Below, in pieces: positions 1 to 64,000 of a stretch of 64,000 bases of DNA. Below the pieces are notes generated by a model, which had not been told where the DNA came from, did no database searches, and saw only the letters and a program-made list of their open reading frames with translations. The first letter of the stretch is position 1. The number at the start of each line of letters is the position of its first letter. The stretch spans positions 250,132 through 314,131 of the forward strand of contig CAZFHY010000001.1 in assembly GCA_964519305.1 (NCBI GenBank). The letters run 5' to 3'. The stretch comes from Candidatus Undinarchaeota archaeon (GTDB lineage: Archaea; SpSt-1190; JASMDC01). Position numbers and translations under genes: made by a program.

Positions 1-4
1 AAAT

Positions 5-17
5 ACCGTTTATCGGT
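5..17 (+). promoter_or_regulatory. Putative TATA element inside a short inverted repeat upstream of tfb
   Basis: ACCG-TTTAT-CGGT; the TTTAT ends 25 nt before the ATG at 38. Confidence 0.4.
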
Positions 18-37
18 TTTTGGAGGGACAGTACGAG

Positions 38-1006
38 ATGGACTTGAATGCTGAAATACAGGTAATCTCTGAGTACGGTGTGAGCGAGTGCCCAGAATGC
101 GGTAGTGACAAGCTATTCCAGGACGGGAACCGTGCCGAGATCATTTGTAATAGCTGTGGGCTCGTGATCGAGGACTCGATCGTGGACTGCAGTAAGGAAT
201 GGCGCGAGTTCGATGATGAGGGCTCGGACCGACGCAAGCGTGTCGGTGCACCGCTCTCGCTATCGAGACATGACCAAGGCTTGTCCACGAACGTGGGCGC
301 CTCAGTAGCGGAGATATACAAGCTCCCCCCGAGCAAGCGCTCGCAATACTTCCGGCTCAAGAAGTGGCAAGGCCGCTTCGCCACCGCCAAGGAGCGGAGC
401 CTGAAGTACGCGCTCTCGGAACTGAAGCGCTACATATCATATCTGGACATCCCGAAGAACGTAGAAGAGGCCACTGCCCTCATCTACCGCCGCGCGGTGG
501 AGAAGGGTATGGTGCGCGGGCGCTCCATGGAGAGCCTCGTGGCCGGCGCGCTCTACGCCGCCTGCCGGCAGCACGGCTGCCCCCGCACACTCAAGGAGAT
601 ATCAGAGGTCTCCTCTATCACAAAGCGCGATATCGGAAAGGCCTACCGGTTCATCGCCCGAGAGTTCGGCATCAAGGTGCTGCCCACGTCGTCCACGGAC
701 TTCGTGCCGCGCTTTGCCACCATGCTCGAACTGAGCGGCGAGATCCAGGCCAAGGCCTTCGAGATCATCAAGGATGCCAAGGACAAGGAAATCACCTCGG
801 GCAAGGACCCCCGGGGCGTTGCCATCGCGGCACTCTACCTAGCCGCCCGCATGGAAGGCAAGAAGATGGCACAGAAGGAGGCCGCCAAGGTCGCCGGTAT
901 CACGGAGATAACTCTCCGGAACAGGTACAAGGAGCTCGTGCGTGAACTCGAGCTCTCGAACAACTCCATGTCCCGTCGCGAGCGGCGCAAGAACCGCGCC
1001 GAGTGA
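38..1006 (+). CDS. tfb: Transcription initiation factor IIB (TFB)
   Basis: Zn ribbon CPECG...CNSCGLV, B-reader EWREFD...RVGAP, cyclin repeats with RGRSMES and GKDPRG. ATG 38 chosen over TTG 20 from TATA spacing. Confidence 0.97.
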   Translation: MDLNAEIQVISEYGVSECPECGSDKLFQDGNRAEIICNSCGLVIEDSIVDCSKEWREFDDEGSDRRKRVGAPLSLSRHDQGLSTNVGASVAEIYKLPPSKRSQYFRLKKWQGRFATAKERSLKYALSELKRYISYLDIPKNVEEATALIYRRAVEKGMVRGRSMESLVAGALYAACRQHGCPRTLKEISEVSSITKRDIGKAYRFIAREFGIKVLPTSSTDFVPRFATMLELSGEIQAKAFEIIKDAKDKEITSGKDPRGVAIAALYLAARMEGKKMAQKEAAKVAGITEITLRNRYKELVRELELSNNSMSRRERRKNRAE

Positions 1007-1023
1007 CGATACACGGAGAAGCA

Positions 1024-1084
1024 TTCAAGGGAACGGACCGGGGGCAGTAACCGCCCCCGGACGATCCCTGAACCTATTTTTTTC
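1024..1084 (+). terminator. GC hairpin followed by a T-tract after tfb
   Basis: CCGGGGGC (1038-1045) pairs with GCCCCCGG (1053-1060); outer arms TTCAAGGGA/TCCCTGAA; T8 at 1077-1084. Confidence 0.6.
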
Positions 1085-1146
1085 GCACCAGCTTTGAGAA
1101 TGCACCCAACAGCAGGCTTAAGAAAGTGACTTCTTCAGATATCGGT

Positions 1147-2100
1147 GTGGGAAAGGACAAGGGGAGCACGTCCAGAGAGGATATCGCGTCGTGCGAAGGC
1201 TGTCCGCCTCGGGACAGTAGCGCCACGTACGCTATCGCTGCCGTGGCCATTGTTCTCGTGTTCCTCGCGCTCCAGGGAGGTTCGCCACCGACAGCCGTAC
1301 CAGCCGATGGTGGGTTTGAGCTCGAACTGGTATCGAAAGCACCGAGCGGCTGCCCTGGGACGAACGTCACCGTCCTCGTGAGGGTGGCCAACCGCCGACG
1401 TGAATCACTGGAGCTGAAACTCAACCTAGAAGGACGCTTGCTCTTCGCCCTTCCGCAGTCAGTTCCCCTTTCCAGCGGTGAGGAGCTGACGGTTGCAATG
1501 GAGGTCGAGCTCCCTCGCGAGGCAATTGGCAAGGTCCCGTTCACAGTATTCTGCTCTGCCCGCATGGGTACCCGGGACGTCCCCTTGGAGCTGTCCGTCA
1601 CGGACACTCTCACTATCCGCTCCTGCGGCGAGGCGACGCCCGAACCATCGACAGCGCCCTCGGCCTTTGAACTGCCACTTGAGGCGCTCATCCCGTCCCT
1701 TGCTGAGCGAAGGGCCAAGACAGCCGCGCTCCTTGCCGCTTGCGAGGTGAAGGACGACCTGTTCGACCGGGAGAACTGCATCGGTGATGCGGCCGTGGAG
1801 GCGAGGAACGTCTCCCTTTGCGATGACCTCACCATCGAAGGTCTGCGCGACTGGTGCTACTCCACGTTCTTCGCTCCCGGGGGTGATCCGTCCATCTGTG
1901 ATAACGTGGTCGGTGCCGATAACCGGGCCTTCTGCCTTGCCCTCGTCACACTGGATCCCGCTATGTGCGAGCAGGTGGAGAGCCCGCTGAACCGTAACGT
2001 GTGCATCACCAACCTCGCTCAGAACAGTAAAGATGCCAGCATGTGCGAGCGGATCAGCGATCCGACAGCACGCGCGACATGCGTCGAGACCTGCGGATAG
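1147..2100 (+). CDS. Membrane-anchored exported protein with an Ig-like domain and C-terminal Cys-pair repeats
   Basis: Hydrophobic YAIAAVAIVLVFLAL, a beta-rich domain, then repeats of the form D-x-S-x-C-x(9)-C. GTG 1147 lies 23 nt after CTTAAGAA (alternative start 1126). Confidence 0.75.
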   Translation: MGKDKGSTSREDIASCEGCPPRDSSATYAIAAVAIVLVFLALQGGSPPTAVPADGGFELELVSKAPSGCPGTNVTVLVRVANRRRESLELKLNLEGRLLFALPQSVPLSSGEELTVAMEVELPREAIGKVPFTVFCSARMGTRDVPLELSVTDTLTIRSCGEATPEPSTAPSAFELPLEALIPSLAERRAKTAALLAACEVKDDLFDRENCIGDAAVEARNVSLCDDLTIEGLRDWCYSTFFAPGGDPSICDNVVGADNRAFCLALVTLDPAMCEQVESPLNRNVCITNLAQNSKDASMCERISDPTARATCVETCG

Positions 2101-2105
2101 GAACG

Positions 2106-3173
2106 TCAGTAAGGCAGTAAGTGGACCGCCGTAGCCTTGAAAGAGGCCACTACCGACGCACCCTTTACGAGCCCAAGCTCCTCCACCGAGCGCGGGGTGA
2201 CCAGGGCCACCAGAGTGAATCCGCAGTCGAGCTCGACCTTCTGGACATGGCCCAAAGGCTCCACGGACGTGACGGTGGCGGGTAGCTGGTTCCGGGCCGA
2301 CGACTTAGGTTTGCGCTTGAGGAGGGTGACGTTCTCTGGTCGCAGGTACACGCGCACCTTGTCGTCCACAGTATGCCTGTCGGTACGCGATGCGGCCAGC
2401 TCCTTCTCGCCAACGCGGACGGTGAGCGTATGCTCGCCAACTTCCGTGATGGTACCCTCGAGACGGTTCTCCACACCTACGAAGCGCGCGACGGCCTCGG
2501 TAGTGGGGCGGGAGAACACCCCCTCCACCGTCCCGGTCTGTACCAGTCGACCTTCCATCATCACCGCTACCCGGTCGGCCAGCGATGCCGCTTCGGACCG
2601 GTCGTGGGTGACGTGCACCACGGTCACACCGGTATTGCGGTGGATGGAACGCAACAGCGCTCGCAGTTCATCACGAGTGGTCTGGTCAAGTGCCGACAAC
2701 GGTTCGTCCAGCAGTAGCACGCGTGGCTTCGCTGCCAGCGCCCGCGCCAGTGCCACACGCTGACGTTCCCCCCCAGAAAGGGTCATCGGCGAACGGTCGG
2801 CCAGGTCGGTCACACCCACGCGTGCCAAGAGCTCATGTACCGTCCGGCTAGCGTCCTCTCGGGCCAGCCCCTGTCCGAACCGAGCACCGAAGGCAACGTT
2901 CTCCAGGACCGTGAGGTGGGGGAAGAGAGCATAGTCCTGATAGACGAAGCCCACCCGGCGCCGCTCCGGCGGGAGTCTTCTGCCGTCCACACCGTCGATT
3001 ACGATCCTGCCCGCGTCGGGGGAGTGGAGCCCGGCCACCATCTCAAGCAGGAGCGTCTTCCCCGCAGCACTTGGTCCGAGCACCACCAGATACTCACCCT
3101 CGGCCACTTCCAGGTCTATGCTCTCGAGAGCGAATCCTTGCCAACGTTTGGTGACCTCACGGAGCTCGATCAT
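2106..3173 (-). CDS. wtpC: Tungstate/molybdate ABC transporter ATP-binding subunit
   Basis: Walker A GPSAAGKT, LSGGERQR, LLLDEP, C-terminal TOBE (SSARNQL...ASFKATAVH); SD AAGGAGG upstream. Confidence 0.9.
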   Translation of the reverse strand: MIELREVTKRWQGFALESIDLEVAEGEYLVVLGPSAAGKTLLLEMVAGLHSPDAGRIVIDGVDGRRLPPERRRVGFVYQDYALFPHLTVLENVAFGARFGQGLAREDASRTVHELLARVGVTDLADRSPMTLSGGERQRVALARALAAKPRVLLLDEPLSALDQTTRDELRALLRSIHRNTGVTVVHVTHDRSEAASLADRVAVMMEGRLVQTGTVEGVFSRPTTEAVARFVGVENRLEGTITEVGEHTLTVRVGEKELAASRTDRHTVDDKVRVYLRPENVTLLKRKPKSSARNQLPATVTSVEPLGHVQKVELDCGFTLVALVTPRSVEELGLVKGASVVASFKATAVHLLPY

Positions 3174-3963
3174 ATGTGAACAACCTCCTTGAGAGAACAC
3201 GCATTGTCAGGAACACGGTCAGACAGATCAGGATGAGTGTCACGGCCACCGGGCGGGAGGCCACAAGGCCGTGACCTATGTAGCGCTCGTAGATGAGCGT
3301 GGGTGCGATCATGGGGTAGTAAGCGATAATCACCACCGCGCCGAACTCCGACACACCTCGTGCCCAGGTCATCACCGCGCCCGAGAGCACGCTCCGTGCC
3401 GCCAAGGGTAGGGTGACCAAGGTCACGGCCTCCAGACGTGTGGCGCCGAGCGTGCGTGCCACGTTCTCGAGGCGCGGATCGACGGCAGCGATGCCCTCAC
3501 GAGCGGCGTTGACAAAGAACGGGAAGGATACGAAGAGCATGGCGGCGACAGCACCCGGGAGCGCGTCGACGAAAGTGATTATATCCGCCAGCGGGGCCCC
3601 GATGAGCCCATGGCGGCCCAGGACCGTTAGCAGAGCGATACCGGCCACGGTATGCGGGATGACCACGGGTACGTCGAGCACGCTCTCGACCAGTTCCTTG
3701 CCCGTGAACTCGTAGCGGGCCAGCAGGTAGGCGGCCGGGAGCCCGAAGGCCATGGCGATGACCGTGGCCACGGCCGCGCAGTACATGGTGAGCAGTATTG
3801 ACGACACCACGGCGTCCTCGACGGCTGTAGCCAACAGCCGTGGCCAGTCACCAGTAATCTGGCCCCATATCATGGTGGTCAATGGGAGCATTACGAGGAG
3901 CAGGGCCGCGGCCAGGCCGAGCCAGAGCACACCACCGAACGCCCGGTCAAGGCGCCCTCGCAT
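3157..3963 (-). CDS. wtpB: Tungstate/molybdate ABC transporter permease
   Basis: DVPVVIPHTVAGIALL, EAA-like LENVARTLGA, WARGVSEFGA. Start could instead be GTG 3993. Confidence 0.9.
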   Translation of the reverse strand: MRGRLDRAFGGVLWLGLAAALLLVMLPLTTMIWGQITGDWPRLLATAVEDAVVSSILLTMYCAAVATVIAMAFGLPAAYLLARYEFTGKELVESVLDVPVVIPHTVAGIALLTVLGRHGLIGAPLADIITFVDALPGAVAAMLFVSFPFFVNAAREGIAAVDPRLENVARTLGATRLEAVTLVTLPLAARSVLSGAVMTWARGVSEFGAVVIIAYYPMIAPTLIYERYIGHGLVASRPVAVTLILICLTVFLTMRVLSRRLFTYDRAP

Positions 3964-3994
3964 GCTCTCATCGATCCCCGCCACTGTCTTCACC

Positions 3995-5071
3995 CTATTT
4001 TTTTTCTGCCCGGACCAGCGGCCGGAGCTCCGCGGGGAGCTTTCCCGGATCGCTGGCCAGCGGCGGCATGATAGGCGGCTGCCCCAGTTCGGAGAACACC
4101 TTCTGCCCTTCCTCGCCCAAGAGCAGCTCCAGGAAATCTGTGGCAAGCTCCTTGTGAGCTGACTTGTCCGGGATGGTGACACCGTACACGATGGGCTTGG
4201 CTGTCACGACCTTCCCGGTCGCCTGCTTCAGCGAGTATTGCTTGTAGAACTCACCGTGCTCAGCCGCCCCGAGATTGATCTCCCGGGGAAGCTCGATGAA
4301 TTCGAGATGGTGCTGTACAGCGACCGAACGATAGATGAAGAAGTAGTCGATGTCACCGCTTTCAAGCGCGGCTAGGAGTTCAGTCTCCATGCTGCGGATG
4401 AGCACCTTCTTGGTGTTTGGATCGAACGCTTCGCTCTCCGGCACGACGACCACGGCATCGTTCTCAACTACAAAGGCTACATTGGAGGCAATAAGGTCCT
4501 CGAATATCTTGTCGTCCATGTAATGTGCCTCGGCCAATAGGTTGATCATGGTCGCCCTGTAGCCGCAAGGATCGTCGTTTGGATTGGAGAATCCGAACTT
4601 CACGTCCGGCCTGCGCAGGACCTCGAACCAGTTGTCGGACGTTATCTCGTCGCGGTATTTGCTCTTCTCGTTGTAGGCGATCACCAGTTCGTTAGTGGCG
4701 AAGGCCGCGTACCAGCTGGCGTGGTCCGGGATCGTCATGCTCGGGATGAGACTGTAGTCGGCCGTGGCCAGCACGTCCGGAGTCTTGCCCAGCTCGGTCA
4801 TCTTGCGCACACACTTAACGGATCCCGAGGCCTCTCGCTGGACGTCAACGCCCGGGTGCGTCGCTTCGAAGGTCTTCTCCAGAGCCTCGAATGGTACGGC
4901 AAGGCTGCCTGCGTGGTATATGCTCAGTACGGTCGTTCCCCCCGTCCCGGAGGGCGCGTCACTGGTCTCCGTACCCGGGGCATCCCCGGTACCGTTACCG
5001 GTGCATCCGACAAGGAGCACAACGGTCAGTAGGGCCACGAGGACTTCGGCATCTCGCGTTCTCATGTCCAT
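3995..5071 (-). CDS. wtpA: Tungstate ABC transporter substrate-binding lipoprotein
   Basis: Lipobox LLVGC; YHAGSLAVPF, EASGSV, FSNPNDDPCGYR and KPIVYGVTIP are WtpA motifs. Confidence 0.93.
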   Translation of the reverse strand: MDMRTRDAEVLVALLTVVLLVGCTGNGTGDAPGTETSDAPSGTGGTTVLSIYHAGSLAVPFEALEKTFEATHPGVDVQREASGSVKCVRKMTELGKTPDVLATADYSLIPSMTIPDHASWYAAFATNELVIAYNEKSKYRDEITSDNWFEVLRRPDVKFGFSNPNDDPCGYRATMINLLAEAHYMDDKIFEDLIASNVAFVVENDAVVVVPESEAFDPNTKKVLIRSMETELLAALESGDIDYFFIYRSVAVQHHLEFIELPREINLGAAEHGEFYKQYSLKQATGKVVTAKPIVYGVTIPDKSAHKELATDFLELLLGEEGQKVFSELGQPPIMPPLASDPGKLPAELRPLVRAEKK

Positions 5072-5149
5072 CTCACTAGACCCGGAGGCCGGGATGGCGG
5101 GAAAGGGTTAAGAAGTTGTGCCGGCAGGTCGCGCCCGAGGGACGTTACC

Positions 5150-6400
5150 GTGATACCCGTGGAGGACGCGCTCGCAGAGATCCTGGCCTACGTCAAAGCA
5201 CTGGAGCCGGTGGAGGTGCCCATCATCGAGGCACTTGGCCAGGTCGTGGCCGCCGATGTCGTGGCCGACACCGATATCCCTCCATTCGACAACTCGGCCA
5301 TGGACGGATACGCGGTTCGCGCCGCTGATACCAAGAATGCGCCCGTCACGCTCAAGGTCGCAGGTTCCGTAGCGGCAGGATACGTCCATGCCGACAACGT
5401 GGCTGCTGGTACAGCCGTGCGCATCATGACCGGTGCACCCCTTCCCCCTGGCGCCGATGCCGTCGTCAAGTATGAGGACACGTCAGACTTCGACCGGTCT
5501 AAGAAGGACCGACTGGCGTCACCAGCGGACGTCATCGAGATCAGGGCCGTTGTCGTCCCCCGGGATAACGTACGTCCCCACGGCGAGGACGTACATACCG
5601 GCGAGGTCGTGCTGGAGCGGGGTCGGCTGGTCCGTCCCGCCGAGGTGGGCGTTCTTGCTTCTTTGGGGAGAGCCATGGTCACGGTCCATCGACGGCCGCG
5701 CGTGGCCATTCTGGCCACCGGCGACGAACTGGTCGACGTGGACGAGCCTCTCGGACCGGGCAAGATCCGCAACTCCAACGAGCACTCAATGGCAGCGCTC
5801 GTGACCCGGACCGGCGGCGTGCCGCTTTCACTGGGTATCGCTCGCGACACCACGGACGACCTCACCGCCAAGCTCCGTGCCGCACTGGACAATGGAGCCG
5901 ACCTGGTGCTCACGTCGGGCGGCGTGTCTGTAGGCGATTACGACGTTGTCAAGGACGTGCTGGACACCGAGGGCCGGATGCGTTTCTGGCAGGTGAACAT
6001 GAAGCCGGGCAAGCCGCTAGCGTTCGGCCTGCTGGCCGGTGACGTGCCCCTTGTGGGCCTCCCGGGAAATCCGGTCTCTACAATGGTGAGCTTCGAGCAG
6101 TTCGTCCGCCCCGCCATCCTTAGCATGCTCGGTCGAACAGAACTCACGAAGCCTACGGTCAGGGCGGTGCTGGACGAGGCGGTCACCAACAGCGGTCGAC
6201 GAGGGTACGTCCGGGTGGTCGTGGAGCGGCGCGACGGGCGGTTCCACGCCCGTACGACCGGTGAGCAGGGCTCCGGTGTACTGACGTCCATGTCCCGTGC
6301 CAACGGCCTGGCCGTAGTTCCCGAGGGGACCGAGCGGGTCGAGTCCGGGGCCGAGCTCACCGTGCAGATGCTCGACTGGCCCGAAGGCGCTGGGCTGTGA
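5150..6400 (+). CDS. moeA: Molybdopterin molybdo/tungsto-transferase
   Basis: PPFDNSAMDGYA, RIMTGAPLP, TSGGVSVGDYD, MKPGKP, GLPGNPVS. Confidence 0.96.
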   Translation: MIPVEDALAEILAYVKALEPVEVPIIEALGQVVAADVVADTDIPPFDNSAMDGYAVRAADTKNAPVTLKVAGSVAAGYVHADNVAAGTAVRIMTGAPLPPGADAVVKYEDTSDFDRSKKDRLASPADVIEIRAVVVPRDNVRPHGEDVHTGEVVLERGRLVRPAEVGVLASLGRAMVTVHRRPRVAILATGDELVDVDEPLGPGKIRNSNEHSMAALVTRTGGVPLSLGIARDTTDDLTAKLRAALDNGADLVLTSGGVSVGDYDVVKDVLDTEGRMRFWQVNMKPGKPLAFGLLAGDVPLVGLPGNPVSTMVSFEQFVRPAILSMLGRTELTKPTVRAVLDEAVTNSGRRGYVRVVVERRDGRFHARTTGEQGSGVLTSMSRANGLAVVPEGTERVESGAELTVQMLDWPEGAGL

Positions 6401-6458
6401 GCGACCGCCGGCCCAGGATGGCAAACCTTTATTATATTGCACCGGGGTGCGAGGGGCG

Positions 6459-7247
6459 ATGAGGATCGGGCTTTTCGTGAAGCGCAGCGACCAAGCACGC
6501 TCTATCGCCCGCACCATCCACGACCATATGCGCAAGAAGGGGCTTGATGTCATTCTCAACGATGAGACCGCCAAGCAGCTGGATATGGAGCCTTACCCGG
6601 GTGTTCCCGAGATGGTCGTCGTAGTCGGGGGCGATGGTACTCTTCTATACGCTGAGAAGAACCATCCTGGTGTGCCGCTCGTATGCATCCGTGTCGGAAG
6701 CCTCAACTTCCTCTCGGACATCGAGATCGAGGACATGCTCCCGTCGTTGGACGCCATCCTCGAGGGTGACTTCGAGACCGAGGACAGGCTCAAGATCAGC
6801 ATATCCGGTCTCGACCTGCCTGATGCGTTGAACGAGGTCGTGCTCATGACGGTCAAGCCCGCTCATCTTATCGAGTACGAGGTGTACACCGGCAATAAGC
6901 TGATCGAGAAGGTGCGGGCCGACGGCCTCATCGTGGCCACGCCCACGGGATCAACGGCCTATGCCCTTGCATGCGGGGGCCCGGTGGTCGACTGGCGCGT
7001 GGACGCTTTTGTAGTGGTCCCCGTCAGCCCCTTCAAGCTCAGTGCCCGGCCCACGGTGGTATCCACCAAGGACCGGCTGCGTATCGTTCTCGGTAGCAAG
7101 CCCGCCACCGTTGTCGTGGACGGGCAGGAGACCGCGCTCCTACCTGCTAATAGCGAGCTCGTGCTGGAGGCATCGAACCAGCGAGCGCGGCTCATCCGGT
7201 TGGTGCGCATTAACTACTTCGAGCGCGCCCGGACCGACGTGGGATAG
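6459..7247 (+). CDS. nadK: NAD(+) kinase
   Basis: GGDGTLL, ALNE, DGLIVATPTGSTAY; TATA at 6428-6435. Confidence 0.95.
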   Translation: MRIGLFVKRSDQARSIARTIHDHMRKKGLDVILNDETAKQLDMEPYPGVPEMVVVVGGDGTLLYAEKNHPGVPLVCIRVGSLNFLSDIEIEDMLPSLDAILEGDFETEDRLKISISGLDLPDALNEVVLMTVKPAHLIEYEVYTGNKLIEKVRADGLIVATPTGSTAYALACGGPVVDWRVDAFVVVPVSPFKLSARPTVVSTKDRLRIVLGSKPATVVVDGQETALLPANSELVLEASNQRARLIRLVRINYFERARTDVG

Positions 7248-7250
7248 ACC

Positions 7251-7628
7251 ATGGATGTCCTCAACCTCACGCGGGACACGTCTCTCGGGAACAGCATCCG
7301 CCATGCGACGAGCCTCTGGCAGAACATCCGCGGGCTCATGCTCACATCGCCCTTGGACGAGGGAGAAGGCCTCATCATCGACATGGGTGGTGAGACCCGA
7401 CTGGGCATCTGGATGCCGCTGATGCGGTACGCGCTGGACGTGGTGTACGCCGACGAGCGGTTCACGGTCACAGGCCTGGCCCGCGACATCCCACCCATGG
7501 GCTTGAACCCCCGCACCTGGCGCGTATACTATCCGCAAAAGCTGTCGCGATACGCCGTGGAGGTCCCCGTGGGGACCATCGAGCGCACGGGGACCGAGCT
7601 GGGGGACACGCTGGCGTTCGAGCAGTGA
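7251..7628 (+). CDS. DUF192 family protein
   Basis: RGLM...IWMPLMRYALDVVY...YAVEVPVG pattern. Confidence 0.85.
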   Translation: MDVLNLTRDTSLGNSIRHATSLWQNIRGLMLTSPLDEGEGLIIDMGGETRLGIWMPLMRYALDVVYADERFTVTGLARDIPPMGLNPRTWRVYYPQKLSRYAVEVPVGTIERTGTELGDTLAFEQ

Positions 7629-7682
7629 TCCGTCGGCCGGTCGGGCTCAGGTTTAAATCGATTGAGCGCAAGGTTGACCTGG

Positions 7683-8423
7683 ATGGGCTCTGCCGGACGT
7701 ACCCAGCGACACATGCACGCCAGGTCCAAGTGCCGCCGTGCCTTTCGCGGTCTGGCCACTGGCGAGCTGTACGATCTGGTGCGCGGTTTCGACCGACAAG
7801 CTCGGTTCGATCCGGCGTCAATGTACACCGGACTGGTACGCTGCCTGCACCCTCTGGCCGGGCACCGGCTCCTGCGGGCCCGTACGTTCCCCGAGGAACG
7901 TCTGCGGTACGACGACGTGACCACTGCCGAGACGTTGGCCTCCAGCGACGTGCTGCTTGAACGGCTTGTGGACTTCGCTGGACGTCAGGAGGGTGGCGGA
8001 CTTCCCTCGCTGGACGGGATCGACTGGCCCGTTCTGCCCGCTGAACCGCACCTGCCCGAACTCGTCGAGGCCACCGATCCGGAATTGCCGCCGAGAGCTT
8101 TCCTCGAGGCGTTCGACCTTGCGCTCAAAGGTCTCTTCGTGAGCCATGCCACTCTCATAGAGCACGACGACGCGTGGTACGCTGACTACGCCCAACGCCT
8201 CTCCGACACAGCTTTCCTGGTGCTCACCCAATCCGATGAGGAGCTTGAGCGAGGGTTGAACGAGTTCTTCACACTGCTGTTCCTGGTCTATCCTTTCACC
8301 TGGCTCGGCGATCGCATCATTACGTGCGGTCCCCCCAGCGGGAAGGCCTACTTCGCGGACAGGTTCGTACAAGGCAATGAGAGGAACCCTTGTGCTCTCA
8401 GTCCTTCTTCACAGCGTAATTGA
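7683..8423 (+). CDS. Hypothetical protein
   Basis: Fills the gap between genes; ATG about 24 nt after TTTAAAT (7652-7658); no motif recognised. Confidence 0.65.
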   Translation: MGSAGRTQRHMHARSKCRRAFRGLATGELYDLVRGFDRQARFDPASMYTGLVRCLHPLAGHRLLRARTFPEERLRYDDVTTAETLASSDVLLERLVDFAGRQEGGGLPSLDGIDWPVLPAEPHLPELVEATDPELPPRAFLEAFDLALKGLFVSHATLIEHDDAWYADYAQRLSDTAFLVLTQSDEELERGLNEFFTLLFLVYPFTWLGDRIITCGPPSGKAYFADRFVQGNERNPCALSPSSQRN

Positions 8424-10281
8424 AGACGCCCCCGGCCTGATAGATGTCCATCTGCACCGAGAACATCGGCTGACCCTTAACGGACTTCCCCGACGCGGTG
8501 TTGGTAATTGTTCCTGTAGCTAGGTCCACCTCCAGCCCGTCGCCTTCCTTGAGGAAATCGACCGTGAGCTCGGGAGCGATGACCACAGGAATGCCGTTGT
8601 TGATGGCGTTGCGCAGCCATATCGCACCGAACGACTGTCCTACGATGCACTGGACGCCCAAGGATACGAAGCAGTCGAGCGCCTGTGCTCGGGACGAGCC
8701 CGAACCGAAGTTCCTGCCCACGACGAGGATATCATCCTTCTTGGCCCGCTCGGAGTAGTCCTTGTACCCGTCGAGGTTGTCCAGGGCGTACTGGCCCATC
8801 TGCGCCACTTCGGTAATGTGGAGGTACCGGTTGTGGAAGATCATGTCGGTGTCTATGTCGTCGATGAACACGTCACTGGACACCAGCGGGAAGCCTCGGC
8901 CCTTGAGAGTGGTCGGTTTGTCGCCCTTTGCACCGGCCACACCCTCCTTCACCTCGGTAGAACGGGGAACCGTCGGTGCGGGCGTCTTCCGTGTGGTCCA
9001 GCCATGCTTCCCGTCCGGGATGATACCGTCCAAGGCCACTGCCGGTGGAACGGTGAGCTTGCCAGCGAGCGCCGTGGCCGCCACGGTGGCCGGGCTGGAT
9101 AGGTACGTGTCACCCTTCCCCTGCTTTCCTGGGAAGTTGCGGTTCGACGTCGACACCTGCACCTCGCCGACCCCTATGATGCCCGCCTGACCAGCAGCGC
9201 ACCCACCGCACCCGGGATTATGGACCAGAGCACCCGCGTCACGGAACAACCTGATGAGCCCCTCGTCCAGCATCCGGTCATACACCTCTGCTGTGGCCGG
9301 TACGATCTTGAGCACGAACCCGTCGGCTAGCTCCTTCCCGCGCAGGATCTCGGCCGCGGCGGCCATGTCCTCGAACCGTCCGTTCGTGCATGAGCCGATG
9401 AGCCCCGAGTCCACGTGAGCACCAGCGACCGCGACCACGTCCACTACATCGGCAGGTGAGCCCGGTCTCGCTATCTGGGGTGCAAGCCCGTCCACGTCAA
9501 TCTCGATGGTCTCCACGTAGGCGGCGTCGGGGTCCGGTACGACCACGACAGGCTCGGCCGCCGAGCGACGGCGACTGAAGTTGACGACCTCTTCATTGGG
9601 GATGAGGAATGCCGAGATGGCCCCCATCTCGGTGGCCATGCTTGCGAGGGTTATGCGGCCGGCGAGCGACAGCTGGTCGATGGCGGGACCGGAGAACTCC
9701 ACAGCGCGACCCAGGGCTCCTTTGGAGCCCAGACGCTTGATGACGGCAAGGGTGATGTCCTTGGCGGACGCTGCAGGACCGGGTATACCTTTCAGGACGA
9801 CGTGCATGGTCTCTGGGACGGTGAACCATGTGCGGCCTGCGCACCACACGAACGCCACGTCAGCGTCCCCCATCCCCTGACCGAGTGCGCCCACGGAGCC
9901 CATTATATTGAGGTGCGAATCAGTGCCCACCACGATGGCGCCGGGGACCACCAGTCCCTCCTCGAGCATCACATGGCTGCCTACACCGGTGTTGACGTCG
10001 TACACCTTGATATCGTTCTCGCGGGAGAACAGGCGACAGGTCTGCTGGTTGTCCGCGTACCCGGCCGACGTGGCCGGAGCATTGCAGTCGAACGTGAAGA
10101 ATGTGCGCTCTCTATCATCAACGGGCGTATCGGCGCAGTTGGCCTGGAGGTTCTTGACGACGTTGGCGCCCCCGAAGTCCCGGGCGCTGCGCACGTCGAT
10201 ATCCATCCACACGACGTCCCCCGACGTGACGGGGTGGCCGGCGTGGGCGGCGATGATCTTCTCGATGATGGTGGAGCCCAT
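8398..10281 (-). CDS. Fused 3-isopropylmalate dehydratase/homoaconitase large + small subunit
   Basis: GTDSH, IGSCTNGR, CGGC, STSNRNF (large subunit), then a linker and DIDTDMI, GRNFGSGSSR, RNAINNG (swivel domain). Confidence 0.92.
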   Translation of the reverse strand: MGSTIIEKIIAAHAGHPVTSGDVVWMDIDVRSARDFGGANVVKNLQANCADTPVDDRERTFFTFDCNAPATSAGYADNQQTCRLFSRENDIKVYDVNTGVGSHVMLEEGLVVPGAIVVGTDSHLNIMGSVGALGQGMGDADVAFVWCAGRTWFTVPETMHVVLKGIPGPAASAKDITLAVIKRLGSKGALGRAVEFSGPAIDQLSLAGRITLASMATEMGAISAFLIPNEEVVNFSRRRSAAEPVVVVPDPDAAYVETIEIDVDGLAPQIARPGSPADVVDVVAVAGAHVDSGLIGSCTNGRFEDMAAAAEILRGKELADGFVLKIVPATAEVYDRMLDEGLIRLFRDAGALVHNPGCGGCAAGQAGIIGVGEVQVSTSNRNFPGKQGKGDTYLSSPATVAATALAGKLTVPPAVALDGIIPDGKHGWTTRKTPAPTVPRSTEVKEGVAGAKGDKPTTLKGRGFPLVSSDVFIDDIDTDMIFHNRYLHITEVAQMGQYALDNLDGYKDYSERAKKDDILVVGRNFGSGSSRAQALDCFVSLGVQCIVGQSFGAIWLRNAINNGIPVVIAPELTVDFLKEGDGLEVDLATGTITNTASGKSVKGQPMFSVQMDIYQAGGVFNYAVKKD

Positions 10282-10302
10282 GGCCGGCAGAGGCCGGTGA
10301 GG

Positions 10303-10310
10303 ATTTAAAA
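10303..10310. promoter_or_regulatory. Bidirectional TATA box shared by the aconitase and lipoate ligase genes
   Basis: ATTTAAAA centred between ATG 10281 (-) and ATG 10335 (+), about 22-25 nt from each. Confidence 0.65.
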
Positions 10311-10334
10311 CTCTTGCCGGGAGGTGTGCATCGT

Positions 10335-11408
10335 ATGAGCACACAGTTACGCATCGTCCGACTCGGCGAAGTGAGCGCCCTGCGCTCCCAGGCAGTATAC
10401 CATGCAGTGGCCGAGATGGCCCGAGAGGGTGATGCGCCGACGCTGCTGGTGCTCTCGCCCTCGGAGCCCTACGTGTGCGTGGGCTGGCACCAGGACGTTG
10501 AGGTCGAGGTGGACCTCGAGACCTGCCGCCAGGCCGGGTACCCGGTGTACCGTCGCCAGGTTGGCGGCGGGGCCGTGTTCCTGGACGGGGGACAGGCGTT
10601 CTTCCAGCTGGTATATCCGCCAGGGACCGTATCCGGACGGGTTGATACGCTCTATCGCCCGGTGCTCGAAGCGGCAGCGGCCGTGTACAAGGGGTATGGC
10701 GTCGACGCGTCCTTCCGGCCGGTGAACGACCTTATCGCCGGTGCACGGAAGATATGCGGTGCGGGCGCGGCCCGTGTCGGCGACGCCCAGGTAGTCGTCG
10801 GGAACATTATTAGGAGCTTCGACCACGACGCCATGGCATCCGTGCTCCGTGTGCCTGACGAGAAGTTCCGGGACAAGCTGGTCACCACCATGCGCGCGTA
10901 CGTATCGTCGCTGGAGGGTGAGACTGGTATAAAGCCACCACGGGAGGATGTCGAGGCGGCCATCGCCCAGGTATTCCCCCGGGAGCTGGGGATGGAGGCC
11001 GTCGACGGTGAGCTCACCGAGCGCGAACTGTCAGCGGTAGAAACGTGGGAGGAACGCATCCAGAGCCAAGAGTGGACCTTCCAAGGAGGGTTCACGCCCG
11101 AACACAGGCGTGTGCGCATCGCCACGGACGTGCATGTCGTTGAAGCCCGTCATAAAGCACCCGGCGGTCTGCTGCGAGCAGCCATGGTGCTGGAGAATGA
11201 TCTGATCAGCTCGGTCGCGCTGTCCGGGGACGTGTTCGTGACGCCTAGCGATGCTCTTACGCAGCTGGAGACATCGCTGGCGGACCAAACCCTGAACGAG
11301 GATGCCATCAGGAAGGTGGCGGACTTGTGGCTGGCCGGTGTTAACGCTCCAGGTGTCACTCGTGACGACGTCGTCACACTGGTGATGGGAGCGAAAGGCA
11401 GAGAGTGA
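10335..11408 (+). CDS. lplA: Lipoate-protein ligase A family protein
   Basis: RRQVGGGAVFLD, PVNDL...RKICG, C-terminal HKAPGGLLR domain; GGAGGTG upstream. Confidence 0.9.
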   Translation: MSTQLRIVRLGEVSALRSQAVYHAVAEMAREGDAPTLLVLSPSEPYVCVGWHQDVEVEVDLETCRQAGYPVYRRQVGGGAVFLDGGQAFFQLVYPPGTVSGRVDTLYRPVLEAAAAVYKGYGVDASFRPVNDLIAGARKICGAGAARVGDAQVVVGNIIRSFDHDAMASVLRVPDEKFRDKLVTTMRAYVSSLEGETGIKPPREDVEAAIAQVFPRELGMEAVDGELTERELSAVETWEERIQSQEWTFQGGFTPEHRRVRIATDVHVVEARHKAPGGLLRAAMVLENDLISSVALSGDVFVTPSDALTQLETSLADQTLNEDAIRKVADLWLAGVNAPGVTRDDVVTLVMGAKGRE

Positions 11409-11411
11409 AGC

Positions 11412-13571
11412 CTATAAGACCGGCTCAACTATCATGAGCTGGTAATGTTTCAGTTCCTTCTCGAACACCTCACCGACGTCCTCGGTCGTGTCATGGACCC
11501 GCCTTCCATCCCCGCCGAAGATGACGATCCTCGCCTTCGAGGGAGCACCGGGGAGCTTGACGGAGACCGTCGTGTCCTCGGCCGCGAGGAACGCTGAACG
11601 CTCCTTTCCCACGACGATGTGTGAGAAGGTCGGGCCCTGTAGCGTATCCTCAAGCTGGTTGGCCAGGACGTAGGTCATATCCAGATGGAGGTTGTTCCCG
11701 TTGACCAGATACTTGTCGTCCTTGGTCACGAGCAGCGCATGCTCGGCCCCGCCCAACATGCCTGAGAGGACGACCTCCGAACCCACGTTCTCGGTGTGGA
11801 TGCTGCACAGGTCGTAAGGCGGAAGCCCCTTGAACCTGACCTGGTCCCCGCCGTACTCCACCGTAGCAGGAAGGTCCGGGTGGGACGTGTAATCGGTGGT
11901 GATCTTGAAGTACTCCATCACCGTGTTCCAGCCCGGTGCGTCCGGGATGTCATATGCTTGTTGGAGGACCACTGGCACATCGCCCTGGAGCAGTGCAGTT
12001 ATCGCCGGAGAGAGGTCATGGGCCGGGAGCGGCTTGCCCTCTAGAGCCTCGACCGCCTCGTCCGAGGGCTCTCCCGTGGGATCGTCGCAGGCAGCCCGGT
12101 AGTAGGCCCTGCAGTACTCCTCGTCACCGGTACCTTCGCCACACTCGGTGTCGGCCCGCCAGTTCCGGTAGCAGGCCTTCGTGCTCGTGGAGAACACATA
12201 GTAGAGGTCGGCCTCTGCCAGCGGTTCCCAGCTCACAGAGATGTCGTAGCCGCTCGCTTTCAGTGCGTTGACCGCAACGCTGATGCCCCGCGCTGTAGCC
12301 TGATAGACCTGGCCCTCAGAGATTGGCTCCGGCATGTCGATGACCAGGTTGGCCACGGACTTGTCCTCAGGCGTCCTCCGGAGCTCAAGGATGTCCTTGC
12401 CCATGTCCTCCATAAAGTTGAATGGAGGGTCCACGAGCCTGGGGTACAGCTCCTCAGTCCAGACGAAGAGGAAATAGCCCCACAGGTCGGGGTACTGGAC
12501 GGTCTTGTAGAGGAATATGTTCTTCTCGAACCCTGCCATGTCGAACGGGAAGCCCCAGCCAACGGCCGCCGTGATCATGGAGGGCTTGCCGTGTCGCCGA
12601 GCGATGCCGTGGATGACGTCGTGGGCCTCCAGATCGCCGAACCGCTCTGCGAACTCGGTGGCATCCGGTGTGTAGAACGAATAGGCGTAGCTGTTGTGGA
12701 CGGCGCCGTGCCCCTTAGGCTGTACACCACCGGCATGGAAGTACATGGAGCCCAGTTCGGTCGCCTTGGCCTCGATAGCGTCGACGTACTCGTCTGCGAA
12801 CGCCTCGGAGTAGACCGCCATTATCTTGTAGCCGGTTATCAGCTCCTCCACGAGCGCCTCCATGTCCTCCACGCTCATCATGTTGGGTATCTCCTCGCCC
12901 GTCGCGGGATCGGTGGTGACCTCGACCTTTCCGGGAGCGTTGATGTTCCGGTGCGCGATGGTCTCGAGGTTGATGATGACAGGGATGCCCCGCTGCTCGG
13001 CCTCCTCGGTGATGACCGCAAGATGGTCCCCGTCCATGGGGGTCCACTTCCGTTCCCTGAGGATCGTGGAGGTCGACATGTACTTCTGGTCGAGCGTCGG
13101 GACCTCTACCAGTATCATGTTGTACCCCTGGTCCTGGATGTAGTCGAAGATGGGGCCCACGTTCTCGCTGAGCTCTTCGAACGTATCGACGCTGTACTCT
13201 TCAGGCCAGGCCTCCCAGTAGAAGAGGAAGTAGGGAACAGGACCCTCGTCCGGTGGGATGGTCGGAGCAGGCGTGGGCTCTTCGGCCGGTGTAGGCTCTG
13301 GCTCCTCGGTCGGCTCGGGTGTTGGAACCTCTGTCGGTTCAGGTGAAGGCTCCCCCGTAGGTCCTTGTGAGGGTATCTGCGTGGGCGTCGGTGGCTCCTC
13401 GGTGGGCGCTGGCGCCACCTCCGTGGGTACCGGCTCCGGTGCTTCAGTGGGAGCAGGCCCGGGGGCCTCGGTGGGCGCGGGAGGGGCATCATCTCCTCCG
13501 GTACATCCCATGAGGGCGACGGTCAGTGCCATCAGTAGAACGATGATGCTAAGGCGGCTCCTTGGTCCCAT
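11412..13571 (-). CDS. Large lipoprotein with a Pro/Thr/Glu stalk and a possible glycoside-hydrolase-like domain
   Basis: Lipobox ALMGC and PTE-rich linker. Segments GYNMILVEV / EEAEQRGIPVII resemble GH-like TIM barrels (inference). Confidence 0.75.
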   Translation of the reverse strand: MGPRSRLSIIVLLMALTVALMGCTGGDDAPPAPTEAPGPAPTEAPEPVPTEVAPAPTEEPPTPTQIPSQGPTGEPSPEPTEVPTPEPTEEPEPTPAEEPTPAPTIPPDEGPVPYFLFYWEAWPEEYSVDTFEELSENVGPIFDYIQDQGYNMILVEVPTLDQKYMSTSTILRERKWTPMDGDHLAVITEEAEQRGIPVIINLETIAHRNINAPGKVEVTTDPATGEEIPNMMSVEDMEALVEELITGYKIMAVYSEAFADEYVDAIEAKATELGSMYFHAGGVQPKGHGAVHNSYAYSFYTPDATEFAERFGDLEAHDVIHGIARRHGKPSMITAAVGWGFPFDMAGFEKNIFLYKTVQYPDLWGYFLFVWTEELYPRLVDPPFNFMEDMGKDILELRRTPEDKSVANLVIDMPEPISEGQVYQATARGISVAVNALKASGYDISVSWEPLAEADLYYVFSTSTKACYRNWRADTECGEGTGDEEYCRAYYRAACDDPTGEPSDEAVEALEGKPLPAHDLSPAITALLQGDVPVVLQQAYDIPDAPGWNTVMEYFKITTDYTSHPDLPATVEYGGDQVRFKGLPPYDLCSIHTENVGSEVVLSGMLGGAEHALLVTKDDKYLVNGNNLHLDMTYVLANQLEDTLQGPTFSHIVVGKERSAFLAAEDTTVSVKLPGAPSKARIVIFGGDGRRVHDTTEDVGEVFEKELKHYQLMIVEPVL
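13262..13490 (-). repeat. Coding low-complexity PTE(A/E/V)P repeats
   Basis: APTEAPGPAPTEAPEPVPTEVAPAPTEEP...EPTEVPTPEPTEEPEPT. Confidence 0.8.
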
Positions 13572-13628
13572 GGTGCCGGTGACGTCCGCTCGTTTTTTTA
13601 AATGGAACGCCACGGGCGTATACGGTAT

Positions 13629-14096
13629 CTATACCCGTTCTTGTTCCTTCTTCTGCACGATGTACAGGTAGCTGTCTATGATCTCGGTGCTGTCCTCGGT
13701 CCGGAAGAGGTACACGAAGCTCTGGCTCTCTCCAACGTCCTTGGGGGACCAGATGGAGGAAGTGGCACCGGGCAGGGCGAACCGCTTCCCGAACACCGAG
13801 TACGTCTTATCCACACGTAACTCCTTGTCCGTCTCCTTGAACCGGTAGCCGTGCATCTCCGCCGCCTCGGCGAGGGCCCCGGTGTCAAGGTCGTTGACGA
13901 GGAGCATGTCCAGAGCGGTGTCGCCGACCCGGTTGTTCCCGAGGGTGTCGAACGTCACCATCGCGATACCGCCCGGTTCGTCCTTCCCCATGTTCGTGGG
14001 GAACACCATCTTCGAGCTCCGGTCGGTCGGGTCCCTGCTACCCTCGTACATACCGATCATACCGGCATAGTCCGTCGCGTCCTCGATGTCGTACAT
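13629..14096 (-). CDS. Hypothetical protein
   Basis: Acidic ORF; AGGAG SD overlaps the upstream TAG. Confidence 0.7.
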   Translation of the reverse strand: MYDIEDATDYAGMIGMYEGSRDPTDRSSKMVFPTNMGKDEPGGIAMVTFDTLGNNRVGDTALDMLLVNDLDTGALAEAAEMHGYRFKETDKELRVDKTYSVFGKRFALPGATSSIWSPKDVGESQSFVYLFRTEDSTEIIDSYLYIVQKKEQERV

Positions 14097-14108
14097 GGTC
14101 AACAACTC

Positions 14109-14510
14109 CTAGATATCGTACTCTGTCTCGAGCACACCGTCCCACAGCTCGTGGGTGGCGGACGAGGTGAAGTGCATGTTCAAGGCCAGCCCCGTGTCGT
14201 ACCTGGCATAGCCAGCGGGATCGTCCCGGGCCTGCCCGGGATACTTCTCCGGATGGGCGGCTATGTCCTCCGCATAGCCGTGGAGGAAGCTTTCGGCCTC
14301 GTCCTTGTCGTCGATGGTCCTGATGGCATAGATGACGATGTCCTCGAGCAGCTTACCGGTCTCCTGGTCGGTGAGCCGAGCCTGCAGCTGTTGGTACTTG
14401 TTCCCGCCAGCGGCAGCTACCTCCTCCTCGAGCTCCTTGCGAGCCTTGATCTTTTCGAAGATGCCATACCACGCGTCCGGTATCCTGCTCTCGCCATCGT
14501 CAGCGTCCAT
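14109..14510 (-). CDS. Hypothetical protein
   Basis: Acidic, helical ORF; ATTTAAGAA about 25 nt upstream. Confidence 0.7.
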   Translation of the reverse strand: MDADDGESRIPDAWYGIFEKIKARKELEEEVAAAGGNKYQQLQARLTDQETGKLLEDIVIYAIRTIDDKDEAESFLHGYAEDIAAHPEKYPGQARDDPAGYARYDTGLALNMHFTSSATHELWDGVLETEYDI

Positions 14511-14609
14511 GGCGGTCGAACGCCCAGGATTTGGTTCTTAAATCTGGACTTGGGGGCGGGCGGTCCCGGAATCCCAATCCATTAAAAGGAAAGGGTCCAC
14601 AGGGAGTCC

Positions 14610-15320
14610 ATGTCTGGCAGCGGTCCGGGCCTGTTCAGGGCACTGAAGCGAGCAGCGGGGATGGAGTCGACAAGCGCTGGCCCGGGCGCCGGTGGTCAGG
14701 ACATGAGCGCCATCGGTCTCTACCACACAAGCACGAAGATCGGCGACATGTCGTTCCAGACCGTGAAGGACGTCGCGTCGTTCAAAGGAAAGGTCCTTCT
14801 CATCGTGAAGCCCAAGAAACCGCTCGGTCAGGCTGAGGTGCAGGCCATCGTCCAGCGGGTCCAGAACGGTCTTGGTGTCCTCCTCGTCGGCGACGGTGGT
14901 GAGGACAACTCGAACCTCAATCCGCTCGCAATCTGGTTCGGTGTGCAGTTCAACAACGACATCGTCTCTTCTTTCGACAAGATGGGGGCCACGACCAACA
15001 CGGGATACACCTATGCCCGGGAGCACGCCATCACCGAACCACTCCATATCTACACTATCGACAAGAGCTGTTCGCTCCGGTTGCGGGACTGGAACCGTCA
15101 GGTCCTGTTGTTCTCCAGTCAGGTGAGCTTCTCGGACGTGGACGGTAACGAGGCCTGGGACAACGGTGAGTACCTCGGCTCGTGCGCGGTGATGGCACAG
15201 GCGGAGTACGGACGGGGACGAGCCGTCTTCATCGGTGACGCTATCATGTTCGAGCGACGCAAGCCTAACGACATGATGCTCCTGAACCTGGTCGCCAAGT
15301 GGCTCGGTCAGGAGATGTGA
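14610..15320 (+). CDS. GldG/IFT52 (GIFT, DUF4350-like) domain protein
   Basis: VLLIVKP...EVQAIVQRVQNGLGVLLVGD, NLNPL, GRAVFIGD, LNLVAKWL; paralogue of 53758-54492. Confidence 0.75.
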   Translation: MSGSGPGLFRALKRAAGMESTSAGPGAGGQDMSAIGLYHTSTKIGDMSFQTVKDVASFKGKVLLIVKPKKPLGQAEVQAIVQRVQNGLGVLLVGDGGEDNSNLNPLAIWFGVQFNNDIVSSFDKMGATTNTGYTYAREHAITEPLHIYTIDKSCSLRLRDWNRQVLLFSSQVSFSDVDGNEAWDNGEYLGSCAVMAQAEYGRGRAVFIGDAIMFERRKPNDMMLLNLVAKWLGQEM

Positions 15321-15352
15321 TAATACTGGTTTCTCCAATCTAGATTACTATT

Positions 15353-15376
15353 GGTACTAAAGCATGTTTTAGTACC
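15353..15376. terminator. AT-rich inverted repeat between convergent genes
   Basis: GGTACTAAA-GCATGT-TTTAGTACC. Confidence 0.45.
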
Positions 15377-15412
15377 CATCAGTCTTTCGCGCCCTGTGGC
15401 GCCTACTGCTGT

Positions 15413-15682
15413 TCAGCAGTCGTAGAACCAGCCGCCGACAGCGCCTACTCCCGCGAGCCCGACCTCCATGGCGTAGTCCACGGTCTGCAGCTCGGCGTCG
15501 GTGAGGTACGCTATCTTCTCGTCGATCCCGGTGTAATGGGTGATGAGCATTCCTAGCCCGTAGCCGACCAGACCGCCAGCGGCGACCTCCAATACGCGCA
15601 TATCCTCGGCAGCGGCGTACCCGGTAGTTGAAGCGGCCTCTGAGGTCCCGATGGTGTCAAGCTCGATGTCCATGATGATCAT
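15413..15682 (-). CDS. Small glycine-zipper-like membrane protein
   Basis: Two Gly-rich hydrophobic segments, AAGGLVGYGLG and GLAGVGAVGG; start codon uncertain. Confidence 0.6.
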   Translation of the reverse strand: MIIMDIELDTIGTSEAASTTGYAAAEDMRVLEVAAGGLVGYGLGMLITHYTGIDEKIAYLTDAELQTVDYAMEVGLAGVGAVGGWFYDC

Positions 15683-15798
15683 CCTTGATGTGCGCAACGG
15701 GCATGGGGGCGCGTTTAAGAATGTTTGCCCGACTCGGAGCGTGCTACCTGCGTCGCCGATATGCATCCTTTAATTATTGACGGTCCTTCTTCTGGACG

Positions 15799-17757
15799 AT
15801 GGAAGATACGTCGAACGCACCATCCATCTGGCATCATCTGATCACCGCCGTGGGCTTCGTTGTGATGACCTTGGGATTGGCGTCCTCGGTCACCCTCTCC
15901 ATGCATGCTTGGATTAGGGTCGATCAACCGACCTCTATCCCGCTCGTACTGTGGTACTTCGCTCGACTCGATCCCCTCCTGATCCTCATGCTCACTGGAC
16001 CGGGAGCAGGGATCATCCTGTTCCAGCGCTGGCGGAACGGCCCCACCCGCTCCCACTTCAAGGTGGGTGTCGCTGTGACAGTCATCGGATTGCTACTTTC
16101 CACAGTATTCTTTGTACAGGCCGGAGCGCGGACCCCTCACGCTGAAGAATATCGTCTTTGGTTGTTGGATCTCGAACAGGATGACTGGGAACAATGGCAG
16201 ACCTCAGGGATACCGAGTGAGCACCAGGGTTTCATTCGTGAAGCGGAGGTCAGCATCGACCTGGATTTTCATGACGCTATGGAGAAGCTTCGGGACCATC
16301 AATCCTTGCTCAATAAGGGCGAGGGTGGTTTCTCCGCGAGAGGGCTCATGCTCTTCTTTATAGGCATAGTTGGGCTGTTCCTGGCGTTCATCAACCGCAC
16401 AGCTCGTGACATGGCCGAAGGTACGACTGGGGTGGAGGGCGGAGACCTCCCCGATGAGGTCCCTACGTCGGGCACCGTAGCGTCATCTCACGTGGAGAAC
16501 ACCTCTCTTTGGTATCCCGCCCTCACTATCGTTGGATGCGTGCTGATGACCATCGGGCTGTTCGCCGCATATTTCGTTGTACGCAATACCTTCAGCTCGC
16601 TATCGGAGATCTCCATACATACCGCTGTGCTAGACCTCGTTCTCGTCGTCCTGTTCGCCGGCCCGGGAGCGGGCCTCATCCTCTTCCAGGTCCGACGTCA
16701 AGGTCCCTCGAACATGTACATCAGGTACGGTGCCGCCGCTGGTATCATCGGATTGATGGCCGCCATGACGTTCTATCTAGCTGGTTGGGCGATGGCCGCT
16801 GACGCCAGTGAGTTCAATGCATTCGTGGTCGAACTGGACAAGGATGATTGGGAGCGGTGGCAGGTCTCGGGAGTCCCTCGGGAGTATGAAGACTATGTTC
16901 TCATCAAGGGCTTTCTGGGCACACACGATAACTATAACCATGCATTGAAGAGGCTCACAGAGCACCGGGATGAGCTGGTTAAGAGCAGAACGAGCCTTCT
17001 CGCCAGAGGGAGCTTCTGTCTGGCCATCGCCATATCCGGGCTTTTTCTGGCGGTAGCGAACTATGTAAACATGTCCAAGAGCGAAGGGCCGAGAGCAGAG
17101 GAAGAGAAGCGTACGCCCGCTCCCGAAACACCGACGGAGACCGTTCTGGCAGAAGAGTCCGCACAGCCCGCCGAAACACGGGAGAAGGTCGAAAAGGAGG
17201 TCGAGGCCCTTCCCCCCGAGAAGGAGAAAGAGGAGAAGGAAAAGGAGCCTCCCGCCAAGGCCCCGGTGGCCGAGACTGCACCCCCCTCCTCATCCGCAAG
17301 TGGGGGCAACACCCCTCTAATCGCTGCAGGTCTGATCATCGCGATCCTTGCGATAGTGTACCTGTCGGGCATGACCGGTCCGTCACACCCGGGCCCGCAC
17401 GGCAAGGTCGTCTCCTGGGAGCCCTCCACGTTCACACTCAACACGCCTTCCACGATCACCGCCACGTTCACCAACGACGGCACCGATAAGGGGACGTTCA
17501 TCATCTTCGGTCAGTTCGTAAAGAACCGCGTCATGCATGTTGCTCCGTCCACGGCGAAGTGGGAGAAGGAGGACCTTACCAAGACGGTGGACCTCGCTCC
17601 AGGAGAGGAGAAGACGATTAAAGCGTTCACCCTCACACCGAAAGAGCGACCTACGGGGGACTTCGGGTTCAGGGTGCGCATCTATCGCACTGACACCGCG
17701 GGCGAGCGGGAGAAAATTGAGGACAGTACAATCTACAAAGACGTGACTGTGTCCTGA
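15799..17757 (+). CDS. Polytopic membrane protein with an internal duplication and a C-terminal Ig-like domain
   Basis: Two ~200-aa homologous modules (GPGAG(I/L)ILFQ, DDWE-x-WQ-x-SG(I/V)P), a charged linker, a TM helix and a CARDB-like beta domain. Confidence 0.85.
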   Translation: MEDTSNAPSIWHHLITAVGFVVMTLGLASSVTLSMHAWIRVDQPTSIPLVLWYFARLDPLLILMLTGPGAGIILFQRWRNGPTRSHFKVGVAVTVIGLLLSTVFFVQAGARTPHAEEYRLWLLDLEQDDWEQWQTSGIPSEHQGFIREAEVSIDLDFHDAMEKLRDHQSLLNKGEGGFSARGLMLFFIGIVGLFLAFINRTARDMAEGTTGVEGGDLPDEVPTSGTVASSHVENTSLWYPALTIVGCVLMTIGLFAAYFVVRNTFSSLSEISIHTAVLDLVLVVLFAGPGAGLILFQVRRQGPSNMYIRYGAAAGIIGLMAAMTFYLAGWAMAADASEFNAFVVELDKDDWERWQVSGVPREYEDYVLIKGFLGTHDNYNHALKRLTEHRDELVKSRTSLLARGSFCLAIAISGLFLAVANYVNMSKSEGPRAEEEKRTPAPETPTETVLAEESAQPAETREKVEKEVEALPPEKEKEEKEKEPPAKAPVAETAPPSSSASGGNTPLIAAGLIIAILAIVYLSGMTGPSHPGPHGKVVSWEPSTFTLNTPSTITATFTNDGTDKGTFIIFGQFVKNRVMHVAPSTAKWEKEDLTKTVDLAPGEEKTIKAFTLTPKERPTGDFGFRVRIYRTDTAGEREKIEDSTIYKDVTVS

Positions 17758-17770
17758 CCAACGTTCCTGC

Positions 17771-18151
17771 CTAGAGGTACGCCGACCTGACCTGTCGGGA
17801 GTATTCCTTTCCCTCGGCCCTGATCGACACGGTGCAGGTGTAGTGCCGGGTGTCGATATTGTCCACTCTCAGGTCGGTCCCGATCGTGACGGCCTCGATG
17901 CTGTCCCGGGATATGTCCCTGTCCCCGATGGCCTTGGTGAACCAGTCCTGGTACATCACTATGGCCTCCATGACCACCTTTGAGCCAAGTCCAGAGGGTG
18001 TGATGCTCCCCTTCAGAAGATCGATCTCGAAGTGCCCCGTCAGCTCGGGAGGTCTGGACTCTATGTACTTCAGGAAACTGCGGTTCGTAACGCTCACGAA
18101 GCTGTCAGCAAGGTCGTATGCGATCCCTTTCAGTCGGATGATTTTCGCCAT
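17771..18151 (-). CDS. Hypothetical protein
   Basis: 126-aa ORF with protein-like composition filling the gap. Confidence 0.7.
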   Translation of the reverse strand: MAKIIRLKGIAYDLADSFVSVTNRSFLKYIESRPPELTGHFEIDLLKGSITPSGLGSKVVMEAIVMYQDWFTKAIGDRDISRDSIEAVTIGTDLRVDNIDTRHYTCTVSIRAEGKEYSRQVRSAYL

Positions 18152-18273
18152 GATACTTCCCCCGGATCCCCGAGGTCTGATCTACGGTCACATTCAAGAG
18201 ATTATCGCTGAGCGAACGCTCCGCCACACTCGGATATTTAATCATTGCACTCCGATCAACCTTCGGTGGTACC

Positions 18274-18453
18274 ATGACCCAGCGTGCCGTTCAAGGCCTT
18301 TTCAACGGGCTTTTCGCCCTTACCGACATCAGGTTCCTTCTCAGGGATACAAAACCTTCCTACTCTCTTGACGAGGAGCAGCAGAAGCTCGTCCGCTCGG
18401 CGCTCGAGAAGGTGAGACGTTCGGCGGACATCATCGAGGAGGAGCTCTTATGA
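18274..18453 (+). CDS. SepCysS small partner protein (SepCysSn-like), 59 aa, absent from the ORF track
   Basis: Translated by hand: MTQRAVQGLFNGLFALTDIRFLLRDTKPSYSLDEEQQKLVRSALEKVRRSADIIEEELL; ATGA overlap with pscS. Confidence 0.8.
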   Translation: MTQRAVQGLFNGLFALTDIRFLLRDTKPSYSLDEEQQKLVRSALEKVRRSADIIEEELL

Positions 18454-19631
18454 CCACCGTGTGCGAGGGCCTAGAGGCCCGGGCCCGCGAGGAGCTGTTC
18501 ATCAACATACAGCCCATCCAGGCTGCGGGCAGGCTCACATCCGACGCCATGAAGGCGCTCATCGCGTACGCTGACGGCTATTCAACATGCGACAACTGTC
18601 TCAAGCCCTTCCGTCTAGACAAGATCACAAGGCCGAACATCGCCGGGTTCCATGATGAGCTCGCCCGGTTCATCGGAGTGGACGTGGCGCGCGCGATGCC
18701 GGGTGCCCGGCGAGGGTTCCAGGCGACGTGCCACTCGCTCGTGAGACCCGGTGACGCGGTGCTGCTCTCTTCGCTGTGCCATTACTCGGAGCTGCTGGCG
18801 GTGGAGAGCGCCGGCGGCGTTCCCCGGGAGGTGCCGCTCGACGAGCATAATCTAATCACTGGCGATGCAGTTGCTGCTACGATCGCTGAGGTCGAAAAGG
18901 AGCTAGGTCGTCCCCCGGCGCTGGCCATGATCGACCAGGTCGACTATCTATTTGGAAACAGGCACGACATCGAGGGCGCTGCGAAGGCATGTCGCGAACA
19001 CAACATCCCTATCCTGTGCAACGGCGCTTACACTGTGGGCGTTATGCCCGTGGACGCCAAGGCGCTGGGTGTCGACCTCGTCACAGGTTCGGGGCACAAG
19101 TCCATGGCATCCCCGGCCCCGTCAGGTGTGCTGGGGGCCAACGGCGAGATCGCTGAGAAGGTGTTCCGCACCACCGCTATTGAGACCGACCGCACCAAGC
19201 GAAGGTTCGGTATCAAGGAAGTAGAGCTCCTGGGGTGCACTCTCATGGGGGGCAACATGCTCGCTATGATGGCATCGTTCCCCACTGTATGTGAGCGCGT
19301 CAAGAGCTGGGACGACGAGCTGGCAAAGGTCAACCACTTCTGCGAGCAGTTCATGCGCATCGATGGCAACCGTGTCCTCTCGGAGATGCCTCGCCGCCAC
19401 ACGCTCACCAAGGTGGACTCGACCGGCACGTTCGACAAGGTCGCCCAGACGCATAAGAAGAAGGGATTCTTCCTCACAAAGGAGTTGCGGAACCGTGGTA
19501 TCGTCGGTGTGTTCCCTGGCGCGACGCATGAGTGGAAGCTCAACACCTACGGACTCACATGGGACCAGGTGCGTCACGTGACCGATTCCTTCCTGGAGAT
19601 CGCGGAGAAGTACGGACTGCCCATCAACTAG
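18450..19631 (+). CDS. pscS: O-phosphoseryl-tRNA:Cys-tRNA synthase (SepCysS)
   Basis: INIQPIQAAGRL, DGYSTCDNC, PLP motif GSGHKS, KEVELLGCT, KLNTYGL. Confidence 0.96.
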   Translation: MTTVCEGLEARAREELFINIQPIQAAGRLTSDAMKALIAYADGYSTCDNCLKPFRLDKITRPNIAGFHDELARFIGVDVARAMPGARRGFQATCHSLVRPGDAVLLSSLCHYSELLAVESAGGVPREVPLDEHNLITGDAVAATIAEVEKELGRPPALAMIDQVDYLFGNRHDIEGAAKACREHNIPILCNGAYTVGVMPVDAKALGVDLVTGSGHKSMASPAPSGVLGANGEIAEKVFRTTAIETDRTKRRFGIKEVELLGCTLMGGNMLAMMASFPTVCERVKSWDDELAKVNHFCEQFMRIDGNRVLSEMPRRHTLTKVDSTGTFDKVAQTHKKKGFFLTKELRNRGIVGVFPGATHEWKLNTYGLTWDQVRHVTDSFLEIAEKYGLPIN

Positions 19632-20344
19632 CCTTCGCTCAGTCGTGCGACGATGTCCGCCTCGACGTCGTCACGGTGTTCGCGGATGTAAGTGACCACG
19701 TCCTCCTCCTTGGGACGCAGGGCGTTTGCCACCGGGTAGGCCGGGAGGAATAGGCACAGCGGCTGGTTCCCTTGGTACGAGCCCTTGGTACCCGGAAGCA
19801 CCTTGAGATAGGTACCCAGCAGGAGTCCCATGCGCTGCAGCATCCGCTCCTCGTCCGCCAGCGACAGGTCGTACGCCGGGGTCAGGTAGGTGATTCCATG
19901 GTCATCGTAGAGCTTACGCAGCTCTTCCAATGACGCTGCCATCTGCTCGGGGTACTGCTCCTGTCCCGCGTTCTCACCACCGCAGGCGTGGCCGATACCG
20001 TTCTCCCTGCAGTACGCGATGGTACGTGCGTGCATTGCCAGCTTGCATCCCATGCATACCGGGAACCACGAACGGGTACGTAGAAACTGCCGATACAGGT
20101 TGTCGCGCTGCAGTTCCCACCACAGTGGCCGGACGTCGAGCACCTTGTGGACGATACGGCCCTCGCCCAGACGCCACCTGAGCTCCCGGACCATGTGTCG
20201 GGGCTTGTGCACGAACCGCAGGAGCGGTGTGTCGAACGTTAGGAGGTGGACTGTGTCGAATTTTTCCGCTGCCAGTACCGCGGCTACTGTGGAGTCAACG
20301 CCTCCTGAGAACAGCACTGCAGCCTCTCCCTCGCGCTCGCCCAT
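19628..20344 (-). CDS. QueC-like PP-loop adenylating enzyme A
   Basis: LFSGGVDS, CMGCKLAMH, YPEQM...TPAY, QPLC; lacks the C-terminal QueC Zn motif. Confidence 0.85.
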   Translation of the reverse strand: MGEREGEAAVLFSGGVDSTVAAVLAAEKFDTVHLLTFDTPLLRFVHKPRHMVRELRWRLGEGRIVHKVLDVRPLWWELQRDNLYRQFLRTRSWFPVCMGCKLAMHARTIAYCRENGIGHACGGENAGQEQYPEQMAASLEELRKLYDDHGITYLTPAYDLSLADEERMLQRMGLLLGTYLKVLPGTKGSYQGNQPLCLFLPAYPVANALRPKEEDVVTYIREHRDDVEADIVARLSEG

Positions 20345-20450
20345 GGATAGACGTTGCGAGTGCAAGGCAGCTTTATGTCCCTTTGGGTCGGGCCCCGATC
20401 GAGAGCCGTTAATGCAATGATTTATCAAGCAAGAGCGACTCCACGCATTC

Positions 20451-21194
20451 GTGGCCGAGGACAAGAAGGGTCCGGTGGCGCTGCTCTTCTCGGGCGGCCT
20501 CGACTCGACGACCGCTGCCCTGCGCCTGTCGGAGACGCACGAGCGTGTACACCTGCTGACGTTCTCCCGTGGGTACGGCCACTACTTCCTGGACACGCCC
20601 GGACGCAGATCCGAGGAGCTGCGGAAGGCGGTCGGCGACCGGTTCGAGTACGAGCTCGTCGACATCAAGCCGCTTTTCGAGAAGGTCGTGCTCCAGACAA
20701 TTGTCGCGGACTACAAGAAGTACCGCTCCGGATTCGTGTTCTGCCTGGGGTGCAAAGTATGCATGCACGCAAAGGCGGTCGCATGGTGCCATGAGCACGA
20801 CGTGAAGCTGGTGGCCGACGGTTCCTCGGGGGACACCTCCGTGTTCGTTGAGCAGCGACCCTCGACGCTAAAACTCATCATCGACTTCTACCGTGAGCAC
20901 GGGATCGAGTTCTTCACCCCGGTCTTCGAGCAGACACGAGAGGAGAAGCGCCGTTTCCTGAAGAGCAAGGGTGTCGGTATGGGCACGCGTATAGGTGACC
21001 GGCATGTAGGAGTTCAACCCAAGTGCGTACCCGGCGAACTCTACTACCTTCCGACCGTACTGTTCGGCATCCCGCCCAAACACGAGGACAAGGCCATCGC
21101 CGAGTTCTTCGCCGAGAAGGCTGCCCTGGCACGGGAGTTCCTCGGGCTCGAGGTGGACGAGGGGCCTCAGCCACGCGGTGGGGACACCCGGTAG
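20451..21194 (+). CDS. QueC-like PP-loop adenylating enzyme B
   Basis: LFSGGLDS, CLGCKVCMH, FVEQR...TPVF, QPKC; TTTATCAA 23 nt upstream. Confidence 0.85.
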   Translation: MAEDKKGPVALLFSGGLDSTTAALRLSETHERVHLLTFSRGYGHYFLDTPGRRSEELRKAVGDRFEYELVDIKPLFEKVVLQTIVADYKKYRSGFVFCLGCKVCMHAKAVAWCHEHDVKLVADGSSGDTSVFVEQRPSTLKLIIDFYREHGIEFFTPVFEQTREEKRRFLKSKGVGMGTRIGDRHVGVQPKCVPGELYYLPTVLFGIPPKHEDKAIAEFFAEKAALAREFLGLEVDEGPQPRGGDTR

Positions 21195-22963
21195 AGGGTG
21201 TGCTCGTGCACGTCGCCCACGGCCTTCGCTAGGACGGGTGGGACTGGTACGCGTGCCAACGGCTCCAAAGCGAAGTCCTGACGCATCACCAAGGAAGTCT
21301 TGGCCGTCCCTTGGCTCGTGTCGTAAAGGTATACGCATTCACCGCGTCCCAAGAGCGTCCTCACGTCCCCGTCCATCGTGTCCTCGATACCGCTCAGTCC
21401 AGGATCAGATCCCGGGACCAGGGGATGTCGGCCCCAGAGAGTGCGGGAACGCATAGGCTGGGCGGCGACCACGTAACACCCATCACTCACGAGCGAACGC
21501 CAGTCACTTGCAGTCCTCGTCTCGAGCTCGATTGCGTCACGTATCGGGGCTGAAAGATCGTCCACCGGGTCCGCAAGCGGATAGAGGACGGTCACGAGGA
21601 CCAGGCCTAACACGGCCAGTGCACCGAGCTGTCGGGGATATCGGGCACCGCCGAACATAGCGGCCCACCCAAGCACGAGAACGGGGAGGGCGAGGTGTAC
21701 GGTGCGGAGCGTGGCCCGAGTACTTTCGCCAAGCTCTCCACCGAACAATGGCCCGTAGGCGAAAGGCAGGTGAGCAAGGCCGGAGAGCACGAGAACCGCA
21801 ATTAGATGACCGCGCGAGCGACAGAGTGCTCGCGAGCCTGCTCCGGCAAGCAGAGCGTAGGGCACCATGGCGTTGATCATGTACCGGTGGATGACCGGCG
21901 TGGCGGTCGTGAAGGGCTCATGGAAGAGATAGGGCGTCATGCGAGCTACGAACCACAGGGCTGCCAGTGCGACGAATGGCGAGGGTGTCCGGTACCGAGC
22001 AGCGACACCGAGCACGGCCAGTGCCGTGAACAAGAACGGCTGGAAGTACCCGTCAAGCCAGTAAGAGACGTAATTGAGGTTGTGGAGGACGTAGGTGGGG
22101 CTCATCCGGCGGGATATGTCCATATACCCGAACGTCAGCTCTTGCCACTCCATTGCATATGGGACCAGCAGCGCCAGCGCCACCAGCCACGGGAGCACCG
22201 ACGGCTTGAAGCCCTTGCGTCGGCCCCATAGATAGATGAGCAGTACGGGCAGTGCAGCTACCGGATTCTCCCGGCGCACCGCGATATGGAATCCCAAGGC
22301 CGAGGCGGCAAGCCATCCCAGTGCAGGCCGCTGCGAGCGCACGTGGACCACGGCGGCAAGCACGGCCAGGACCTCTAGTAGCACAGAGGACACTTCGGAC
22401 AGCGCCTTGACGCTGAACCGGACGTGCATCGGTAGGAGAGCGAGAACAAGGGCCGCGGAGAGAGCGACCCGGTCGTCACGGCTCAGCGCACGGGCCAGAA
22501 GATAGGTAAGAGCTACAGTGAGCGTCCCCCCGAGCACGCCGAGCACACGGGGAACAGTGGTGCCGATACCAAGAAGCGATGAGAAGATGGCGAGCACGAA
22601 GGGGTAGCCGCTTGGATAGAACACAGCGTACTGTTGGCATATACTCCGCTCGTCCAGTGGTAGGAATAATGAGAACGGAAGCCGACCTTCTATCATCTCA
22701 CCAGTGGAGCAGAAGCCGTTGAGGCGGTAGATCAACATGCCCTCGGCCTGGTCTGTAAAGAAACCCTCTGACATCCAGGGGATGGGGTGAAAGGGATTGG
22801 CTGCACGTACGGCGAACGCCAGTATAAGAACAAGCAAGAGAGCATCGCGCTCGCGGTATCCACGGGGAAGAAGGACCGCAAACTGCCGCCGAGATGCGAC
22901 CAGGGCCACTACGAGCACCAGCAGGTTCAAGAGGGCTGCTGGCACCAACAGGGGTGACGGCAT
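21167..22963 (-). CDS. GT-C (PMT/ArnT-like) membrane glycosyltransferase, paralogue 1
   Basis: MPSPLLVP start 23 nt after TTTATTAA; many TM helices, GYP, ALLPMHVRFS, RREN, HRYM. Confidence 0.85.
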   Translation of the reverse strand: MPSPLLVPAALLNLLVLVVALVASRRQFAVLLPRGYRERDALLLVLILAFAVRAANPFHPIPWMSEGFFTDQAEGMLIYRLNGFCSTGEMIEGRLPFSLFLPLDERSICQQYAVFYPSGYPFVLAIFSSLLGIGTTVPRVLGVLGGTLTVALTYLLARALSRDDRVALSAALVLALLPMHVRFSVKALSEVSSVLLEVLAVLAAVVHVRSQRPALGWLAASALGFHIAVRRENPVAALPVLLIYLWGRRKGFKPSVLPWLVALALLVPYAMEWQELTFGYMDISRRMSPTYVLHNLNYVSYWLDGYFQPFLFTALAVLGVAARYRTPSPFVALAALWFVARMTPYLFHEPFTTATPVIHRYMINAMVPYALLAGAGSRALCRSRGHLIAVLVLSGLAHLPFAYGPLFGGELGESTRATLRTVHLALPVLVLGWAAMFGGARYPRQLGALAVLGLVLVTVLYPLADPVDDLSAPIRDAIELETRTASDWRSLVSDGCYVVAAQPMRSRTLWGRHPLVPGSDPGLSGIEDTMDGDVRTLLGRGECVYLYDTSQGTAKTSLVMRQDFALEPLARVPVPPVLAKAVGDVHEHTLYRVSPPRG

Positions 22964-23047
22964 ACCTTCTGATGACACTCGCAAATTAATAAAGCGTACC
23001 ATCATCCAAGTAGGGTAGTTACTCGGGCTTGAGGTGGACGGGGCGCC

Positions 23048-24844
23048 TCAGCTCCGTGGCGGGAACACTCGGTAAAGGGCGTGGCCGCGCACGTCGCCCG
23101 CGGCCTCCACTAGGGCGGGCGGGATGGATTCGCGTGCCAGCAGTTCGAGCTTGAAGTCCTGACGCATCACGGAGGACGTCTTGGCCGTCCCCTGGCTCGT
23201 GTCGTAAAGGTATACGCATTCGCCGCGCCCCAGGAGCGTCCTCACGTCCTCGTCCAACGTGGCCTCGATACCGCTCAGTCCGGAATCAGATCCAGGGACC
23301 ACGGGATACCGGCCCCAGAGCATGCGGGAACGCATGGGCTGGGCGGCCGCCACGTAACAACCATCGCCCACGAGCGACCGCCAGTCATCTGCGATCCTCG
23401 TCCCGAGCTCGTTGGCGTCGCGAATCGGTGCTGAAAGATCGTCCACCGGATCCGCAAGCGGGTAGAGGACGGTCACGAGGATCAGACCCGACACGGCCAG
23501 TGCACCGAGCCGGCGGGGATACCGGGCACCACCTAACAGAGCGGCCCATCCGAGCACCAGAACGGGGAGGGCGAGGTGTATGATGCGAAGCAAGGTCCGG
23601 GTCCCCTCAGCGAGCTCGCCACCGAACAACGGTCCATAGGCAAATGGCAGGTGGGCGAGGCCGGATAGCACGAGCACGGCGACTAGGTGACCGCGTGAAC
23701 TACAGAGTGAGCGCGAGCCTGCCCCGGCAAGCAGAGCGTAGGGTACCATAGCGTTGATCATGTACCGGTGGATGACCGGCGTAGCGGTAGTGATAGGCTC
23801 GTGGAGGATGTAGGGCGCCATACGAACTATGAACCACAGGGTAACCAACGCCACGAATGACGAGGGTGCTCTATGAATGGTGGCGACACCGAGCATCGCG
23901 AGCGCTGTAAACAAGAATGGCTGAAAATGACCGTCGAGCCAGTAGGAGACGTAATTGAGGTTGTGCAGGTAGTAAACTGGATTCACTCGGCGGGGGATGT
24001 CCATGTAACCGAACGTCAGTTCGCTCCAATCCATTGCATGGGGGACAAGCAGCGCCAGCGCTACCAGCCATGGGAGCACTGACGGTTTGAATCCCTTGCG
24101 TCGGCCCCACAGATAGATGACCATGATGGGCACCACCGCGAGCGGATTCTCGCGACGCACGGTGATGTGAAGGACCAGGCTCGAGGCGGCCAGCCATCCC
24201 AGTGCGGGCCGCTGCGAGCGCACATGGACCACGGCGGCCAGCACAGCAAGGACCTCGACGAGCACTGAAGATACCTCGGACAGCATCTTGACACCGAACC
24301 TGACATGCATCGGTAAAAGGGCGAGCACCAGGGCCGCCGTGAGAGCCACACGGTAGTCACGGCTCAGCACACGAGCCAGGAAATATGTAAGGGCTACGGT
24401 GAGCGTCCCCCCGAGTACACCGAGCATCCAGGGCGCGGCGCCGCCGAAACCGAGTAGAGACGAGACTATGGCGAGCATGAACGGGTAGCCGCTCGGGTAG
24501 AACACAGCGAACTGTCGACACACATCGCGCTCGCCCATTGGAAGGAACAAGGAGAACGGAAGCCGGTTCTCTACAATCTTACCAAGAGAACAAATCCCGT
24601 TGAGGCGATAGACCACTATACCCTCTGCCTGGTCGCCATAGAAGCCTTCTGCCATCCAATGAAGGGGGCGGAATGGATTGGCTGCGCGTACGGTGAACGC
24701 CAGCAACAGTACAAGCAGGAGGGCATCGCGTTCGCGGCGTCCGCGGGGGACAAGAGCCGCAAACTGTCGTCGAGATGCGACAAGAGCCACTACGAGCACC
24801 AGCAGGTTCAGGAGGGATGCTGGCACCAGCAAGGGCGACGGCAT
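23048..24844 (-). CDS. GT-C membrane glycosyltransferase, paralogue 2
   Basis: Colinear with paralogue 1 and has the same promoter. Confidence 0.85.
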   Translation of the reverse strand: MPSPLLVPASLLNLLVLVVALVASRRQFAALVPRGRRERDALLLVLLLAFTVRAANPFRPLHWMAEGFYGDQAEGIVVYRLNGICSLGKIVENRLPFSLFLPMGERDVCRQFAVFYPSGYPFMLAIVSSLLGFGGAAPWMLGVLGGTLTVALTYFLARVLSRDYRVALTAALVLALLPMHVRFGVKMLSEVSSVLVEVLAVLAAVVHVRSQRPALGWLAASSLVLHITVRRENPLAVVPIMVIYLWGRRKGFKPSVLPWLVALALLVPHAMDWSELTFGYMDIPRRVNPVYYLHNLNYVSYWLDGHFQPFLFTALAMLGVATIHRAPSSFVALVTLWFIVRMAPYILHEPITTATPVIHRYMINAMVPYALLAGAGSRSLCSSRGHLVAVLVLSGLAHLPFAYGPLFGGELAEGTRTLLRIIHLALPVLVLGWAALLGGARYPRRLGALAVSGLILVTVLYPLADPVDDLSAPIRDANELGTRIADDWRSLVGDGCYVAAAQPMRSRMLWGRYPVVPGSDSGLSGIEATLDEDVRTLLGRGECVYLYDTSQGTAKTSSVMRQDFKLELLARESIPPALVEAAGDVRGHALYRVFPPRS

Positions 24845-24962
24845 ACCTGCCGATGACACTCGAACATTAATAAAGCGTACCTCCACACGAGCGTGAGGGC
24901 AGGATGATGTGGTCCTTTCTGAATAACTCTCCCTTGTCCTGAAAAAAAGTTACCGGCTAATA

Positions 24963-26030
24963 CTATCTCAGCAGCCAAGCCAGCGACGGTGGCCAGAATC
25001 TGCAGGCGTTGGATATGTCCGTCTCGTGGGTGCACCAGCACTCGCCGCGGGTGATCTCCTCGCGCACCTGTTTCGCCTTCTCGCTCATCCACACCCGTCT
25101 AAAGTCGTACCCCTCCTCCCGCAGATTGCCCAGAGGTCGGTCCAGCATCTCGCAAGGGTACACCACACCACGTTCGGTGAGCACCGCTTCCAGCAGGCCT
25201 GCGCGGCACGGGGCCACCCGCTCATGCTCGCGGTACGCCCGTGCCACGGCTCGCGAGAGCAGGTCAGGTCGATGACCGAAACCGCGGGGGTACCTACCCT
25301 GCTCGCGTACAAGAGTGAAGGCGGCCTCCACGTCCTCGGGCGACAGACCGAGCACATCCGGATCGCGGGGGTGGGAACGGGCTAGGGTCACCGAGAACGT
25401 AGGTCCGTTCCACGGCGGGCGGGACAGGAGCTGTAGCGTGTCCTGAACGACGTGGACGTTGAGACGAGAGAGGGTCATATTGACAGCTACATCAAGACGT
25501 GGTTCCTCCCGGGCCAGTTCGTTGAGACGCCATCGGGTGCGAAGGAGCTTTGAGTAGGCGCCCTCACCGCGAATGGCGTCGTGCACATCCTCCGGTCCGT
25601 CCAGAGAGAGGTTCACCCGGAGCCGTGCGGGACGACATGCATCGAGCACATCGGACACTGACCGTTCCACGCGATCAGGGAGCAGACCGTTCGTCGGGAG
25701 GTTTATGACCTCTGTGCTGCACGACCGGACGAAAGGCTCTACCAGCCCGGCCAGATCGTCGCGGAGCGTGGGTTCACCACCACTGAGCAAGAGGAGCGGG
25801 AGCCGGGGAATAGACGCCGCGATACGCTCGACCTCGTCCGGAGTGAGCTCCTTGGACGTGTCGGCCGCGTCAGTCTCACGCCAGTAGAAGCAGTGAGGAC
25901 ATCGTGCGTTGCATCGTGCGGTGACGAAGAAGGTGAGGTACACAGGCCACGGTGTGGTCAGGAGCCGCGAGTAACCGAGCGCGAGGTAGCGTAGGCCAAG
26001 TGTACGCCGGGTCAGTGCCTCACCGAGCAT
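24963..26030 (-). CDS. Radical SAM protein with a SPASM/Twitch-type C-terminus
   Basis: CNARCPHC, SGGEP, PCRAG...VYPCE...LGNLR...CWC. Confidence 0.92.
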   Translation of the reverse strand: MLGEALTRRTLGLRYLALGYSRLLTTPWPVYLTFFVTARCNARCPHCFYWRETDAADTSKELTPDEVERIAASIPRLPLLLLSGGEPTLRDDLAGLVEPFVRSCSTEVINLPTNGLLPDRVERSVSDVLDACRPARLRVNLSLDGPEDVHDAIRGEGAYSKLLRTRWRLNELAREEPRLDVAVNMTLSRLNVHVVQDTLQLLSRPPWNGPTFSVTLARSHPRDPDVLGLSPEDVEAAFTLVREQGRYPRGFGHRPDLLSRAVARAYREHERVAPCRAGLLEAVLTERGVVYPCEMLDRPLGNLREEGYDFRRVWMSEKAKQVREEITRGECWCTHETDISNACRFWPPSLAWLLR

Positions 26031-26183
26031 TGAGATGGTTGTGTGCCGCGATCATTTAAACCTGTTGTCGGCGCCCGACCAATGCACTGCTGGTAACGTC
26101 GCCTGATGCCGACTACGCGCTGCACTGCACCCGGTGCGCCCGTGTGGATAAGCTTTTATGTGTGCGATGCGGGCAGAGAAAGC

Positions 26184-27326
26184 GTGAGAAACGCTCTCGC
26201 CCTGTCCGTGGTATTAGTGATGCTCACGGCCCTTGCCGTTGATACCATCACGGTCACAGGGGATATTTCGTTCCACCCCGATCCCCGAGGCCTTTGGATC
26301 GCGCCGGCCGAGTATGAGTACCCGGACGGACAACCGGATTGCGAGGCCAATGACAAGGGATCCTGTCTTGCGCTCGATGACTGCACTTGGGTGGTCGACC
26401 CACGCGGCCCTCCGCCCTCGGGCGAACCTCCGTACTATTGCGTGATCGCCAATCCACCCCATGTATCCCCTCCGCCACTTCCGGACATGATCGGCGTCCG
26501 ACTCGATGGGATTGACCTCACGAACCCGGCATCCGTGTTCGCCATCCTGGTCAGATATGACACTCAAGGTCCGTCAAAGACCGTCGTGGATGGTGGAATG
26601 CTGGGACAGGGTCAGGATGTAACGGAGATACAGACCCCCTTCCTTCCCTACAGTCCCGGTCGCGTGGACGTGTCGATCTGCCTCAATACGACATCCTGCC
26701 CCTCGTGGGACGAGGACTGCTCTACCTGTCGTTCGGAACGGCTAATGATCCACTGGATCGACGGCGAGAACGGAGGACCAAGCAATCTAAGTGCCATCCC
26801 GGCCAGCACATGGTTCACGGTGCCAATACGGGGCGATCCGTCGCTCTGGGAGGATGAGGTTGAGCGAGTGAGGGCGACCTTCAATGTGATGGCGCTCACA
26901 TCTCAGTGGTGGACGCGATGCCAGCTCTTGGGTATGGATGATGAGAACTCAGTGACCGTCGACCTCTGCCAAGAAGGAGGTTCACTCACGCCTGACGTCT
27001 GCCAGCCCAGGGAACCGACGGGCATGGAAGGCCAGGAGGTCGGGCTCGTCATCACTCCGCCATCAGGTGGATGGCGTGCAGGTCGGTACGAGGTCATGTG
27101 CAACGTGTCGGTCAAGAACTATGTCGATGTCACGACTAACCATATCCAGGCCGGTTTCGATGTGTTGCGACAGGTCCCACCTAGAGGGAAGGGTGGAACG
27201 GTCATGACCGTGTTCATTGTCCTCGGACTTGCCGTGGCAGTGATTATTTGGCGACAGGACGAGGGACCGAGTGATCCTGTGCTCGTCCCGAAAGCTGATG
27301 TGAATACCAAACGCAAGCGCCGTTAG
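26184..27326 (+). CDS. Cys-rich exported protein with a C-terminal membrane anchor
   Basis: Signal-like MRNALALSVVLVMLTALA, multiple Cys, C-terminal TM plus KRKRR; GTG 25 nt after TTTTAT. Confidence 0.75.
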   Translation: MRNALALSVVLVMLTALAVDTITVTGDISFHPDPRGLWIAPAEYEYPDGQPDCEANDKGSCLALDDCTWVVDPRGPPPSGEPPYYCVIANPPHVSPPPLPDMIGVRLDGIDLTNPASVFAILVRYDTQGPSKTVVDGGMLGQGQDVTEIQTPFLPYSPGRVDVSICLNTTSCPSWDEDCSTCRSERLMIHWIDGENGGPSNLSAIPASTWFTVPIRGDPSLWEDEVERVRATFNVMALTSQWWTRCQLLGMDDENSVTVDLCQEGGSLTPDVCQPREPTGMEGQEVGLVITPPSGGWRAGRYEVMCNVSVKNYVDVTTNHIQAGFDVLRQVPPRGKGGTVMTVFIVLGLAVAVIIWRQDEGPSDPVLVPKADVNTKRKRR

Positions 27327-28822
27327 TCCGTCCTCCGACGGCCTCGGTGCGTCAAGCGCTGGCGTATCCCCCAGTAGAGCGACTCCTCGAGTCCCATGAA
27401 CCGGGTGTCCCCCGAGGCTAGACGGGCCCGCGCTACCGGCCGGTAGACCTGTGTGGCCAGACCCAGAAGCTGGCTCCCCATATGGCTCGATGCATCACCG
27501 AGGAAAGCGGTCGCTACATGGAGCCGTCGTAGAAGCGCGGCACGCTCTGGGCTCACCCATGGGAGGATGTCCTCGAACCCGTGGGCCAGTGCTTCATGAG
27601 GTTCGTAATCCGCCCACGAGGCAAGGTCATCCGGTGGTACTAGCCCGTTCTGCACGGCCATATCCATATAGGGTGTGCCAGGGAAGGGGATGGCCGGATT
27701 CAGGGGAAAGGTCGAGGCCCGGGGATTGTCAGATATGAGACGGACCATCAGCGCGAGTGTCGCATCGAGCATCTCGCGGGTCTCGCCGGGGAATCCGCAC
27801 ATGAACGAGTACCATGGCGATATTGTGAATCCAGCCAGCCGTCGGTTGAGCGCGACCACGTCATCGACACAGACACCCTTGCACAGCTTGTCGACCATAT
27901 GCTGAGAACCGGACTCTACACCGATAAGAATGGCCACGAGCCCGCTGGAGGACAGAAGCCCGATCTCATCGTCCGATAACCGTGCGAGGTTGTTCACGTA
28001 CGCCTCCGCCTCCCAGAGCACGTCCAGTTCCCGGTCGAGAAGGCCGCGACCGATGTCAAGGACACGCTGCTGGTCTACCATTGAACACTGTTCCATGTAC
28101 CATATGTATCCTAGTCGATGTCGCTCTACGAGCGATTCGGTAAGATCGAGCGTCCTTGCGGCCGAGAGCGCATGCCACCTGCCACGTGACTGTAACGGTG
28201 TGGCGCAGAAGGTGCACCGGTGTTGGCAACCGCGCACGGTGGAGATGTTCATGCACCGTCGACCCCGGCGATGGAACACATACCGCTCGGCGTCCACGAG
28301 GTGGAGGGGCGGATCGGGCAGCTCGTCCAGCTCAACGTGTGGACGATACGGGTTCACTCGGACCTTACCATCATGTGGAAACGCAAGCCCTGGCACTGTA
28401 TCGAGATTCTCCCCGCCCTCCAGAGCGCGGACGTATTCCCACAGCGTCAATTCACCGTCACCGACCACGACAGCGTCCACCATGGGGTGGTGCGCCGTCC
28501 CTACAGGGTCCAGGGTCGCGTGAGGACCGCCCCATAGCACCGGGACGCCAGGGTCTTCCTCCCGGACCACTTGTGCCACCTCCAGTGCACGGGTTATCTG
28601 GGGACCCGTCATGGCCGTTACACCGACGCATATCGGTCCCGAGCGAACAGCGGTGCGCAATTCCTGCTCCCAGCCGGGCGTCACCCGCTGGTCGATGATG
28701 CTAACCGACCGCTCACGGCACACCAGTGACGCGGCCATCAGTAGTGAGAGCGGGAGAGTCGGGCGGTCCTGCAGCTCGTCCTGGATTGCTACACGAGGCT
28801 GGACAAGCACCACATCGGCCAT
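27323..28822 (-). CDS. B12-binding radical SAM protein
   Basis: LPLSLL...WGGPHAT...GDGE cobalamin domain; RGCQHRCTFC; GVESGS; GFPGET; PFPGT. Confidence 0.93.
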   Translation of the reverse strand: MADVVLVQPRVAIQDELQDRPTLPLSLLMAASLVCRERSVSIIDQRVTPGWEQELRTAVRSGPICVGVTAMTGPQITRALEVAQVVREEDPGVPVLWGGPHATLDPVGTAHHPMVDAVVVGDGELTLWEYVRALEGGENLDTVPGLAFPHDGKVRVNPYRPHVELDELPDPPLHLVDAERYVFHRRGRRCMNISTVRGCQHRCTFCATPLQSRGRWHALSAARTLDLTESLVERHRLGYIWYMEQCSMVDQQRVLDIGRGLLDRELDVLWEAEAYVNNLARLSDDEIGLLSSSGLVAILIGVESGSQHMVDKLCKGVCVDDVVALNRRLAGFTISPWYSFMCGFPGETREMLDATLALMVRLISDNPRASTFPLNPAIPFPGTPYMDMAVQNGLVPPDDLASWADYEPHEALAHGFEDILPWVSPERAALLRRLHVATAFLGDASSHMGSQLLGLATQVYRPVARARLASGDTRFMGLEESLYWGIRQRLTHRGRRRTD

Positions 28823-28975
28823 GGTTGAGACCTGACTAGCCGGGATGCAGGAGCTTTAAAAAACGAACGGCCCTGTCGTCCCACCCCCAGACCTCCGGTC
28901 AATGGCTCGCGGCCCTCCCAGTAAGGGGTGACCTTCGGAATAATCATAATGGTGTGCTGCAATCATTCAGAGCTG

Positions 28976-29968
28976 TTAGCGACGTTCAGGCGACGCTCCG
29001 CCAGTTAGCAGCTGGAGCACTCCCACCATCAGTCCAAGGACCTGGACGAAGGAGAAGACCATTGATTGAACAAAAGCAGCTAAAGCCACCGTAACCGATG
29101 CGTGGCGCAGGCTGAACGCAAGGAAAGGCAGGTTCCACGCTGCCAGCGCTGCTGCTGCGAATACCGAAGCTGTCGGAGGGAGGACGCCGACCAGAGTGGC
29201 TATGGACATCGTGATGACCACTACAGCAAGAGCAACGCCGACGGGCATGTATAGGGAGTCGAAGGGTCTGAACACACGCCCTCTATTAGAAGTCTGATGC
29301 AGAAACCCATGGACGTACAAACGCGAATTATGGAACCGGCTGGTCCAGTATCCAAGCAAAGTAGGGTGGTTGATATGGTCGACGGGCAGGTCGACCGCAT
29401 GCATGACCCGGAGCCCGCGTCCACGCAATGCCCACCCAAGTTCGATGTCCTCAACCGATGCCCGGTCGATGCCCTCATCGAAGGGCGTCGCCAAGACTAC
29501 ATCGCGGTGCATGGACATGGCGGCAGACATCAGAGCAATGGCATCTTCGGAGATGCCTGCGACCCAGTAGGCGTTCTGCAGGTTGACGACAGCGGGGATC
29601 AGAGTATCGTACGTCGTGTCGGGATCGTATGGGCTGAACACTGCGCCCACGTCGGGGCCGCACGCGCGCTCGGCCAGGGTACCGATGGTGCCTGGCCTGA
29701 TCCTGATATCGGCGTCGATGAACACGATCATATCGCCCGTCGCCTCCCGCGCGCCACGGTTCCGGCATGCAGCGGGACCGCGACGTCCCTCCATGACCAC
29801 AACCCTCACCCCATGACGCTCGGCGATGTCCACGGAACCGTCGGTGGAGCAGTCGTCCACGACGATGATCTCGAGGTCATCTTTAGCATCGCTGAGGATT
29901 GCGTCCAAGCACTCGTTGAGGGTGTCAGCGCCGTTACGCACAGGGATGACGACGGTGACGGAAGTCAT
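28976..29968 (-). CDS. GT2 glycosyltransferase with C-terminal TM helices
   Basis: VVIPVRN, VVDDCSTDGS, GPAACRNRG, FIDAD, EDIELG. Confidence 0.93.
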   Translation of the reverse strand: MTSVTVVIPVRNGADTLNECLDAILSDAKDDLEIIVVDDCSTDGSVDIAERHGVRVVVMEGRRGPAACRNRGAREATGDMIVFIDADIRIRPGTIGTLAERACGPDVGAVFSPYDPDTTYDTLIPAVVNLQNAYWVAGISEDAIALMSAAMSMHRDVVLATPFDEGIDRASVEDIELGWALRGRGLRVMHAVDLPVDHINHPTLLGYWTSRFHNSRLYVHGFLHQTSNRGRVFRPFDSLYMPVGVALAVVVITMSIATLVGVLPPTASVFAAAALAAWNLPFLAFSLRHASVTVALAAFVQSMVFSFVQVLGLMVGVLQLLTGGASPERR

Positions 29969-30004
29969 GGCCGACAAGTTCTCGACTCCGCAACATTATT
30001 ATGA

Positions 30005-31768
30005 CTATGGCCCCCGGGGCGCCACAATACGCCACAGAGCTAATTCTTTAAAGTCGGTGGGTCCATCAGCACTCTCGCTCATCACTCCTTCGCCAGCGAT
30101 CCTCTCCAACCGAAAGGAATCGTGGACCATTGCGGCCGTGCGTGGTGTCCCCGAGTATACTCGCTCATAGTAGTACAGGCACTCGCCATCGGCCAGGAGG
30201 CCGGTGATATCTGTCCGCAGACGAGGGACCGCGTCAGGAACGACGTTGTCGCCCTCAGGTATGACACCTTTCTGATCAATCACTACACGCCGTCCCCATG
30301 CATACGCTGTCTCGATGGGGGACTCGCATACAATATAGCACTCACGGCCCACCAATGGCCTCCACTGCTCGATTATGTTCATCTCCAGTTCGTAGGCTCC
30401 GCTGATATTTCGTGGCACCCCATCGGCGGTAAATACTGCTGGATAGAGTACGTTGACCAGCACAATCCCTGCCAAGCCCATTGCCACGAGCCAACGCCGG
30501 TACGCACCGTCGGCGCGCCAGGAGGTCCCCGCTAGGAGCGCTAAGGGTAAGGCCAGGTGGACGGCGGCGAGTACGGAGCGGGCACCGGGTTCCAGTTCTA
30601 TTCCGTAGAAAGGTGCATAGGCGAAAGGTAGGTGAGCTAGGCCCGAGAGCGTGACGGCCGCGACAACAACGGCCACCGACGGGGAAAGGATGTGTGCGCC
30701 CACCCCACAGAGCAGTGCGAAGGGCACGGATGCGGGAAGCATGTATCGGGGCACGAAACCACTGAATGTGTGGACCACGTGCAGACCCACACGCGAGGCG
30801 AACCACAGCGCCACCAGAGCACCCATGGGACCAGCACCGCGGCTCACGGCGGCTGCACCCAGCAGTGCCAGGGCGGTGAATAAAAAGGGCTGGTGGAAGC
30901 CATCAATCCAATAAGTTATGTAGCGGGCGTTGTGCGGGATGGACTGCAGTGAGATCCGTCTCGTGAGCGGGAGGCCTCCATATAGGAACTCGCCGAAATC
31001 AGAAAAATGGGGTACGAGGAACACAGCAGCTAGCAGCCACGGGAGGGGAGCGGGGTACACGCCATATCGCCGCATGCCCCATGCATACACGACAGCCAGT
31101 GGCACCAGTGCCAGCGGGTTCTCTACTCTGAACGTGACATGTAGCGCAAAGGCCGCTGCAGCCAGCCAGGCGCCCGACCGGCGGCCGGTACGCACATGAA
31201 GAAGTGCTCCGCTCACAGCCAGACACTCGGTAAGGACGGACAACACCTCGGACATCGTAACCGTAGCATACCGCACGTGCATCGGAAGAAGGGCGAGCAC
31301 AAGTGCGGCGCCCAAGCCTTCAATGTGACTACGGTCCAGCATGCGCATGATAAGGTAGACACAGCTCACGGTCGCTAAGCCCGCCATGGTGCCCAAGAGA
31401 ACGGTGGCCTGGTCGGTGAAGCCCGTGGCAGAGGACATCAGGGCGAGGAGGACTGGATAGCCTATGGACTTGAAAGCACTGAAACGCTGACAGTCGCCAA
31501 GCTCACCAAGCGAGCAGAGCACGTTGAGCCTGTGGTGGACCAGTCCCGCTGCCTGGAGACGGAAGAACGTGTCATCCATGCTGGGGACCTGACGATACGG
31601 GCTGAGCGCCCGCACACCGAGAGCGAGCAGTAGAACTAGTAGAAGAGCGCGTCGCTCCCGCCTGTCGCGTGGTACGAAAGATGCCAGGCCGCGTCGCGAG
31701 GCTACCAAAGCTCCCGCGAGGAGCAGAAGGTTCGCTAGGATGACCGGTAGCGCCAGAGGCGACGGCAT
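30005..31768 (-). CDS. GT-C membrane glycosyltransferase, paralogue 3
   Basis: MPSPLALP, SMDDTFF, CSLGELGDC, GYP, LPMHVRY, RVEN, PRYM. Confidence 0.85.
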   Translation of the reverse strand: MPSPLALPVILANLLLLAGALVASRRGLASFVPRDRRERRALLLVLLLALGVRALSPYRQVPSMDDTFFRLQAAGLVHHRLNVLCSLGELGDCQRFSAFKSIGYPVLLALMSSATGFTDQATVLLGTMAGLATVSCVYLIMRMLDRSHIEGLGAALVLALLPMHVRYATVTMSEVLSVLTECLAVSGALLHVRTGRRSGAWLAAAAFALHVTFRVENPLALVPLAVVYAWGMRRYGVYPAPLPWLLAAVFLVPHFSDFGEFLYGGLPLTRRISLQSIPHNARYITYWIDGFHQPFLFTALALLGAAAVSRGAGPMGALVALWFASRVGLHVVHTFSGFVPRYMLPASVPFALLCGVGAHILSPSVAVVVAAVTLSGLAHLPFAYAPFYGIELEPGARSVLAAVHLALPLALLAGTSWRADGAYRRWLVAMGLAGIVLVNVLYPAVFTADGVPRNISGAYELEMNIIEQWRPLVGRECYIVCESPIETAYAWGRRVVIDQKGVIPEGDNVVPDAVPRLRTDITGLLADGECLYYYERVYSGTPRTAAMVHDSFRLERIAGEGVMSESADGPTDFKELALWRIVAPRGP

Positions 31769-31785
31769 TGCACGCTATGCGAGTC

Positions 31786-31803
31786 GAACCTTTAAAGAGG
31801 TTC
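31786..31803 (-). promoter_or_regulatory. Palindromic operator-like element overlapping the TATA box
   Basis: GAACCT-TTAAAG-AGGTTC; TTTAAA 23 nt from ATG 31768. Confidence 0.75.
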
Positions 31804-31811
31804 CGCGCCCA

Positions 31812-31863
31812 GCTATGTTCACGGAACCGTCAGGGGAGCTAGCGTCCACCACGATGCCCTCGA
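31812..31863 (-). pseudogene. Relic fragment of the GT2 gene
   Basis: 42/52 nt match to 29823-29874; translates EGIVVDASSPDGSVNIA versus EIIVVDDCSTDGSVDIA. Confidence 0.8.
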
Positions 31864-31874
31864 CCTGAGTTAGA

Positions 31875-33638
31875 CTATAGCTCGCGGAGACCCACGATAC
31901 GCCAGAGGGCGAGTTCCCGGAAATCCGTTGGCCCATCGGGCCGTCCGCCGGCGACCGAGTGGCCGGCGATGCGCTCCAGCTGGAACGAGTCGTGGACCAT
32001 GGCAGCAGTGCGCGGCGTCTCAGTGTACAACCGCTCATAGAAGTACACGCATCGTCCATCCGCTAATAGACCTACGATGTCATCCCGATGTCGTGCCACG
32101 GCACCCGGGACGGCAGTGTTGCCCTCACCCACAACCCCCTTCGAATCGACCACCACTCTCCTATCCCAGAAGTACCCGGTCTCGATGGATGTCTCGTACA
32201 TGATGAAGCACTCACGGCCCACCAAAGGCTTCCACTGGTCGATGATGCTCACTTCCATGGCGTAGGTTTCCCGCAAGGGGCTGGGGATACCGTCTGCCGT
32301 GATGACCGCGGGGTAGAGGACGGTCACGAGAACTGCACCCGCCATGCCCGCCACCACCGTATGACGTCGTTCAGTTCCGTTCCCACGCCATACGGTCCAC
32401 GCTAGAAGAGCAAGCGGTAGAGCAAGATGGATGACCGTGAATGTAGATCGGACTCCTGACTCCAGCTCCAGTCCGTAGAAAGGCGCGTAGGCGAAAGGCA
32501 GGTGGGCAAGGCCCGAGAGCACTATGGCCGTGCCCGTGACAGTGAACGATGAGGAGAGAAAAGGTGCACCAGCCCCGCAGAGCAGGGCGAAAGGCACGGA
32601 TGCAGGGAGCATGTAGCGGGGTACGAAACCACCGAAGGTATGGACCAAATGAAGGCCCACGCGCGAGGCGAACCATAGCGCTGCCAGCGCACCGAGCGGA
32701 CCAGTGCCGCGGACCAGTGCCACGATGCCCAACAGCGCCAGGGCCGTGAAGAAGTAGGACTGGTGGAAACCGTCGAGCCAATAGGTGACGTAGCGGACGT
32801 TGCGCGGGATGGCGGTGGGTGAGATACGTGCGGTGAGCGGGACTCCAGCGTACGTGAACTCACCATAATCGATGAAATGGGGGATAAGAAGCGCTGCGAC
32901 GACCAGCCACGGGAGGGGAGAAGGGTACACACCATATCTCCGAATGCCCCATACATACACTACGGCCAGAGGGATCACCGCCAATGGATTCTCCACCCTA
33001 AGAGTTACATGGAGCGCAAATGCAGCTGCAGCCAGCCATGCCCCTGAACGGCGACCGGTACGTACATGTAGGATTGCACCAGTCACGGCCAGGCACTCCG
33101 TAAGGACGGACAACACCTCGGACATCGTGACCGTTGCATACCGCACGTGCATCGGAAGAAGGGCGAGCACAAGCGCAGCCGTCAAGGCCTCGATGTGACC
33201 ACGGTCCAGCATTCGCATGATAAGGTAGACGCAGCCCACGGTCGCGATAGCGGCCACTGTACCCAAGAGGATTGTGGCATGAGCAGTGAAGCCCGCGATG
33301 ACAGACATCAGGGCGAGGAGGATAGGGTAGCCGATGGACTTGAACCCTCCGAACCGTTGACAGTCACCCAGCTCGCCAAGCGAGCAGAGCACGTTTAGTT
33401 TGTGGTGGACCAGTCCCGCTGCCTGGAGACGGAAGTAGGTGTCGTCCATGCTGGGGACTTGTCGGTACGGACTTAGGGCACGCGTGCCTAGAGCGAGCAG
33501 GAGAACGAGAAGAAGAGCGCGCCGTTCCCGCCTGTCACGGGGAAAGAAAGATGCCAGCCCGCGTCGCGAGGCAACTATAGCTACTGCGAGGAGCAGCAGG
33601 TTCGCCAGGGCGACGGGCAGCGCCAGGGGCGACGGCAT
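31875..33638 (-). CDS. GT-C membrane glycosyltransferase, paralogue 4
   Basis: Same length as paralogue 3 (587 aa), colinear, offset 1870 bp. Confidence 0.85.
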   Translation of the reverse strand: MPSPLALPVALANLLLLAVAIVASRRGLASFFPRDRRERRALLLVLLLALGTRALSPYRQVPSMDDTYFRLQAAGLVHHKLNVLCSLGELGDCQRFGGFKSIGYPILLALMSVIAGFTAHATILLGTVAAIATVGCVYLIMRMLDRGHIEALTAALVLALLPMHVRYATVTMSEVLSVLTECLAVTGAILHVRTGRRSGAWLAAAAFALHVTLRVENPLAVIPLAVVYVWGIRRYGVYPSPLPWLVVAALLIPHFIDYGEFTYAGVPLTARISPTAIPRNVRYVTYWLDGFHQSYFFTALALLGIVALVRGTGPLGALAALWFASRVGLHLVHTFGGFVPRYMLPASVPFALLCGAGAPFLSSSFTVTGTAIVLSGLAHLPFAYAPFYGLELESGVRSTFTVIHLALPLALLAWTVWRGNGTERRHTVVAGMAGAVLVTVLYPAVITADGIPSPLRETYAMEVSIIDQWKPLVGRECFIMYETSIETGYFWDRRVVVDSKGVVGEGNTAVPGAVARHRDDIVGLLADGRCVYFYERLYTETPRTAAMVHDSFQLERIAGHSVAGGRPDGPTDFRELALWRIVGLREL

Positions 33639-33655
33639 AGCACGCTGTGCGGGTC

Positions 33656-33673
33656 GAACCTTTAAAGAGGTTC
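33656..33673 (-). promoter_or_regulatory. Palindromic operator-like element overlapping the TATA box
   Basis: GAACCT-TTAAAG-AGGTTC. Confidence 0.75.
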
Positions 33674-33684
33674 CGCGCGCGGGA

Positions 33685-35445
33685 TCATGTTGCGGCGTCC
33701 GTCACGTGATACAGCGCCAGCTCACGATACACTTCTGTAGATTCTGCGACATCCTTGGGCACGATGATCCGCTCGATGACCTCCAGCTCGAACTCTCGGT
33801 GTAGCATCTCGAATGTTACGTCCTGCTCGGGCTGCGTTTCGTAGATGTAAACGCACGCACCGTTCTCCAGGAGCGTACGCACGTCATCACGGAGTATGGC
33901 CACAGTCCCCGACATGGGAAGGTGTGAGCTGAGCATGAGGACTGGGCGTTGCCAGAGGACGCGGTATGGCATTGGACGTGGGACTACTACGACACAGTCC
34001 GGTTTGACGAAGGCCTTCCAGCCATCGATTGTCTCCCGCTCAAGCTCGAAGGCGGTCGAGTAGGTCCGCGGCAGACCGTCCGTCGTCATGTTCGTAGTGT
34101 AGAACGTCATATTAAGGACGAGGCACGTGACCAGCGCCATACCGGCCAGTAATCGCTGACCCCCCCTCGTCCGGATCGCTATCCAGAGGAGGGTGACCGC
34201 AGGGATACCCAGGTGGAGCGGCGTGAGCACCGACATGGTGGATCCCGGTAGCTCGAATCCGTACAATGGGGAGTAGGCGAACGGAAGGTGTAGCAGACCG
34301 GAAAGAACGAGCGCTGCCACAAGCGGTCCGGTGGGCAGAGATAGCGCTGCGGCACCTGCCCCCGCCGCTAAGGCGAAGGGAATGGTTAGCGTGATCATGT
34401 ACCGTGGGATGAACACCGTGTATGAATGGAACAGGTAGATCGTCAGCCGTGTGGTGAACCACCCAAGTGTCAACGCTGCAAATCCCCGGGGTAGACGTCG
34501 CCAGGACGCCCACCCAATCAGTGCCAATGCGGTGAAAAGGAAGGGCAGGAAGTACCCGTCGAGCCAGTAGGTCATGTATCCAACGTTATCGACCACATAG
34601 CGTGGGTGTACTCTGTGTAGGATGCTCTCGTGCTCGCTGACGGACTCGTTGTGCATCTGGTTCCAGTTGTACTCGTCCCAATCCCCGAAATGAGGTGCGG
34701 TCAGCAAGAGGGCGAGCATCCAAGGCAGAATTGTCGGGCGTGCTCGGTACCTCGTGACGATGTACATGAGCGCCATCGGGATCAATGCGAGGGGTGCCTC
34801 CCGGCGAACGGTGACTGCAAAGGCCAGGGATATCGCTCCCAACCATCCCGGTGCTGCCCGCCCGGTGCGTGCGTGGAGGAGCGCTCCGAGCACGGCCAGC
34901 CCCTCGAACAGCACTGACACGACCTCTGGATGGGACACCATGGAGTACCGCACGTGCATCGGGATAAGAGCGGCCACGATGGCGGCATACAGCGCCGTCC
35001 GGTGGTCGCCCGATAGGAGCCGTGCGATTAGATAAACGATTCCGACCGACAGTGTACCGGCCATGGTCCCTAAGGCAAGGGTCGCTGCTCTCGTAAACCC
35101 GAAGAGCATCGAAGACAGGGACAGCATCACCGGGTATCCGACAGGATAGAACATGGCGAAGCGCTGGCAGTCGTCCAGCTGGCCGAATATGCAGAAAACG
35201 TTGAGCCGGTTGACAGCGAGATTGAGCGACTGGTCCTGGTAATACCACTCGTCGTTCCAGTTCAGCGGTTGGTACGGATTGATGACCCTTACCGCGAACG
35301 CCAAGAGAAGCACGAGGAGCAGTTCACGCCGCATGGAGCGAGAGCTGGGAATAGCTCGTGACATCTCCCGACGCGAGGCCGCCAGCGCTACAGCGATGAG
35401 CAGGAGGTTCGCCAGGGCGACGGGCAGCGCCAAGGGCGACGGCAT
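33685..35445 (-). CDS. GT-C membrane glycosyltransferase, paralogue 5
   Basis: MPSPLALP, WNDEWYY, CIFGQLDDC, YPVGYP, PMHVRYS, RRE, PRYM. Confidence 0.87.
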   Translation of the reverse strand: MPSPLALPVALANLLLIAVALAASRREMSRAIPSSRSMRRELLLVLLLAFAVRVINPYQPLNWNDEWYYQDQSLNLAVNRLNVFCIFGQLDDCQRFAMFYPVGYPVMLSLSSMLFGFTRAATLALGTMAGTLSVGIVYLIARLLSGDHRTALYAAIVAALIPMHVRYSMVSHPEVVSVLFEGLAVLGALLHARTGRAAPGWLGAISLAFAVTVRREAPLALIPMALMYIVTRYRARPTILPWMLALLLTAPHFGDWDEYNWNQMHNESVSEHESILHRVHPRYVVDNVGYMTYWLDGYFLPFLFTALALIGWASWRRLPRGFAALTLGWFTTRLTIYLFHSYTVFIPRYMITLTIPFALAAGAGAAALSLPTGPLVAALVLSGLLHLPFAYSPLYGFELPGSTMSVLTPLHLGIPAVTLLWIAIRTRGGQRLLAGMALVTCLVLNMTFYTTNMTTDGLPRTYSTAFELERETIDGWKAFVKPDCVVVVPRPMPYRVLWQRPVLMLSSHLPMSGTVAILRDDVRTLLENGACVYIYETQPEQDVTFEMLHREFELEVIERIIVPKDVAESTEVYRELALYHVTDAAT

Positions 35446-35462
35446 GGCACGCTGTGTGGGTC

Positions 35463-35480
35463 GAACCTTTATAGAGGTTC
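35463..35480 (-). promoter_or_regulatory. Palindromic operator-like element overlapping the TATA box
   Basis: GAACCT-TTATAG-AGGTTC. Confidence 0.75.
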
Positions 35481-35493
35481 CGCGCTCGGCGGC

Positions 35494-37257
35494 TCAGCCC
35501 GCTATGGCCGTCACGCGGTATAGCGAGAGCTCCTGGAGCATCCCGGTGGCCTTTGCATCGTTCGTGGGTACGATTACGAGACCTTGGTGCTCAAGGACAA
35601 AGGAGTCGTGCATCATCCGCCCGTCGATATCAGGCACCCGCTGTGTTTCATAGAGGTATACGCAAGCGCCTTCGGCCAGAAGGCCGGCCACGTCGTCATG
35701 CAATCCGGCAACGGTGTCAGGAAGAGCCAAGTGCGAGGTGCGCATCACCAGTGGGCGCTGCCACAGTGCCCGATAGGGCACAGGACTGGGCACCACAACG
35801 AAGCAGTCCTCCCCCACGAGGACTTGCCATCCCTCGATAGTTGACGACTCCAAGTAGAAGGTCCGGTGGAACGGGGGGATGAGCCCGTCCGCCTGTTCGA
35901 CATTGGGATAGAGCATGGGCAGGAGCACCAGGCCCACCAATAGCGCCACTGCTGTCGCACGCCTTTCTCGACCGATAGCGTGCCGTGCACCCCACACCAG
36001 GAGTGCAAGCGGGACGAGCCCATGGACTATCCCCAGAGGACCGCGCACTCCATAGGGGAGCTCCAGTCCGAACATGCGACTATAAGCGAATGGCAGGTGG
36101 AGCAGGCCGGAAACGAGCAACCCGGTCTTCAGGACACCGGTCGGCCAGGACAAGACGGTCACGGCCGCTCCCGCCATCAGAGCGTAGGGGACCGATAGCG
36201 CGAGCATGTAACGGGGGATGAACACCGTGTAGGAGTGGAAGAGGTACGGGGCGATCCGTGTGACGAACCACAGCACTGTGAGCGAGCCAATTGGTGCGGG
36301 CAGACGCGACAGAGCAGCAATCCCAATGAAAGCGAGGGCCGTGAACAGGTAGGGCTGGAAGTAACCGTTGACCCAGTAGGTGATGTAGTGCAGGTTCTCA
36401 AGGACGTAGCGTGGATGCACTCGCCGGGCCACGCCATCGTATTCCGCTACGGACTCGGTGTACATCTGGTTCCAGAAACGCTCCGGTGTCTCGGCGATGT
36501 GGGGGATGAGGAGCACAAAGGCCAGCGCCCATGGGAACAACGAGGGTCGCACTCCATGCCGGCTTCCCCAATGATATACCACAGCGACAGGGACCAGCAC
36601 AAGGAGCGCCTCGCGGCGCACCATTGCGGCGAAGGCGAAGGACAAGGCCGCAAGCCACCCAGGGGCGTCACGCCCACTGCGTACATGAAGGACCGCGGCC
36701 AGTACGGCCAGACCTTCGGCGAGCGCGCCAAGGACATCGGGGCGCACTTCGACCGCATAGCGTACATGCATGGGCAGGAGCGCGATTATCAGTGCGGCGG
36801 TAAGGGCGGCACATTCGTCACGGAGCAGGAGGCGGGCCAGGAGATATGCGACAGCGACAGTGGCGGTCCCCGCGAGCACCCCCAACAGACGGGCGGCCGT
36901 GTCTGCGGACCCGGTCACGGCCATTCCGAGGGAGAGGACGAGCGGGTAGCCGATAGGATAGAACATGGCGGTATCTCTGCAGGCGCCGGGCTCACCGAAG
37001 GTGCAGAACGTGTTGAGTCGGTCGATCATGAGCGACTCCGCCTGGTCGTGGTAGAACCACTCGTCGTTCCACATGAGAGGCTCGTAGGGATTGGCGACAC
37101 GTACTCCGAACGCTAGAATGAGCACCAAGAGAAGGATCCGACGTCCGCTTGGATAACCCGGGAGTGCGGCGGCCAGCTGCCGACGTGAAGCAATGAGCGC
37201 AACGGCCGCGAGCAGGAGGTTGAGGAGAGCCGCGGGCAGCGCCAGGGGCGACGGCAT
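35494..37257 (-). CDS. GT-C membrane glycosyltransferase, paralogue 6
   Basis: MPSPLALP at 37257, WNDEWFY, CTFGEPGAC, YPIGYP. Confidence 0.87.
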   Translation of the reverse strand: MPSPLALPAALLNLLLAAVALIASRRQLAAALPGYPSGRRILLLVLILAFGVRVANPYEPLMWNDEWFYHDQAESLMIDRLNTFCTFGEPGACRDTAMFYPIGYPLVLSLGMAVTGSADTAARLLGVLAGTATVAVAYLLARLLLRDECAALTAALIIALLPMHVRYAVEVRPDVLGALAEGLAVLAAVLHVRSGRDAPGWLAALSFAFAAMVRREALLVLVPVAVVYHWGSRHGVRPSLFPWALAFVLLIPHIAETPERFWNQMYTESVAEYDGVARRVHPRYVLENLHYITYWVNGYFQPYLFTALAFIGIAALSRLPAPIGSLTVLWFVTRIAPYLFHSYTVFIPRYMLALSVPYALMAGAAVTVLSWPTGVLKTGLLVSGLLHLPFAYSRMFGLELPYGVRGPLGIVHGLVPLALLVWGARHAIGRERRATAVALLVGLVLLPMLYPNVEQADGLIPPFHRTFYLESSTIEGWQVLVGEDCFVVVPSPVPYRALWQRPLVMRTSHLALPDTVAGLHDDVAGLLAEGACVYLYETQRVPDIDGRMMHDSFVLEHQGLVIVPTNDAKATGMLQELSLYRVTAIAG

Positions 37258-37274
37258 GGCGATGGGAGAAGCCT

Positions 37275-37292
37275 GAACCTTCAAATAGGCTT
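37275..37292 (-). promoter_or_regulatory. Degenerate copy of the palindromic promoter element
   Basis: GAACCT-TCAAAT-AGGCTT, at the same spacing from the ATG. Confidence 0.6.
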
Positions 37293-37300
37293 CGGCGACA

Positions 37301-37864
37301 TCATGTCCTGTCCTCGTCCCCGCGGGGGGAGAACCGCATCATGATGACGTCCGGGCCAACCCGACGCTCCTCAAGCACATATCCGTGGTCCTGAAGCACA
37401 CCCGTTATGTATCCAGCGAGGAAATTGGCGAACACGGGCTCTTCCACTGCGTTCTGCGCGGTGATTTCCAGAAAGCCCTCCTCGCGCTTCCAAGAGAGGA
37501 GCGGGAACCATCCGGCGAACTTGTAGGCGTCCCGGAACACCTCCAAACAGTGCTTGACGTTATGTACGTCAGGGAACACCGTCTTGTAGAAGGATAGGAA
37601 GTTCGAGCTCTTTCGGGTACCCAGCTTGAAGGCCCCATCCTCATCGATCCCCTCGCGGTATGCCTCCAGGATATCACGTACGTCCGAGGCGCGTAGCGTG
37701 ACGCCGTGCTGAAGCTTCATCCACTGCTGGTAGCATACTGTATCCCCGAGCGATGTGGTCAGGGCCCTGTGCCGGTTGGAGAGGTTGAAGGCCTCGATGA
37801 GCACGTCGAGGATGTCAACCGCTCGCTTGTCGGCCGAGAAATTGAGTTGTATGCGTGCCGCCAC
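37301..37864 (-). CDS. Hypothetical protein, possible regulator (RHH-like N-terminus, V4R/HNOX-like C-terminus)
   Basis: RIQLNFSAD strand followed by two helices; FANFLAGYITGVL C-terminal motif. Fold assignment is inference. Confidence 0.6.
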   Translation of the reverse strand: MAARIQLNFSADKRAVDILDVLIEAFNLSNRHRALTTSLGDTVCYQQWMKLQHGVTLRASDVRDILEAYREGIDEDGAFKLGTRKSSNFLSFYKTVFPDVHNVKHCLEVFRDAYKFAGWFPLLSWKREEGFLEITAQNAVEEPVFANFLAGYITGVLQDHGYVLEERRVGPDVIMMRFSPRGDEDRT

Positions 37865-37889
37865 CAGTATACGAAAAGTCCGCCTAGGC

Positions 37890-38075
37890 TTTAATATTTT
37901 TCTATCTTCGTCGGAGGCCGTAACGCCCTTATAATTTGTTATAACCGTCGTTACGTGGAGTATAGTGCTTATTACATATTTAATGCTAAGTACTACTCAT
38001 AAATTTAGATTAATAGCTTATTAAGACGCACTAATGCACTATTCTCGCTTTAGAGAATCCTTAATTCTCAATACC
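37890..38075. other. AT-rich non-coding island with several palindromes
   Basis: Sharp drop in GC; TTATAA-N4-TTATAA, TTAATA-GCT-TATTAA, and an 11-bp imperfect inverted repeat at 37958-37968 / 38036-38046. Confidence 0.6.
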
Positions 38076-38891
38076 TTTAGGGAAGGCTTTCCGTCCCTCG
38101 GATGTGGAGCTGCACGGAGGCGGGGCCGGCTGGACGACCATCCGGTCGAAACCGCGGTCTTCAAGGTCACGAGGAAGCACCTTATTGCGGTAGAATACCG
38201 TGTTCCCGCGGAGCAGGAGAGGGAGAGGCATGCTCTTGTGGGTGAGGGTGAAGGCCAGGTCCCGGCACTCGCGCTCGCAGGGCAGGATCCCGAGCTCGTC
38301 ACGGGCCTCAGGCTTGGTACAGGCACGGGATAGGCACAGACGTGTTGTTGTGACGTACACCCAAGGAGTATAGATACTACCTTTCATGGGAACCTCGTCC
38401 TCCGCCAAGGAGAAACCGATCCCTTGGAGGGGATTGTCGAACTCCGCACGAGTTACCCCCCGCTCGTGCAGGAACTGTCGATAGCTCTCCTGAGAGAGCG
38501 GTGAATCGCGAAGATATGCCTGCGCCTCCTCGGGAAGTCGTTCGATCACGTTTATCAGGCGCGGGCCACGCCGCTGGTAGGTGAGGATCCGGCCCATGAT
38601 GGGAACGTGGTCCTTCAGGGATGCCAACAGCCCCCAGTCGTTGAAGACTACCTCGGAGCCGGAGGGAAGGACGTCCAGAAGCTTCCGCACCTTCGACAGT
38701 CCCGTGTCCGTGAGATAAGGAGTGACCAGTGTGAGGGGGATACTTGCGTCCTTTGCCGCCTCCAGTCCGCGTGATAGCTCCTCCGGTGTGGGGAGGTTGC
38801 GCTCGCAGAACTCATTTCCGAGGTACACACGTTCATAGCCCTCGGGGATCCCTCCGACGGGGACCGTTGAGAGCAGCACGGCGCGCTCCAT
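38061..38891 (-). CDS. U32-like partner subunit (UbiV-like), copy 1
   Basis: VYLGNEFCERNLP, TLVTP, VFNDWG, TTTRLC, PCEREC, RGNTVF; TGATG coupling to the upstream U32 gene. Confidence 0.8.
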   Translation of the reverse strand: MERAVLLSTVPVGGIPEGYERVYLGNEFCERNLPTPEELSRGLEAAKDASIPLTLVTPYLTDTGLSKVRKLLDVLPSGSEVVFNDWGLLASLKDHVPIMGRILTYQRRGPRLINVIERLPEEAQAYLRDSPLSQESYRQFLHERGVTRAEFDNPLQGIGFSLAEDEVPMKGSIYTPWVYVTTTRLCLSRACTKPEARDELGILPCERECRDLAFTLTHKSMPLPLLLRGNTVFYRNKVLPRDLEDRGFDRMVVQPAPPPCSSTSEGRKAFPKGIEN

Positions 38892-40027
38892 CAGCATTCC
38901 ACCTCTTTGCACCAGTCAACCTCAGGATAATAGCAGGAATCAATGTCGCATGGCATACCAAAACGCCTCCGATAATCTTTCTTGACGCGGGTGAAGAACG
39001 TATCCCGGTCAGGTTCCTCCTCAATTAAGTATTTAATCAGTTCGGCGACGAACCGCGTATCCGCCACCTTCCGGGCCGTGGGGAACACACGGCCGACGAT
39101 CTTGAAGCTGTCCACGCCGGCCTGCCATAGGTCATAGAGCGCACAGGCACCACAATTCGCTTGCACCTTGCGACCGAGGATCGACCGCACCCGGTCTGAA
39201 GCGGAGCCGGCCACAGGACCCTTACCGGTAACGGAATAGGTGTACCGACATGGATTGTAGACATGAGAAATAGCGCGCTCGATCGGGCCAGTCTCCGTGG
39301 CCTTTCGGGGGAGCCGGGCACCAATGGCGAGAGCGTGGGGATGGAAAAGCACACGGACTAGCAACCGGCCAAGGTAGGGATGGATCGGGTGAAGGACGTC
39401 CTCGTGGCCATGTTGGAATGTACAGTAACCCTCGATATTGCGGCAGCGGCCGTTTAGCACGAACGCTTCCAGCTCGATATCAGGTACTTTCTGACGGATG
39501 TGTCTTATCTCGTCCGTGGTTAGCTGGCGCTCAAGTATGATACGCGAAAGGCCGAGCTCCTTGAGGAAGCTAACACTCTCGCTGTTGAAGGTTGACAGAC
39601 CTGTGCTAGCGCAGATCCGGGCATCCGGATAGGCCTCCCGTGCCGCGAGTATGAGCCCGATATCGGAGATGATCACCGAGTCGATGTCACACGCTAGAGC
39701 ATCACCGAGCCATTCGAGGACACGCTCGTGCTCACCGTCCACGTACACGTGGGCGTTAAGGGCGAGGTACGCCTTCACGTCCCGGTCATGAGCTTCCCGG
39801 ACCACCTGACGGAGCTCGTCTAGCCCGTTGAGGGAAGCGAAATCCATATACCGGCGGTTGAATGCGATAACAGTGGAAAAATCACGTTTCCATGTACGAG
39901 GGAGCACACCGCAGTATATCTCGGTCGCACCTGCGTCGACCAGAGGCCCTACCTCAGATGGATCGCTCAGGGGAGCGGCGAGGGCGGGTCCTTGTGAACG
40001 CGCACCCCTTCCGTGCCCCGGTGGCAT
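38891..40027 (-). CDS. Peptidase U32 family Fe-S protein (UbiU/TrhP-like), copy 1
   Basis: GATEIYCG, RIILERQLT, EAFVLNGRCRNIEGYC, CGAC, FKIVGR. Confidence 0.88.
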   Translation of the reverse strand: MPPGHGRGARSQGPALAAPLSDPSEVGPLVDAGATEIYCGVLPRTWKRDFSTVIAFNRRYMDFASLNGLDELRQVVREAHDRDVKAYLALNAHVYVDGEHERVLEWLGDALACDIDSVIISDIGLILAAREAYPDARICASTGLSTFNSESVSFLKELGLSRIILERQLTTDEIRHIRQKVPDIELEAFVLNGRCRNIEGYCTFQHGHEDVLHPIHPYLGRLLVRVLFHPHALAIGARLPRKATETGPIERAISHVYNPCRYTYSVTGKGPVAGSASDRVRSILGRKVQANCGACALYDLWQAGVDSFKIVGRVFPTARKVADTRFVAELIKYLIEEEPDRDTFFTRVKKDYRRRFGMPCDIDSCYYPEVDWCKEVEC

Positions 40028-40050
40028 GCGCTGGCATCGTAGTAGCAATT

Positions 40051-40058
40051 ATTTAAAT
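40051..40058. promoter_or_regulatory. Bidirectional palindromic TATA box
   Basis: ATTTAAAT lies 24 nt from ATG 40027 (-) and 23 nt from ATG 40081 (+). Confidence 0.7.
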
Positions 40059-40080
40059 CAAGCTTATGGCGGTTGAAGCG

Positions 40081-40944
40081 ATGTCCTCGTCCTGGAGGAT
40101 GCTCCGTTGCCCACGCGACAGCTCACCCCTCGAGGAGGTGGACGAAGGGTTGCGGTGTCCCTCATGTTCATGCACCTTTCCCGTGGTGGACGGCGTGCCC
40201 GACCTCCTTGTGGACGAACCAGGTAACGAACTTGATAACTACTTCCGCCGTTGGCGTACCAAGAGCATAGAGGACCCTAACACCAACGACTACGCCCGAG
40301 CGCAGCGAGGGACCTTTCTTGAACGTACCTTCCACAACCGTCGCCTGGCCAGCTATCGGCGCCTTATGACGAAGGCCACTCAGGGACGCGAGCTGGGACT
40401 AGTGGTTGATCTGGGTTTCGGCACCGGTTATACGATTGATATCCATCCCCCGTGCGAGCGCCTCATCGGCCTGGAAATCAGCCGAGACAACATCGCCACC
40501 TGTCGCAAGAACATGGGAGAGCGATGCCCATCGCTTGTGCGAGGTGACGTGTACTCGCTACCCTTCGACGACGGTTCAGTGGACATGCTCTCAATGTTCT
40601 ACGTGTTCCATCGCCTCCAGCAGGACATGCTGATGAGAGAAGTCAAGCGGGTGCTACGCCCCGGTGGCGTCTTCGTGTTCACCGCCCCCTGGCACTATGC
40701 CTACCTATGGAACCAAGGTATACGGCGGTTGTTCCACCGCATAGGCATCTTCTCGGACTCGCCCGAGATGCGTATCTCCTTCGACGTCCCCATCCTGCGG
40801 TTCAGGACGTCTGATGTGCGTTTCCTTGCCTACGAGGTCCCGGGTATCCGGTGCAAGGAGGCCTACGTGGTCCCATCGCTCATGGAGATCCATGTAGTGT
40901 TCGTCAGGGAGGACAAACCCGAGACGTGCAAGTGCCCCGGTTGA
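40081..40944 (+). CDS. Class I SAM methyltransferase with an N-terminal Trm112-like domain
   Basis: LRCPRD...CPSC...FPVVDGVPDL; DLGFGTG; LPFDDGSVD; RVLRPGG. Confidence 0.9.
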   Translation: MSSSWRMLRCPRDSSPLEEVDEGLRCPSCSCTFPVVDGVPDLLVDEPGNELDNYFRRWRTKSIEDPNTNDYARAQRGTFLERTFHNRRLASYRRLMTKATQGRELGLVVDLGFGTGYTIDIHPPCERLIGLEISRDNIATCRKNMGERCPSLVRGDVYSLPFDDGSVDMLSMFYVFHRLQQDMLMREVKRVLRPGGVFVFTAPWHYAYLWNQGIRRLFHRIGIFSDSPEMRISFDVPILRFRTSDVRFLAYEVPGIRCKEAYVVPSLMEIHVVFVREDKPETCKCPG

Positions 40945-40950
40945 AATCCA

Positions 40951-42687
40951 TCATTCTCCAGCAGGCCCCACTCGATAAAGAGCCAGCTCGGTGGAAGCAC
41001 CGAAGGCCTCGACCCATTTCAGCGAGATGGGGACCGTATCAATTCGCTCCAGACTTAGACTGCTGCCGGCCAAGGCGTCGCGTGCGTTCGCGGTCCCCTG
41101 GGAGTCGTAGAGGTAGACGCACTCGCCCCGGTCCACCAGAGCGATCACGTCCCGGACAAGCTCTTCGCCGGTCGTAGGCAGAAGGAAGAACGACTCGACA
41201 TGCACCATCCGACGCCCCCAAAGGTGCTCGGCGCGCACGGGGACCGAGGCGACCACGTGGCACGACGGCTCCACACCGTTCCGCCACCTAGCCACAGTAC
41301 GCTCCTCGAGAGCGAGATAATCACGTACGTCGGGGGGGATGCCATCCCCCACAGCCACACGTGGGTAAAGGAGGACTATGAGAATCGCACCTATGGTGGC
41401 CAGTGCCGCCAGCAACCGTCGTTCCCGACCCCCTGCCCGTCCTGCCGCCCAGAGAAGGAAGGCAACGGGGAGGAGCAGATGGATAGCGTATAGGATTGCC
41501 CTCGCTCCAGCGTCCAGCTGGAGCCCGAACATATCACCATAGGCGAACGGTAAGTAAGCGAGTCCCGAGAGGAGGATGGCTGTGGCGATTGACCGCTGTG
41601 AACAGGTAAGGGTGCGTGCGCCCAGGCCACAGGCGATGGCGAAGGGGACCGAGAGGCCGATCATGTACCTTGGCACGAAGAACATGAAGTCGTGAAGGAG
41701 GAACACTACAAGACGGGCCGACCACCAGAACGTCACCAAGAGCGTCAGTGTGCTTGAGCGACCGGCGAGAGCGACCATCCCGAGCGCCGCAAGGGCAGTG
41801 AACAGGAACGGAGTGAAGTATCCATTGAACCAGTAGAGGACATAGTCCAGATTGCGTGCCAGAGAGGACGTCCCGAGACGATCAGTAACATCATTATACC
41901 CCATGCTCATCTCGAACCATCCTGCCACGTACGGCGTCAGGAGCACTAGCGCTACGATCCAAGGGACCGGAGAATACCTGACACCCTTGCGCCGGCCCCA
42001 CCAGTACACCATCATGAGCGGGACAAGGACGAGAGGATTCTCCTTGCGGACTGTCATGTGGAAGGCCAAGGATGCTGCGGTCAGCCATGCTGCGGAGGAG
42101 CGCCCCGTTCGGACGTGAAGGGCCGCACCCAGAACGGTCAGGCACTCGGTGAGCACTGAGAGCACAACGAGCCGCGTAGTGGCGCCGTACCGCAGGTGCA
42201 TCGGGAGAAGGGCAAGTATGAGAGCCGCCCAGAGCGCCGACTGATGGTCCCGGAACAGGATTCGCACGAGCAAGTAGACCAGAGCTATGGTGAGCGTACC
42301 ACCAAGCACACCCACCGTCCTTGCAGCCAGTTCGGTGAATCCGAGGATCGACGAGGTCAGGCCCAGCACAAGTGGGTAACCGATGCCGTCGAAGGTCGCG
42401 AACTGTTGACAATCGCCCATCCGGCCACGGACGCAGAAAGCGTTGAGGCGGTGGTGCACAAGGCCTTCGGCCTGTCCCACGGGGTACCATTCGTCAAGCC
42501 AGAGCAGGTGATGGTAAGGGTTCACCGCCCGCAGCACCAGACCCAGGAAGAGCACCGTGAGCAGGGCACGACGGCCCGAGACAGTGTTTGGTAGATAGGC
42601 CGACAACTCTCGGCGCGAGGCGACCAGCGCACCAGCGATGACCAGAAGGTTCACCAGGGCGAAAGGCAGCGCCAGAGGCGACGGCAT
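40951..42687 (-). CDS. GT-C membrane glycosyltransferase, paralogue 7
   Basis: MPSPLALP, WLDEWY, CVRGRMGDC, GYP, LPMHLRY, RKEN, PRYM. Confidence 0.87.
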   Translation of the reverse strand: MPSPLALPFALVNLLVIAGALVASRRELSAYLPNTVSGRRALLTVLFLGLVLRAVNPYHHLLWLDEWYPVGQAEGLVHHRLNAFCVRGRMGDCQQFATFDGIGYPLVLGLTSSILGFTELAARTVGVLGGTLTIALVYLLVRILFRDHQSALWAALILALLPMHLRYGATTRLVVLSVLTECLTVLGAALHVRTGRSSAAWLTAASLAFHMTVRKENPLVLVPLMMVYWWGRRKGVRYSPVPWIVALVLLTPYVAGWFEMSMGYNDVTDRLGTSSLARNLDYVLYWFNGYFTPFLFTALAALGMVALAGRSSTLTLLVTFWWSARLVVFLLHDFMFFVPRYMIGLSVPFAIACGLGARTLTCSQRSIATAILLSGLAYLPFAYGDMFGLQLDAGARAILYAIHLLLPVAFLLWAAGRAGGRERRLLAALATIGAILIVLLYPRVAVGDGIPPDVRDYLALEERTVARWRNGVEPSCHVVASVPVRAEHLWGRRMVHVESFFLLPTTGEELVRDVIALVDRGECVYLYDSQGTANARDALAGSSLSLERIDTVPISLKWVEAFGASTELALYRVGPAGE

Positions 42688-42704
42688 GAAGCGTTGAGGG
42701 AGTT

Positions 42705-42722
42705 GAACCTTTATAGAGCTTC
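42705..42722 (-). promoter_or_regulatory. Near-perfect copy of the palindromic promoter element
   Basis: GAACCT-TTATAG-AGCTTC. Confidence 0.7.
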
Positions 42723-42772
42723 CGCGCGGCGACCCGCGAACCCTTATAACGCTTTACGACCGAGTAACCGAC

Positions 42773-44437
42773 GTGTGCGGCATCGCCGGGATCGCAGGAT
42801 TCCAGGACGACGGTCTCCTCGATAAGATGGTGACGTCGCTCACGCACCGCGGTCCAGATGACGTGGGTACGTTCCACTCAAATGATCTCTCATTGGGAGC
42901 ACGTCGACTGGCGGTCATCGACCCGGCCGGGGGACACCAGCCCATGGTGGGCGAGGATGGTGATACTGCCGTGGTGCTCAATGGTGAGATCTACAACCAC
43001 GTACAGCTGCGTGCATGGTTGGAGGGGCGAGGCCACGAGTTCTCCTCAGCATGTGACACCGAGGTAGTCCTCCACGGCATCGAGGAGGAGGGGACGGCCT
43101 TCCTCTCGCGCATGGAGGGGATGTTCGCCCTGGCAATGTGGGACGGGCCACGGTTGGTGCTTGCTCGCGACCGGCTTGGGATCAAGCCAATGGTGTACAC
43201 CCAACGCGGCAGTGACCTTCTCTTCGCCTCCGAGGTCAAGGCTCTGTTCAAGGATCCCGAGCTTACACGGGAGGTCGACCGCGAGGCGCTGGCACAGCGG
43301 TTCGTGCTCGGATACCCGCTTGATGGGCGCACGTTGTTCGCCGGCGTCCGCTCGCTCGCCCCGGGCACGGCACTGGTGTGGGACGCACGCTCAGGATCAG
43401 TCGTGGATAAGACACCTTTCTGGGAACTGCCTAAAAGGACTGTGGAGTTAGTTGACCCCGCCACTGCAGCAGATGAACTGGCAACTGCCCTGGAGGATGC
43501 CGTGCGCTCACAGCTAGTAGCGGACGTTCCCCTGGGCGCCTTCCTCTCCGGTGGCGTTGACTCGGCCCTCATCGCTGCCTTGGCCAACGAGCATATGGAC
43601 ACGCCATTGCGCACCTTTACACTGGGCGAGAGCCACAATGATCCGGATGTCATCGCTGCGCGTGCTGTGGCCGAGACCGTGGGCTCCGACCACACCGAAC
43701 TGGTCGTCGCTCCCGAGGACGTAGCGGCCCTCGTCCCGCGGTTCGTGCTCCACATGGAGCAACCCAACTACGAGTCCGTGTTCTTCCTAGCGCTCGCCGA
43801 GGTCGTGCGCCGACGCATGACGGTTGCACTGTGCGGCCAGGGCGCTGATGAGCTATTCGGTGGCTACCCGCGATACTCCTCCCCCCGACGCTACGGTGCC
43901 GAGGTGCGATGCACACTTCGCCGGATCGCCTCTAGCGCGTCATGGGTGGACGGTCTCCACACCAAGATGTCGCTCATACGCACATCCGGTGACCTGATGG
44001 ACCACGAGCTCGGGCCCCAGCTCGCTGCGTTCCAGCTCAGTGTCGTGGACCGTGCGTCCATGGCAGCAGGGCTCGAGGTCCGTGTCCCTTACCTCGCCAC
44101 TCCCGTCGTGGAACTCTCACGACGGATGGACACGCGACTTATGTTCGAGAGCGGTGCGGCGAAAGCAGTGCTACGACGTGTGGCACGGAAGAAGCTCCCC
44201 CCCAAGATCGCGGACCGGCCGAAGCGTGGTGCAGGACCGTTCACCACGCCCAGGGGCGCCCTCATCTTCGAGCAGGAGGCATGCGATCTCATGGATGACA
44301 AGCGCGTGGCCCGCCACCCCTATCGCAAATTCTTCCGGAGGCGGAGCGAGCTTGTTTGCATGGACATCCTCGCCCACTCGTTGATCGAAGGCGACGGTCA
44401 GCTCCCTGATAAGTTCACACCGGGAGACTTGTACTGA
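42773..44437 (+). CDS. asnB: Asparagine synthase-like glutamine amidotransferase
   Basis: MCGIAG, HRGPD, NGEIYNH, DRLGIKP, LSGGVDS, GQGADELFGGY. Confidence 0.92.
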   Translation: MCGIAGIAGFQDDGLLDKMVTSLTHRGPDDVGTFHSNDLSLGARRLAVIDPAGGHQPMVGEDGDTAVVLNGEIYNHVQLRAWLEGRGHEFSSACDTEVVLHGIEEEGTAFLSRMEGMFALAMWDGPRLVLARDRLGIKPMVYTQRGSDLLFASEVKALFKDPELTREVDREALAQRFVLGYPLDGRTLFAGVRSLAPGTALVWDARSGSVVDKTPFWELPKRTVELVDPATAADELATALEDAVRSQLVADVPLGAFLSGGVDSALIAALANEHMDTPLRTFTLGESHNDPDVIAARAVAETVGSDHTELVVAPEDVAALVPRFVLHMEQPNYESVFFLALAEVVRRRMTVALCGQGADELFGGYPRYSSPRRYGAEVRCTLRRIASSASWVDGLHTKMSLIRTSGDLMDHELGPQLAAFQLSVVDRASMAAGLEVRVPYLATPVVELSRRMDTRLMFESGAAKAVLRRVARKKLPPKIADRPKRGAGPFTTPRGALIFEQEACDLMDDKRVARHPYRKFFRRRSELVCMDILAHSLIEGDGQLPDKFTPGDLY

Positions 44438-44478
44438 CCGGTCTGTACGGTCGGTGTTCTAGGGACATCGTGGTCCCG

Positions 44479-44955
44479 TTACATAAGGTAGCCGCTGTTC
44501 GCTGCGAGGAAGGGTGCTTCGTACTGGAGGAAGTAGTCGTGGACCTCGTTCCCCATGCCCATGACGTGGTAGCCCTCATGCATGAGCACTTCTGCTATGG
44601 CCGACGCACCATATCCGAGCATGACGGGTGACACGACGACCTCGCCGGGCGTTGCCGTCGTGGTCTGGCCCCCAACGTAGGTGTGGGCGAGACCGCCAGA
44701 TGCGCCAAGACTGGGATTGTACGTAGGCAGCCCTTTCTGGCTGGCCATCTCTCTGTACATCTCACAGGCCTTCTCCCAGGTCCTGAGCGGCTCGAGCGCC
44801 CTGTCATGGAAGAACGCCGCCGTGACGTCTTCGTACGCGGTCGAGGTGGCGTAACGATCGTTGAGATCGAAGGATTCGCCGTCAGTGTAGGAAAGGACCT
44901 TCTCAAGGTCGTCACCGTCCCGATAGCTGGATCTCTCGAAATCGTCGTTATGCAT
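44479..44955 (-). CDS. Small protein with a HExxH zincin-like motif
   Basis: AEVLMHEGYHV followed by NE; start ATG 44955. Confidence 0.65.
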   Translation of the reverse strand: MHNDDFERSSYRDGDDLEKVLSYTDGESFDLNDRYATSTAYEDVTAAFFHDRALEPLRTWEKACEMYREMASQKGLPTYNPSLGASGGLAHTYVGGQTTTATPGEVVVSPVMLGYGASAIAEVLMHEGYHVMGMGNEVHDYFLQYEAPFLAANSGYLM

Positions 44956-45109
44956 GCTCGTGCCGGATTTTGTGCCATTCCCCCTATAAAAACCTTTCCC
45001 CGGGAACCGTCGTGCGTACCGGCAACTAACGCAGAACAAGGAGCAGGCAGGAACGCATTATTGAAGAGCTCAAGTAGTTCTATATAGCTATCCCCTATAG
45101 GAATGTCCG

Positions 45110-46207
45110 ATGGATATCCTTGCCCCTGTCAACAGGGCGGATGAGGTCGAGCAGCTCATCCGTTCGGGGGCTGCGGAGATCTATTGCTCGGTGCTCTCAC
45201 CCCAATGGCGGGAGCGCTATAGCAATGTAGGGAGCATCAGCAGGGAGGAGTTCACCCTCTCGTCCCTTCGCTCCTACGAGGAGCTTGAGCAGGTCACGTC
45301 CATCGCCCACGACAACGGTGCCCGTGTTTCCGTAGCGTTCAACCAGGATTTCTACTCATCCAAGCAGCTACCCCTCGTGCTCAAGGAGGTCGACCAGGCC
45401 GTCGGCGCAGGGATAGATAACCTCATCATAGCCGACGTGGCGCTCATGGCAACGCTCCGGGACCGTGAGGTGGAGTGCGATGTGCACGCAAGCTCCATCG
45501 CAGCTGTTTTCAACGCTCGTGCGGCCCGGTTCCTCCAGCGCCTGGGTGTATCCCGACTCATCCTCCCGCACCATCTCACCCTGAACGAGGTGCGAACGCT
45601 CGCCGAGCGGGTGCCCGATATACCCCTTGAGGCCTTCGTGCTAAACGCCCGGTGCCCCAACGTCGAGGGATTCTGTGGTTATCTCCACGGCCTCCTCGAG
45701 ATCGCCTACCCGCGCCGGGCAGGAGCCCTATTCAGCGTCCTCGGGAGCAGATGGGGGGCCGCCCGGAGCACTATCGTAGGCGCTCTCCTCCGGCTCCCCC
45801 GATGGTCACAGCGTCTCGGTCCGCTGGCACATCACGCATCGCTCTATCTCTGTCCCAACGCCGCCGCTGTGCGCGTATCCTGCCTCGAGGGGGACCATGC
45901 TCTCGCCCCCGCTATCGAGGAACGATTCGGGATGGACTGGTGCCCCAACGTGGGCGGCATCGGTTGCGGCGTATGCGCTCTGGGGATGCTGCGCGATGCG
46001 GGTGTCAGCGTGGTCAAGGTACAAGGGCGTAACTACCCGACAGCAAAGAAGCTGGCGGACGTCCGGTTCTTGCGCTCAGCGCTCGATGCTCTCGAGAATC
46101 TTAAGGGTGGGGACACTTTCCATGAGCGGTGTCGCGCCCTGTACTCCGACAGTTATGACCGGCCATGCTCACTTGCTGAGTGCTACTGGCCTGAGGAGGT
46201 GCGGTGA
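45110..46207 (+). CDS. Peptidase U32 family Fe-S protein, copy 2
   Basis: MDILAP, GAAEIYC, EAFVLNARCPNVEGFC, CGVC, VKVQGR, CYW. Confidence 0.88.
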   Translation: MDILAPVNRADEVEQLIRSGAAEIYCSVLSPQWRERYSNVGSISREEFTLSSLRSYEELEQVTSIAHDNGARVSVAFNQDFYSSKQLPLVLKEVDQAVGAGIDNLIIADVALMATLRDREVECDVHASSIAAVFNARAARFLQRLGVSRLILPHHLTLNEVRTLAERVPDIPLEAFVLNARCPNVEGFCGYLHGLLEIAYPRRAGALFSVLGSRWGAARSTIVGALLRLPRWSQRLGPLAHHASLYLCPNAAAVRVSCLEGDHALAPAIEERFGMDWCPNVGGIGCGVCALGMLRDAGVSVVKVQGRNYPTAKKLADVRFLRSALDALENLKGGDTFHERCRALYSDSYDRPCSLAECYWPEEVR

Positions 46208-47007
46208 TGGAACGGGCAGTGCTAGTTTCCCGCGCACCGCTCCTCGACACGCTCGACTGGACCGGGTACGACCGGCTCTACCTGGGCAACGGATACTGCC
46301 AACGGCTCATCCCCACGCCCGACCAGCTCAGGTCCGCCCTGGACCGGGCGGACGACGCACATATCCCGCTCACCCTTGTCACTCCGCCCGTAACCGATAA
46401 TGGGCTCGACGATCTTGGCCCCGTCCTTGATCTCCTACCAAAAGGTGCAGAGGTTGTGGCCAACGACTGGGGTGTCATCGACCTTGTCGCCGAGGCTGGA
46501 CGGCTCCAGCCGGTTGTCGGCGGCCTTCTTCACAAGCAGAAGCGCGGACCGCGCATCATGATGGCGAAGGACCTTCTCCCTCCAGAGGCATGGGATCGAT
46601 TTCGCACGTCGAACATGGACGTGGTCGCTATGCGCGAGATCCTGGCCTTGTACGGGATCAAACGGGTCGAGGTCGAGAATCCCTTCCAAGGCGTGTCGCT
46701 TGACCTTGCCGGGGGCGAAAAACCACTCTTTGGCTCGCTCCACCATCCCTATGTCTGCGTCACTATGTCGAGATACTGCCTATTAGCACTGGCCTCGACC
46801 AGGCAAGGCCTGCCAGAATGGGGCATCTACCCCTGCTCCCGTATGTGTACAAATTCCAGTTTCCAGCTCGACCATCCGACCATGGGCGTCCCACTCTACC
46901 TCAAGGGATGTGCCGTATTCGTAAAGAACGATGCACTCCCCGGTGATAAGGAGCTGAAGGACATGGGCATCGACCGGACAGTGGTATCGCAGATACCACC
47001 TGCATGA
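46207..47007 (+). CDS. U32-like partner subunit (UbiV-like), copy 2
   Basis: LYLGNGYCQRLIP, TLVTP, VANDWG, MSRYC, PCSRMC; TGATG coupling. Confidence 0.8.
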   Translation: MERAVLVSRAPLLDTLDWTGYDRLYLGNGYCQRLIPTPDQLRSALDRADDAHIPLTLVTPPVTDNGLDDLGPVLDLLPKGAEVVANDWGVIDLVAEAGRLQPVVGGLLHKQKRGPRIMMAKDLLPPEAWDRFRTSNMDVVAMREILALYGIKRVEVENPFQGVSLDLAGGEKPLFGSLHHPYVCVTMSRYCLLALASTRQGLPEWGIYPCSRMCTNSSFQLDHPTMGVPLYLKGCAVFVKNDALPGDKELKDMGIDRTVVSQIPPA

Positions 47008-47013
47008 GTCCGC

Positions 47014-49176
47014 TCAAGTGGCCTGTGAGACCGCTAGTCGTCGGTCACCGTCGTTCGTGCGAAGAACGAGCGTTCTTACGTCCTCGCCCGGGAGAACGCG
47101 GAGAGCGCCCGTCGATGTTGCCTGGAGCGATGCACCGCAGTGAACATGGCAGCTGGTACCCGATGCAGGGTGTACTTCGATAACTAGCTCGTCGCCGATC
47201 CGCGATGCGTCCAGATGCAGTAGCGTGCACTCTCCGGGTGCACTCGTTCCGAATCTGATGATCGGTGAGCTGGCGACAGGACCCGGGATGACGAGTGGCT
47301 TCCCGGCCCATCTCGTCGTAAGGAGGGAGAACCTCCAAGGACCCTCACCTCCGCTTCGCAGGTCCAGAACAATATCACTGGCGTCCACGTTGAACCGTGG
47401 CCGATAGCAGTCGAGTTCCTCGATCCTGCGAGAAGGCCCGGCCGCTCCCAGTTCTGTGATGATCGCGGCAGGATCGTACTCCAGGTCGGCCGGCTGAAGG
47501 GGTAGGATCTTGGGCGATATCAGAGCTAGCTTGTGGTACGTGAGCTCATCCGGGTCCGGGGGAGTGATGATGCGGTTGACCTTGTTCCATCTTGGATCGG
47601 GCGGGACGTCATACACTTGGACCAGCGCAGCGAATGTGGTGATGGCCACAATACCAACAACGACCAGCTCAGGCCACTGGCCAGCCCGACGCAGACCACC
47701 CAGCGCGAGCACCGACAGTGCTGGCATGACCAGCAACAACAGCCCCATCCGCGGCTCGTTCCAGTTCTCCTGGACACTGAGGAATATCCAGAGCGGGAGA
47801 ATCCATAGGATCAACACATTCAATGCCCGACGGTCCGAACCGACCAGCTCCTTTAGACCCGGTAGGACCATGGCCAGCAGCGGCCAGCCCAAGGTCGCGG
47901 CCACCACCAGCGGGAGGAGGACGAACACCGGGAAGGGGTAGAGCGGGGTCCTGACAACACTGCCATGTAGGGGCCAGTTCATGAGCACCGGGAGCCGGAA
48001 GTCCACACCGAGCACACTGTAATCGAAAGGTTCGACATAGGTATGCTTCGCAATTGCCTCGGTAGTGAAGGGGGCGTTGTAAGCGTACTGGTGCCAGAAG
48101 AGCCAAGGGAAGGCCGAGAGCAACGCTCCGATGACGAGGGCGATGACCGCTGCGCGCCACCTTCGTTGGCCGGTTAGTGCGTAGAGAACGGCAGGCACTA
48201 GGAGCACGGACACGTCTCGCACTCCCACCAGCATCCCTAGAAGGAGACCAGCTACGAGGGCGGGTCGTATCCCCCTCTCGAAGAGCACGACATGGAGCAC
48301 TGCGGCCGAGAGCACGAAGGCGAAGAGCGGATCCGTGAGCAGGTACACGAAGGAGATGTCCAGGAGACCGAGACCGAGCACGGGGAACGCGAGAAGGGGT
48401 GTGAGGGTCCCGCCGAAGAGACGGCGGGTGATTATGTACCCCCAAGAGCATATGAGGGCCCCGAAAAGTGAGAAAGCAAACCGGACCCCGAAGATGCCAA
48501 GGAAGGAAACGAAAAGAGCGAATATCGCGGTATTACCGAGTCGCTGGTCCTTGGTGGCCACACGGCCATAGGCAATGAGGTTGTCAGGCAGCGTCCGTGG
48601 TGGGACCGTCAGATAATATGTGTTCTCCACTCCAGGAGAGCGGGTTCCCGTTGGTAACGGCTCCGGAGCGCGGGGGTAGTAGAACACGGATCCCGGATTC
48701 TCGATCACGGAGGACGCGAGCCATGTGACGCGTCCGAGCCCCATGGCATGGTACATCGCCTCCTGTGTACATGTCTGCCAGTAGCTCTCTGCCAGCGGAG
48801 TGGGGATGTCGCGGACCACGCTCAGATAGAGCAGGAACATCCCGGCGGCTAGAGCAAGGGCCACCAATCCCAAGTGACCGGGGGGTGGTACATGACCTAG
48901 TCCGTGGTGTGCCGGGCCGTGCCGGGAGACTTGAAGCAAATGCGGTAAAAGGAAGATAACGAGTGCCGCTGCGAGGAACGTGACCGGACCTATTAGAACG
49001 CCAACCATAAGGGCGATGGCCATGGCGAGAGCTGGGACCACAGTGACCGATATCGTGAAAGCGAGGACGACCTCCTCGGCATCCCTGCCGGGACCGAGGG
49101 TCCAACGTGCCATCGGACGACCTGTGAACCACAAGGCCAGGGTGAACACCACCACGGCCGCTAGCTCAAGCAGCAT
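47014..49176 (-). CDS. Divergent GT-C-like polytopic membrane protein (GT-C 8)
   Basis: Many TM helices, a large first loop, GVRD and NEPRM segments; no MPSP start. Confidence 0.7.
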   Translation of the reverse strand: MLLELAAVVVFTLALWFTGRPMARWTLGPGRDAEEVVLAFTISVTVVPALAMAIALMVGVLIGPVTFLAAALVIFLLPHLLQVSRHGPAHHGLGHVPPPGHLGLVALALAAGMFLLYLSVVRDIPTPLAESYWQTCTQEAMYHAMGLGRVTWLASSVIENPGSVFYYPRAPEPLPTGTRSPGVENTYYLTVPPRTLPDNLIAYGRVATKDQRLGNTAIFALFVSFLGIFGVRFAFSLFGALICSWGYIITRRLFGGTLTPLLAFPVLGLGLLDISFVYLLTDPLFAFVLSAAVLHVVLFERGIRPALVAGLLLGMLVGVRDVSVLLVPAVLYALTGQRRWRAAVIALVIGALLSAFPWLFWHQYAYNAPFTTEAIAKHTYVEPFDYSVLGVDFRLPVLMNWPLHGSVVRTPLYPFPVFVLLPLVVAATLGWPLLAMVLPGLKELVGSDRRALNVLILWILPLWIFLSVQENWNEPRMGLLLLVMPALSVLALGGLRRAGQWPELVVVGIVAITTFAALVQVYDVPPDPRWNKVNRIITPPDPDELTYHKLALISPKILPLQPADLEYDPAAIITELGAAGPSRRIEELDCYRPRFNVDASDIVLDLRSGGEGPWRFSLLTTRWAGKPLVIPGPVASSPIIRFGTSAPGECTLLHLDASRIGDELVIEVHPASGTSCHVHCGASLQATSTGALRVLPGEDVRTLVLRTNDGDRRLAVSQAT

Positions 49177-49278
49177 ATGGCCCCGGTCTCGCGGTGCAAC
49201 AATAAAACGTTATGCCACCCGGGCACATGGCCGGGATCGAGGCAAACGTTTTTCAAGTGAAGTGACCGACCATTCCCC

Positions 49279-50436
49279 ATGGTTGAGACCGGTAACGGGA
49301 TGAGCACCGTTGCCCTTGTCAAGTGCGATGACTACGACGAAGAGAACGTGCTCTCGACGGTCCGACGTTCAGTGGACCTTCTGGGAGGGATGAAGACCTT
49401 CGTAGGGAACGGCCAGCGAGTGCTCCTCAAGGTCAACCTCCTTCGCGGGGACCGACCCGAGCGGGCGGTCACCACACATCCCGCCGTTGTCCGTGCCGTG
49501 ACGCTCCTTGTCCAGGAGGCTGGTGGCGAGGTAGTTATCGGTGACAGCCCCGGAGGCCCCAACAGCGTCATGCTCCTGCGACGAGCCTACAAGCACAGCG
49601 GGTACGAGCAGGTCGCAAAGGAAACGGGAGCCTCCCTGAACGAAGACCTATCCTCCGCGCTGATACCTTGTCGTGGCGGACAATTGATCAAAGAGCTGGA
49701 CATCCTCAATGCAGTAGAGAGCGCTGATGTGGTCATCCCCCTCCCCAAGCTCAAGACCCATGTGCTCACGGGATTCACCGGCGCCACCAAGATCCTCTTC
49801 GGAGTGATCCCCGGCCTCACAAAGGCAGCATACCATGTCAAGCTCCCGGACGTGGACCAGTTCTCCCATATGCTATTGGACATCGTGGCCCATGTACGGG
49901 CTCCCCTGTACATCATGGACGGTGTTGTGGCCATGCATGGGGACGGCCCCGGCGCAGGTGATCCGTTCCCCGTAGGAGGGATGCTCGCAGCTACCGATGC
50001 CGTGGCCATGGACCGGACGGCCGCCGCTCTTGTGGGGCTGGCACCGGATGGTATCTCGACCCTGTCCGCTGCCGCTGAACGCGGGATGGGCCCCGCTTCA
50101 CTGGATGATATCGATATTGTGGGCGACGGGCTGGACGCGTTCTCAATCACTGGATTCCGCACCGCCTCAGCGCCCTCGAAAATCGGCCGCAGGCTCCCGA
50201 ATATCGTTCGCCGGATCACCCTTGGACAGACCGTTTCATCGCCCTACGCCGGCCCCAAGTGCATCGGATGCGGTGTGTGCGCAGCAGCTTGCCCCGTCAA
50301 GGCCATCACCATCACCGACAAGCGCGCCCACATGGACCTGTCGACTTGCATCCGATGCTACTGTTGCCACGAGACCTGTCCCGAGCAGGCGGTGGAGCTG
50401 CAAAGGCCATTGCTGTCGCGCATATTTGGGTCGTAG
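49279..50436 (+). CDS. DUF362 family protein with a C-terminal 2x[4Fe-4S] ferredoxin domain
   Basis: VLLKVNLL, VTTHP, PKLKTH, GDGP; CIGCGVCAAACP, CIRCYCCHETCP. Confidence 0.92.
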   Translation: MVETGNGMSTVALVKCDDYDEENVLSTVRRSVDLLGGMKTFVGNGQRVLLKVNLLRGDRPERAVTTHPAVVRAVTLLVQEAGGEVVIGDSPGGPNSVMLLRRAYKHSGYEQVAKETGASLNEDLSSALIPCRGGQLIKELDILNAVESADVVIPLPKLKTHVLTGFTGATKILFGVIPGLTKAAYHVKLPDVDQFSHMLLDIVAHVRAPLYIMDGVVAMHGDGPGAGDPFPVGGMLAATDAVAMDRTAAALVGLAPDGISTLSAAAERGMGPASLDDIDIVGDGLDAFSITGFRTASAPSKIGRRLPNIVRRITLGQTVSSPYAGPKCIGCGVCAAACPVKAITITDKRAHMDLSTCIRCYCCHETCPEQAVELQRPLLSRIFGS

Positions 50437-50439
50437 GGC

Positions 50440-50898
50440 TCACGGGGCGCGGTCCCGGGCAACAGCGACCGCCGCGGCGATGATGAGGACCCACTCGATC
50501 GTAGCCATTGAATCGGCAAGGGGGATACCTACGGTCCGCCACGAGAAGGGCCAGAGGAGTATGAAGTGGTGAGGCCTGGCCCACGGGTATAGGAGCGAGT
50601 CGATGAGGATGTTGGACATGGCCCCTACGTACAGAAGCCCGTAAGCCTTCCACAGGTCCCGGTCTATGAAGGACGCTGCCACCAGACAGAGGAACAGTGC
50701 ACCGACGGGCGTGTGGAGGAAGAACGATACGGCCATCGCTACCGTGGCGCCACGTGCGACGAGGGCCGCTAATGCGATGAAGAGCTGCAGGTCAGGCAGG
50801 AGCGCGCCGAACATGAGCACCCAGCGGTCACGGCGTTCAATCCCCAGGAGACGGGTCAGGATTATGGCCAGTGACATATGGACTATGAGATCAGGCAT
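50440..50898 (-). CDS. YdjM-like membrane metal-dependent hydrolase
   Basis: MPDLIVH, GALLPDL, LHTP, SNILID (His replaced by Asn), LLWPFS. Confidence 0.75.
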   Translation of the reverse strand: MPDLIVHMSLAIILTRLLGIERRDRWVLMFGALLPDLQLFIALAALVARGATVAMAVSFFLHTPVGALFLCLVAASFIDRDLWKAYGLLYVGAMSNILIDSLLYPWARPHHFILLWPFSWRTVGIPLADSMATIEWVLIIAAAVAVARDRAP

Positions 50899-51355
50899 TG
50901 TCCTCACCCCCCAGCGGCACCAGACCCGAGGGCGCAGCAGCGGCGACGGAGCGGCGGGCAGCATCGCGCCAGGCCCAGAGGAGGAGGAGCACGCCCAATG
51001 TGTTCCAGATAAGGAACATGAACCGGCGGCCGAGCACGTGGAGACCGGTGGCCTCGATGCGCCCTTGGGCATACACCCCGTTCACTGTGACTGCATCGCC
51101 TGACCTGAGCTGAGTGAAGTTGCCGTACACGTCCACCCGCCAGTTGTCCATGATGTCGGTTATGAGCACGAAGTGCCCGGGGACCACCTCTTGTGCGAGC
51201 CCGAAGAAGTAGCCCTGACGACGCTCGGCATCGAAGAAAGGGAAGTTCTGAGGCCAACGTTCCTCGATGACCAGAGCATTGTGGTACATAGAGGCCAGGA
51301 TGACGATGAGCCCTAAGATGAGTGGCAGCGGTCTCGGGTCGCGGACACCGTACAT
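50891..51355 (-). CDS. Membrane protein with a probable extracellular OB-fold
   Basis: TM, then beta-rich GDAVTVNGVY, then TM; overlaps the start of the downstream gene. Confidence 0.7.
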   Translation of the reverse strand: MYGVRDPRPLPLILGLIVILASMYHNALVIEERWPQNFPFFDAERRQGYFFGLAQEVVPGHFVLITDIMDNWRVDVYGNFTQLRSGDAVTVNGVYAQGRIEATGLHVLGRRFMFLIWNTLGVLLLLWAWRDAARRSVAAAAPSGLVPLGGEDNA

Positions 51356-51400
51356 GCAAGTTGACCTACGGGTGATAACTAGATAAATGCAAGGGTCGGG

Positions 51401-52555
51401 TCAAGGCAGAGCGCCCGCGTCACGAAGTATCGCATCCTCTCGCTCGAACACCGCCTCGCGCCCATAAGGAGATGCCGCTTCGCGGTTCACCGCGCCCATC
51501 CTGGCTGCGAGCTCAGGATTATCGGCCACACGGGCCAAAGCGCTCCGCAGCTTTCGAGGTGACCGCGGTTGCACAAGGAAGCCCCCTTCATGAGGGAGCA
51601 CGTTCGCGATGCCCTCGACGTCGGTGGCCACCACAGGCAGCCCCGCGCCCATTGCCTCGATGAGGGCGAAGGGCATCCCCTCCTCCTCGGAGGCCATAGC
51701 GAACACGTCGGCCGCGGCGAGCACATCAGGCACTTCACCGGATGGGACCGCGCCGAGAAAAGTGGCGTCCGCGCCTTCTTTTTCAGCTAGGGAAACGAGG
51801 GCTTCGCGCTCCGGACCGTCGCCGCACGCGACCAGACGTATGCCCGAAAGCCCGGCCACGGCGCGGACCAGATCGTCCACCCGCTTGATCTCGGCCAACC
51901 GGCCAACGAACACGACCAGACGACCGTCCTCGGGAATACCGTGGCGCTCTGCCAGCCGTTTCCGCGCTGCTGCCCGGTCCGGTGCTTTTTTAGGGAGGTC
52001 GACCCAGTTGGGGAGCACCTCGACCTGGTCCGGGCGGGCGCCCTGGGCTTCGAGCCGCTGACGCATCAGGTCTGTGCTTGTGATTATCCGGTCCGAGTGC
52101 CGTACGACCATCCTGTACACCTGTGAGACGAACGGGCCAAGGAGAGGGGACCGGTGACGGCGCATCTGACCCATCCAATCGTACTCCAGGGAAAGTACAA
52201 CCGGGGGGTGTGAGCTGACACTGGAGAGACCCAGCGCTACGGGGACGATGCCCACGGGCCCGTACACACGGACAGCGGTGAGGGTGGACGCAAGACGACG
52301 CACGGCCGCTGCTCCGCTGAGCACGAAACCAGGGTGCGAACGGCCCACGGGCAGGTGGATAACACCTTCCCCGAGCTCGTCGCTCATGTCCCGCTCGTCC
52401 GCGCTGAGTAGGATCACGCGGTCGTACAGCTTCCGGTAATGGTCGACCCGCGCGCGTACAAGCTTGTCGAACACGCCACGCTCGCATCCCTCCTCGAGAC
52501 GACAGTCGGTGGAGTACACCAGGAGCAGTGTCGAAGTCGACTCCATACCGGCCAT
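51401..52555 (-). CDS. GT4 (GT-B) glycosyltransferase
   Basis: LPNWVD, FVGRLAEIKR, EGMPFALIEAMGAGLPVV. Confidence 0.93.
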   Translation of the reverse strand: MAGMESTSTLLLVYSTDCRLEEGCERGVFDKLVRARVDHYRKLYDRVILLSADERDMSDELGEGVIHLPVGRSHPGFVLSGAAAVRRLASTLTAVRVYGPVGIVPVALGLSSVSSHPPVVLSLEYDWMGQMRRHRSPLLGPFVSQVYRMVVRHSDRIITSTDLMRQRLEAQGARPDQVEVLPNWVDLPKKAPDRAAARKRLAERHGIPEDGRLVVFVGRLAEIKRVDDLVRAVAGLSGIRLVACGDGPEREALVSLAEKEGADATFLGAVPSGEVPDVLAAADVFAMASEEEGMPFALIEAMGAGLPVVATDVEGIANVLPHEGGFLVQPRSPRKLRSALARVADNPELAARMGAVNREAASPYGREAVFEREDAILRDAGALP

Positions 52556-52577
52556 CACGGTCACCTGTCCCACGAAG

Positions 52578-52586
52578 ATTTATATT
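52578..52586. promoter_or_regulatory. Bidirectional TATA box
   Basis: ATTTATATT lies 23 nt from ATG 52555 (-) and 23 nt from ATG 52609 (+). Confidence 0.7.
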
Positions 52587-52608
52587 GCCTTCGCGGTCAG
52601 TTGGTTGC

Positions 52609-53709
52609 ATGGCCAAGCCCGCCAGTGGTGTCGACCGGCTCGGTACCCTCGAGAAGGCCCGCTTCCTTGCTGGCGGCCTTGTCGAGTCCTCGCGGGTAGG
52701 CCTTGACCGTCTGAAAGGATGGGAGCGCCCACGGTTCCTGATGAACGTGGTCACTTGGCGGTGCAACGCCCGTTGCGTGATGTGCAACATACCTCGCCGT
52801 CACGATCCGAAGGAGGAGCTCGGGCTGGACGACTACCGCCTAATCCTAAAAGACCGACGGTTCTGGCGTGGTCTGCGGGCCATGAACGTCACCGGTGGCG
52901 AACCGTTCCTGCGCGAGGACCTGCCCGATCTGGTGGCGATGTTCGACGAGGCCTGTCCCGGGCTCGAACGTATCGCCTTCTCCACTAATGGCATGCTCAC
53001 CGACCGTGTAACCTCCGCCATGAAGGAGGTGCTCGAGCGTGTGCGCGTGCCCATCGACGTCACCGTGAGCCTCGACGGTGTGGGTGAGGTCCACGACCGG
53101 ATCCGCGGCGTGGATGGGGCTTTCGAAAAAGTCATGGCCACCGTGGACGCGCTCCTCCCTATGGACGAGCCAGGACGGTTCCATCTCTACGGCCAGTGCA
53201 CGCTCTCCCAGGCCAATATCGCAGGCTGGCGCGAACTGGAGGCTTACGCTGCCGAGCGGGGATTCCATGTTTCCCCAGGCATCTCGGCATTCCTGGACTC
53301 CTACTTCGACAACGCCGATAAGGAGGACGAACTGGCGCTCACGTCCGAGCAGGTGCTCGATGTGTTCGACCGACCAACGGCACGCGAGCACTTCATCCGC
53401 CGGCAGGTGCGCGAGCACGAGCGGTCACTTCCCTGTGGTTGTGGCACCGGGTCCTTCGAGCTCTACCCCAACGGCGATGTCTACCTCTGCTACCAGACGA
53501 AGCCGGTGGGGAACGCCCTCGAGCTTGGTATCACGGGGGCGTGGACATCCCCCGAGGCGGCGAAGGTGCGCAAGGCCATCGGCACCAAGAAGATGTGCGG
53601 TGATTGCTTCTGGGCGTGCGACCTGGCCACGGCGGTGAAAGGGGACCTCGGTTCTCTTGTACGCATGGGTGCTGCCCACGTCCGGATGAAGCTCGGTCCC
53701 AAGGCGTGA
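52609..53709 (+). CDS. Radical SAM/SPASM protein
   Basis: CNARCVMC, TGGEPF, PCGCG...GDVYLC...CGDCFWAC. Confidence 0.92.
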   Translation: MAKPASGVDRLGTLEKARFLAGGLVESSRVGLDRLKGWERPRFLMNVVTWRCNARCVMCNIPRRHDPKEELGLDDYRLILKDRRFWRGLRAMNVTGGEPFLREDLPDLVAMFDEACPGLERIAFSTNGMLTDRVTSAMKEVLERVRVPIDVTVSLDGVGEVHDRIRGVDGAFEKVMATVDALLPMDEPGRFHLYGQCTLSQANIAGWRELEAYAAERGFHVSPGISAFLDSYFDNADKEDELALTSEQVLDVFDRPTAREHFIRRQVREHERSLPCGCGTGSFELYPNGDVYLCYQTKPVGNALELGITGAWTSPEAAKVRKAIGTKKMCGDCFWACDLATAVKGDLGSLVRMGAAHVRMKLGPKA

Positions 53710-53757
53710 GGTTTTTATTTTCATGGGGATAATAGCTCTCTCGGAAGGTGTATCCAC

Positions 53758-54492
53758 ATGAAGATAGCGTTCGACGAGTTCCATAAGGACAAGAAGTACT
53801 TCTCCATCGACGATGATGACCAGAACGGGTATGAACAGCTGGGCGATTTCCTTAAAGGCAAGGGTATCGAGTGCGTCCAGTCCACGAATCCGCTTACGTC
53901 CATCCCCGCTGATGTGGACGTGCTCGTCATCCCATTCCCCAAGCGAAGGTTCGACGGGTCCGAGGTCAACGAGATCACCGCCTTCGTTAAAGATCGGGGC
54001 AAGGGACTGCTGATGCTCTCCGAGTGGGGCGGTATCTTCGACAACGTCGAGAACCTCAACCAGCTGGCAATAAACTTCGAGATCAAGTTCAATCCCGACC
54101 GCGTGTGCGACTGGGAGAACCGGATCCAGATCCCGTTCAAGTCCAAGGCCCACGCATTCTACATCAAGGGTTTCTCGCAGCACTACCCGTTCACCAAGGA
54201 CCTCAAGGAGCTTGTGTGCATATCGGGCAGTTCCCTCAAACCAGCTAATCAGGGCATGATCGCGGCCTGGGCGGGCGAGCGCTCATGGAGCGACGAGGAC
54301 GGCGACTCTTCCTATGACGAGGGGGAAGCGTTCGGGTACGTGCCTATTGTCACTGCTAACGTTTGCGGTAACGCCCAGGGACGTGTGGTCTGCTGTGGTG
54401 ATGCCTCTCTCCTGGCCAACGCCCAGTTTAAGGAGTCCGAGCACCAGAAGTTCGCCCACTCCCTCTTCCAGTGGCTTGGCAAGGAGCTTTGA
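53758..54492 (+). CDS. GldG/IFT52 (GIFT, DUF4350-like) domain protein
   Basis: IAFDEFH, DVLVIPFP, GLLMLSEWGG, NLNQL, GRVVCCGD, FQWL. Confidence 0.8.
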   Translation: MKIAFDEFHKDKKYFSIDDDDQNGYEQLGDFLKGKGIECVQSTNPLTSIPADVDVLVIPFPKRRFDGSEVNEITAFVKDRGKGLLMLSEWGGIFDNVENLNQLAINFEIKFNPDRVCDWENRIQIPFKSKAHAFYIKGFSQHYPFTKDLKELVCISGSSLKPANQGMIAAWAGERSWSDEDGDSSYDEGEAFGYVPIVTANVCGNAQGRVVCCGDASLLANAQFKESEHQKFAHSLFQWLGKEL

Positions 54493-54503
54493 GCGCACTA
54501 TCC

Positions 54504-55034
54504 ATGGGAACTGGCCGTGATGCTGAGCGGCGAACACTGCTAAAGCTGTCGCCCGAGCAACTCGTCGACCTGCTACTAGCTCAGACACGTAACCTCTGGG
54601 CTGTGGACGGACTGTATTTTCTGGGCATCGAGGAACGGTACGGTACTGAGGCCGCGGCCGATGTGGACCGCCATGTGTGGGAGACCATGGGACGCATCGA
54701 GGCATCACGGCTCCGGAAGACGCTCGGTGTCGAGGGCAATGACCTGACGACCATGCTTACAGTGCTCCGGCACACCAGCTGGATGATGGACCTCGAGAAC
54801 AAGGAGCTCGATGTCGATGGAGAGCGCGCTGTGCTCCGGATCACATCCTGTCGCACCCAGTTCACGCGACGGGAGAAAGGCCTTGGAGAGTTCCCGTGCA
54901 GGCCTGTCCGTCAGGGGTTCCTTGCGGCCTTCGCTGCCGTGTTCTCTCCGGACATCGAGGTAAGATGCCTCCAGTGCCCTCCTGACGAGCACGGGGACGA
55001 CCTATGGTGTGCCTGGGAGTTCGTGCAACGATAG
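54504..55034 (+). CDS. DUF6125-like protein
   Basis: WAVDGLYFLGIE, CRTQ, PCRPV, CPPD..WCAWEF. Confidence 0.8.
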   Translation: MGTGRDAERRTLLKLSPEQLVDLLLAQTRNLWAVDGLYFLGIEERYGTEAAADVDRHVWETMGRIEASRLRKTLGVEGNDLTTMLTVLRHTSWMMDLENKELDVDGERAVLRITSCRTQFTRREKGLGEFPCRPVRQGFLAAFAAVFSPDIEVRCLQCPPDEHGDDLWCAWEFVQR

Positions 55035-55080
55035 AGGTCCGATAGGATCCTTTTGAAGGAACCATGAGAAGAAGAGAGCA

Positions 55081-55103
55081 CGGGTCCCCAAGAAGGGGAC
55101 CCG
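55081..55103. terminator. GC-rich hairpin between convergent genes
   Basis: CGGGTCCCC-AAGAA-GGGGACCCG. Confidence 0.55.
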
Positions 55104-55124
55104 GTACGATATCGTCGATCCCGC

Positions 55125-55376
55125 TCAGGGAGAGAGGACCGCGTGAGCCACGAGGCCGAGAGTGAGGACCACGGAACCGAGCACGATGGCGACAGCCATG
55201 TTACCCTTCTCCAGCTCCTTCATCTCCTCGAGACCCGGTGTAGCGGCGTCGAATATCTTGAACGTTGCTGGGATGCAAAGGCCGAGAGCGATACCGCCCA
55301 CGAGCACCCATGCGATCGCCAGGACCATCTGCGTGACGGTCTGTACTATGTCAATATTTCCCACAACCATAATCAT
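55125..55376 (-). CDS. DUF350 family small membrane protein
   Basis: FDAATPG...ELEKGNMAVAIVLG. Confidence 0.85.
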   Translation of the reverse strand: MIMVVGNIDIVQTVTQMVLAIAWVLVGGIALGLCIPATFKIFDAATPGLEEMKELEKGNMAVAIVLGSVVLTLGLVAHAVLSP

Positions 55377-55504
55377 GACCTCTTGGGCTTGAGGGATAGA
55401 TATCCTTTAAAGCCTTTTGCTATCCGACCGAGAACCGGTTCTATTCAACATATAACGTTTGGGTGACCTCTGCACCTAGCGACACCGACGCAGATGGTGA
55501 CCTC

Positions 55505-57043
55505 ATGGGACTTCCATTCCTCGTACCCCGTGTCCTTTCCCTCGCGCTCGTTCTCTTAGTCGCACTCCTCGTCCACCTGCGCCGGGATATCAAGACCTCC
55601 CTGCCCCGCACGACCAAGGACCATCGCCTCCTCTTGGCAGTGGTGCTCGTGCTCGGCCTCGTGGTCCGGCTCAACGGCCCCTTCGCCCACGCGGTGTATA
55701 TGGATGAGTGGAGCTATCTCGAGGGCGCCCGCACCCTCCTATTCACGGGGCGACATGAGCTCTGTCGGGACGGCATCGTGCTCCAATGCACTGCGACCGG
55801 GGGAACGCCCAATCCAACTGGCTACCCCTTGGCGGCCGCTATGACGTTCGCCCTGGCGGGAGTGGGAGCGGGCCAGGCGATGGCGCTCAATCTGGGTGCA
55901 GGCATCGTTACCATCATTGCGGTCTACCTCCTCGCCCTTGTCCTCCTTCGTCGTCCTTGGGCCGCATTGGCCGCCGCCATGCTCATGGCGACGCTCCCCC
56001 TCCACGTGCGCCACTCGTCCACCGCCGGGACCGAGGCTGTCTCCCTCCTCATGGTAACTGTGGCGCTTTTTTGTGCCGCTCTCGTCCCCATGATCCCGCG
56101 CAGGAAAACCCTTGGAGCGGCCATCCTCGCAGCCACCCTCGCGGTGTCCGTACGACCCGAGAACCTCCTCGTCCTCCCTCTGGCCGCTCTCTTCGCAGCG
56201 CAAGGGCCGGGCCGTCGCGTGGTCCGCAGCCCGATACCCGTGTTGGCGACAATGGTCCTCGTGCTGCCCTTGGTCAGCAGACGAGCGGGGGCCGCTGAAG
56301 CATGGTCGTTCTCCCTGGCGTACGTGACGGGAAAGATCAATTACCTTTACTTCTGGGCAGGGCTCACCACCCACCTCACCCCGCTCTTCCACACACCCGT
56401 GCTCGCCCTCCTGGCTTTAGGTGGTGTATGGGAGCTCCGACGCAGGGACCGTACGACCCTGGGACTACTTGCAGTGTGGTTCGGATCGTTCTTCGTCGTG
56501 TATCTGGCATACGTGCTCTCCGCTTCCTATCGCTTCATGTTAACATGCTATCCCCCCGTTCTCCTCCTGGCCGGTCTGGGTGCGGAGGGGATCGCTAATC
56601 GAGCAGGTGGATCAAGAGGTGGCGTCCTCGCTTTGGCCGCCCTCCTCGTGGCGGTCGTGCCCGCCTTACCCACAGGCCTCGATCCGGGGGACCAGCATCG
56701 TGTGTTCCAGCCTGAGGTGGACTTCCTCGTAGCCGCGTCACGGGCCCTCCCCGCGGGATGCACCATCGTAACGTTCAATCCCTTCCTGGCGACATTCGCT
56801 ACGGACCGTCCGGCCTTGGATATAGGTCAGGGAGAGGTCGCCCTTGACCGGTCCAGCCGGGGAGAATGCTTGGCGCTCTTCGAGGACTCATTCTGCACCT
56901 GGCGGCCCAATGAGAATTCCGATCCCGGACGCTGCGATTTCTACCATCTGAACTTCGAGCTGGAGGAAGTGCGTAGTGCAATCAACTCACGAACGAAGAC
57001 AACGGTCGGCCTTTCCCTCCTGAACACGAGGAAGGAAAGCTAG
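55505..57043 (+). CDS. GT-C membrane glycosyltransferase (GT-C 9, more distant homologue)
   Basis: YMDEWSY, CRDGIVLQC, TGYP, LPLHVRHS, RPEN, YRFM; GGTGA SD upstream. Confidence 0.85.
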   Translation: MGLPFLVPRVLSLALVLLVALLVHLRRDIKTSLPRTTKDHRLLLAVVLVLGLVVRLNGPFAHAVYMDEWSYLEGARTLLFTGRHELCRDGIVLQCTATGGTPNPTGYPLAAAMTFALAGVGAGQAMALNLGAGIVTIIAVYLLALVLLRRPWAALAAAMLMATLPLHVRHSSTAGTEAVSLLMVTVALFCAALVPMIPRRKTLGAAILAATLAVSVRPENLLVLPLAALFAAQGPGRRVVRSPIPVLATMVLVLPLVSRRAGAAEAWSFSLAYVTGKINYLYFWAGLTTHLTPLFHTPVLALLALGGVWELRRRDRTTLGLLAVWFGSFFVVYLAYVLSASYRFMLTCYPPVLLLAGLGAEGIANRAGGSRGGVLALAALLVAVVPALPTGLDPGDQHRVFQPEVDFLVAASRALPAGCTIVTFNPFLATFATDRPALDIGQGEVALDRSSRGECLALFEDSFCTWRPNENSDPGRCDFYHLNFELEEVRSAINSRTKTTVGLSLLNTRKES

Positions 57044-57711
57044 TACTGGCCCTGTTGCTGCTGGTAGTAGTTGTAGTAGGATTGGCCTCCGTACCCGCTC
57101 CCGTAGTAGTACGGCATTGACTGGGATTGGGCCGCGGCCGCGGCCTTCTCCTCCTTCTGTTGCTTGATGAGTAGGACGACAGAGCCTATGAACACGACAG
57201 CTGCGATGCCACCGACGACCATGAGCAGGTTCTCGTTCGGCCCGGTTTCCTCGGGGATCGGGAGCTCGATCGGTAAGGGTGTGGGTGTCGGGGTGAGTGT
57301 TATGCCTGCGGTAGCGGGCGTATCGGCCATGCAGTCCTTGACCGTGACATCGACGGTCTTGGTGGCCTTGTATCCGGGTGCCGTCGATGTAGTGGCCGTG
57401 ATCGTGAGCTCGTGCGAACCTGCGGACACCGTTGGCGGAATGACGAACTGGATGCGGTTGACGGCGGCCACCCCCATACCGAGGTTGAACTCCCATGCCT
57501 TGCGGACACAGAAGTCGGACGCCGCTCCATCGAGCTTGATAGTGAATAGGGCGTTGCCGTCGAGCTTGTTGGTGAGCGTCACGTCCATGGACTTGTCCTC
57601 GCCACGACAGGCACCCCAGCCCTCGTTGGCGACATCGATCTCCATTATCTTGAGAGCTGTCGAACTGGTGAATAGCAGGAGCACCAGAAACGCCACATAC
57701 CTCGCTCTCAT
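57040..57711 (-). CDS. Exported single Ig-like domain protein with TM anchor and Tyr/Gln-rich tail
   Basis: Signal peptide, beta domain, TPTPTP linker, TM, YYYGSGYGGQSYYNYYQQQQGQY. Confidence 0.8.
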   Translation of the reverse strand: MRARYVAFLVLLLFTSSTALKIMEIDVANEGWGACRGEDKSMDVTLTNKLDGNALFTIKLDGAASDFCVRKAWEFNLGMGVAAVNRIQFVIPPTVSAGSHELTITATTSTAPGYKATKTVDVTVKDCMADTPATAGITLTPTPTPLPIELPIPEETGPNENLLMVVGGIAAVVFIGSVVLLIKQQKEEKAAAAAQSQSMPYYYGSGYGGQSYYNYYQQQQGQY

Positions 57712-57790
57712 AGCCGTATTACCAAAGGTGCTACTTGTTTTTAAATATTGACAGGTGTTATATAATACGCAGTACATAGAGGAGAGTATC

Positions 57791-60700
57791 ATGCGCGCAG
57801 CTACAGCATTGCTCATATTTTTCATACTGCTCGCGCCCTCCGCCCTTGCTGAAAACAACCATGTCTGGTTCGACACCAAGGACGGTCCCGAGGCGAAGAG
57901 CGTGACGGTGTACTGGGGTGAGACCGAGCGCATCCCCATCTACATCCGTCATAATTACACCTTCATCAAGAAGCTTGATGTGGTGTTCGCCATCGACATC
58001 TCAGGGTCCATGGTGGACGACCTCCAGCAGCTACGCACTCAGTGGAACAGCATCCTTTCCATGTTCTCCCGGTTCTCCCAGAACGATTACCGCATCGCGT
58101 TCATACCCTACTCGGGGAAGCAGACATTGCGCGTGGACGAGAGCCTCGTCACCGCCTTCCTATCGAGTCAGACACAGGTCAACGAGATCACACAGTACGT
58201 GGACCAGCTACCCTCCTCCTCGAGCGTGGGAGGGGGCGGCGGGTGCCGCGAGTACACTTATGACGCCCTCTACTTCATCGCCAACCGCGGGTGGACCGGC
58301 ATCCCTCGGCTGAACTGCTACCCTGTCGGCGAGGCGTGCGAGTGGCGCGAGGACGCCCTTAAGGTCGTGTACGTCATCACGGACGCAGGGGTCGAGGCGG
58401 ACCAGTACGATATGCTCAAACGCCTTGTCACCAACGCCTACGTTAACGCGGGCATCTACCTGTTCGGCATCACGCCCGGCGATAAGTCGGCATGCCCCCC
58501 CACTTGCGAGTGCAAGAGCGGCGGATCCCTGTGCTCGGTCAACGAGGACTGCTGTTCCGATGAATGCAACGGTGGTTCGTGCTCTTCGCCCATGGACCCG
58601 TGCTACGACCTCAGCCATGCGGCACCGGCCACAGGAGGACAGTACTACAGCGGGTTCCATCTCTCATTCCTTGAGCAGCAGCTGGCAAAGGCGTTCGAGG
58701 ACATCGATTACAACACCTTCAAAGTGACCCTTGGCCACGCAGGCGCGCTCACGACCGTTGTCGACGGTCTGGAGAACTGCCCCAGCGGCGAAGGAAAGTG
58801 CATCGACCTCGAGGTGGGTGAGTGCAAGACCCCGGAGGCACACCCGTGCGGTAAGCTCTTCTATCTCGATGTCACTGCTCCCGATAACACAGATCCCCAG
58901 AGCTACAGCCAGTCGGTCACTACCGAGATCCAAGGCACAAGCATCACGGAGTCCATCGAGCTCACCGTCGATGTCAAGGTCCCGGCCGACCTGACAACGG
59001 ATATGCGAGCAGTCTACGACGAGGGAAAGACCTACGTGTTCTTCAACGTAAAGAACACGGGAAAGAGCCGGGTTACGCCCCGGTTCAGTCAGTTCGAGCT
59101 CACCTGCCAGAGCGTGGAAGCGCGCCTGTCATTCCCCATGCAGCTCACGGACCTTGATCCGGGAGAATCGTTCCTGGGCATCGGTGTGTGCACCGATGTG
59201 ATCGGAGTGGACGAGGACGTGAACGTCGAGCTCACCATGAGCTTCGGCGATGCCGAGCAGGACAACGTGCTCGAGGAGAAGTTGCTGAAGGTCACGGCCA
59301 ATCCCGACATCTTCTCGGGCCAGGCCACCTATTATCCCGTGTCGCAACGGGTCGATATCCAGGTATCGGGCAGCGGCCTAGAGTACGCCTTGGTCCGTGT
59401 CGCCGACAAGAATACCGATAATGACGAGGTGACACCAAAGAAGCGGACGACTATGCTCCAGAACATCTCCCTCCCGGGCATCTCGCCGGAGGTCATGGAT
59501 CGCAGCGATATCATCGTGTACGCCAAGGCAGGTGGCGCGATCTCCCGACGACGCATCTCGCCCGGCCATGCTTACTTCGACGTGGACGCCCCGGGGACGG
59601 CCCTGGGCGACCTGGCCGGTTGGGACCAGGGTACGTTCTGGATCACCAGTCCGTACGAGCATACCATGTACACCAACGCCAGTCTCCCGATCGTCATAAA
59701 CACGGTCATGGGCGACACATTCACACTCACAGTGAACAACGTGACGGCCTCTGCCCCCATCAAGGCCACGGACGAGACCAAGAAGTTCACTATGAAGGGC
59801 GCCAAGGTCCATGCTGGCCGACAGAACGGTACCTACGACCGACGTATAGAAGTAGATCTGCTCCTCGAGGACGTCAAGGGGACCGCCGAGATCAGCCTTC
59901 TGGGTACCAAGAGCTCGGGACTCAAGGTCACTATCAAGTACGAGATCAAGTTCCCTTATATCGTCGATGTTCTCCCCGCGCTCGCTATCATCCCCCGACG
60001 CTCAGCATCATTCGCCGCAGCGATCACCAACAACCAGGAGGCCGACGCGCCCATGGAACTGTGCGCTTGGGGAGAGAAACTGACCGTGACGATCGACGGC
60101 CAGGCGGTGTCGGACAAGACCTGCATCACGGTGCCTTCCATGGTACCAGGAACTCCCAAGAACGTCAACGTCACAGTGACGCTGGACGGCGAGGAGGCGA
60201 CCACCCTCACGATGGTGGCACGTCATCCCTCGGAGATCTCGAACAAGCGGACCATGACGGTGGCGATCAATCCCGCCTCCTTCACCGAGTCCACCATGTC
60301 GGCCTCGTGCAAGCGGAGCGAGTCACAGATCAAGTGCACCATGCAGTTCACGAACTCGGGCAACCTACCGACCTCGTACTATTACGGGTTCGTCGCCGAC
60401 GGTTTCACCACGGAAATACCCTTCGCAGAGGTCACTGGCGTCAAGCCCCGCGACACCCAGGTCAAGACCGTGTCCACCGAGTTCCTCCCCTACGAGATCA
60501 CCGCTCCTCAGCGGGACATCATCAAAGGGCTTGGCAAGATGGTATTCCTGGCAAACCTCGTGGTCAAGAACGATAACTTTACGAAAACTGACATCTTCGG
60601 GGACTCGCTGGACGTATCCTCACTGGTAGGGGCCCTGGAGAGCATGGGTGAGATGGGGCTCGCCACAAAGGTCAAGGCCCTCAAGGATACGCCAGGACAG

Positions 60701-62146
60701 GCGGTCGCCACAGCGGTAATCGAAGAGACCAAGGCCTACATCGACGCCCTCAAGGAGAGCGCTGCCGCCTCCATGAAGCTCACAACGCGATCGTCCATCA
60801 CCGTCCTTCCGTTCATAGCGGACAAGCCCGTGATGGTGGAGGGGAAGACCAACGTGACATTCCGGGAGGACCGGACGAACGTCCCCTTCTCGCTCCAGCT
60901 GGATACCGAACTGGAAGTGCCCGAACGTATCCCCGCCATGGAAGGCGAGGAGGTGACCTTCACCGCATCGGTCACGAGCCTGGCCCCCTTCGCGGCCTCG
61001 TTCGACATCCTTCTCACCAGCTCCGACCCCGACCACCCCACGGTCAAGCTGCTAGAGAACCAGCGTATAGAGCCGCGTGGGACGCTTCCCGTGAGCATCC
61101 CCCTACCCACAGGCCTGGCCTCGGGCGATTACAAGCTCTATTTCAAGACCAGACCCCACGGCACCCAGAGCTATACCAAGAGCGCCAGCTCGGTGCTCGA
61201 GATCTCCCAAGTGCGGCTCGTCGACATGGACGTCACGGCCGTGAACACCAGCGTCAAGGGCCTGGCGGGCTCATTGCCACCCTTTGTGTTCACCATCACA
61301 AATACGGGGAACAGCGAGGAGACGTTCACAGTGAAGGCCACTACCGCTACGGACAAGGTGACCATCGATCCGGACAAGCCCCTGATAAAGACGGGTGAGG
61401 CCAAGGACGTTACAGTGACGCTTGTAGTACCGCCCGAGCAGACCGAGGACTTCCAGGTTGCGCTCGAGATCGCACCACGCTCAGACACATCGAAGGCGAA
61501 GGAGCTCATGTTCGACGTTTTCGTGGTCTCGCCCGACATCCGTGTTCTGGACTTCCCTACCAACATCACTGAAGAGGGGACCATCACCTTCGTCAACGAG
61601 GGTGACGGGGAGGGTACAGTCTCCGTCCAACTGGAGGGTCTCAACGCCGAATGCGTGACCTTGGATAACGCTACGATCAAACTCGCTCCTGGTGAGCGTG
61701 GAACGGTTAAGCTGACGAACACGTGCCCCGAGGTAGGGGACATCAAGGTCCGGGCCGAAGCACCGGGATTGTCCGACAGCCGTGACCTCTCCCTCAAGCC
61801 CAAACCCACCCCCACACCCGAGCCCACACCGACACCCATTCCCGAGCCGAAGTCCTTGTCCAAGGCACCGATCATCGTCCTTGTGCTCCTGGCCCTTGGT
61901 TCGGTAGGTCTGGTCATGTCGAAGAAGAAGAAGAAGATGAAGCCAGGGGCTAAGGGAGCCGCCGCAGCTGGCGCTGCCGCCAAGGGTACGCCGTCGGCCT
62001 ACGCGCAGCAGTACCCCTACAAGTCATCGTACATGAACAGCAAGTACGCCGCCTACTACCGCCAGCAGCAGGCCAGGGGCCAGCAGCCAGGTCAGGTCCA
62101 GCAACAGCAGGCCATGGCCCGGCAGCAGCAGATGCAGCGACGGTAG
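57791..62146 (+). CDS. Large surface protein: vWA domain, Cys-rich insert, Ig-like repeats, TM and Gln/Tyr tail
   Basis: Signal peptide; MIDAS DISGS, WREDALKVVYVITDA; TNTGN-type Ig motifs; PTPTPEPTPTP; TM plus KKKKK. Confidence 0.9.
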   Translation: MRAATALLIFFILLAPSALAENNHVWFDTKDGPEAKSVTVYWGETERIPIYIRHNYTFIKKLDVVFAIDISGSMVDDLQQLRTQWNSILSMFSRFSQNDYRIAFIPYSGKQTLRVDESLVTAFLSSQTQVNEITQYVDQLPSSSSVGGGGGCREYTYDALYFIANRGWTGIPRLNCYPVGEACEWREDALKVVYVITDAGVEADQYDMLKRLVTNAYVNAGIYLFGITPGDKSACPPTCECKSGGSLCSVNEDCCSDECNGGSCSSPMDPCYDLSHAAPATGGQYYSGFHLSFLEQQLAKAFEDIDYNTFKVTLGHAGALTTVVDGLENCPSGEGKCIDLEVGECKTPEAHPCGKLFYLDVTAPDNTDPQSYSQSVTTEIQGTSITESIELTVDVKVPADLTTDMRAVYDEGKTYVFFNVKNTGKSRVTPRFSQFELTCQSVEARLSFPMQLTDLDPGESFLGIGVCTDVIGVDEDVNVELTMSFGDAEQDNVLEEKLLKVTANPDIFSGQATYYPVSQRVDIQVSGSGLEYALVRVADKNTDNDEVTPKKRTTMLQNISLPGISPEVMDRSDIIVYAKAGGAISRRRISPGHAYFDVDAPGTALGDLAGWDQGTFWITSPYEHTMYTNASLPIVINTVMGDTFTLTVNNVTASAPIKATDETKKFTMKGAKVHAGRQNGTYDRRIEVDLLLEDVKGTAEISLLGTKSSGLKVTIKYEIKFPYIVDVLPALAIIPRRSASFAAAITNNQEADAPMELCAWGEKLTVTIDGQAVSDKTCITVPSMVPGTPKNVNVTVTLDGEEATTLTMVARHPSEISNKRTMTVAINPASFTESTMSASCKRSESQIKCTMQFTNSGNLPTSYYYGFVADGFTTEIPFAEVTGVKPRDTQVKTVSTEFLPYEITAPQRDIIKGLGKMVFLANLVVKNDNFTKTDIFGDSLDVSSLVGALESMGEMGLATKVKALKDTPGQAVATAVIEETKAYIDALKESAAASMKLTTRSSITVLPFIADKPVMVEGKTNVTFREDRTNVPFSLQLDTELEVPERIPAMEGEEVTFTASVTSLAPFAASFDILLTSSDPDHPTVKLLENQRIEPRGTLPVSIPLPTGLASGDYKLYFKTRPHGTQSYTKSASSVLEISQVRLVDMDVTAVNTSVKGLAGSLPPFVFTITNTGNSEETFTVKATTATDKVTIDPDKPLIKTGEAKDVTVTLVVPPEQTEDFQVALEIAPRSDTSKAKELMFDVFVVSPDIRVLDFPTNITEEGTITFVNEGDGEGTVSVQLEGLNAECVTLDNATIKLAPGERGTVKLTNTCPEVGDIKVRAEAPGLSDSRDLSLKPKPTPTPEPTPTPIPEPKSLSKAPIIVLVLLALGSVGLVMSKKKKKMKPGAKGAAAAGAAAKGTPSAYAQQYPYKSSYMNSKYAAYYRQQQARGQQPGQVQQQQAMARQQQMQRR

Positions 62147-62361
62147 TGCGTATGGACGACCGGGCACTCCTCTACCTAGTGCTCGTGGTCTCGATACTAT
62201 CGCTCGTTGTCAGTCTGATGGTCCTCACTGAGGTCCGGACCAAGGCAGAGATCCCTCCCGATAACGCCATCTCCACGTCGGTCAATGGCCAGATCACCGA
62301 TAGCGTCACCCAATCAGCCCCGACCACGGTGAATGGCCAGATCACTGACTCTGTGACCTAG
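62146..62361 (+). CDS. Small membrane-anchored peptide with a duplicated VNGQITDSVT motif
   Basis: Start overlaps the upstream stop; one TM helix; repeat is conserved at the amino-acid level. Confidence 0.8.
   Translation: MRMDDRALLYLVLVVSILSLVVSLMVLTEVRTKAEIPPDNAISTSVNGQITDSVTQSAPTTVNGQITDSVT
62281..62358 (+). repeat. Two 30-nt coding repeats (62281-62310 and 62329-62358)
   Basis: Identical peptide; 5 of 10 codons differ synonymously. Confidence 0.9.
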
Positions 62362-62464
62362 AGGCCTGTCTTTCCGTCCGGTACTGGTTGACGCACTACC
62401 TCCAGCACGGTGTCGTCCCGGGGCCCGATCAAGGGGCGATGATGTGGTCGCCCGGCTAGCTCCG

Positions 62465-64000
62465 CTAGATCGCGTACATGACGAAGAGCCCCGTCATGAG
62501 CCCGATAAGGGTGGTGAGCACGATCACGAGAGCGAAGTGCTTGCCCATGACCTCTGCCTCCATCTCGGAGCTCTCCCCGAGCACCATCACCGCGTTGTTG
62601 ATCTTTGCAGGCGTGATTGCACTGGCGACACCGCCCGCCGCGGCATGGCTGCCGAAAACTGTCATGAAGCTTTCGTCCAGGCCTAGGCTGGAGCACGCGT
62701 TCCGTTGGATGCCCATGAACATCACGTTGGACCCGGTCTCCGAGCCACCCACCAGGGCGCCGAAGAGCCCGAGGAATGCCGCTGCGAGCACGTACCACGA
62801 ACCGAAGAACCCGGCAAGCGTGTCCGCCACCACCAGGTTCATGTTCTGTGCGGCGAAGTTCGGTCCCGCGACCAGGGCCCCGTCAGCGGCAATGACCTTG
62901 GCCGAGTTGGCCATGACGAACGCGATGGCGAAGTACACGGAATAGGCGATGAGCGGCTGGAGCACGCGGTTCTTCCAGTTGGTGACCGCCGTGGACAGTT
63001 GCTCCCTCGTAGGCCTCAGGAAGGGGAGCGAGAGGAGCGTGGCGACGAATATCCACGTATAGATCTCCCTGAGCGCGTTGAGGTCCACACGCTGGTCGGC
63101 GAACACGGTGAACCGCTCCATGTCCCCTGGGAGGTCGGTCAGCCATCCGTCGACAGAGGGATGGCTTATGATCATGGCCAGAGCCACTAAAATGATCCAA
63201 GGAGAGAGGGCCCTTGCGAGCTCGCCCATGTCGAGCGGTCCCGGCGCTTCTTTGGTATCCTCATCCTCGTCTTCCGGCTCCTTGTCATCCGCACCCCCGG
63301 ACACGAACCGCTGGTAACCGTACAGTACGAGCATGCAGATCAGCCCAGCGACTATACCGATTATCCTGACGGGGATGAGTCGGTACTTTGAGAAGAGGAT
63401 GCAAGGTACGGCGATGCTCAGGCCACACAGGACCGCGGGGACCCACCCCTTTCGTACCGACTTCTTCCCGCCGACGACCCATAGGATGGCCAGGGCCAGA
63501 CCTACCGAAACAACGGGTAGGAAGAGCGATATCTTGTAGGAGAACGCGAACGGATCGATCTTACCGATATCAGCGGGCAATGTTATGGGTATGGCGAGCA
63601 GGGCGTATGAGGTTGTGGCGTTGTAGCCGAGCACCGAGATCACTACCGCTGAGACGGCGCTGAATCCCATGGCCACGAGCAGTGGCGGGAAGAGGGCGGG
63701 AGTGACGACACCGAGGGACGTGAGGAAGGAACCGAGCCCGACGCCGATGAAGAGCGACTGTTCCTCGGGTGTGGCGGAGATCCGGTTGATAGCGCTGGAT
63801 ATGGTGGTCAACGCCCCCGCCTCCTTCATGATTAGCACCATCATCATTGTGCAGAGCACTGCTATGGTGATGCCGAACGACTTGATCAGCCCGTAAGCAG
63901 AGGAGCCCAGGGCCACGTTGAGCGGAGTATCAAAGAACACCATCGAGATGATGATTACCAGGGCCAGACCTACCACGGCCATCTTGGCGCCGCTCTGTTT
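62465..64000 (-). CDS. lctP: L-lactate permease family transporter, 5' end outside the window
   Basis: Frame is open to the window edge; GGSETGSNVMF, GGVASAITPAKI; many TM helices. Confidence 0.85.
   Translation of the reverse strand, partial: KQSGAKMAVVGLALVIIISMVFFDTPLNVALGSSAYGLIKSFGITIAVLCTMMMVLIMKEAGALTTISSAINRISATPEEQSLFIGVGLGSFLTSLGVVTPALFPPLLVAMGFSAVSAVVISVLGYNATTSYALLAIPITLPADIGKIDPFAFSYKISLFLPVVSVGLALAILWVVGGKKSVRKGWVPAVLCGLSIAVPCILFSKYRLIPVRIIGIVAGLICMLVLYGYQRFVSGGADDKEPEDEDEDTKEAPGPLDMGELARALSPWIILVALAMIISHPSVDGWLTDLPGDMERFTVFADQRVDLNALREIYTWIFVATLLSLPFLRPTREQLSTAVTNWKNRVLQPLIAYSVYFAIAFVMANSAKVIAADGALVAGPNFAAQNMNLVVADTLAGFFGSWYVLAAAFLGLFGALVGGSETGSNVMFMGIQRNACSSLGLDESFMTVFGSHAAAGGVASAITPAKINNAVMVLGESSEMEAEVMGKHFALVIVLTTLIGLMTGLFVMYAI

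What the first reader, a model, noticed from the sequence alone, without database searches (positions are those of the whole stretch)
19628..57043. Candidate undescribed archaeal envelope-tailoring system: nine GT-C transferases plus anaerobic Fe-S, B12 and ATP chemistry
Seen: nine GT-C-like membrane proteins interleaved with 2 PP-loop ATPases, 2 U32/U32-partner pairs, 2 SPASM-type and 1 B12 radical SAM enzymes, an AsnB-like amidotransferase, a methyltransferase, GT2, GT4, a DUF362-ferredoxin and a membrane hydrolase. I recognised no nucleotide-sugar epimerases/dehydratases, flippase or AglB. Known: GT-C enzymes transfer sugars from polyprenyl-phosphate carriers outside the membrane; U32 proteins (UbiU/V, TrhP, RlhA) are O2-independent hydroxylation factors; AsnB homologues such as WbpS/LtsA amidate envelope glycans. 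Inference: a lipid-linked building block is made by GT2/GT4, modified by amidation, methylation, hydroxylation and radical chemistry, then placed on different surface acceptors by specialised GT-Cs. I know of no characterised pathway with this combination.
Basis: partly seen in the sequence, partly recalled or inferred. Interest (0 to 1): 0.9.

Follow-up and report, generated by a model that had tools for sequence, protein, structure and literature searches.

The report
Variable archaeal surface-sugar tailoring gene island
A 37-kb stretch of an uncultured marine archaeon packs nine membrane sugar-transferases next to oxygen-independent iron-sulfur enzymes, a mix that recurs piecewise in anaerobic bacteria and probably decorates the cell surface, though its chemistry is untested.

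Summary
Eight ORFs pass Pfam PMT_2 and a ninth joins them by profile comparison. One was modelled and folds like ArnT. The two PP-loop ATPases, two U32 plus partner pairs, two SPASM and one B12 radical SAM enzymes, AsnB, methyltransferase, GT2, GT4 and DUF362-ferredoxin are all present. The 'membrane hydrolase' is not confirmed.

The 37 kb is not one fixed system. It has 14 strand switches. The sister species (83-90% nucleotide identity) lacks four of the nine GT-Cs, plus the B12 enzyme, GT2 and one PP-loop gene at this locus. The same families also form smaller modules elsewhere in this genome.

A core does recur across domains. The no-Pfam partner is always beside a U32 gene, keeps a UbiV-like four-cysteine pattern, and is predicted to form a heterodimer. 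In 29 of 76 foreign loci the partner, usually paired with a U32 gene, sits among B12/SPASM radical SAM genes, and 9 of those 29 also hold a GT-C. Sugar aminotransferase and carbamoyltransferase neighbours point to carbohydrate substrates.

Best reading (about 0.5): a modular, fast-evolving, O2-independent toolkit for tailoring surface glycoconjugates. No U32, radical SAM or PP-loop protein reaches a housekeeping cut-off. AsnB passes the broad asparagine-synthase model.

The parts
19628..20464 (-). PP-loop ATPase A (YcfA/QueC-like). The true start is probably about 40 codons further in.
   Evidence: Pfam QueC 26.9 bits. SGGxDS is invariant. The closest solved relative is YcfA 9kq6, E 1e-13. Absent from the sister species at this locus.
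20451..21194 (+). PP-loop ATPase B, a paralogue of A (31% identity).
   Evidence: 93% identical in the sister species.
21167..23005 (-). GT-C 1 (ArnT/PMT_2 type). The loop-1 motif reads SE where the others have DE.
   Evidence: PMT_2 35.6 bits; motif; dN/dS 0.20 against GT-C 2.
23048..24886 (-). GT-C 2, 80% identical to GT-C 1. The loop-1 motif reads AE.
   Evidence: PMT_2 28.6 bits.
24963..26030 (-). Radical SAM / SPASM enzyme 1.
   Evidence: Radical_SAM 57.7 bits and SPASM 25.0 bits. No NCBIfam equivalog cut-off is reached. 91% identical in the sister species.
26106..27326 (+). Acidic protein with 14 Cys and hydrophobic stretches at both ends. It is a candidate surface protein of no known family.
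   Evidence: No Pfam or NCBIfam hit. pI 4.5, with hydrophobic segments at about residues 30 and 363. Absent from the sister locus.
27323..28822 (-). B12-binding radical SAM enzyme.
   Evidence: B12-binding 54.0 bits and Radical_SAM 51.3 bits. The best NCBIfam hit, ApyD, scores 120 against a cut-off of 750. Absent from the sister locus.
28976..29977 (-). GT2 glycosyltransferase with C-terminal hydrophobic helices. It is a candidate lipid-linked sugar synthase.
   Evidence: Glycos_transf_2 105.5 bits. About 4 hydrophobic segments at residues 248-303. The best NCBIfam hit, MftF, scores 108 against a cut-off of 280.
30005..31768 (-). GT-C 3 (loop-1 motif DD).
   Evidence: PMT_2 27.1 bits.
31875..33638 (-). 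GT-C 4, 75% identical to GT-C 3.
   Evidence: PMT_2 28.0 bits.
33685..35445 (-). GT-C 5 (loop-1 motif DE).
   Evidence: PMT_2 36.5 bits.
35494..37284 (-). GT-C 6 (loop-1 motif DE), the copy that was modelled.
   Evidence: PMT_2 49.5 bits. AF2 pLDDT 84.7. Foldseek top hit ArnT 5f15, E 5.2e-10. The profile hits ArnT 5ezm at E 3e-6.
37301..37864 (-). Lineage-specific 187-aa protein lying between the partner gene and GT-C 6.
   Evidence: No family hit. Only 2 clusters in the 5.8-billion-protein search. 96% identical in the sister species.
38061..38912 (-). U32 partner A: a UbiV-like four-Cys protein of a family without a Pfam model.
   Evidence: C36, C193, C212 and C216 are invariant in 26 sequences. 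AF2 pLDDT 90.5. The best structural match by TM-score is the U32 protein 5d88. The predicted complex with U32a scores 0.89.
38891..40048 (-). U32 protein a. It overlaps its partner gene by 22 nt.
   Evidence: Peptidase_U32 110.1 bits. TrhP scores 90.6 against a cut-off of 534 and UbiU 80.4 against 440. Seven Cys are invariant.
40066..40944 (+). Class I SAM methyltransferase with an N-terminal Trm112p-like zinc ribbon.
   Evidence: Methyltransf_11 61.2 bits and Trm112p 24.1 bits.
40951..42687 (-). GT-C 7 (loop-1 motif DE). Absent from the sister species.
   Evidence: PMT_2 40.8 bits.
42773..44437 (+). AsnB-type glutamine amidotransferase.
   Evidence: Asn_synthase 218.2 bits and GATase_7 139.8 bits. 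TIGR01536 scores 403.8 against a cut-off of 267.1.
44479..45039 (-). 186-aa protein of no known family.
   Evidence: No hits. 92% identical in the sister species.
45110..46207 (+). U32 protein b.
   Evidence: Peptidase_U32 99.9 bits. 35% identical to U32a.
46204..47007 (+). U32 partner B. It overlaps U32b by 4 nt.
   Evidence: 44% identical to partner A. It carries the same four Cys.
47014..49176 (-). Ninth, divergent GT-C-like membrane protein (720 aa).
   Evidence: No Pfam hit. hhalign to the GT-C family gives 98.5% probability, E 1.4e-15. There are 11 paralogues in the genome.
49279..50436 (+). DUF362 protein with a 2x[4Fe-4S] ferredoxin domain. It is a candidate electron donor.
   Evidence: DUF362 183.7 bits and Fer4 32.8 bits.
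50440..51072 (-). Small membrane protein of unassigned function.
   Evidence: About 4 hydrophobic segments. No family hit at E<=1.
51401..52573 (-). GT4 glycosyltransferase.
   Evidence: Glycos_transf_1 116.9 bits.
52528..53709 (+). Radical SAM / SPASM enzyme 2.
   Evidence: Radical_SAM 56.1 bits and SPASM 31.3 bits.
53758..54492 (+). DUF4350 / ABC_transp_aux (GIFT-like) protein.
   Evidence: There are 14 paralogues in the genome.
54471..55034 (+). DUF6125 protein.
   Evidence: 134.4 bits.
55463..57043 (+). GT-C 8, a distant paralogue (27-30% identity to GT-C 1-7; loop-1 motif DE).
   Evidence: PMT_2 40.5 bits.
57755..62146 (+). 1463-aa surface protein (VWA, CARDB and Ig-like domains). It lies outside the given coordinates and is a candidate glycan acceptor.
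   Evidence: Pfam hits. Hydrophobic segments at about residues 8 and 1371. 92% identical in the sister species.

Best explanation
The region is a modular and fast-changing island for building and tailoring surface glycoconjugates without oxygen.

Shown:
- It holds nine ArnT/PMT-type GT-C membrane proteins. These enzymes take sugars from polyprenyl-phosphate carriers and act outside the membrane.
- It also holds a membrane-anchored GT2 and a GT4.
- It carries a set of cytoplasmic Fe-S and ATP enzymes that match no housekeeping orthologue.
- Two of these are U32 plus partner pairs. They look like the UbiU-UbiV O2-independent hydroxylase: adjacent genes, a predicted tight heterodimer, and conserved Cys sets on both chains.

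Inferred:
- GT2 and GT4 make a lipid-linked sugar.
- The U32 pairs (hydroxylation), B12 radical SAM (C-methylation or rearrangement), SPASM radical SAM (oxidation or epimerisation), AsnB (amidation), PP-loop ATPases (activation of a carbonyl by adenylation) and the methyltransferase alter that sugar in the cytoplasm.
- The DUF362-ferredoxin may feed electrons to these enzymes.
- The diverged GT-C paralogues then put the products on surface acceptors, such as the large secreted proteins that flank and interrupt the island.

The parts are a toolkit that is shuffled between loci and species. They are not one obligatory 30-gene pathway.
For: GT-C identity:
- 8 of 9 candidates exceed the PMT_2 cut-off. 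The ninth joins by hhalign at 98.5% probability.
- The family profile hits ArnT 5ezm at E 3e-6.
- The AF2 model (pLDDT 84.7, pTM 0.88) hits ArnT first, at E 5.2e-10, then STT3, Emb, PglB, ALG12 and Pmt4.
- The loop-1 acidic motif is DE or DD in 6 of the 8 aligned window copies.
- The paralogues are under purifying selection, with dN/dS 0.17-0.24.

U32 pairs:
- The partner abuts a U32 gene in all 10 loci of the two sister genomes.
- 54 same-strand adjacent pairs were found over 80 loci, with gaps of -159 to +105 nt.
- The partner's four Cys are invariant in 26 sequences. Their spacing resembles UbiV's CXnCX12CX3C motif (passages of PMC6747719).
- The predicted complex scores 0.89 and the best of 3 controls scores 0.01. 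That mark was reached by 58 of 80 solved complexes and 2 of 110 mismatched pairs. The runs share at least 92% of their contacts and the partner pLDDT is at least 85. My own alignments were used, so these counts hold only roughly.
- No solved relative of the partner was found by sequence, so a pass from memory is unlikely.

Co-occurrence outside the genus (76 foreign loci, profiles built from this genome's own paralogues):
- U32 in 52, B12 radical SAM in 23, SPASM in 19, GT2 in 14, GT-C in 10, PP-loop in 2.
- 29 loci hold a radical SAM gene, and 9 of those hold a GT-C. Only 1 of the other 47 loci does (Fisher p 5e-4; related genomes are not independent).
- Cassettes on a single strand are seen in L073, L059, L089, L082, L087 and L090.
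- In a quick tree, all 7 partner copies of this genome lie outside the 48-row clade that has ordinary contexts. They sit among rows with radical SAM or GT-C contexts.

Within this genome:
- U32 loci lie near radical SAM genes in 5 of 8 cases (expected 1.46, p 0.007).
- Radical SAM loci lie near GT-Cs in 12 of 28 cases (expected 5.66, p 0.005).
- GT2/GT4 loci lie near GT-Cs in 8 of 16 cases (expected 3.1, p 0.004).
- The order U32, partner, GT-C, GT-C recurs at C4:164-178 kb.
- A nine-gene same-strand run from U32a to the B12 radical SAM gene has gaps of -22 to 196 nt.

Carbohydrate hints:
- A DegT/EryC1 aminotransferase precedes the two GT-Cs in L073.
- Carbamoyltransferase occurs in L033, L066 and L079, and has 10 paralogues here.
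- Carbamoyltransferase is present in 5 of 11 long metagenome loci anchored on the PP-loop family. A strong B12 radical SAM match (over 300 bits) is in 2 of them and a GT-C in 2.
Against: - No substrate, product or acceptor has been observed, and the organism is uncultured.
- The island is not conserved as a unit. At this locus the sister species has 4 GT-Cs plus the divergent one, and lacks the B12 radical SAM gene, GT2, the 406-aa protein and PP-loop A.
- There are 14 strand switches in 30 genes.
- U32 loci are not significantly near GT-Cs in this genome: 3 of 8, expected 1.61, p 0.22; excluding the window, 2 of 7, p 0.41.
- GT-Cs are abundant in the bacterial genomes that carry the cassettes (7 to 29 PMT_2 matches in 1.3-2.4 Mb). 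If the background chance of a GT-C within 10 kb is 0.20-0.31, then 9 of 29 is unremarkable (binomial p 0.11-0.57).
- 47 of the 76 foreign loci show the partner family in contexts with no radical SAM gene. The common neighbours there include Ham1, DnaJ, a lipoyl ligase and a histidine kinase.
- Some bacterial cassettes carry PqqD and NTP_transf_5, which point to peptide substrates.
- No flippase and no nucleotide-sugar enzyme was found in the window.
- AsnB passes the generic asparagine synthase model.
- GT-C 1 and 2 lack the first Asp of the loop-1 motif.
- The PP-loop family showed no U32 or partner neighbour in any of the 41 metagenome loci.
Confidence: 0.5

Rival explanations
1. Several unrelated modules lie side by side by chance. 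The genome is unusually rich in these families, and tandem duplication of GT-C genes produces the appearance of one large system. There is no shared pathway.
For: - The genome holds 55 GT-C-like genes, 47 B12/SPASM radical SAM genes and 12 U32 genes in 3.63 Mb.
- The proximity of U32 loci to GT-Cs is not significant (p 0.22).
- There are 14 strand switches.
- Large indels separate the two sister species.
- SepCysS at 18450-19631 is a translation enzyme. It lies in the same indel as PP-loop A.
Against: - The proximities of radical SAM to GT-C, U32 to radical SAM, and GT2/4 to GT-C all exceed permutation expectation (p 0.004-0.007). They still do with the window left out (p 0.02-0.04).
- Single-strand cassettes that combine the U32 pair, radical SAM genes and a GT-C exist in Omnitrophota, Planctomycetota, Gemmatimonadota and a deltaproteobacterium.
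- The order U32, partner, GT-C, GT-C recurs at C4 with a partner from a different branch of the tree.
Confidence: 0.2
2. The Fe-S and ATP enzymes mature a ribosomal peptide or a secreted protein, in the manner of RiPP biosynthesis. SPASM and B12 radical SAM enzymes and the U32 pair would modify residues. AsnB or the PP-loop enzymes would make amide or thioamide links. The PMT-like GT-Cs would then O-glycosylate the exported product.
For: - A PqqD gene lies next to SPASM genes in L070, L076 and L090, and NTP_transf_5 occurs in L076, L089 and L090.
- The best NCBIfam hits of the radical SAM enzymes include peptide maturases: ApyD at 120 bits and mycofactocin maturase at 63 bits. All are far below their cut-offs.
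- The closest solved relative of PP-loop A is the thioamide-forming enzyme YcfA.
- Secreted proteins, either Cys-rich or with Pro/Thr-rich linkers, lie in and beside the island.
Against: - Profiles built from the cassette copies of PqqD, NTP_transf_5 and the 'u6' family found nothing in the six-frame translation of this genome.
- No precursor peptide was identified.
- DegT, carbamoyltransferase, GT2 and GT4 neighbours fit sugars better.
- AsnB scores 403.8 bits on asparagine synthase against 157.4 on the lasso cyclase model, whose cut-off is 525.
Confidence: 0.15
3. The soluble enzymes tailor a membrane lipid or the polyprenyl carrier itself, not the sugar. UbiU-UbiV act on a polyprenylated phenol, and B12 radical SAM enzymes methylate hopanoids and archaeal lipids (recalled).
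For: - B12 radical SAM hits: HpnJ 99.7 bits, the 'lipid biosynthesis B12-binding/radical SAM protein' TIGR04072 at 91.2 bits, and HpnR 42.5 bits.
- Both SPASM enzymes give weak hits to the tetraether synthase Tes (34-36 bits).
- The characterised U32 heterodimer works on a lipid-soluble substrate (abstract and passages of PMC6747719).
Against: - All these scores are far below their cut-offs of 360-650.
- No SCP2/UbiT-like lipid-binding protein, prenyltransferase or lipid synthase was found among the 30 ORFs.
- The sugar-enzyme neighbours listed above argue against it.
Confidence: 0.1

Closest known systems
ArnT / Arn pathway and Gtr-type three-component glycosylation (GT2 polyprenyl-phosphate sugar synthase + flippase + GT-C)
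   Same: The GT-Cs match Pfam PMT_2, and ArnT is the best hit by both sequence profile and fold. A GT2 with C-terminal membrane helices lies directly downstream of four GT-Cs. A DegT aminotransferase precedes the GT-Cs in the bacterial cassette L073, as ArnB does in the Arn pathway (the Arn gene roles are recalled).
   Different: No GtrA/ArnEF-type flippase, formyltransferase or deformylase was found. There are nine GT-Cs where those systems have one. The accompanying enzymes are U32, radical SAM and PP-loop proteins, which those systems lack. The lipid A target of ArnT does not exist in archaea.
UbiU-UbiV O2-independent hydroxylase (U32 family)
   Same: The genes are adjacent and usually overlapping. 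A heterodimer is predicted (0.89 against 0.01). The partner has one distant N-terminal Cys plus a C...C-X3-C group, like UbiV. The U32 chain has the CX6C motif (C202, C209).
   Different: NCBIfam UbiU scores 80.4 against a cut-off of 440, and UbiV 12.7 against 275. The partner has no Pfam U32 hit, and hhalign to the U32 family gives only 76% probability. The U32 chain has 7 invariant Cys against four in UbiU. No UbiT/SCP2 gene is present. The genes sit with radical SAM and GT-C genes, not with quinone genes.
Radical SAM sugar tailoring in aminoglycoside pathways (GenK, BtrN, AprD4, TobZ; recalled from the literature, not read here)
   Same: The same enzyme classes stand beside glycosyltransferases: B12 radical SAM, SPASM/twitch radical SAM, carbamoyltransferase, DegT aminotransferase and GT4. 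There are weak NCBIfam hits to AprD4 (54.6 bits) and BlsE (36.6 bits).
   Different: The scores are far below the cut-offs of 500 and 400. The final transferases here are membrane GT-Cs, so the product would be attached outside the cell and not released as a small molecule.
YcfA-YcfC thioamide system
   Same: The closest solved relative of PP-loop A is YcfA (E 1e-13). Members of this PP-loop family are fused to a class-V aminotransferase-fold protein in L109 and adjacent to one in L104. This resembles YcfA with the PLP enzyme YcfC (passages of PMC12494993).
   Different: The match covers only about 170 residues. The substrate is unknown. In the window the adjacent PLP enzyme is a bona fide SepCysS (547 bits), and its partner SepRS is present in the genome.
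AglB-dependent archaeal N-glycosylation
   Same: Both use lipid-linked sugars and a GT-C-fold transferase.
   Different: There is no STT3 family hit in the window. The best STT3 candidate lies on another contig.

Membership tests
GT-C glycosyltransferases, ArnT/PMT_2 group | Match to Pfam PMT_2 above the gathering score. | tested here: met
   8 of 9 candidates score 27.1-49.5 bits against a cut-off of 26.1. The ninth is linked only by hhalign (98.5% probability).
GT-C glycosyltransferases, ArnT/PMT_2 group | GT-C fold: a multi-helix membrane domain plus an extracytoplasmic domain. | tested here: met
   One copy of nine was modelled (35494-37284; pLDDT 84.7, pTM 0.88). The top hits are ArnT 5f15 (E 5.2e-10, TM 0.49/0.53) and 5ezm (TM 0.52/0.56), followed by STT3, Emb and PglB.
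GT-C glycosyltransferases, ArnT/PMT_2 group | Acidic motif (DE/DD) in the first extracytoplasmic loop. That this motif defines the group is recalled. | tested here: inconclusive
   DE is present in GT-C 5, 6, 7 and 8, and DD in GT-C 3 and 4. GT-C 1 has SE and GT-C 2 has AE. The divergent ninth copy was not aligned.
GT-C glycosyltransferases, ArnT/PMT_2 group | Use of a polyprenyl-phosphate sugar donor. | not testable with these tools
   This needs biochemistry.
UbiU-UbiV | U32 domain in both chains. | tested here: inconclusive
   The U32 chains are met (110.1 and 99.9 bits). The partners have no Pfam hit. hhalign to U32 gives 76% probability over the N-terminus only. By fold, 5d88 is the best match by TM-score (0.43/0.48, probability 1.00, E 2e-3, rank 7 by E-value).
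UbiU-UbiV | Heterodimer in which each chain has four conserved Cys for a 4Fe-4S cluster. | tested here: inconclusive
   The partner has 4 invariant Cys and the U32 chain has 7. The complex is predicted only (0.89 against a best control of 0.01). Cluster binding was not tested.
UbiU-UbiV | NCBIfam equivalog score. | tested here: not met
   UbiU scores 80.4 against a cut-off of 440, UbiV 12.7 against 275, and TrhP 90.6 against 534.
UbiU-UbiV | Companion UbiT (SCP2) gene and a quinone pathway context. | tested here: not met
   No SCP2 or quinone-pathway family was hit among the 30 ORFs. The rest of the genome was not searched for UbiT.
Three-component Gtr/Arn-type glycosylation | GT2 polyprenyl-phosphate glycosyltransferase, small flippase and GT-C encoded together. 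| tested here: inconclusive
   A GT2 with C-terminal helices and GT-Cs are present. No flippase family was hit, and the small membrane protein at 50440-51072 is unassigned.
RiPP maturation by radical SAM/SPASM with PqqD-type recognition element | PqqD/RRE protein or domain, plus a precursor peptide gene. | tested here: not met
   A PqqD profile built from 3 cassette copies found nothing in this genome's six-frame ORFs of 50 aa or more. No precursor peptide was identified. PqqD is present in 3 bacterial cassettes.
Housekeeping asparagine synthase (AsnB) | TIGR01536 score above the cut-off. | tested here: met
   403.8 against 267.1. From recall, the model also takes in glycan amidotransferases, so this does not settle the protein's role.

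The most novel reading that the evidence does not exclude
The U32 plus partner pairs are a third, uncharacterised class of O2-independent Fe-S hydroxylase. Their substrate would be a sugar or a polyprenyl-linked glycan, not a quinone or an RNA base. Together with B12 and SPASM radical SAM enzymes, YcfA-like PP-loop ATPases and carbamoyltransferases, they would form a cross-domain anaerobic glycan-tailoring toolkit that feeds GT-C transferases. Strict anaerobes, including a 3.6-Mb archaeon filed among tiny-genome DPANN lineages, would then have a surface-sugar chemistry with no aerobic counterpart.
Probability: 0.3. Interest if true: 0.8.

Novelty: new variant of a known kind. Interest (0 to 1): 0.6.

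Why it matters
Only a handful of U32 proteins have a known function: UbiU/V, TrhP and RlhA. This work defines a partner family that has no Pfam model. All 101 database relatives that carry a name are called 'hypothetical protein'. It is predicted to form a heterodimer with a distinct U32 subfamily.

The work also gives that pair a reproducible genomic context with radical SAM enzymes and GT-C transferases, in archaea and in at least four bacterial phyla. That makes a concrete question testable: how do strict anaerobes hydroxylate and methylate envelope sugars, or other envelope molecules, without O2?

The rapid gain and loss of GT-C paralogues between two sister species points to surface diversification, as with O-antigen loci. 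That would bear on how viruses and partner cells recognise the cell in oxygen-deficient seawater.

Tried and rejected
Housekeeping tRNA/rRNA or quinone orthology of the U32, PP-loop and radical SAM proteins: rejected. Every NCBIfam equivalog score is far below its cut-off.

One fixed 37-kb operon-like system: rejected on the synteny with the sister species and on strand structure.

Single-sequence phmmer for GT-Cs in foreign loci found only 3 of 80. This understated the co-occurrence. A profile of 26 paralogues found 10 of 76.

Two 98-aa 'GT-C' hits in L100 and L101 were discarded as too short.

PP-loop A working with the neighbouring SepCysS as a YcfA/YcfC-like pair: left open and not adopted. 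SepCysS scores as a true SepCysS, and SepRS is present in the genome.

Literature searches:
- 'peptidase U32' + 'B12-binding' + 'radical SAM' + 'glycosyltransferase': 0 papers.
- U32 + radical SAM + archaea + hydroxylation: 6 papers, judged from their listings to be reviews or tRNA work, none on such cassettes.
- U32 / radical SAM / gene cluster / Omnitrophota: 15 papers hold at least 3 of the 4 terms. From the listing, none describes this cassette.
- Supplements were closed, and no claim here depends on them.

Expression: no RNA holder was listed. There were 8 DNA runs from 2 studies, all possible sources of this DNA.

unk187 has no relatives beyond 2 clusters.

The partner family's relatives in Thermodesulfobacteriota and Dehalococcoidia lie in ordinary contexts. 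They were not used as support.

Caveats:
- The tree is the quick one. The careful search did not finish. It is midpoint-rooted and has several long branches.
- Genes were called as longest ORFs, so starts are uncertain. Several divergent starts overlap.
- Only the best 80 of 259 partner loci were examined.

Full report
WHAT IS THERE. The window is C1:250132-314131 of a 3.63-Mb, 42-contig archaeal genome (G000). CheckM-type figures are 99.83% completeness and 4.29% contamination. Its 16S-tRNA-23S operon scores 1508 bits on the archaeal SSU model. G+C is flat at about 0.60.

Between 19628 and 57043 I take 30 ORFs as genes. Pfam assigns the following:
- eight PMT_2 GT-C proteins, at 27.1-49.5 bits against a cut-off of 26.1;
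- two radical SAM + SPASM proteins;
- one B12-binding radical SAM protein;
- two Peptidase_U32 proteins;
- an AsnB-type amidotransferase;
- a class I methyltransferase with a Trm112p-like ribbon;
- a GT2, a GT4 and a DUF362 + ferredoxin protein;
- DUF4350 and DUF6125 proteins;
- two weak QueC/DUF7411 PP-loop proteins.

Seven ORFs have no family in Pfam or NCBIfam. The flanks are ordinary. On the left lie TFB, a molybdate-type ABC transporter, MoeA, NAD kinase, aconitase and lipoate ligase. SepCysS sits at 18450-19631 (547 bits). On the right lies a lactate permease.

THE NINE GT-Cs. GT-C 1-7 form one paralogue group at 40-80% identity. GT-C 1/2 are 80% identical, 3/4 are 75% and 5/6 are 53%. 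GT-C 8 is distant, at 27-30%. The 720-aa protein at 47014-49176 has 11 paralogues in the genome. As a family it aligns to the GT-C family at 98.5% probability, E 1.4e-15.

A 21-sequence profile hits ArnT 5ezm at E 3e-6. The AF2 model of GT-C 6 (pLDDT 84.7, pTM 0.88) hits ArnT 5f15/5ezm first (E 5.2e-10 and 4.4e-9), then STT3, EmbA/B/C, PglB, ALG12 and Pmt4.

The loop-1 acidic motif is DE in GT-C 5-8 and DD in GT-C 3/4. It is SE in GT-C 1 and AE in GT-C 2. The duplicates are under purifying selection (dN/dS 0.17-0.24). In the 3/4 and 5/6 pairs, divergence is greatest around residues 400-500. Genome-wide there are 44 PMT_2 matches, 40 of them over the cut-off. This lineage is therefore generally GT-C-rich.

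THE U32 PAIRS. Each U32 gene overlaps a roughly 270-aa gene of no Pfam family, by 22 nt and 4 nt. The two partners are 44% identical.

The genome has 12 U32 genes and 7 partner genes. In all 10 loci fetched from this and the sister genome, the partner abuts a U32 gene. Over 80 loci from other genomes I counted 54 same-strand adjacent pairs.

In 26 sequences from many phyla, the partner keeps C36, C193, C212 and C216. UbiV binds its 4Fe-4S cluster through C39, C180, C193 and C197, also with the first Cys far upstream (passages of PMC6747719). The U32 chain keeps seven Cys, including a CX6C motif.

The partner model (pLDDT 90.5) is a TIM-like barrel. Its best match by TM-score is the only solved U32 protein, 5d88 (probability 1.00, TM 0.43/0.48, E 2e-3, rank 7 by E-value). 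The other hits are generic barrels.

The predicted U32a-partner complex scores 0.89, and the best of 3 controls scores 0.01. That mark was reached by 58 of 80 solved complexes and 2 of 110 mismatched pairs. The runs agree in at least 92% of contacts and the partner pLDDT is at least 85. My own alignments were used, so these counts hold only roughly. The interface includes stretches around C209 and C267 of U32a and C193 of the partner. No solved relative of the partner exists by sequence.

The scores on the UbiU, UbiV and TrhP equivalogs are far below their cut-offs. These proteins therefore work like UbiU-UbiV but are not members of that family.

IS IT ONE SYSTEM? No. There are 14 strand switches. 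The longest same-strand run has nine genes: U32a, partner, unk187, GT-C 6, 5, 4, 3, GT2 and B12 radical SAM, with gaps of -22 to 196 nt.

The sister species G001 is titled 'Candidatus Undinarchaeales archaeon' in the record behind L012. It shares these stretches at 83-90% nucleotide identity: 35513-40954, 42675-62144, 24988-26077 and 20395-21218. The differences are:
- one 52%-identical GT-C stands in place of GT-C 1+2;
- one 56%-identical GT-C stands in place of the block holding the 406-aa protein, B12 radical SAM, GT2 and GT-C 3-5;
- GT-C 7 is absent;
- the block carrying the 652-aa membrane protein, SepCysS and PP-loop A is absent.

So there is a conserved core next to hypervariable GT-C arrays.

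RECURRENCE IN THE SAME GENOME. Smaller modules of the same families occur at C2:33-45 kb (SPASM, U32, partner, a 720-type GT-C, B12, GT-C) and at C4:164-178 kb (SPASM, U32, U32, then U32-partner-GT-C-GT-C on one strand, then another U32). Others lie on C5, C6, C8, C13 and C16.

Permutation of collapsed loci gave these results:
- U32 near radical SAM: 5 of 8, expected 1.46, p 0.007.
- Radical SAM near GT-C: 12 of 28, expected 5.66, p 0.005.
- GT2/4 near GT-C: 8 of 16, expected 3.13, p 0.004.
- U32 near GT-C: 3 of 8, expected 1.61, p 0.22.

With the window excluded, the first three stay at p 0.02-0.04.

RECURRENCE ELSEWHERE. Among 41 related genomes, only G000 and G001 have the partner. The 15 same-class relatives are 0.6-1.2 Mb genomes and none has it.

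A scan of one genome per species found 259 relatives, and I examined the best 80 loci. Four belong to the sister species. In the other 76, profiles built from this genome's paralogues found U32 in 52, B12 radical SAM in 23, SPASM in 19, GT2 in 14, GT-C in 10, GT4 in 7, DUF362 in 5, and PP-loop, AsnB and methyltransferase in 2 each.

Twenty-nine loci hold a radical SAM gene. Nine of these hold a GT-C, against 1 of the other 47 (Fisher p 5e-4; related genomes are not independent).

Clear single-strand cassettes are:
- L073 (Omnitrophica): SPASM, SPASM, U32, partner, SPASM, B12, PP-loop, B12, DegT aminotransferase, GT-C, GT-C.
- L059: B12, unassigned ORF, B12, SPASM, U32, partner, three B12 genes, SPASM, B12, GT-C.
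- L089 (Planctomycetia): U32, partner, B12, GT4, unassigned ORF, SPASM, GT-C.
- L082, L087, L090, L080, L069 and L072.

There is a caution. These bacterial genomes are themselves GT-C-rich, with 7-29 PMT_2 matches in 1.3-2.4 Mb. With an assumed background of 0.10-0.15, 9 of 29 is unlikely (p 0.002-0.02). With a background of 0.20-0.31 it is not (p 0.11-0.57).

The remaining 47 loci are mostly from Thermodesulfobacteriota, Dehalococcoidia, Bathyarchaeia and Hadarchaeota. There the partner sits in ordinary contexts; the common neighbours are Ham1, an NtrY-type kinase, DnaJ, lipoyl ligase and ETF.

On a quick tree of 88 partners, these ordinary-context rows form a 48-row clade (SH-aLRT 97; 43 without and 5 with radical SAM neighbours). 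All seven copies of this genome lie outside it, among rows with radical SAM or GT-C contexts. They fall into three separate groups, one of them with a Nanoarchaeota sequence.

THE PP-LOOP FAMILY. The closest solved relative of PP-loop A is YcfA, the adenylating thioamide-forming enzyme of 6-thioguanine synthesis (9kq6, E 1e-13).

Anchoring on this family in metagenome contigs gave 41 loci. Seventeen have a strong family match, and 11 of those are at least 6 kb long. In these 11 loci:
- carbamoyltransferase is present in 5;
- a strong B12 radical SAM match is present in 2;
- a GT-C is present in 2 (Pfam PMT/PMT_2 confirmed in L109);
- U32 or partner is present in none.

The PP-loop domain is fused to a class-V aminotransferase-fold domain in L109 and follows one in L104. 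The PP-loop genes therefore belong to the same loose toolkit, but I cannot tie them to the U32 pairs except in L066 and L073.

WHAT IT MOST LIKELY DOES. What is shown is fold and family: ArnT/PMT-type GT-Cs, a membrane-anchored GT2, a GT4, a UbiU/V-like Fe-S pair, radical SAM enzymes, an amidotransferase and adenylating PP-loop enzymes. None of the Fe-S or ATP enzymes is a housekeeping orthologue.

The rest is inferred. These enzymes would make and alter a lipid-linked sugar in the cytoplasm without O2. The GT-C paralogues would then attach the products outside the membrane.

Neighbours that point to sugars are DegT, carbamoyltransferase (10 paralogues in this genome, several beside GT-C, B12 or U32 loci), GT2 and GT4.

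Candidate acceptors are encoded in and beside the island:
- a 1463-aa VWA/CARDB/Ig protein (57755-62146);
- an acidic 406-aa protein with 14 Cys (26106-27326);
- a 733-aa secreted protein with a long Pro/Thr-rich linker (11412-13613).

The turnover of GT-Cs between sister species fits diversifying surface structures. I put this reading at about 0.5. The rivals are chance juxtaposition of modules (0.2), peptide or protein maturation (0.15; PqqD occurs in three bacterial cassettes but nothing like it was found in this genome), and lipid or carrier tailoring (0.1).

NOVELTY. GT-C glycosylation from lipid carriers and radical SAM sugar tailoring are both known kinds. What I did not find described is twofold:
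- a partner family with no Pfam model, whose named relatives among 101 database hits are all called 'hypothetical protein', pairing with a distinct seven-Cys U32 subfamily;
- the recurring placement of that pair with B12/SPASM radical SAM genes and GT-Cs across archaea and at least four bacterial phyla.

Three literature searches found no description of this. The search covers only open-access full texts and bioRxiv. I rate it a new variant of a known kind, with interest 0.6.

LIMITS.
- Gene calls are longest ORFs.
- Profiles were built from this genome's own paralogues.
- Only 80 of 259 loci were examined.
- The tree is the quick version.
- One GT-C of nine was modelled.
- There are no expression data.

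Noticed in passing
whole genome G000 (window = C1:250132-314131): The genome is 3.63 Mb and 99.83% complete. Its only close relative in the collection (3.8 Mb) is titled 'Candidatus Undinarchaeales archaeon'. All 15 same-class relatives searched are 0.6-1.2 Mb.
   Followed up: partly
window 18450-19631 (+) and G000:C1:432479-434032: SepCysS (547 bits) lies just left of the island, and SepRS (514.6 bits) lies elsewhere on the contig. Neither was found in the 98%-complete sister genome, and the SepCysS block is an indel between the two species.
   Followed up: partly
window 19628-20464 (-); L109:9992-11917; L104:5266-7213: The closest solved relative of the PP-loop family is the thioamide enzyme YcfA. 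In metagenome contigs the family is fused to a class-V aminotransferase-fold domain (L109) or follows one (L104). In the window it lies tail to tail with SepCysS, which is of the same fold class, overlapping it by 4 nt.
   Followed up: partly
G000: C4:132498-134189, C16:46759-48462, C5:82950-84686, C2:120651-122420 and six more: There are ten paralogues of a NodU/CmcH-type carbamoyltransferase (Carbam_trans_N/C). Several lie beside GT-C, B12 radical SAM, PP-loop or U32 loci. The same family sits in foreign cassettes L033, L066 and L079.
   Followed up: partly
window 21167-23005 and 23048-24886: GT-C 1 and 2 have SE and AE where the other copies have DE or DD in the first loop, yet they evolve under purifying selection (dN/dS 0.20). 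They may have altered chemistry or a non-catalytic role.
   Followed up: no
window 38891-40048 and alignment A2: This U32 subfamily keeps seven invariant Cys (C202, C209, C267, C299, C302, C367, C372), against the four reported for UbiU. A second metal site is possible.
   Followed up: no
window 53758-54492 and 14610-15320: DUF4350/GIFT-like proteins have 14 paralogues in the genome. One copy gives a weak sub-threshold match to the OST48 N-terminal domain (19.3 bits against a cut-off of 36).
   Followed up: no
window 11412-13613 (-), 15799-17757 (+), 57040-57939 (-): These are secreted or membrane proteins of no family. Two of them (the 733-aa protein and the 299-aa protein) have Pro/Thr-rich stretches, and the 652-aa protein is an internally duplicated multi-helix membrane protein. 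They are possible O-glycosylation targets.
   Followed up: no
window 40048/40066, 20451/20464, 52528/52573: Divergent gene pairs have annotated starts only 17 nt apart or overlapping. The real starts of PP-loop A, SPASM 2 and perhaps U32a therefore lie further in, or the transcripts are leaderless.
   Followed up: no

Follow-up and report, generated by a model that had tools for sequence, protein, structure and literature searches.

Which reaction is carried out by paired U32-like proteins encoded within an archaeal glycan island? We analyzed a 64,000-nt stretch of DNA (the window) for which the initial annotation had described two UbiU/UbiV-like pairs in an archaeal glycosylation locus. The archaeal origin agrees with the SSU rRNA (1508 bits on the archaeal vs 1157 on the bacterial model) and with the presence of TFIIB within the window. 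The glycosylation locus extends from 21 to 57 kb of the window and contains eight PMT_2 (GT-C) genes, GT2, GT4, AsnB, a methyltransferase and three radical-SAM genes. Among the 48 window ORFs scanned, we found no quinone genes, as the annotation had noted, and no UbiT/SCP2-like lipid carrier.

Two gene pairs flank a conserved block

Pair 1 spans 38061-40048 on the minus strand and comprises the large U32 subunit L1 (38891..40048; PF01136; 385 aa from TTG 40048) and the small four-Cys subunit S1 (38061..38891; 276 aa). Pair 2 spans 45110-47007 on the plus strand and comprises L2 (45110..46207; PF01136; 365 aa) and the four-Cys S2 (46207..47007; 266 aa). ATG 40027, which lies 28 nt from a TTTAAATAA box, is a more likely L1 start than TTG 40048 and gives a protein of 378 aa. 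ORF coordinates and junction reads bear out the opposite orientation of the pairs and the overlap within each: at both L/S junctions the stop TGA of L and the start ATG of S share one base (TGATG). Across the genome, TGATG occurs in 4 of 6 L>S pairs, and the remaining two have spacers of 1 and 5 nt. Identity is 35% between L1 and L2 (E 1e-65) and 44% between S1 and S2 (E 6e-74); the two pairs are not closest to each other among the paralogues and belong to different paralogue lineages.

The pairs flank a conserved methyltransferase/AsnB block. The class I SAM methyltransferase (40066..40944, plus strand; Methyltransf_11 E 1.5e-16), with an N-terminal Trm112-like zinc ribbon (Trm112p E 3.5e-5), is encoded divergently from L1 and belongs to a block kept in a related genome (L021). 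Between pair 1 and pair 2 sits a gene for an AsnB-type glutamine-hydrolysing asparagine synthase (42773..44437, plus strand; Asn_synthase and GATase_7 domains; TIGR01536 403.8 bits, cut-off 267). A PMT_2 paralogue (40951..42687, minus strand; E 3.4e-10) separates the methyltransferase from AsnB; the related genome has no ORF of this size at this place in its locus. A further PMT_2 glycosyltransferase (35494..37284, minus strand; E 7.3e-13) opens a tandem run reaching upstream to 30005, the other tandem paralogues lying at 30005-35445.

The large subunit is a U32 protein with seven conserved cysteines

Both L proteins score far above the Peptidase_U32 cut-off of 22.4 bits (PF01136; L1, 110.1 bits, E 1.3e-31; L2, 99.9 bits), and 5d88 was the sole match of the L profile in our copy of the PDB (E 3.8e-6). 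All of the large-subunit motifs quoted in the initial annotation are present in the translations (L1/L2: CRNIEGYC/CPNVEGFC, CGAC/CGVC, KIVGR/KVQGR, CDIDSCYY/CSLAECYW), as are the two insert strings, YLGRLLVRVLF and ALFSVLGSRW...GALLRLPRW.

Cysteine conservation was counted over the window proteins, own-genome paralogues and matches of at least 250 bits from 80 loci, with shorter fragments left out. Five Cys are kept in 65/65 rows of L and two in 64/65; in L2 the conserved positions are C182, C189, C248, C286, C289, C353 and C358. Of the U32 cluster motif, L has CX6C...C; the canonical fourth U32 Cys (CX3/4C) is absent, and four more conserved Cys (a CxxC and a C-terminal Cx4C) are present. Conserved polar residues besides Cys include D, N, R, E and H. 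The AF2 model of L2 has a pLDDT of 74, with low values (<50) across the Cys region (residues 182-283).

The small subunit is a predicted divergent barrel of an unnamed family

Of the two proteins that the initial annotation had classed as a U32 pair, only L is recognisable as such: S1 and S2 have zero matches in Pfam, even at E<=10, or in NCBIfam, UbiV model included, whereas E. coli UbiV matches PF01136 at 38 bits. The S partner is a member of a large family (2317 representative clusters) unnamed by any domain library. All four Cys of S are kept in 88/88 rows under the same row selection (C29, C186, C205 and C209 in S1), with the spacing C-x156-C-x18-C-x3-C. Besides Cys, E80, N84 and R250 are invariant, together with several near-invariant Arg. 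For UbiV, PMC6747719 gives the pattern CXnCX12CX3C, its first Cys lying a long way before the others; the four-Cys arrangement of S matches this kind (a distant first Cys, then C-x(12-18)-C-x3-C).

AF2 models S1 as a TIM barrel (pLDDT 91), whose best structural match among 48,161 chains is 5d88, the U32 protein Mk0906 (Z 11.2, rmsd 4.2, 196 residues aligned); this match is tied with other TIM barrels within 1 Z, e.g. CutC at 10.8, and Foldseek with the S model returned generic barrels only. Profile comparison by hhalign aligned S with L in register over 76 columns (E 5e-4, probability 31%), with E. coli UbiV at E 0.022, and with a shallow UbiV profile of 12 rows at E 0.048 (probability 1%). 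In one Atlas neighbour cluster (score 0.82), 37% of members carry PF01136. Together these comparisons suggest that S is a very divergent U32-like barrel, with a fold known by prediction, and that its sequence relationship to UbiV is weak.

L and S are predicted to form a heterodimer

The heterodimer proposed in the initial annotation is strongly predicted for L2+S2, with an ipSAE of 0.94 in 3/3 runs against 0.00 for the best control. This mark was reached by 116/157 solved complexes and 2/215 mismatched pairs. The runs have at least 96% of contacts in common, with a partner pLDDT of 92. The interface is formed by residues 183-199, 235-272 and 354-365 of L2 and 184-207 and 213-226 of S2, and the Cys-bearing regions of both subunits are predicted to sit at it. 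Searched by sequence, our PDB copy held no hetero-U32 complex, 5d88 being the only match. Coupled translation would be expected to produce both subunits of this predicted tight complex.

Comparison with UbiU-UbiV and Mk0906

UbiU-UbiV (E. coli YhbU/YhbV) is an O2-independent, prephenate-dependent ubiquinone hydroxylase heterodimer. The UbiU/UbiV-like build of the pairs is supported by several likenesses: adjacent genes encode a large and a small protein of U32 type, which form a heterodimer (here predicted), L has the CX6C and a later Cys aligned with UbiU C232 (MAFFT), and the host is an anaerobe that, judged by its genes, can make prephenate (two chorismate mutase matches, and a chorismate synthase gene 700 bp from one own-genome pair). 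The systems differ in that L has seven conserved Cys, with the extra CxxC and Cx4C, against four in UbiU; on the UbiU NCBIfam model L reaches 80-84 bits, far under the cut-off of 440, and it lies in a separate clade; and S lacks a UbiV match. L/S occurs in archaea and in anaerobes other than Proteobacteria, here in a window whose 48 scanned ORFs lack UbiT/SCP2 and quinone genes, whereas UbiTUV is described in PMC6747719 as limited to UQ-making Proteobacteria. The one U32 protein with a solved structure, the archaeal Mk0906 from Methanopyrus kandleri (PDB 5D88), is the top, though tied, structural match of the S model; unlike S, it is a single chain of ~250 residues with no known partner subunit.

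A candidate oxygen-independent oxidase of tailoring pathways

By analogy with these enzymes, we consider it fairly probable that the pairs encode Fe-S heterodimers which, as O2-independent oxidases or hydroxylases, tailor a product of radical-SAM/glycan pathways. We infer that each pair would be a two-subunit Fe-S enzyme of the U32 superfamily, performing an O2-independent two-electron oxidation as UbiU-UbiV, TrhP and RlhA do. The likeliest form would be hydroxylation with prephenate as oxygen donor, often followed by methylation; for L/S, hydroxylation is only an analogy. The target would be an intermediate of radical-SAM/glycan tailoring pathways, with a putative link to the glycan island. 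To our knowledge, U32 enzymes act on aromatic or heteroaromatic rings, and no such compound is evident in a glycan island, which counts against this reading.

Fusions suggest a connection with methylation. Within the top 150 representatives of S, five proteins exceed 400 aa; each is a fusion with a class I SAM methyltransferase, and one additionally has B12-radical SAM and GT1 domains. These fusions and the methyltransferase beside L1 would fit a sequence in which an OH group is made and then methylated.

The genome encodes seven L/S pairs and four further L genes that lack an S partner. Radical-SAM genes lie within 7 kb of 5/8 own loci, compared with 1.77 expected (P 0.016, 20,000 random placements); the one nearest to pair 1 is 10 kb off. 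In foreign loci S adjoins L on the same strand in 52/80 cases and has no adjacent L in 28/80. Their settings include FAD_binding_4/CCG/ETF operons, loci with lipoate ligase, radical SAM and DnaJ, and radical-SAM islands. This wide spread between lineages, together with the S genes that lack a neighbouring L and the distance of pair 1 from a radical-SAM gene, counts against the proposed role in tailoring.

These settings bear on the foremost alternative, in which L/S would serve as a module for redox reactions or electron transfer, its Fe-S clusters passing electrons between a substrate and a partner (radical-SAM enzymes, or FAD/CCG dehydrogenases with ETF), or would carry out dehydrogenation, reduction or dehydration without oxygen insertion. 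In 20/52 paired foreign loci, FAD_binding_4 and CCG genes precede L>S in the same orientation, often with ETF adjoining, an arrangement that plain electron transfer would explain equally well; the radical-SAM genes with which the family is associated need a reductant; a gene with DUF362 and a 4Fe-4S ferredoxin domain lies 2 kb from pair 2; and the eleven conserved Cys per heterodimer exceed the need of two 4-Cys clusters. We nevertheless regard this role as rather unlikely: each subunit retains a complete TIM barrel and many invariant polar residues besides Cys, beyond what a wire needs, the methyltransferase fusions recur, and the characterised U32 Fe-S proteins covered by PMC10990095 and PMC11574389 are all tied to hydroxylation.

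The insert of L and a lipid substrate

The initial annotation had taken the insert of L to be a membrane anchor, which our analysis does not support. The insert contains no transmembrane stretch, the most hydrophobic 19-residue window of L lying outside it in the barrel core, and in the predicted L2+S2 complex both of its ends are in contact with S. It is homologous among 22/65 L proteins, bacterial ones included, which share an R-L-P-R-like motif there; as far as sequence tells, this is an ancient feature conserved in many bacterial homologues. With a muH of 0.53-0.56 (~2 SD over the protein mean) and net charges of +2 and +6, the insert is both amphipathic and basic and may therefore bind membranes peripherally.

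That property would suit the lipid or lipid-sugar substrate put forward in the initial annotation. In this reading the substrate would be membrane-bound, a polyprenyl-phosphate glycan carrier being one example; each pair would hydroxylate one of two positions on it, with the insert as membrane hold. GT-C enzymes use lipid-linked sugar donors, and the pairs lie among eight of them and adjoin a hydrophobic 720-aa ORF of no known family; their separate paralogue lineages would fit two specificities, and the substrate of UbiU-UbiV is likewise a prenylated lipid (PMC6747719). Such a substrate is improbable all the same, given that the insert also occurs in bacterial radical-SAM clusters without GT-C genes, that the window ORFs scanned hold no SCP2/UbiT-like carrier, and that the five other own-genome pairs sit in other settings, as do the FAD_binding_4/CCG/ETF, lipoate-ligase and radical-SAM loci abroad.

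Separation from RNA-modifying and peptidase U32 proteins

TrhP (YegQ) and RlhA (YdcP) are described as Fe-S dependent, prephenate-linked factors for the hydroxylations tRNA ho5U34 and 23S rRNA ho5C2501, respectively (PMC6599085, PMC5727448). That the pairs are RNA hydroxylases of this kind, or a two-protein form of them, is quite improbable, even though L has the Peptidase_U32 domain with CX6C in common with both, TrhP is the top NCBIfam match of L1 (E 9.6e-26), conserved Arg is abundant in S, and one own-genome pair adjoins aspartyl-tRNA synthetase. The L scores on the TrhP model (90.6 and 67.3 bits) are far under its cut-off of 534, and L lacks the CX3/4C fourth Cys. Both known factors are single long proteins, RlhA with a DUF3656 domain; L is short, has a separate S partner, and showed no DUF3656 in the Pfam scan. 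In a quick tree with five reference rows (E. coli UbiU, UbiV, TrhP and RlhA and an own-genome 707-aa U32), a branch (SH-aLRT 98) sets all 36 L rows apart from the references, supporting a separate U32 clade. The 707-aa protein, a separate classic U32 of this genome, groups with the references and not with L; seven pairs and four extra L genes in tailoring islands are hard to square with one or two RNA sites. Neither clustering inside the TrhP/RlhA clades nor failure to form a heterodimer, which had been named in advance as outcomes against the annotated reading, was found.

Least credible of all are peptidases of the collagenase PrtC type, perhaps processing a peptide from the radical-SAM genes, for although the U32 family name, source annotations ('putative protease', 'collagenase-like PrtC family protease'), an HExxH-like ORF and the AsnB homologue nearby point that way, the strict conservation of the Cys sets speaks for Fe-S chemistry, a precursor peptide was not seen, AsnB passes the curated asparagine-synthase cut-off and not the lasso-cyclase one, and protease and oxidase U32 members are, according to the review PMC10990095, not yet separable by sequence. 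The HExxH-like string (HEGYH) belongs to a 186-aa ORF (44479..45039, minus strand; no Pfam match at E<=10) that is divergent from L2, and a 187-aa ORF of no known family (37301..37864, minus strand) lies directly downstream of S1. The related genome L021 has ORFs of 186 and 187 aa, respectively, at the same two places.

Two coupled U32 gene pairs in an archaeal glycosylation locus

The window encodes two translationally coupled pairs, each joining a member of a distinct U32 clade to a small partner that domain libraries miss; the cysteines are strictly conserved, the distribution is wide and the pairs are expanded in the genus. We denote the large U32 proteins as L and the small four-cysteine partners as S. 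Pair 1 consists of L1 (38891-40048, minus strand, ORF of 385 aa) and S1 (38061-38891, minus strand, ORF of 276 aa), and pair 2 of L2 (45110-46207, plus strand, ORF of 365 aa) and S2 (46207-47007, plus strand, ORF of 266 aa). The two genes of each pair meet at TGATG, where the stop and start codons overlap by one base. Identity is 35% between L1 and L2 (E = 1e-65) and 44% between S1 and S2 (E = 6e-74). The motifs and hydrophobic/basic insert strings quoted for the large subunits in the initial annotation are all found in the L translations.

The start of L1 is probably the ATG at 40027. A TTTAAATAA box within 40049-40065, between the divergent L1 and methyltransferase genes, lies 28 nt from this ATG, and this position suggests a leaderless L1 transcript and a promoter region common to both genes. 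The host is archaeal: its SSU rRNA scores 1508 bits with the archaeal model versus 1157 bits with the bacterial model, and TFIIB is encoded within the window.

The gene content agrees with the proposed glycosylation locus. Between 21 and 57 kb of the window we find 8 PMT_2/GT-C genes, GT2, GT4, AsnB, a methyltransferase, 3 radical-SAM genes and a DUF362-ferredoxin gene. The PMT_2 (GT-C) membrane glycosyltransferases are eight paralogues of 526-612 aa, located at 21167-37284, 40951-42687 and 55463-57043, four of which form an uninterrupted tandem run at 30005-37284. The absence of quinone genes nearby also held, as SCP2, UbiA and quinone-pathway domains were found in 0 of the 48 window ORFs scanned. 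The UbiU-UbiV system of ubiquinone hydroxylation co-occurs with UbiT (SCP2) and the ubiquinone pathway, whereas the pairs described here have neither among these 48 ORFs. The methyltransferase between the pairs scores 19.7 bits against UbiE/COQ5, under the cut-off of 20.1 bits.

The block S2<L2, 186-aa ORF, AsnB, methyltransferase, L1>S1, 187-aa ORF has the same order in the nearest public record, in which the counterpart of S1 is 91% identical; that record has no ORF sized like the 578-aa PMT_2 gene (40951-42687, minus strand) at the corresponding position. The 186-aa ORF (44479-45039, minus strand) contains a HEGYH string, resembling the HExxH of zinc peptidases, and lies beside L2 in the related genome too. 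Neither it nor the 187-aa ORF matches a Pfam family at E<=10. At the edge of the glycosylation island, an ORF of 1463 aa (57755-62146, plus strand), possibly a surface protein, gives weak VWA and Ig-like (HYDIN/VesB) matches. Rfam yields no match anywhere in the window.

The large subunits form a separate U32 clade

L1 and L2 pass the curated cut-off of PF01136 (Peptidase_U32, 22.4 bits) with 110.1 and 99.9 bits, respectively. They miss the NCBIfam cut-offs for UbiU (NF047963, 440 bits; L1 80.4, L2 84.2, with matches confined to the N-terminal half of the model) and for TrhP, the tRNA ho5U34 enzyme (NF011996, 534 bits; L1 90.6, L2 67.3). RlhA, which acts on 23S rRNA C2501, is described as Peptidase_U32 together with DUF3656 (PMC5727448); DUF3656 is absent from L1 and L2, which places both outside that description.

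A tree of 41 rows (quick IQ-TREE search, unrooted, several long branches) sets L apart from the reference proteins. All 36 L rows share one side of a branch with SH-aLRT 98, and the five reference rows, E. coli UbiU, UbiV, TrhP and RlhA and the classic U32 protein of the source genome, occupy the opposite side. The U32 tree of Kimura et al. 2017, as outlined in PMC5727448, comprises 3521 motifs in 12 subfamilies (PepU32#1-6 and others), and the U32 subfamilies are described as mostly uncharacterised (PMC10990095). L could be a member of a PepU32 group that is as yet uncharacterised.

L has seven conserved cysteines, five present in 65/65 rows and two in 64/65 (fragments below 250 bits or 290 aa left out), in the order CX6C, third Cys, CxxC and C-terminal Cx4C. 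The canonical U32 Fe-S motif, as given in PMC6747719, is CX6CX15CX3/4C with four conserved cysteines. L departs from it in lacking the fourth, since no Cys follows the third at 3-4 residues; its CxxC lies 29-47 residues beyond the third Cys and its Cx4C at the C-terminus. Between the second and third Cys, 43/65 rows have 15-23 residues and the other 22, L1 and L2 included, have 38-58.

The small subunit is a hidden four-cysteine protein

Neither S1 nor S2 matches PF01136 (cut-off 22.4 bits) or any other Pfam family, even with the threshold relaxed to E<=10; E. coli UbiV scores 38.3 bits on PF01136 in the same library. They likewise match no NCBIfam family, UbiV (NF047965, cut-off 275 bits) giving no match at E<=0.1. 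A word-indexed search returned 84 relatives of S, called 'hypothetical' wherever named and with a Pfam domain in none, and we attribute this annotation to the domain libraries missing the family. In a full search of 1.84 billion representatives, 2317 matched the S profile at E<=1e-3; 1897 of these reached E<=1e-10 and 938 reached E<=1e-30.

Four cysteines are invariant in 88/88 rows of S (C29-x156-C186-x18-C205-x3-C209, S1 numbering). The [4Fe-4S] ligands of UbiV shown experimentally are C39, C180, C193 and C197, or CXnCX12CX3C (PMC6747719). S resembles UbiV in having four cysteines, the first far upstream near the N-terminus (CXnCX18CX3C overall), and differs in the spacing between the second and third Cys (18 in S, 12 in UbiV). 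The hhalign program aligns C29 of S with C39 of UbiV. Compared with E. coli UbiV, the S profile reaches E = 0.022; a 12-row UbiV profile, shallow because all UbiV rows used are >=72% identical to that of E. coli, yields E = 0.048. Across UbiV, E. coli UbiU and the shallow profile, E is 0.02-0.05 with a probability of 1-2%. Against the L profile, S gives E = 5e-4 with a probability of 31%.

The predicted fold of S is a barrel. The best structural match of the AF2 model of S1 (pLDDT 91) among 48,161 chains is 5d88 (Mk0906), the sole solved U32 protein (Z 11.2, rmsd 4.2, 196 residues), with other TIM barrels tied within 1 Z. Foldseek against the PDB returned generic TIM barrels only (TM <=0.37), and the sole match of the S profile among PDB sequences was an irrelevant short-chain dehydrogenase (E = 0.057). 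A remote kinship of S with U32 is suggested by two things only, the hhalign comparison with L and the predicted fold. By analogy we take S to be a highly divergent barrel of the U32 type that would work like UbiV and is not classifiable as UbiV.

L2 and S2 are predicted to form a heterodimer

Co-prediction of L2 with S2 gave an ipSAE of 0.94 in three runs, and the best control gave 0.00, in line with the heterodimer expected from the initial annotation. The ipSAE mark is reached by 116/157 solved complexes and 2/215 mismatched pairs, counts that hold roughly here because purpose-made alignments were used. The runs have >=96% of contacts in common, with a partner pLDDT of 92, and the predicted interface takes in the Cys-bearing segments of both chains. 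No hetero-U32 complex was found by sequence in the PDB copy searched, which makes it improbable that the score reflects a solved pair already known to the predictor. The models support a tight L2-S2 heterodimer of the UbiU-UbiV type.

The long insert between the second and third Cys of L (residues 190-247 in L2) had been proposed as a membrane anchor. The gap is long in 9/11 L paralogues of the source genome, and long forms also occur in bacteria and a Woesearchaeote, mainly in radical-SAM settings. The long inserts are homologous and have a common motif, R/K-R-L-P-R/S. The insert is amphipathic and basic, is modelled at low confidence and contains no transmembrane stretch; in the predicted complex its ends (L2 195-199 and 235-245) contact S. 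A membrane anchor is unsupported on these grounds, namely the missing transmembrane stretch, an old homologous element present in bacteria too and the modelled contacts with S. The insert could conceivably bind the membrane peripherally. We also considered the insert as an adaptor domain common to neighbouring genes and rejected it, as an insert HMM matches the 9 long L paralogues only (next best in the source genome, E = 0.24).

Copy number and distribution of L and S

The source genome encodes 11 L paralogues, 7 S paralogues and one classic U32 protein of 707 aa. L and S form 7 adjacent pairs, one of them with S first; four L genes have no S, and there is one L-L tandem. The TGATG junction occurs in 4 of the 6 pairs with L first. 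The L genes belong to at least three lineages: L2 groups with a copy on contig C6 (support 100), and L1 with a copy on contig C13 and four S-less L genes (support 82). As the nearest paralogues of S1 and S2 mirror those of L1 and L2, the pairs were duplicated as units, and pairs 1 and 2 are not a recent tandem copy. At G000:C4:167406-169661 (locus L018:7806-10061), two L genes from the S-less clade of four (support 100) lie head to tail without S; they may form an L-L' heterodimer in place of L/S.

Among 31 related genomes, S is found only in the source genome and its one same-genus relative (7 copies each) and was not found in the 29 others (completeness 72-100%). The source genome is 3.63 Mb and 99.8% complete, whereas the 15 other sampled genomes of the class in which it is placed are 0.6-1.2 Mb; only one same-genus genome is of similar size (3.8 Mb). 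The nearest public record carries the label Candidatus Undinarchaeales. The source genome is either exceptionally large for a lineage of small genomes or wrongly placed.

With one genome per species, relatives of S are encoded in 486 stretches. Hosts include Thermodesulfobacteriota, Chloroflexota, Bathyarchaeia, Hel- and Hadarchaeota and Methanosarcinales, as well as Woese-, Nano- and Iainarchaeota, Actinomycetota and Verrucomicrobiota. In 80 kept loci, L precedes S in 38, S precedes L in 14 and S has no adjoining L in 28. Two clusters of recurrent upstream ORFs (clusters 15 and 23) were considered as partners of the 28 L-less S genes and rejected, neither the L nor the S profile matching them.

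Genomic contexts of the pairs

Pairs in the source genome sit among radical-SAM and B12-radical-SAM genes and sugar-tailoring neighbours (DegT, hexapeptide transferase, epimerase, GFO/IDH/MocA, GT2, PMT_2); aspartyl-tRNA synthetase and chorismate synthase flank one pair. The genome has 77 radical-SAM matches, and 5 of its 8 U32 loci have a radical-SAM gene no more than 7 kb away, versus 1.77 expected (P = 0.016). The nearest radical-SAM gene is 10 kb from pair 1 and 6 kb from pair 2.

Elsewhere, at least 16 of 52 paired loci lie in radical-SAM-rich islands, a lower bound because only three recurrent radical-SAM clusters were counted. In 20 of the 52, FAD_binding_4 and CCG genes run into L and S, often with ETF. 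In Chloroflexota, Bathyarchaeia and Hel-/Hadarchaeota, L and S come last in an operon, after two FAD_binding_4 genes and a CCG gene (GlcD/GlcF-like), and ETF lies alongside; loci with such operons include L027, L030, L039, L044, L054, L062, L069, L077 and L096. Other settings are lipoate ligase, radical SAM, S, L and DnaJ in Thermodesulfobacteriota, and a recurrent series of epimerase, LPG_synthase_TM, GT2 and cupin followed by S.

Among the best 150 S representatives, all five proteins longer than 400 aa are fusions with class I SAM methyltransferases (P0147, P0160, P0175, P0237 and P0201). One of them, P0201 (1220 aa), joins B12-radical SAM, GT1, S and methyltransferase domains in a single chain. 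The window methyltransferase shows just generic class I likeness to a fused S-methyltransferase (E = 0.002).

Proposed function of the L/S pairs

To our knowledge, no enzymes other than U32 Fe-S proteins use an organic molecule (prephenate) as the source of a hydroxyl oxygen, and only three substrates are known for U32 Fe-S proteins: ubiquinone precursors, tRNA U34 and rRNA C2501. Prephenate, a product of the shikimate pathway, is the oxygen donor of the known U32 hydroxylases. The source genome has 2 chorismate mutase matches and encodes chorismate synthase, and can therefore make prephenate. The chorismate synthase gene (G000:C2:187137-188207; locus L015:10337-11407) lies 700 bp downstream of the sole pair with S first, and DAHP synthase lies near S in 5 loci of other genomes. 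This nearness to L/S genes could be chance.

By analogy with UbiU-UbiV, TrhP and RlhA as described (PMC6747719, PMC10990095, PMC5727448, PMC11574389), L and S would bind Fe-S and carry out an O2-independent oxidation or hydroxylation with prephenate. In some lineages methylation would come after this oxidation. Two observations bear on this proposal, the Cys conservation and the presence of chorismate mutase and synthase genes. The main rival is that L/S is a redox or electron-transfer module, as the FAD/CCG/ETF operons suggest; if L/S were mere electron carriers, the practical gain would be better annotation. For an L/S oxidase, the FAD_binding_4, CCG and ETF neighbours are candidate electron acceptors.

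More tentatively, and with clear doubt, we put forward L/S as a general and ancient system of O2-free oxygen insertion or oxidative tailoring in anaerobic archaea and bacteria. Its substrates would be neither quinones nor RNA but radical-SAM or glycan products, methylated afterwards. Unlike UbiU, L would hold a second cluster for substrate binding, possibly of three Cys. The electron acceptor long sought for U32 hydroxylases would be found in the FAD_binding_4/CCG/ETF neighbours in Chloroflexota and Bathyarchaeia, and the seven specialised copies here would decorate surface glycans or lipids.

Our literature search found nothing on the L/S family, on archaeal U32 pairs or on U32 in radical-SAM/glycan clusters. 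The L/S family would point towards oxidative tailoring without O2 in the glycan and radical-SAM islands of archaea, and the two-subunit UbiU/UbiV design would be widespread beyond Proteobacteria; S would add more than 2300 representative clusters as a partner family. The FAD/CCG/ETF operons and methyltransferase fusions open the electron acceptor and the subsequent chemistry to experiment.

Further genes of note were observed near U32 loci of the source genome or on their contigs. Bacterial-type RuvB and RuvA are encoded in this archaeal genome at G000:C13:1439-3083 (locus L013), about 2.6 kb from a U32 pair. A eukaryote-like E2 protein of 745 aa, with UQ_con, UEV and RWD matches, is encoded at G000:C6:121560-123797 (locus L016:15360-17597).
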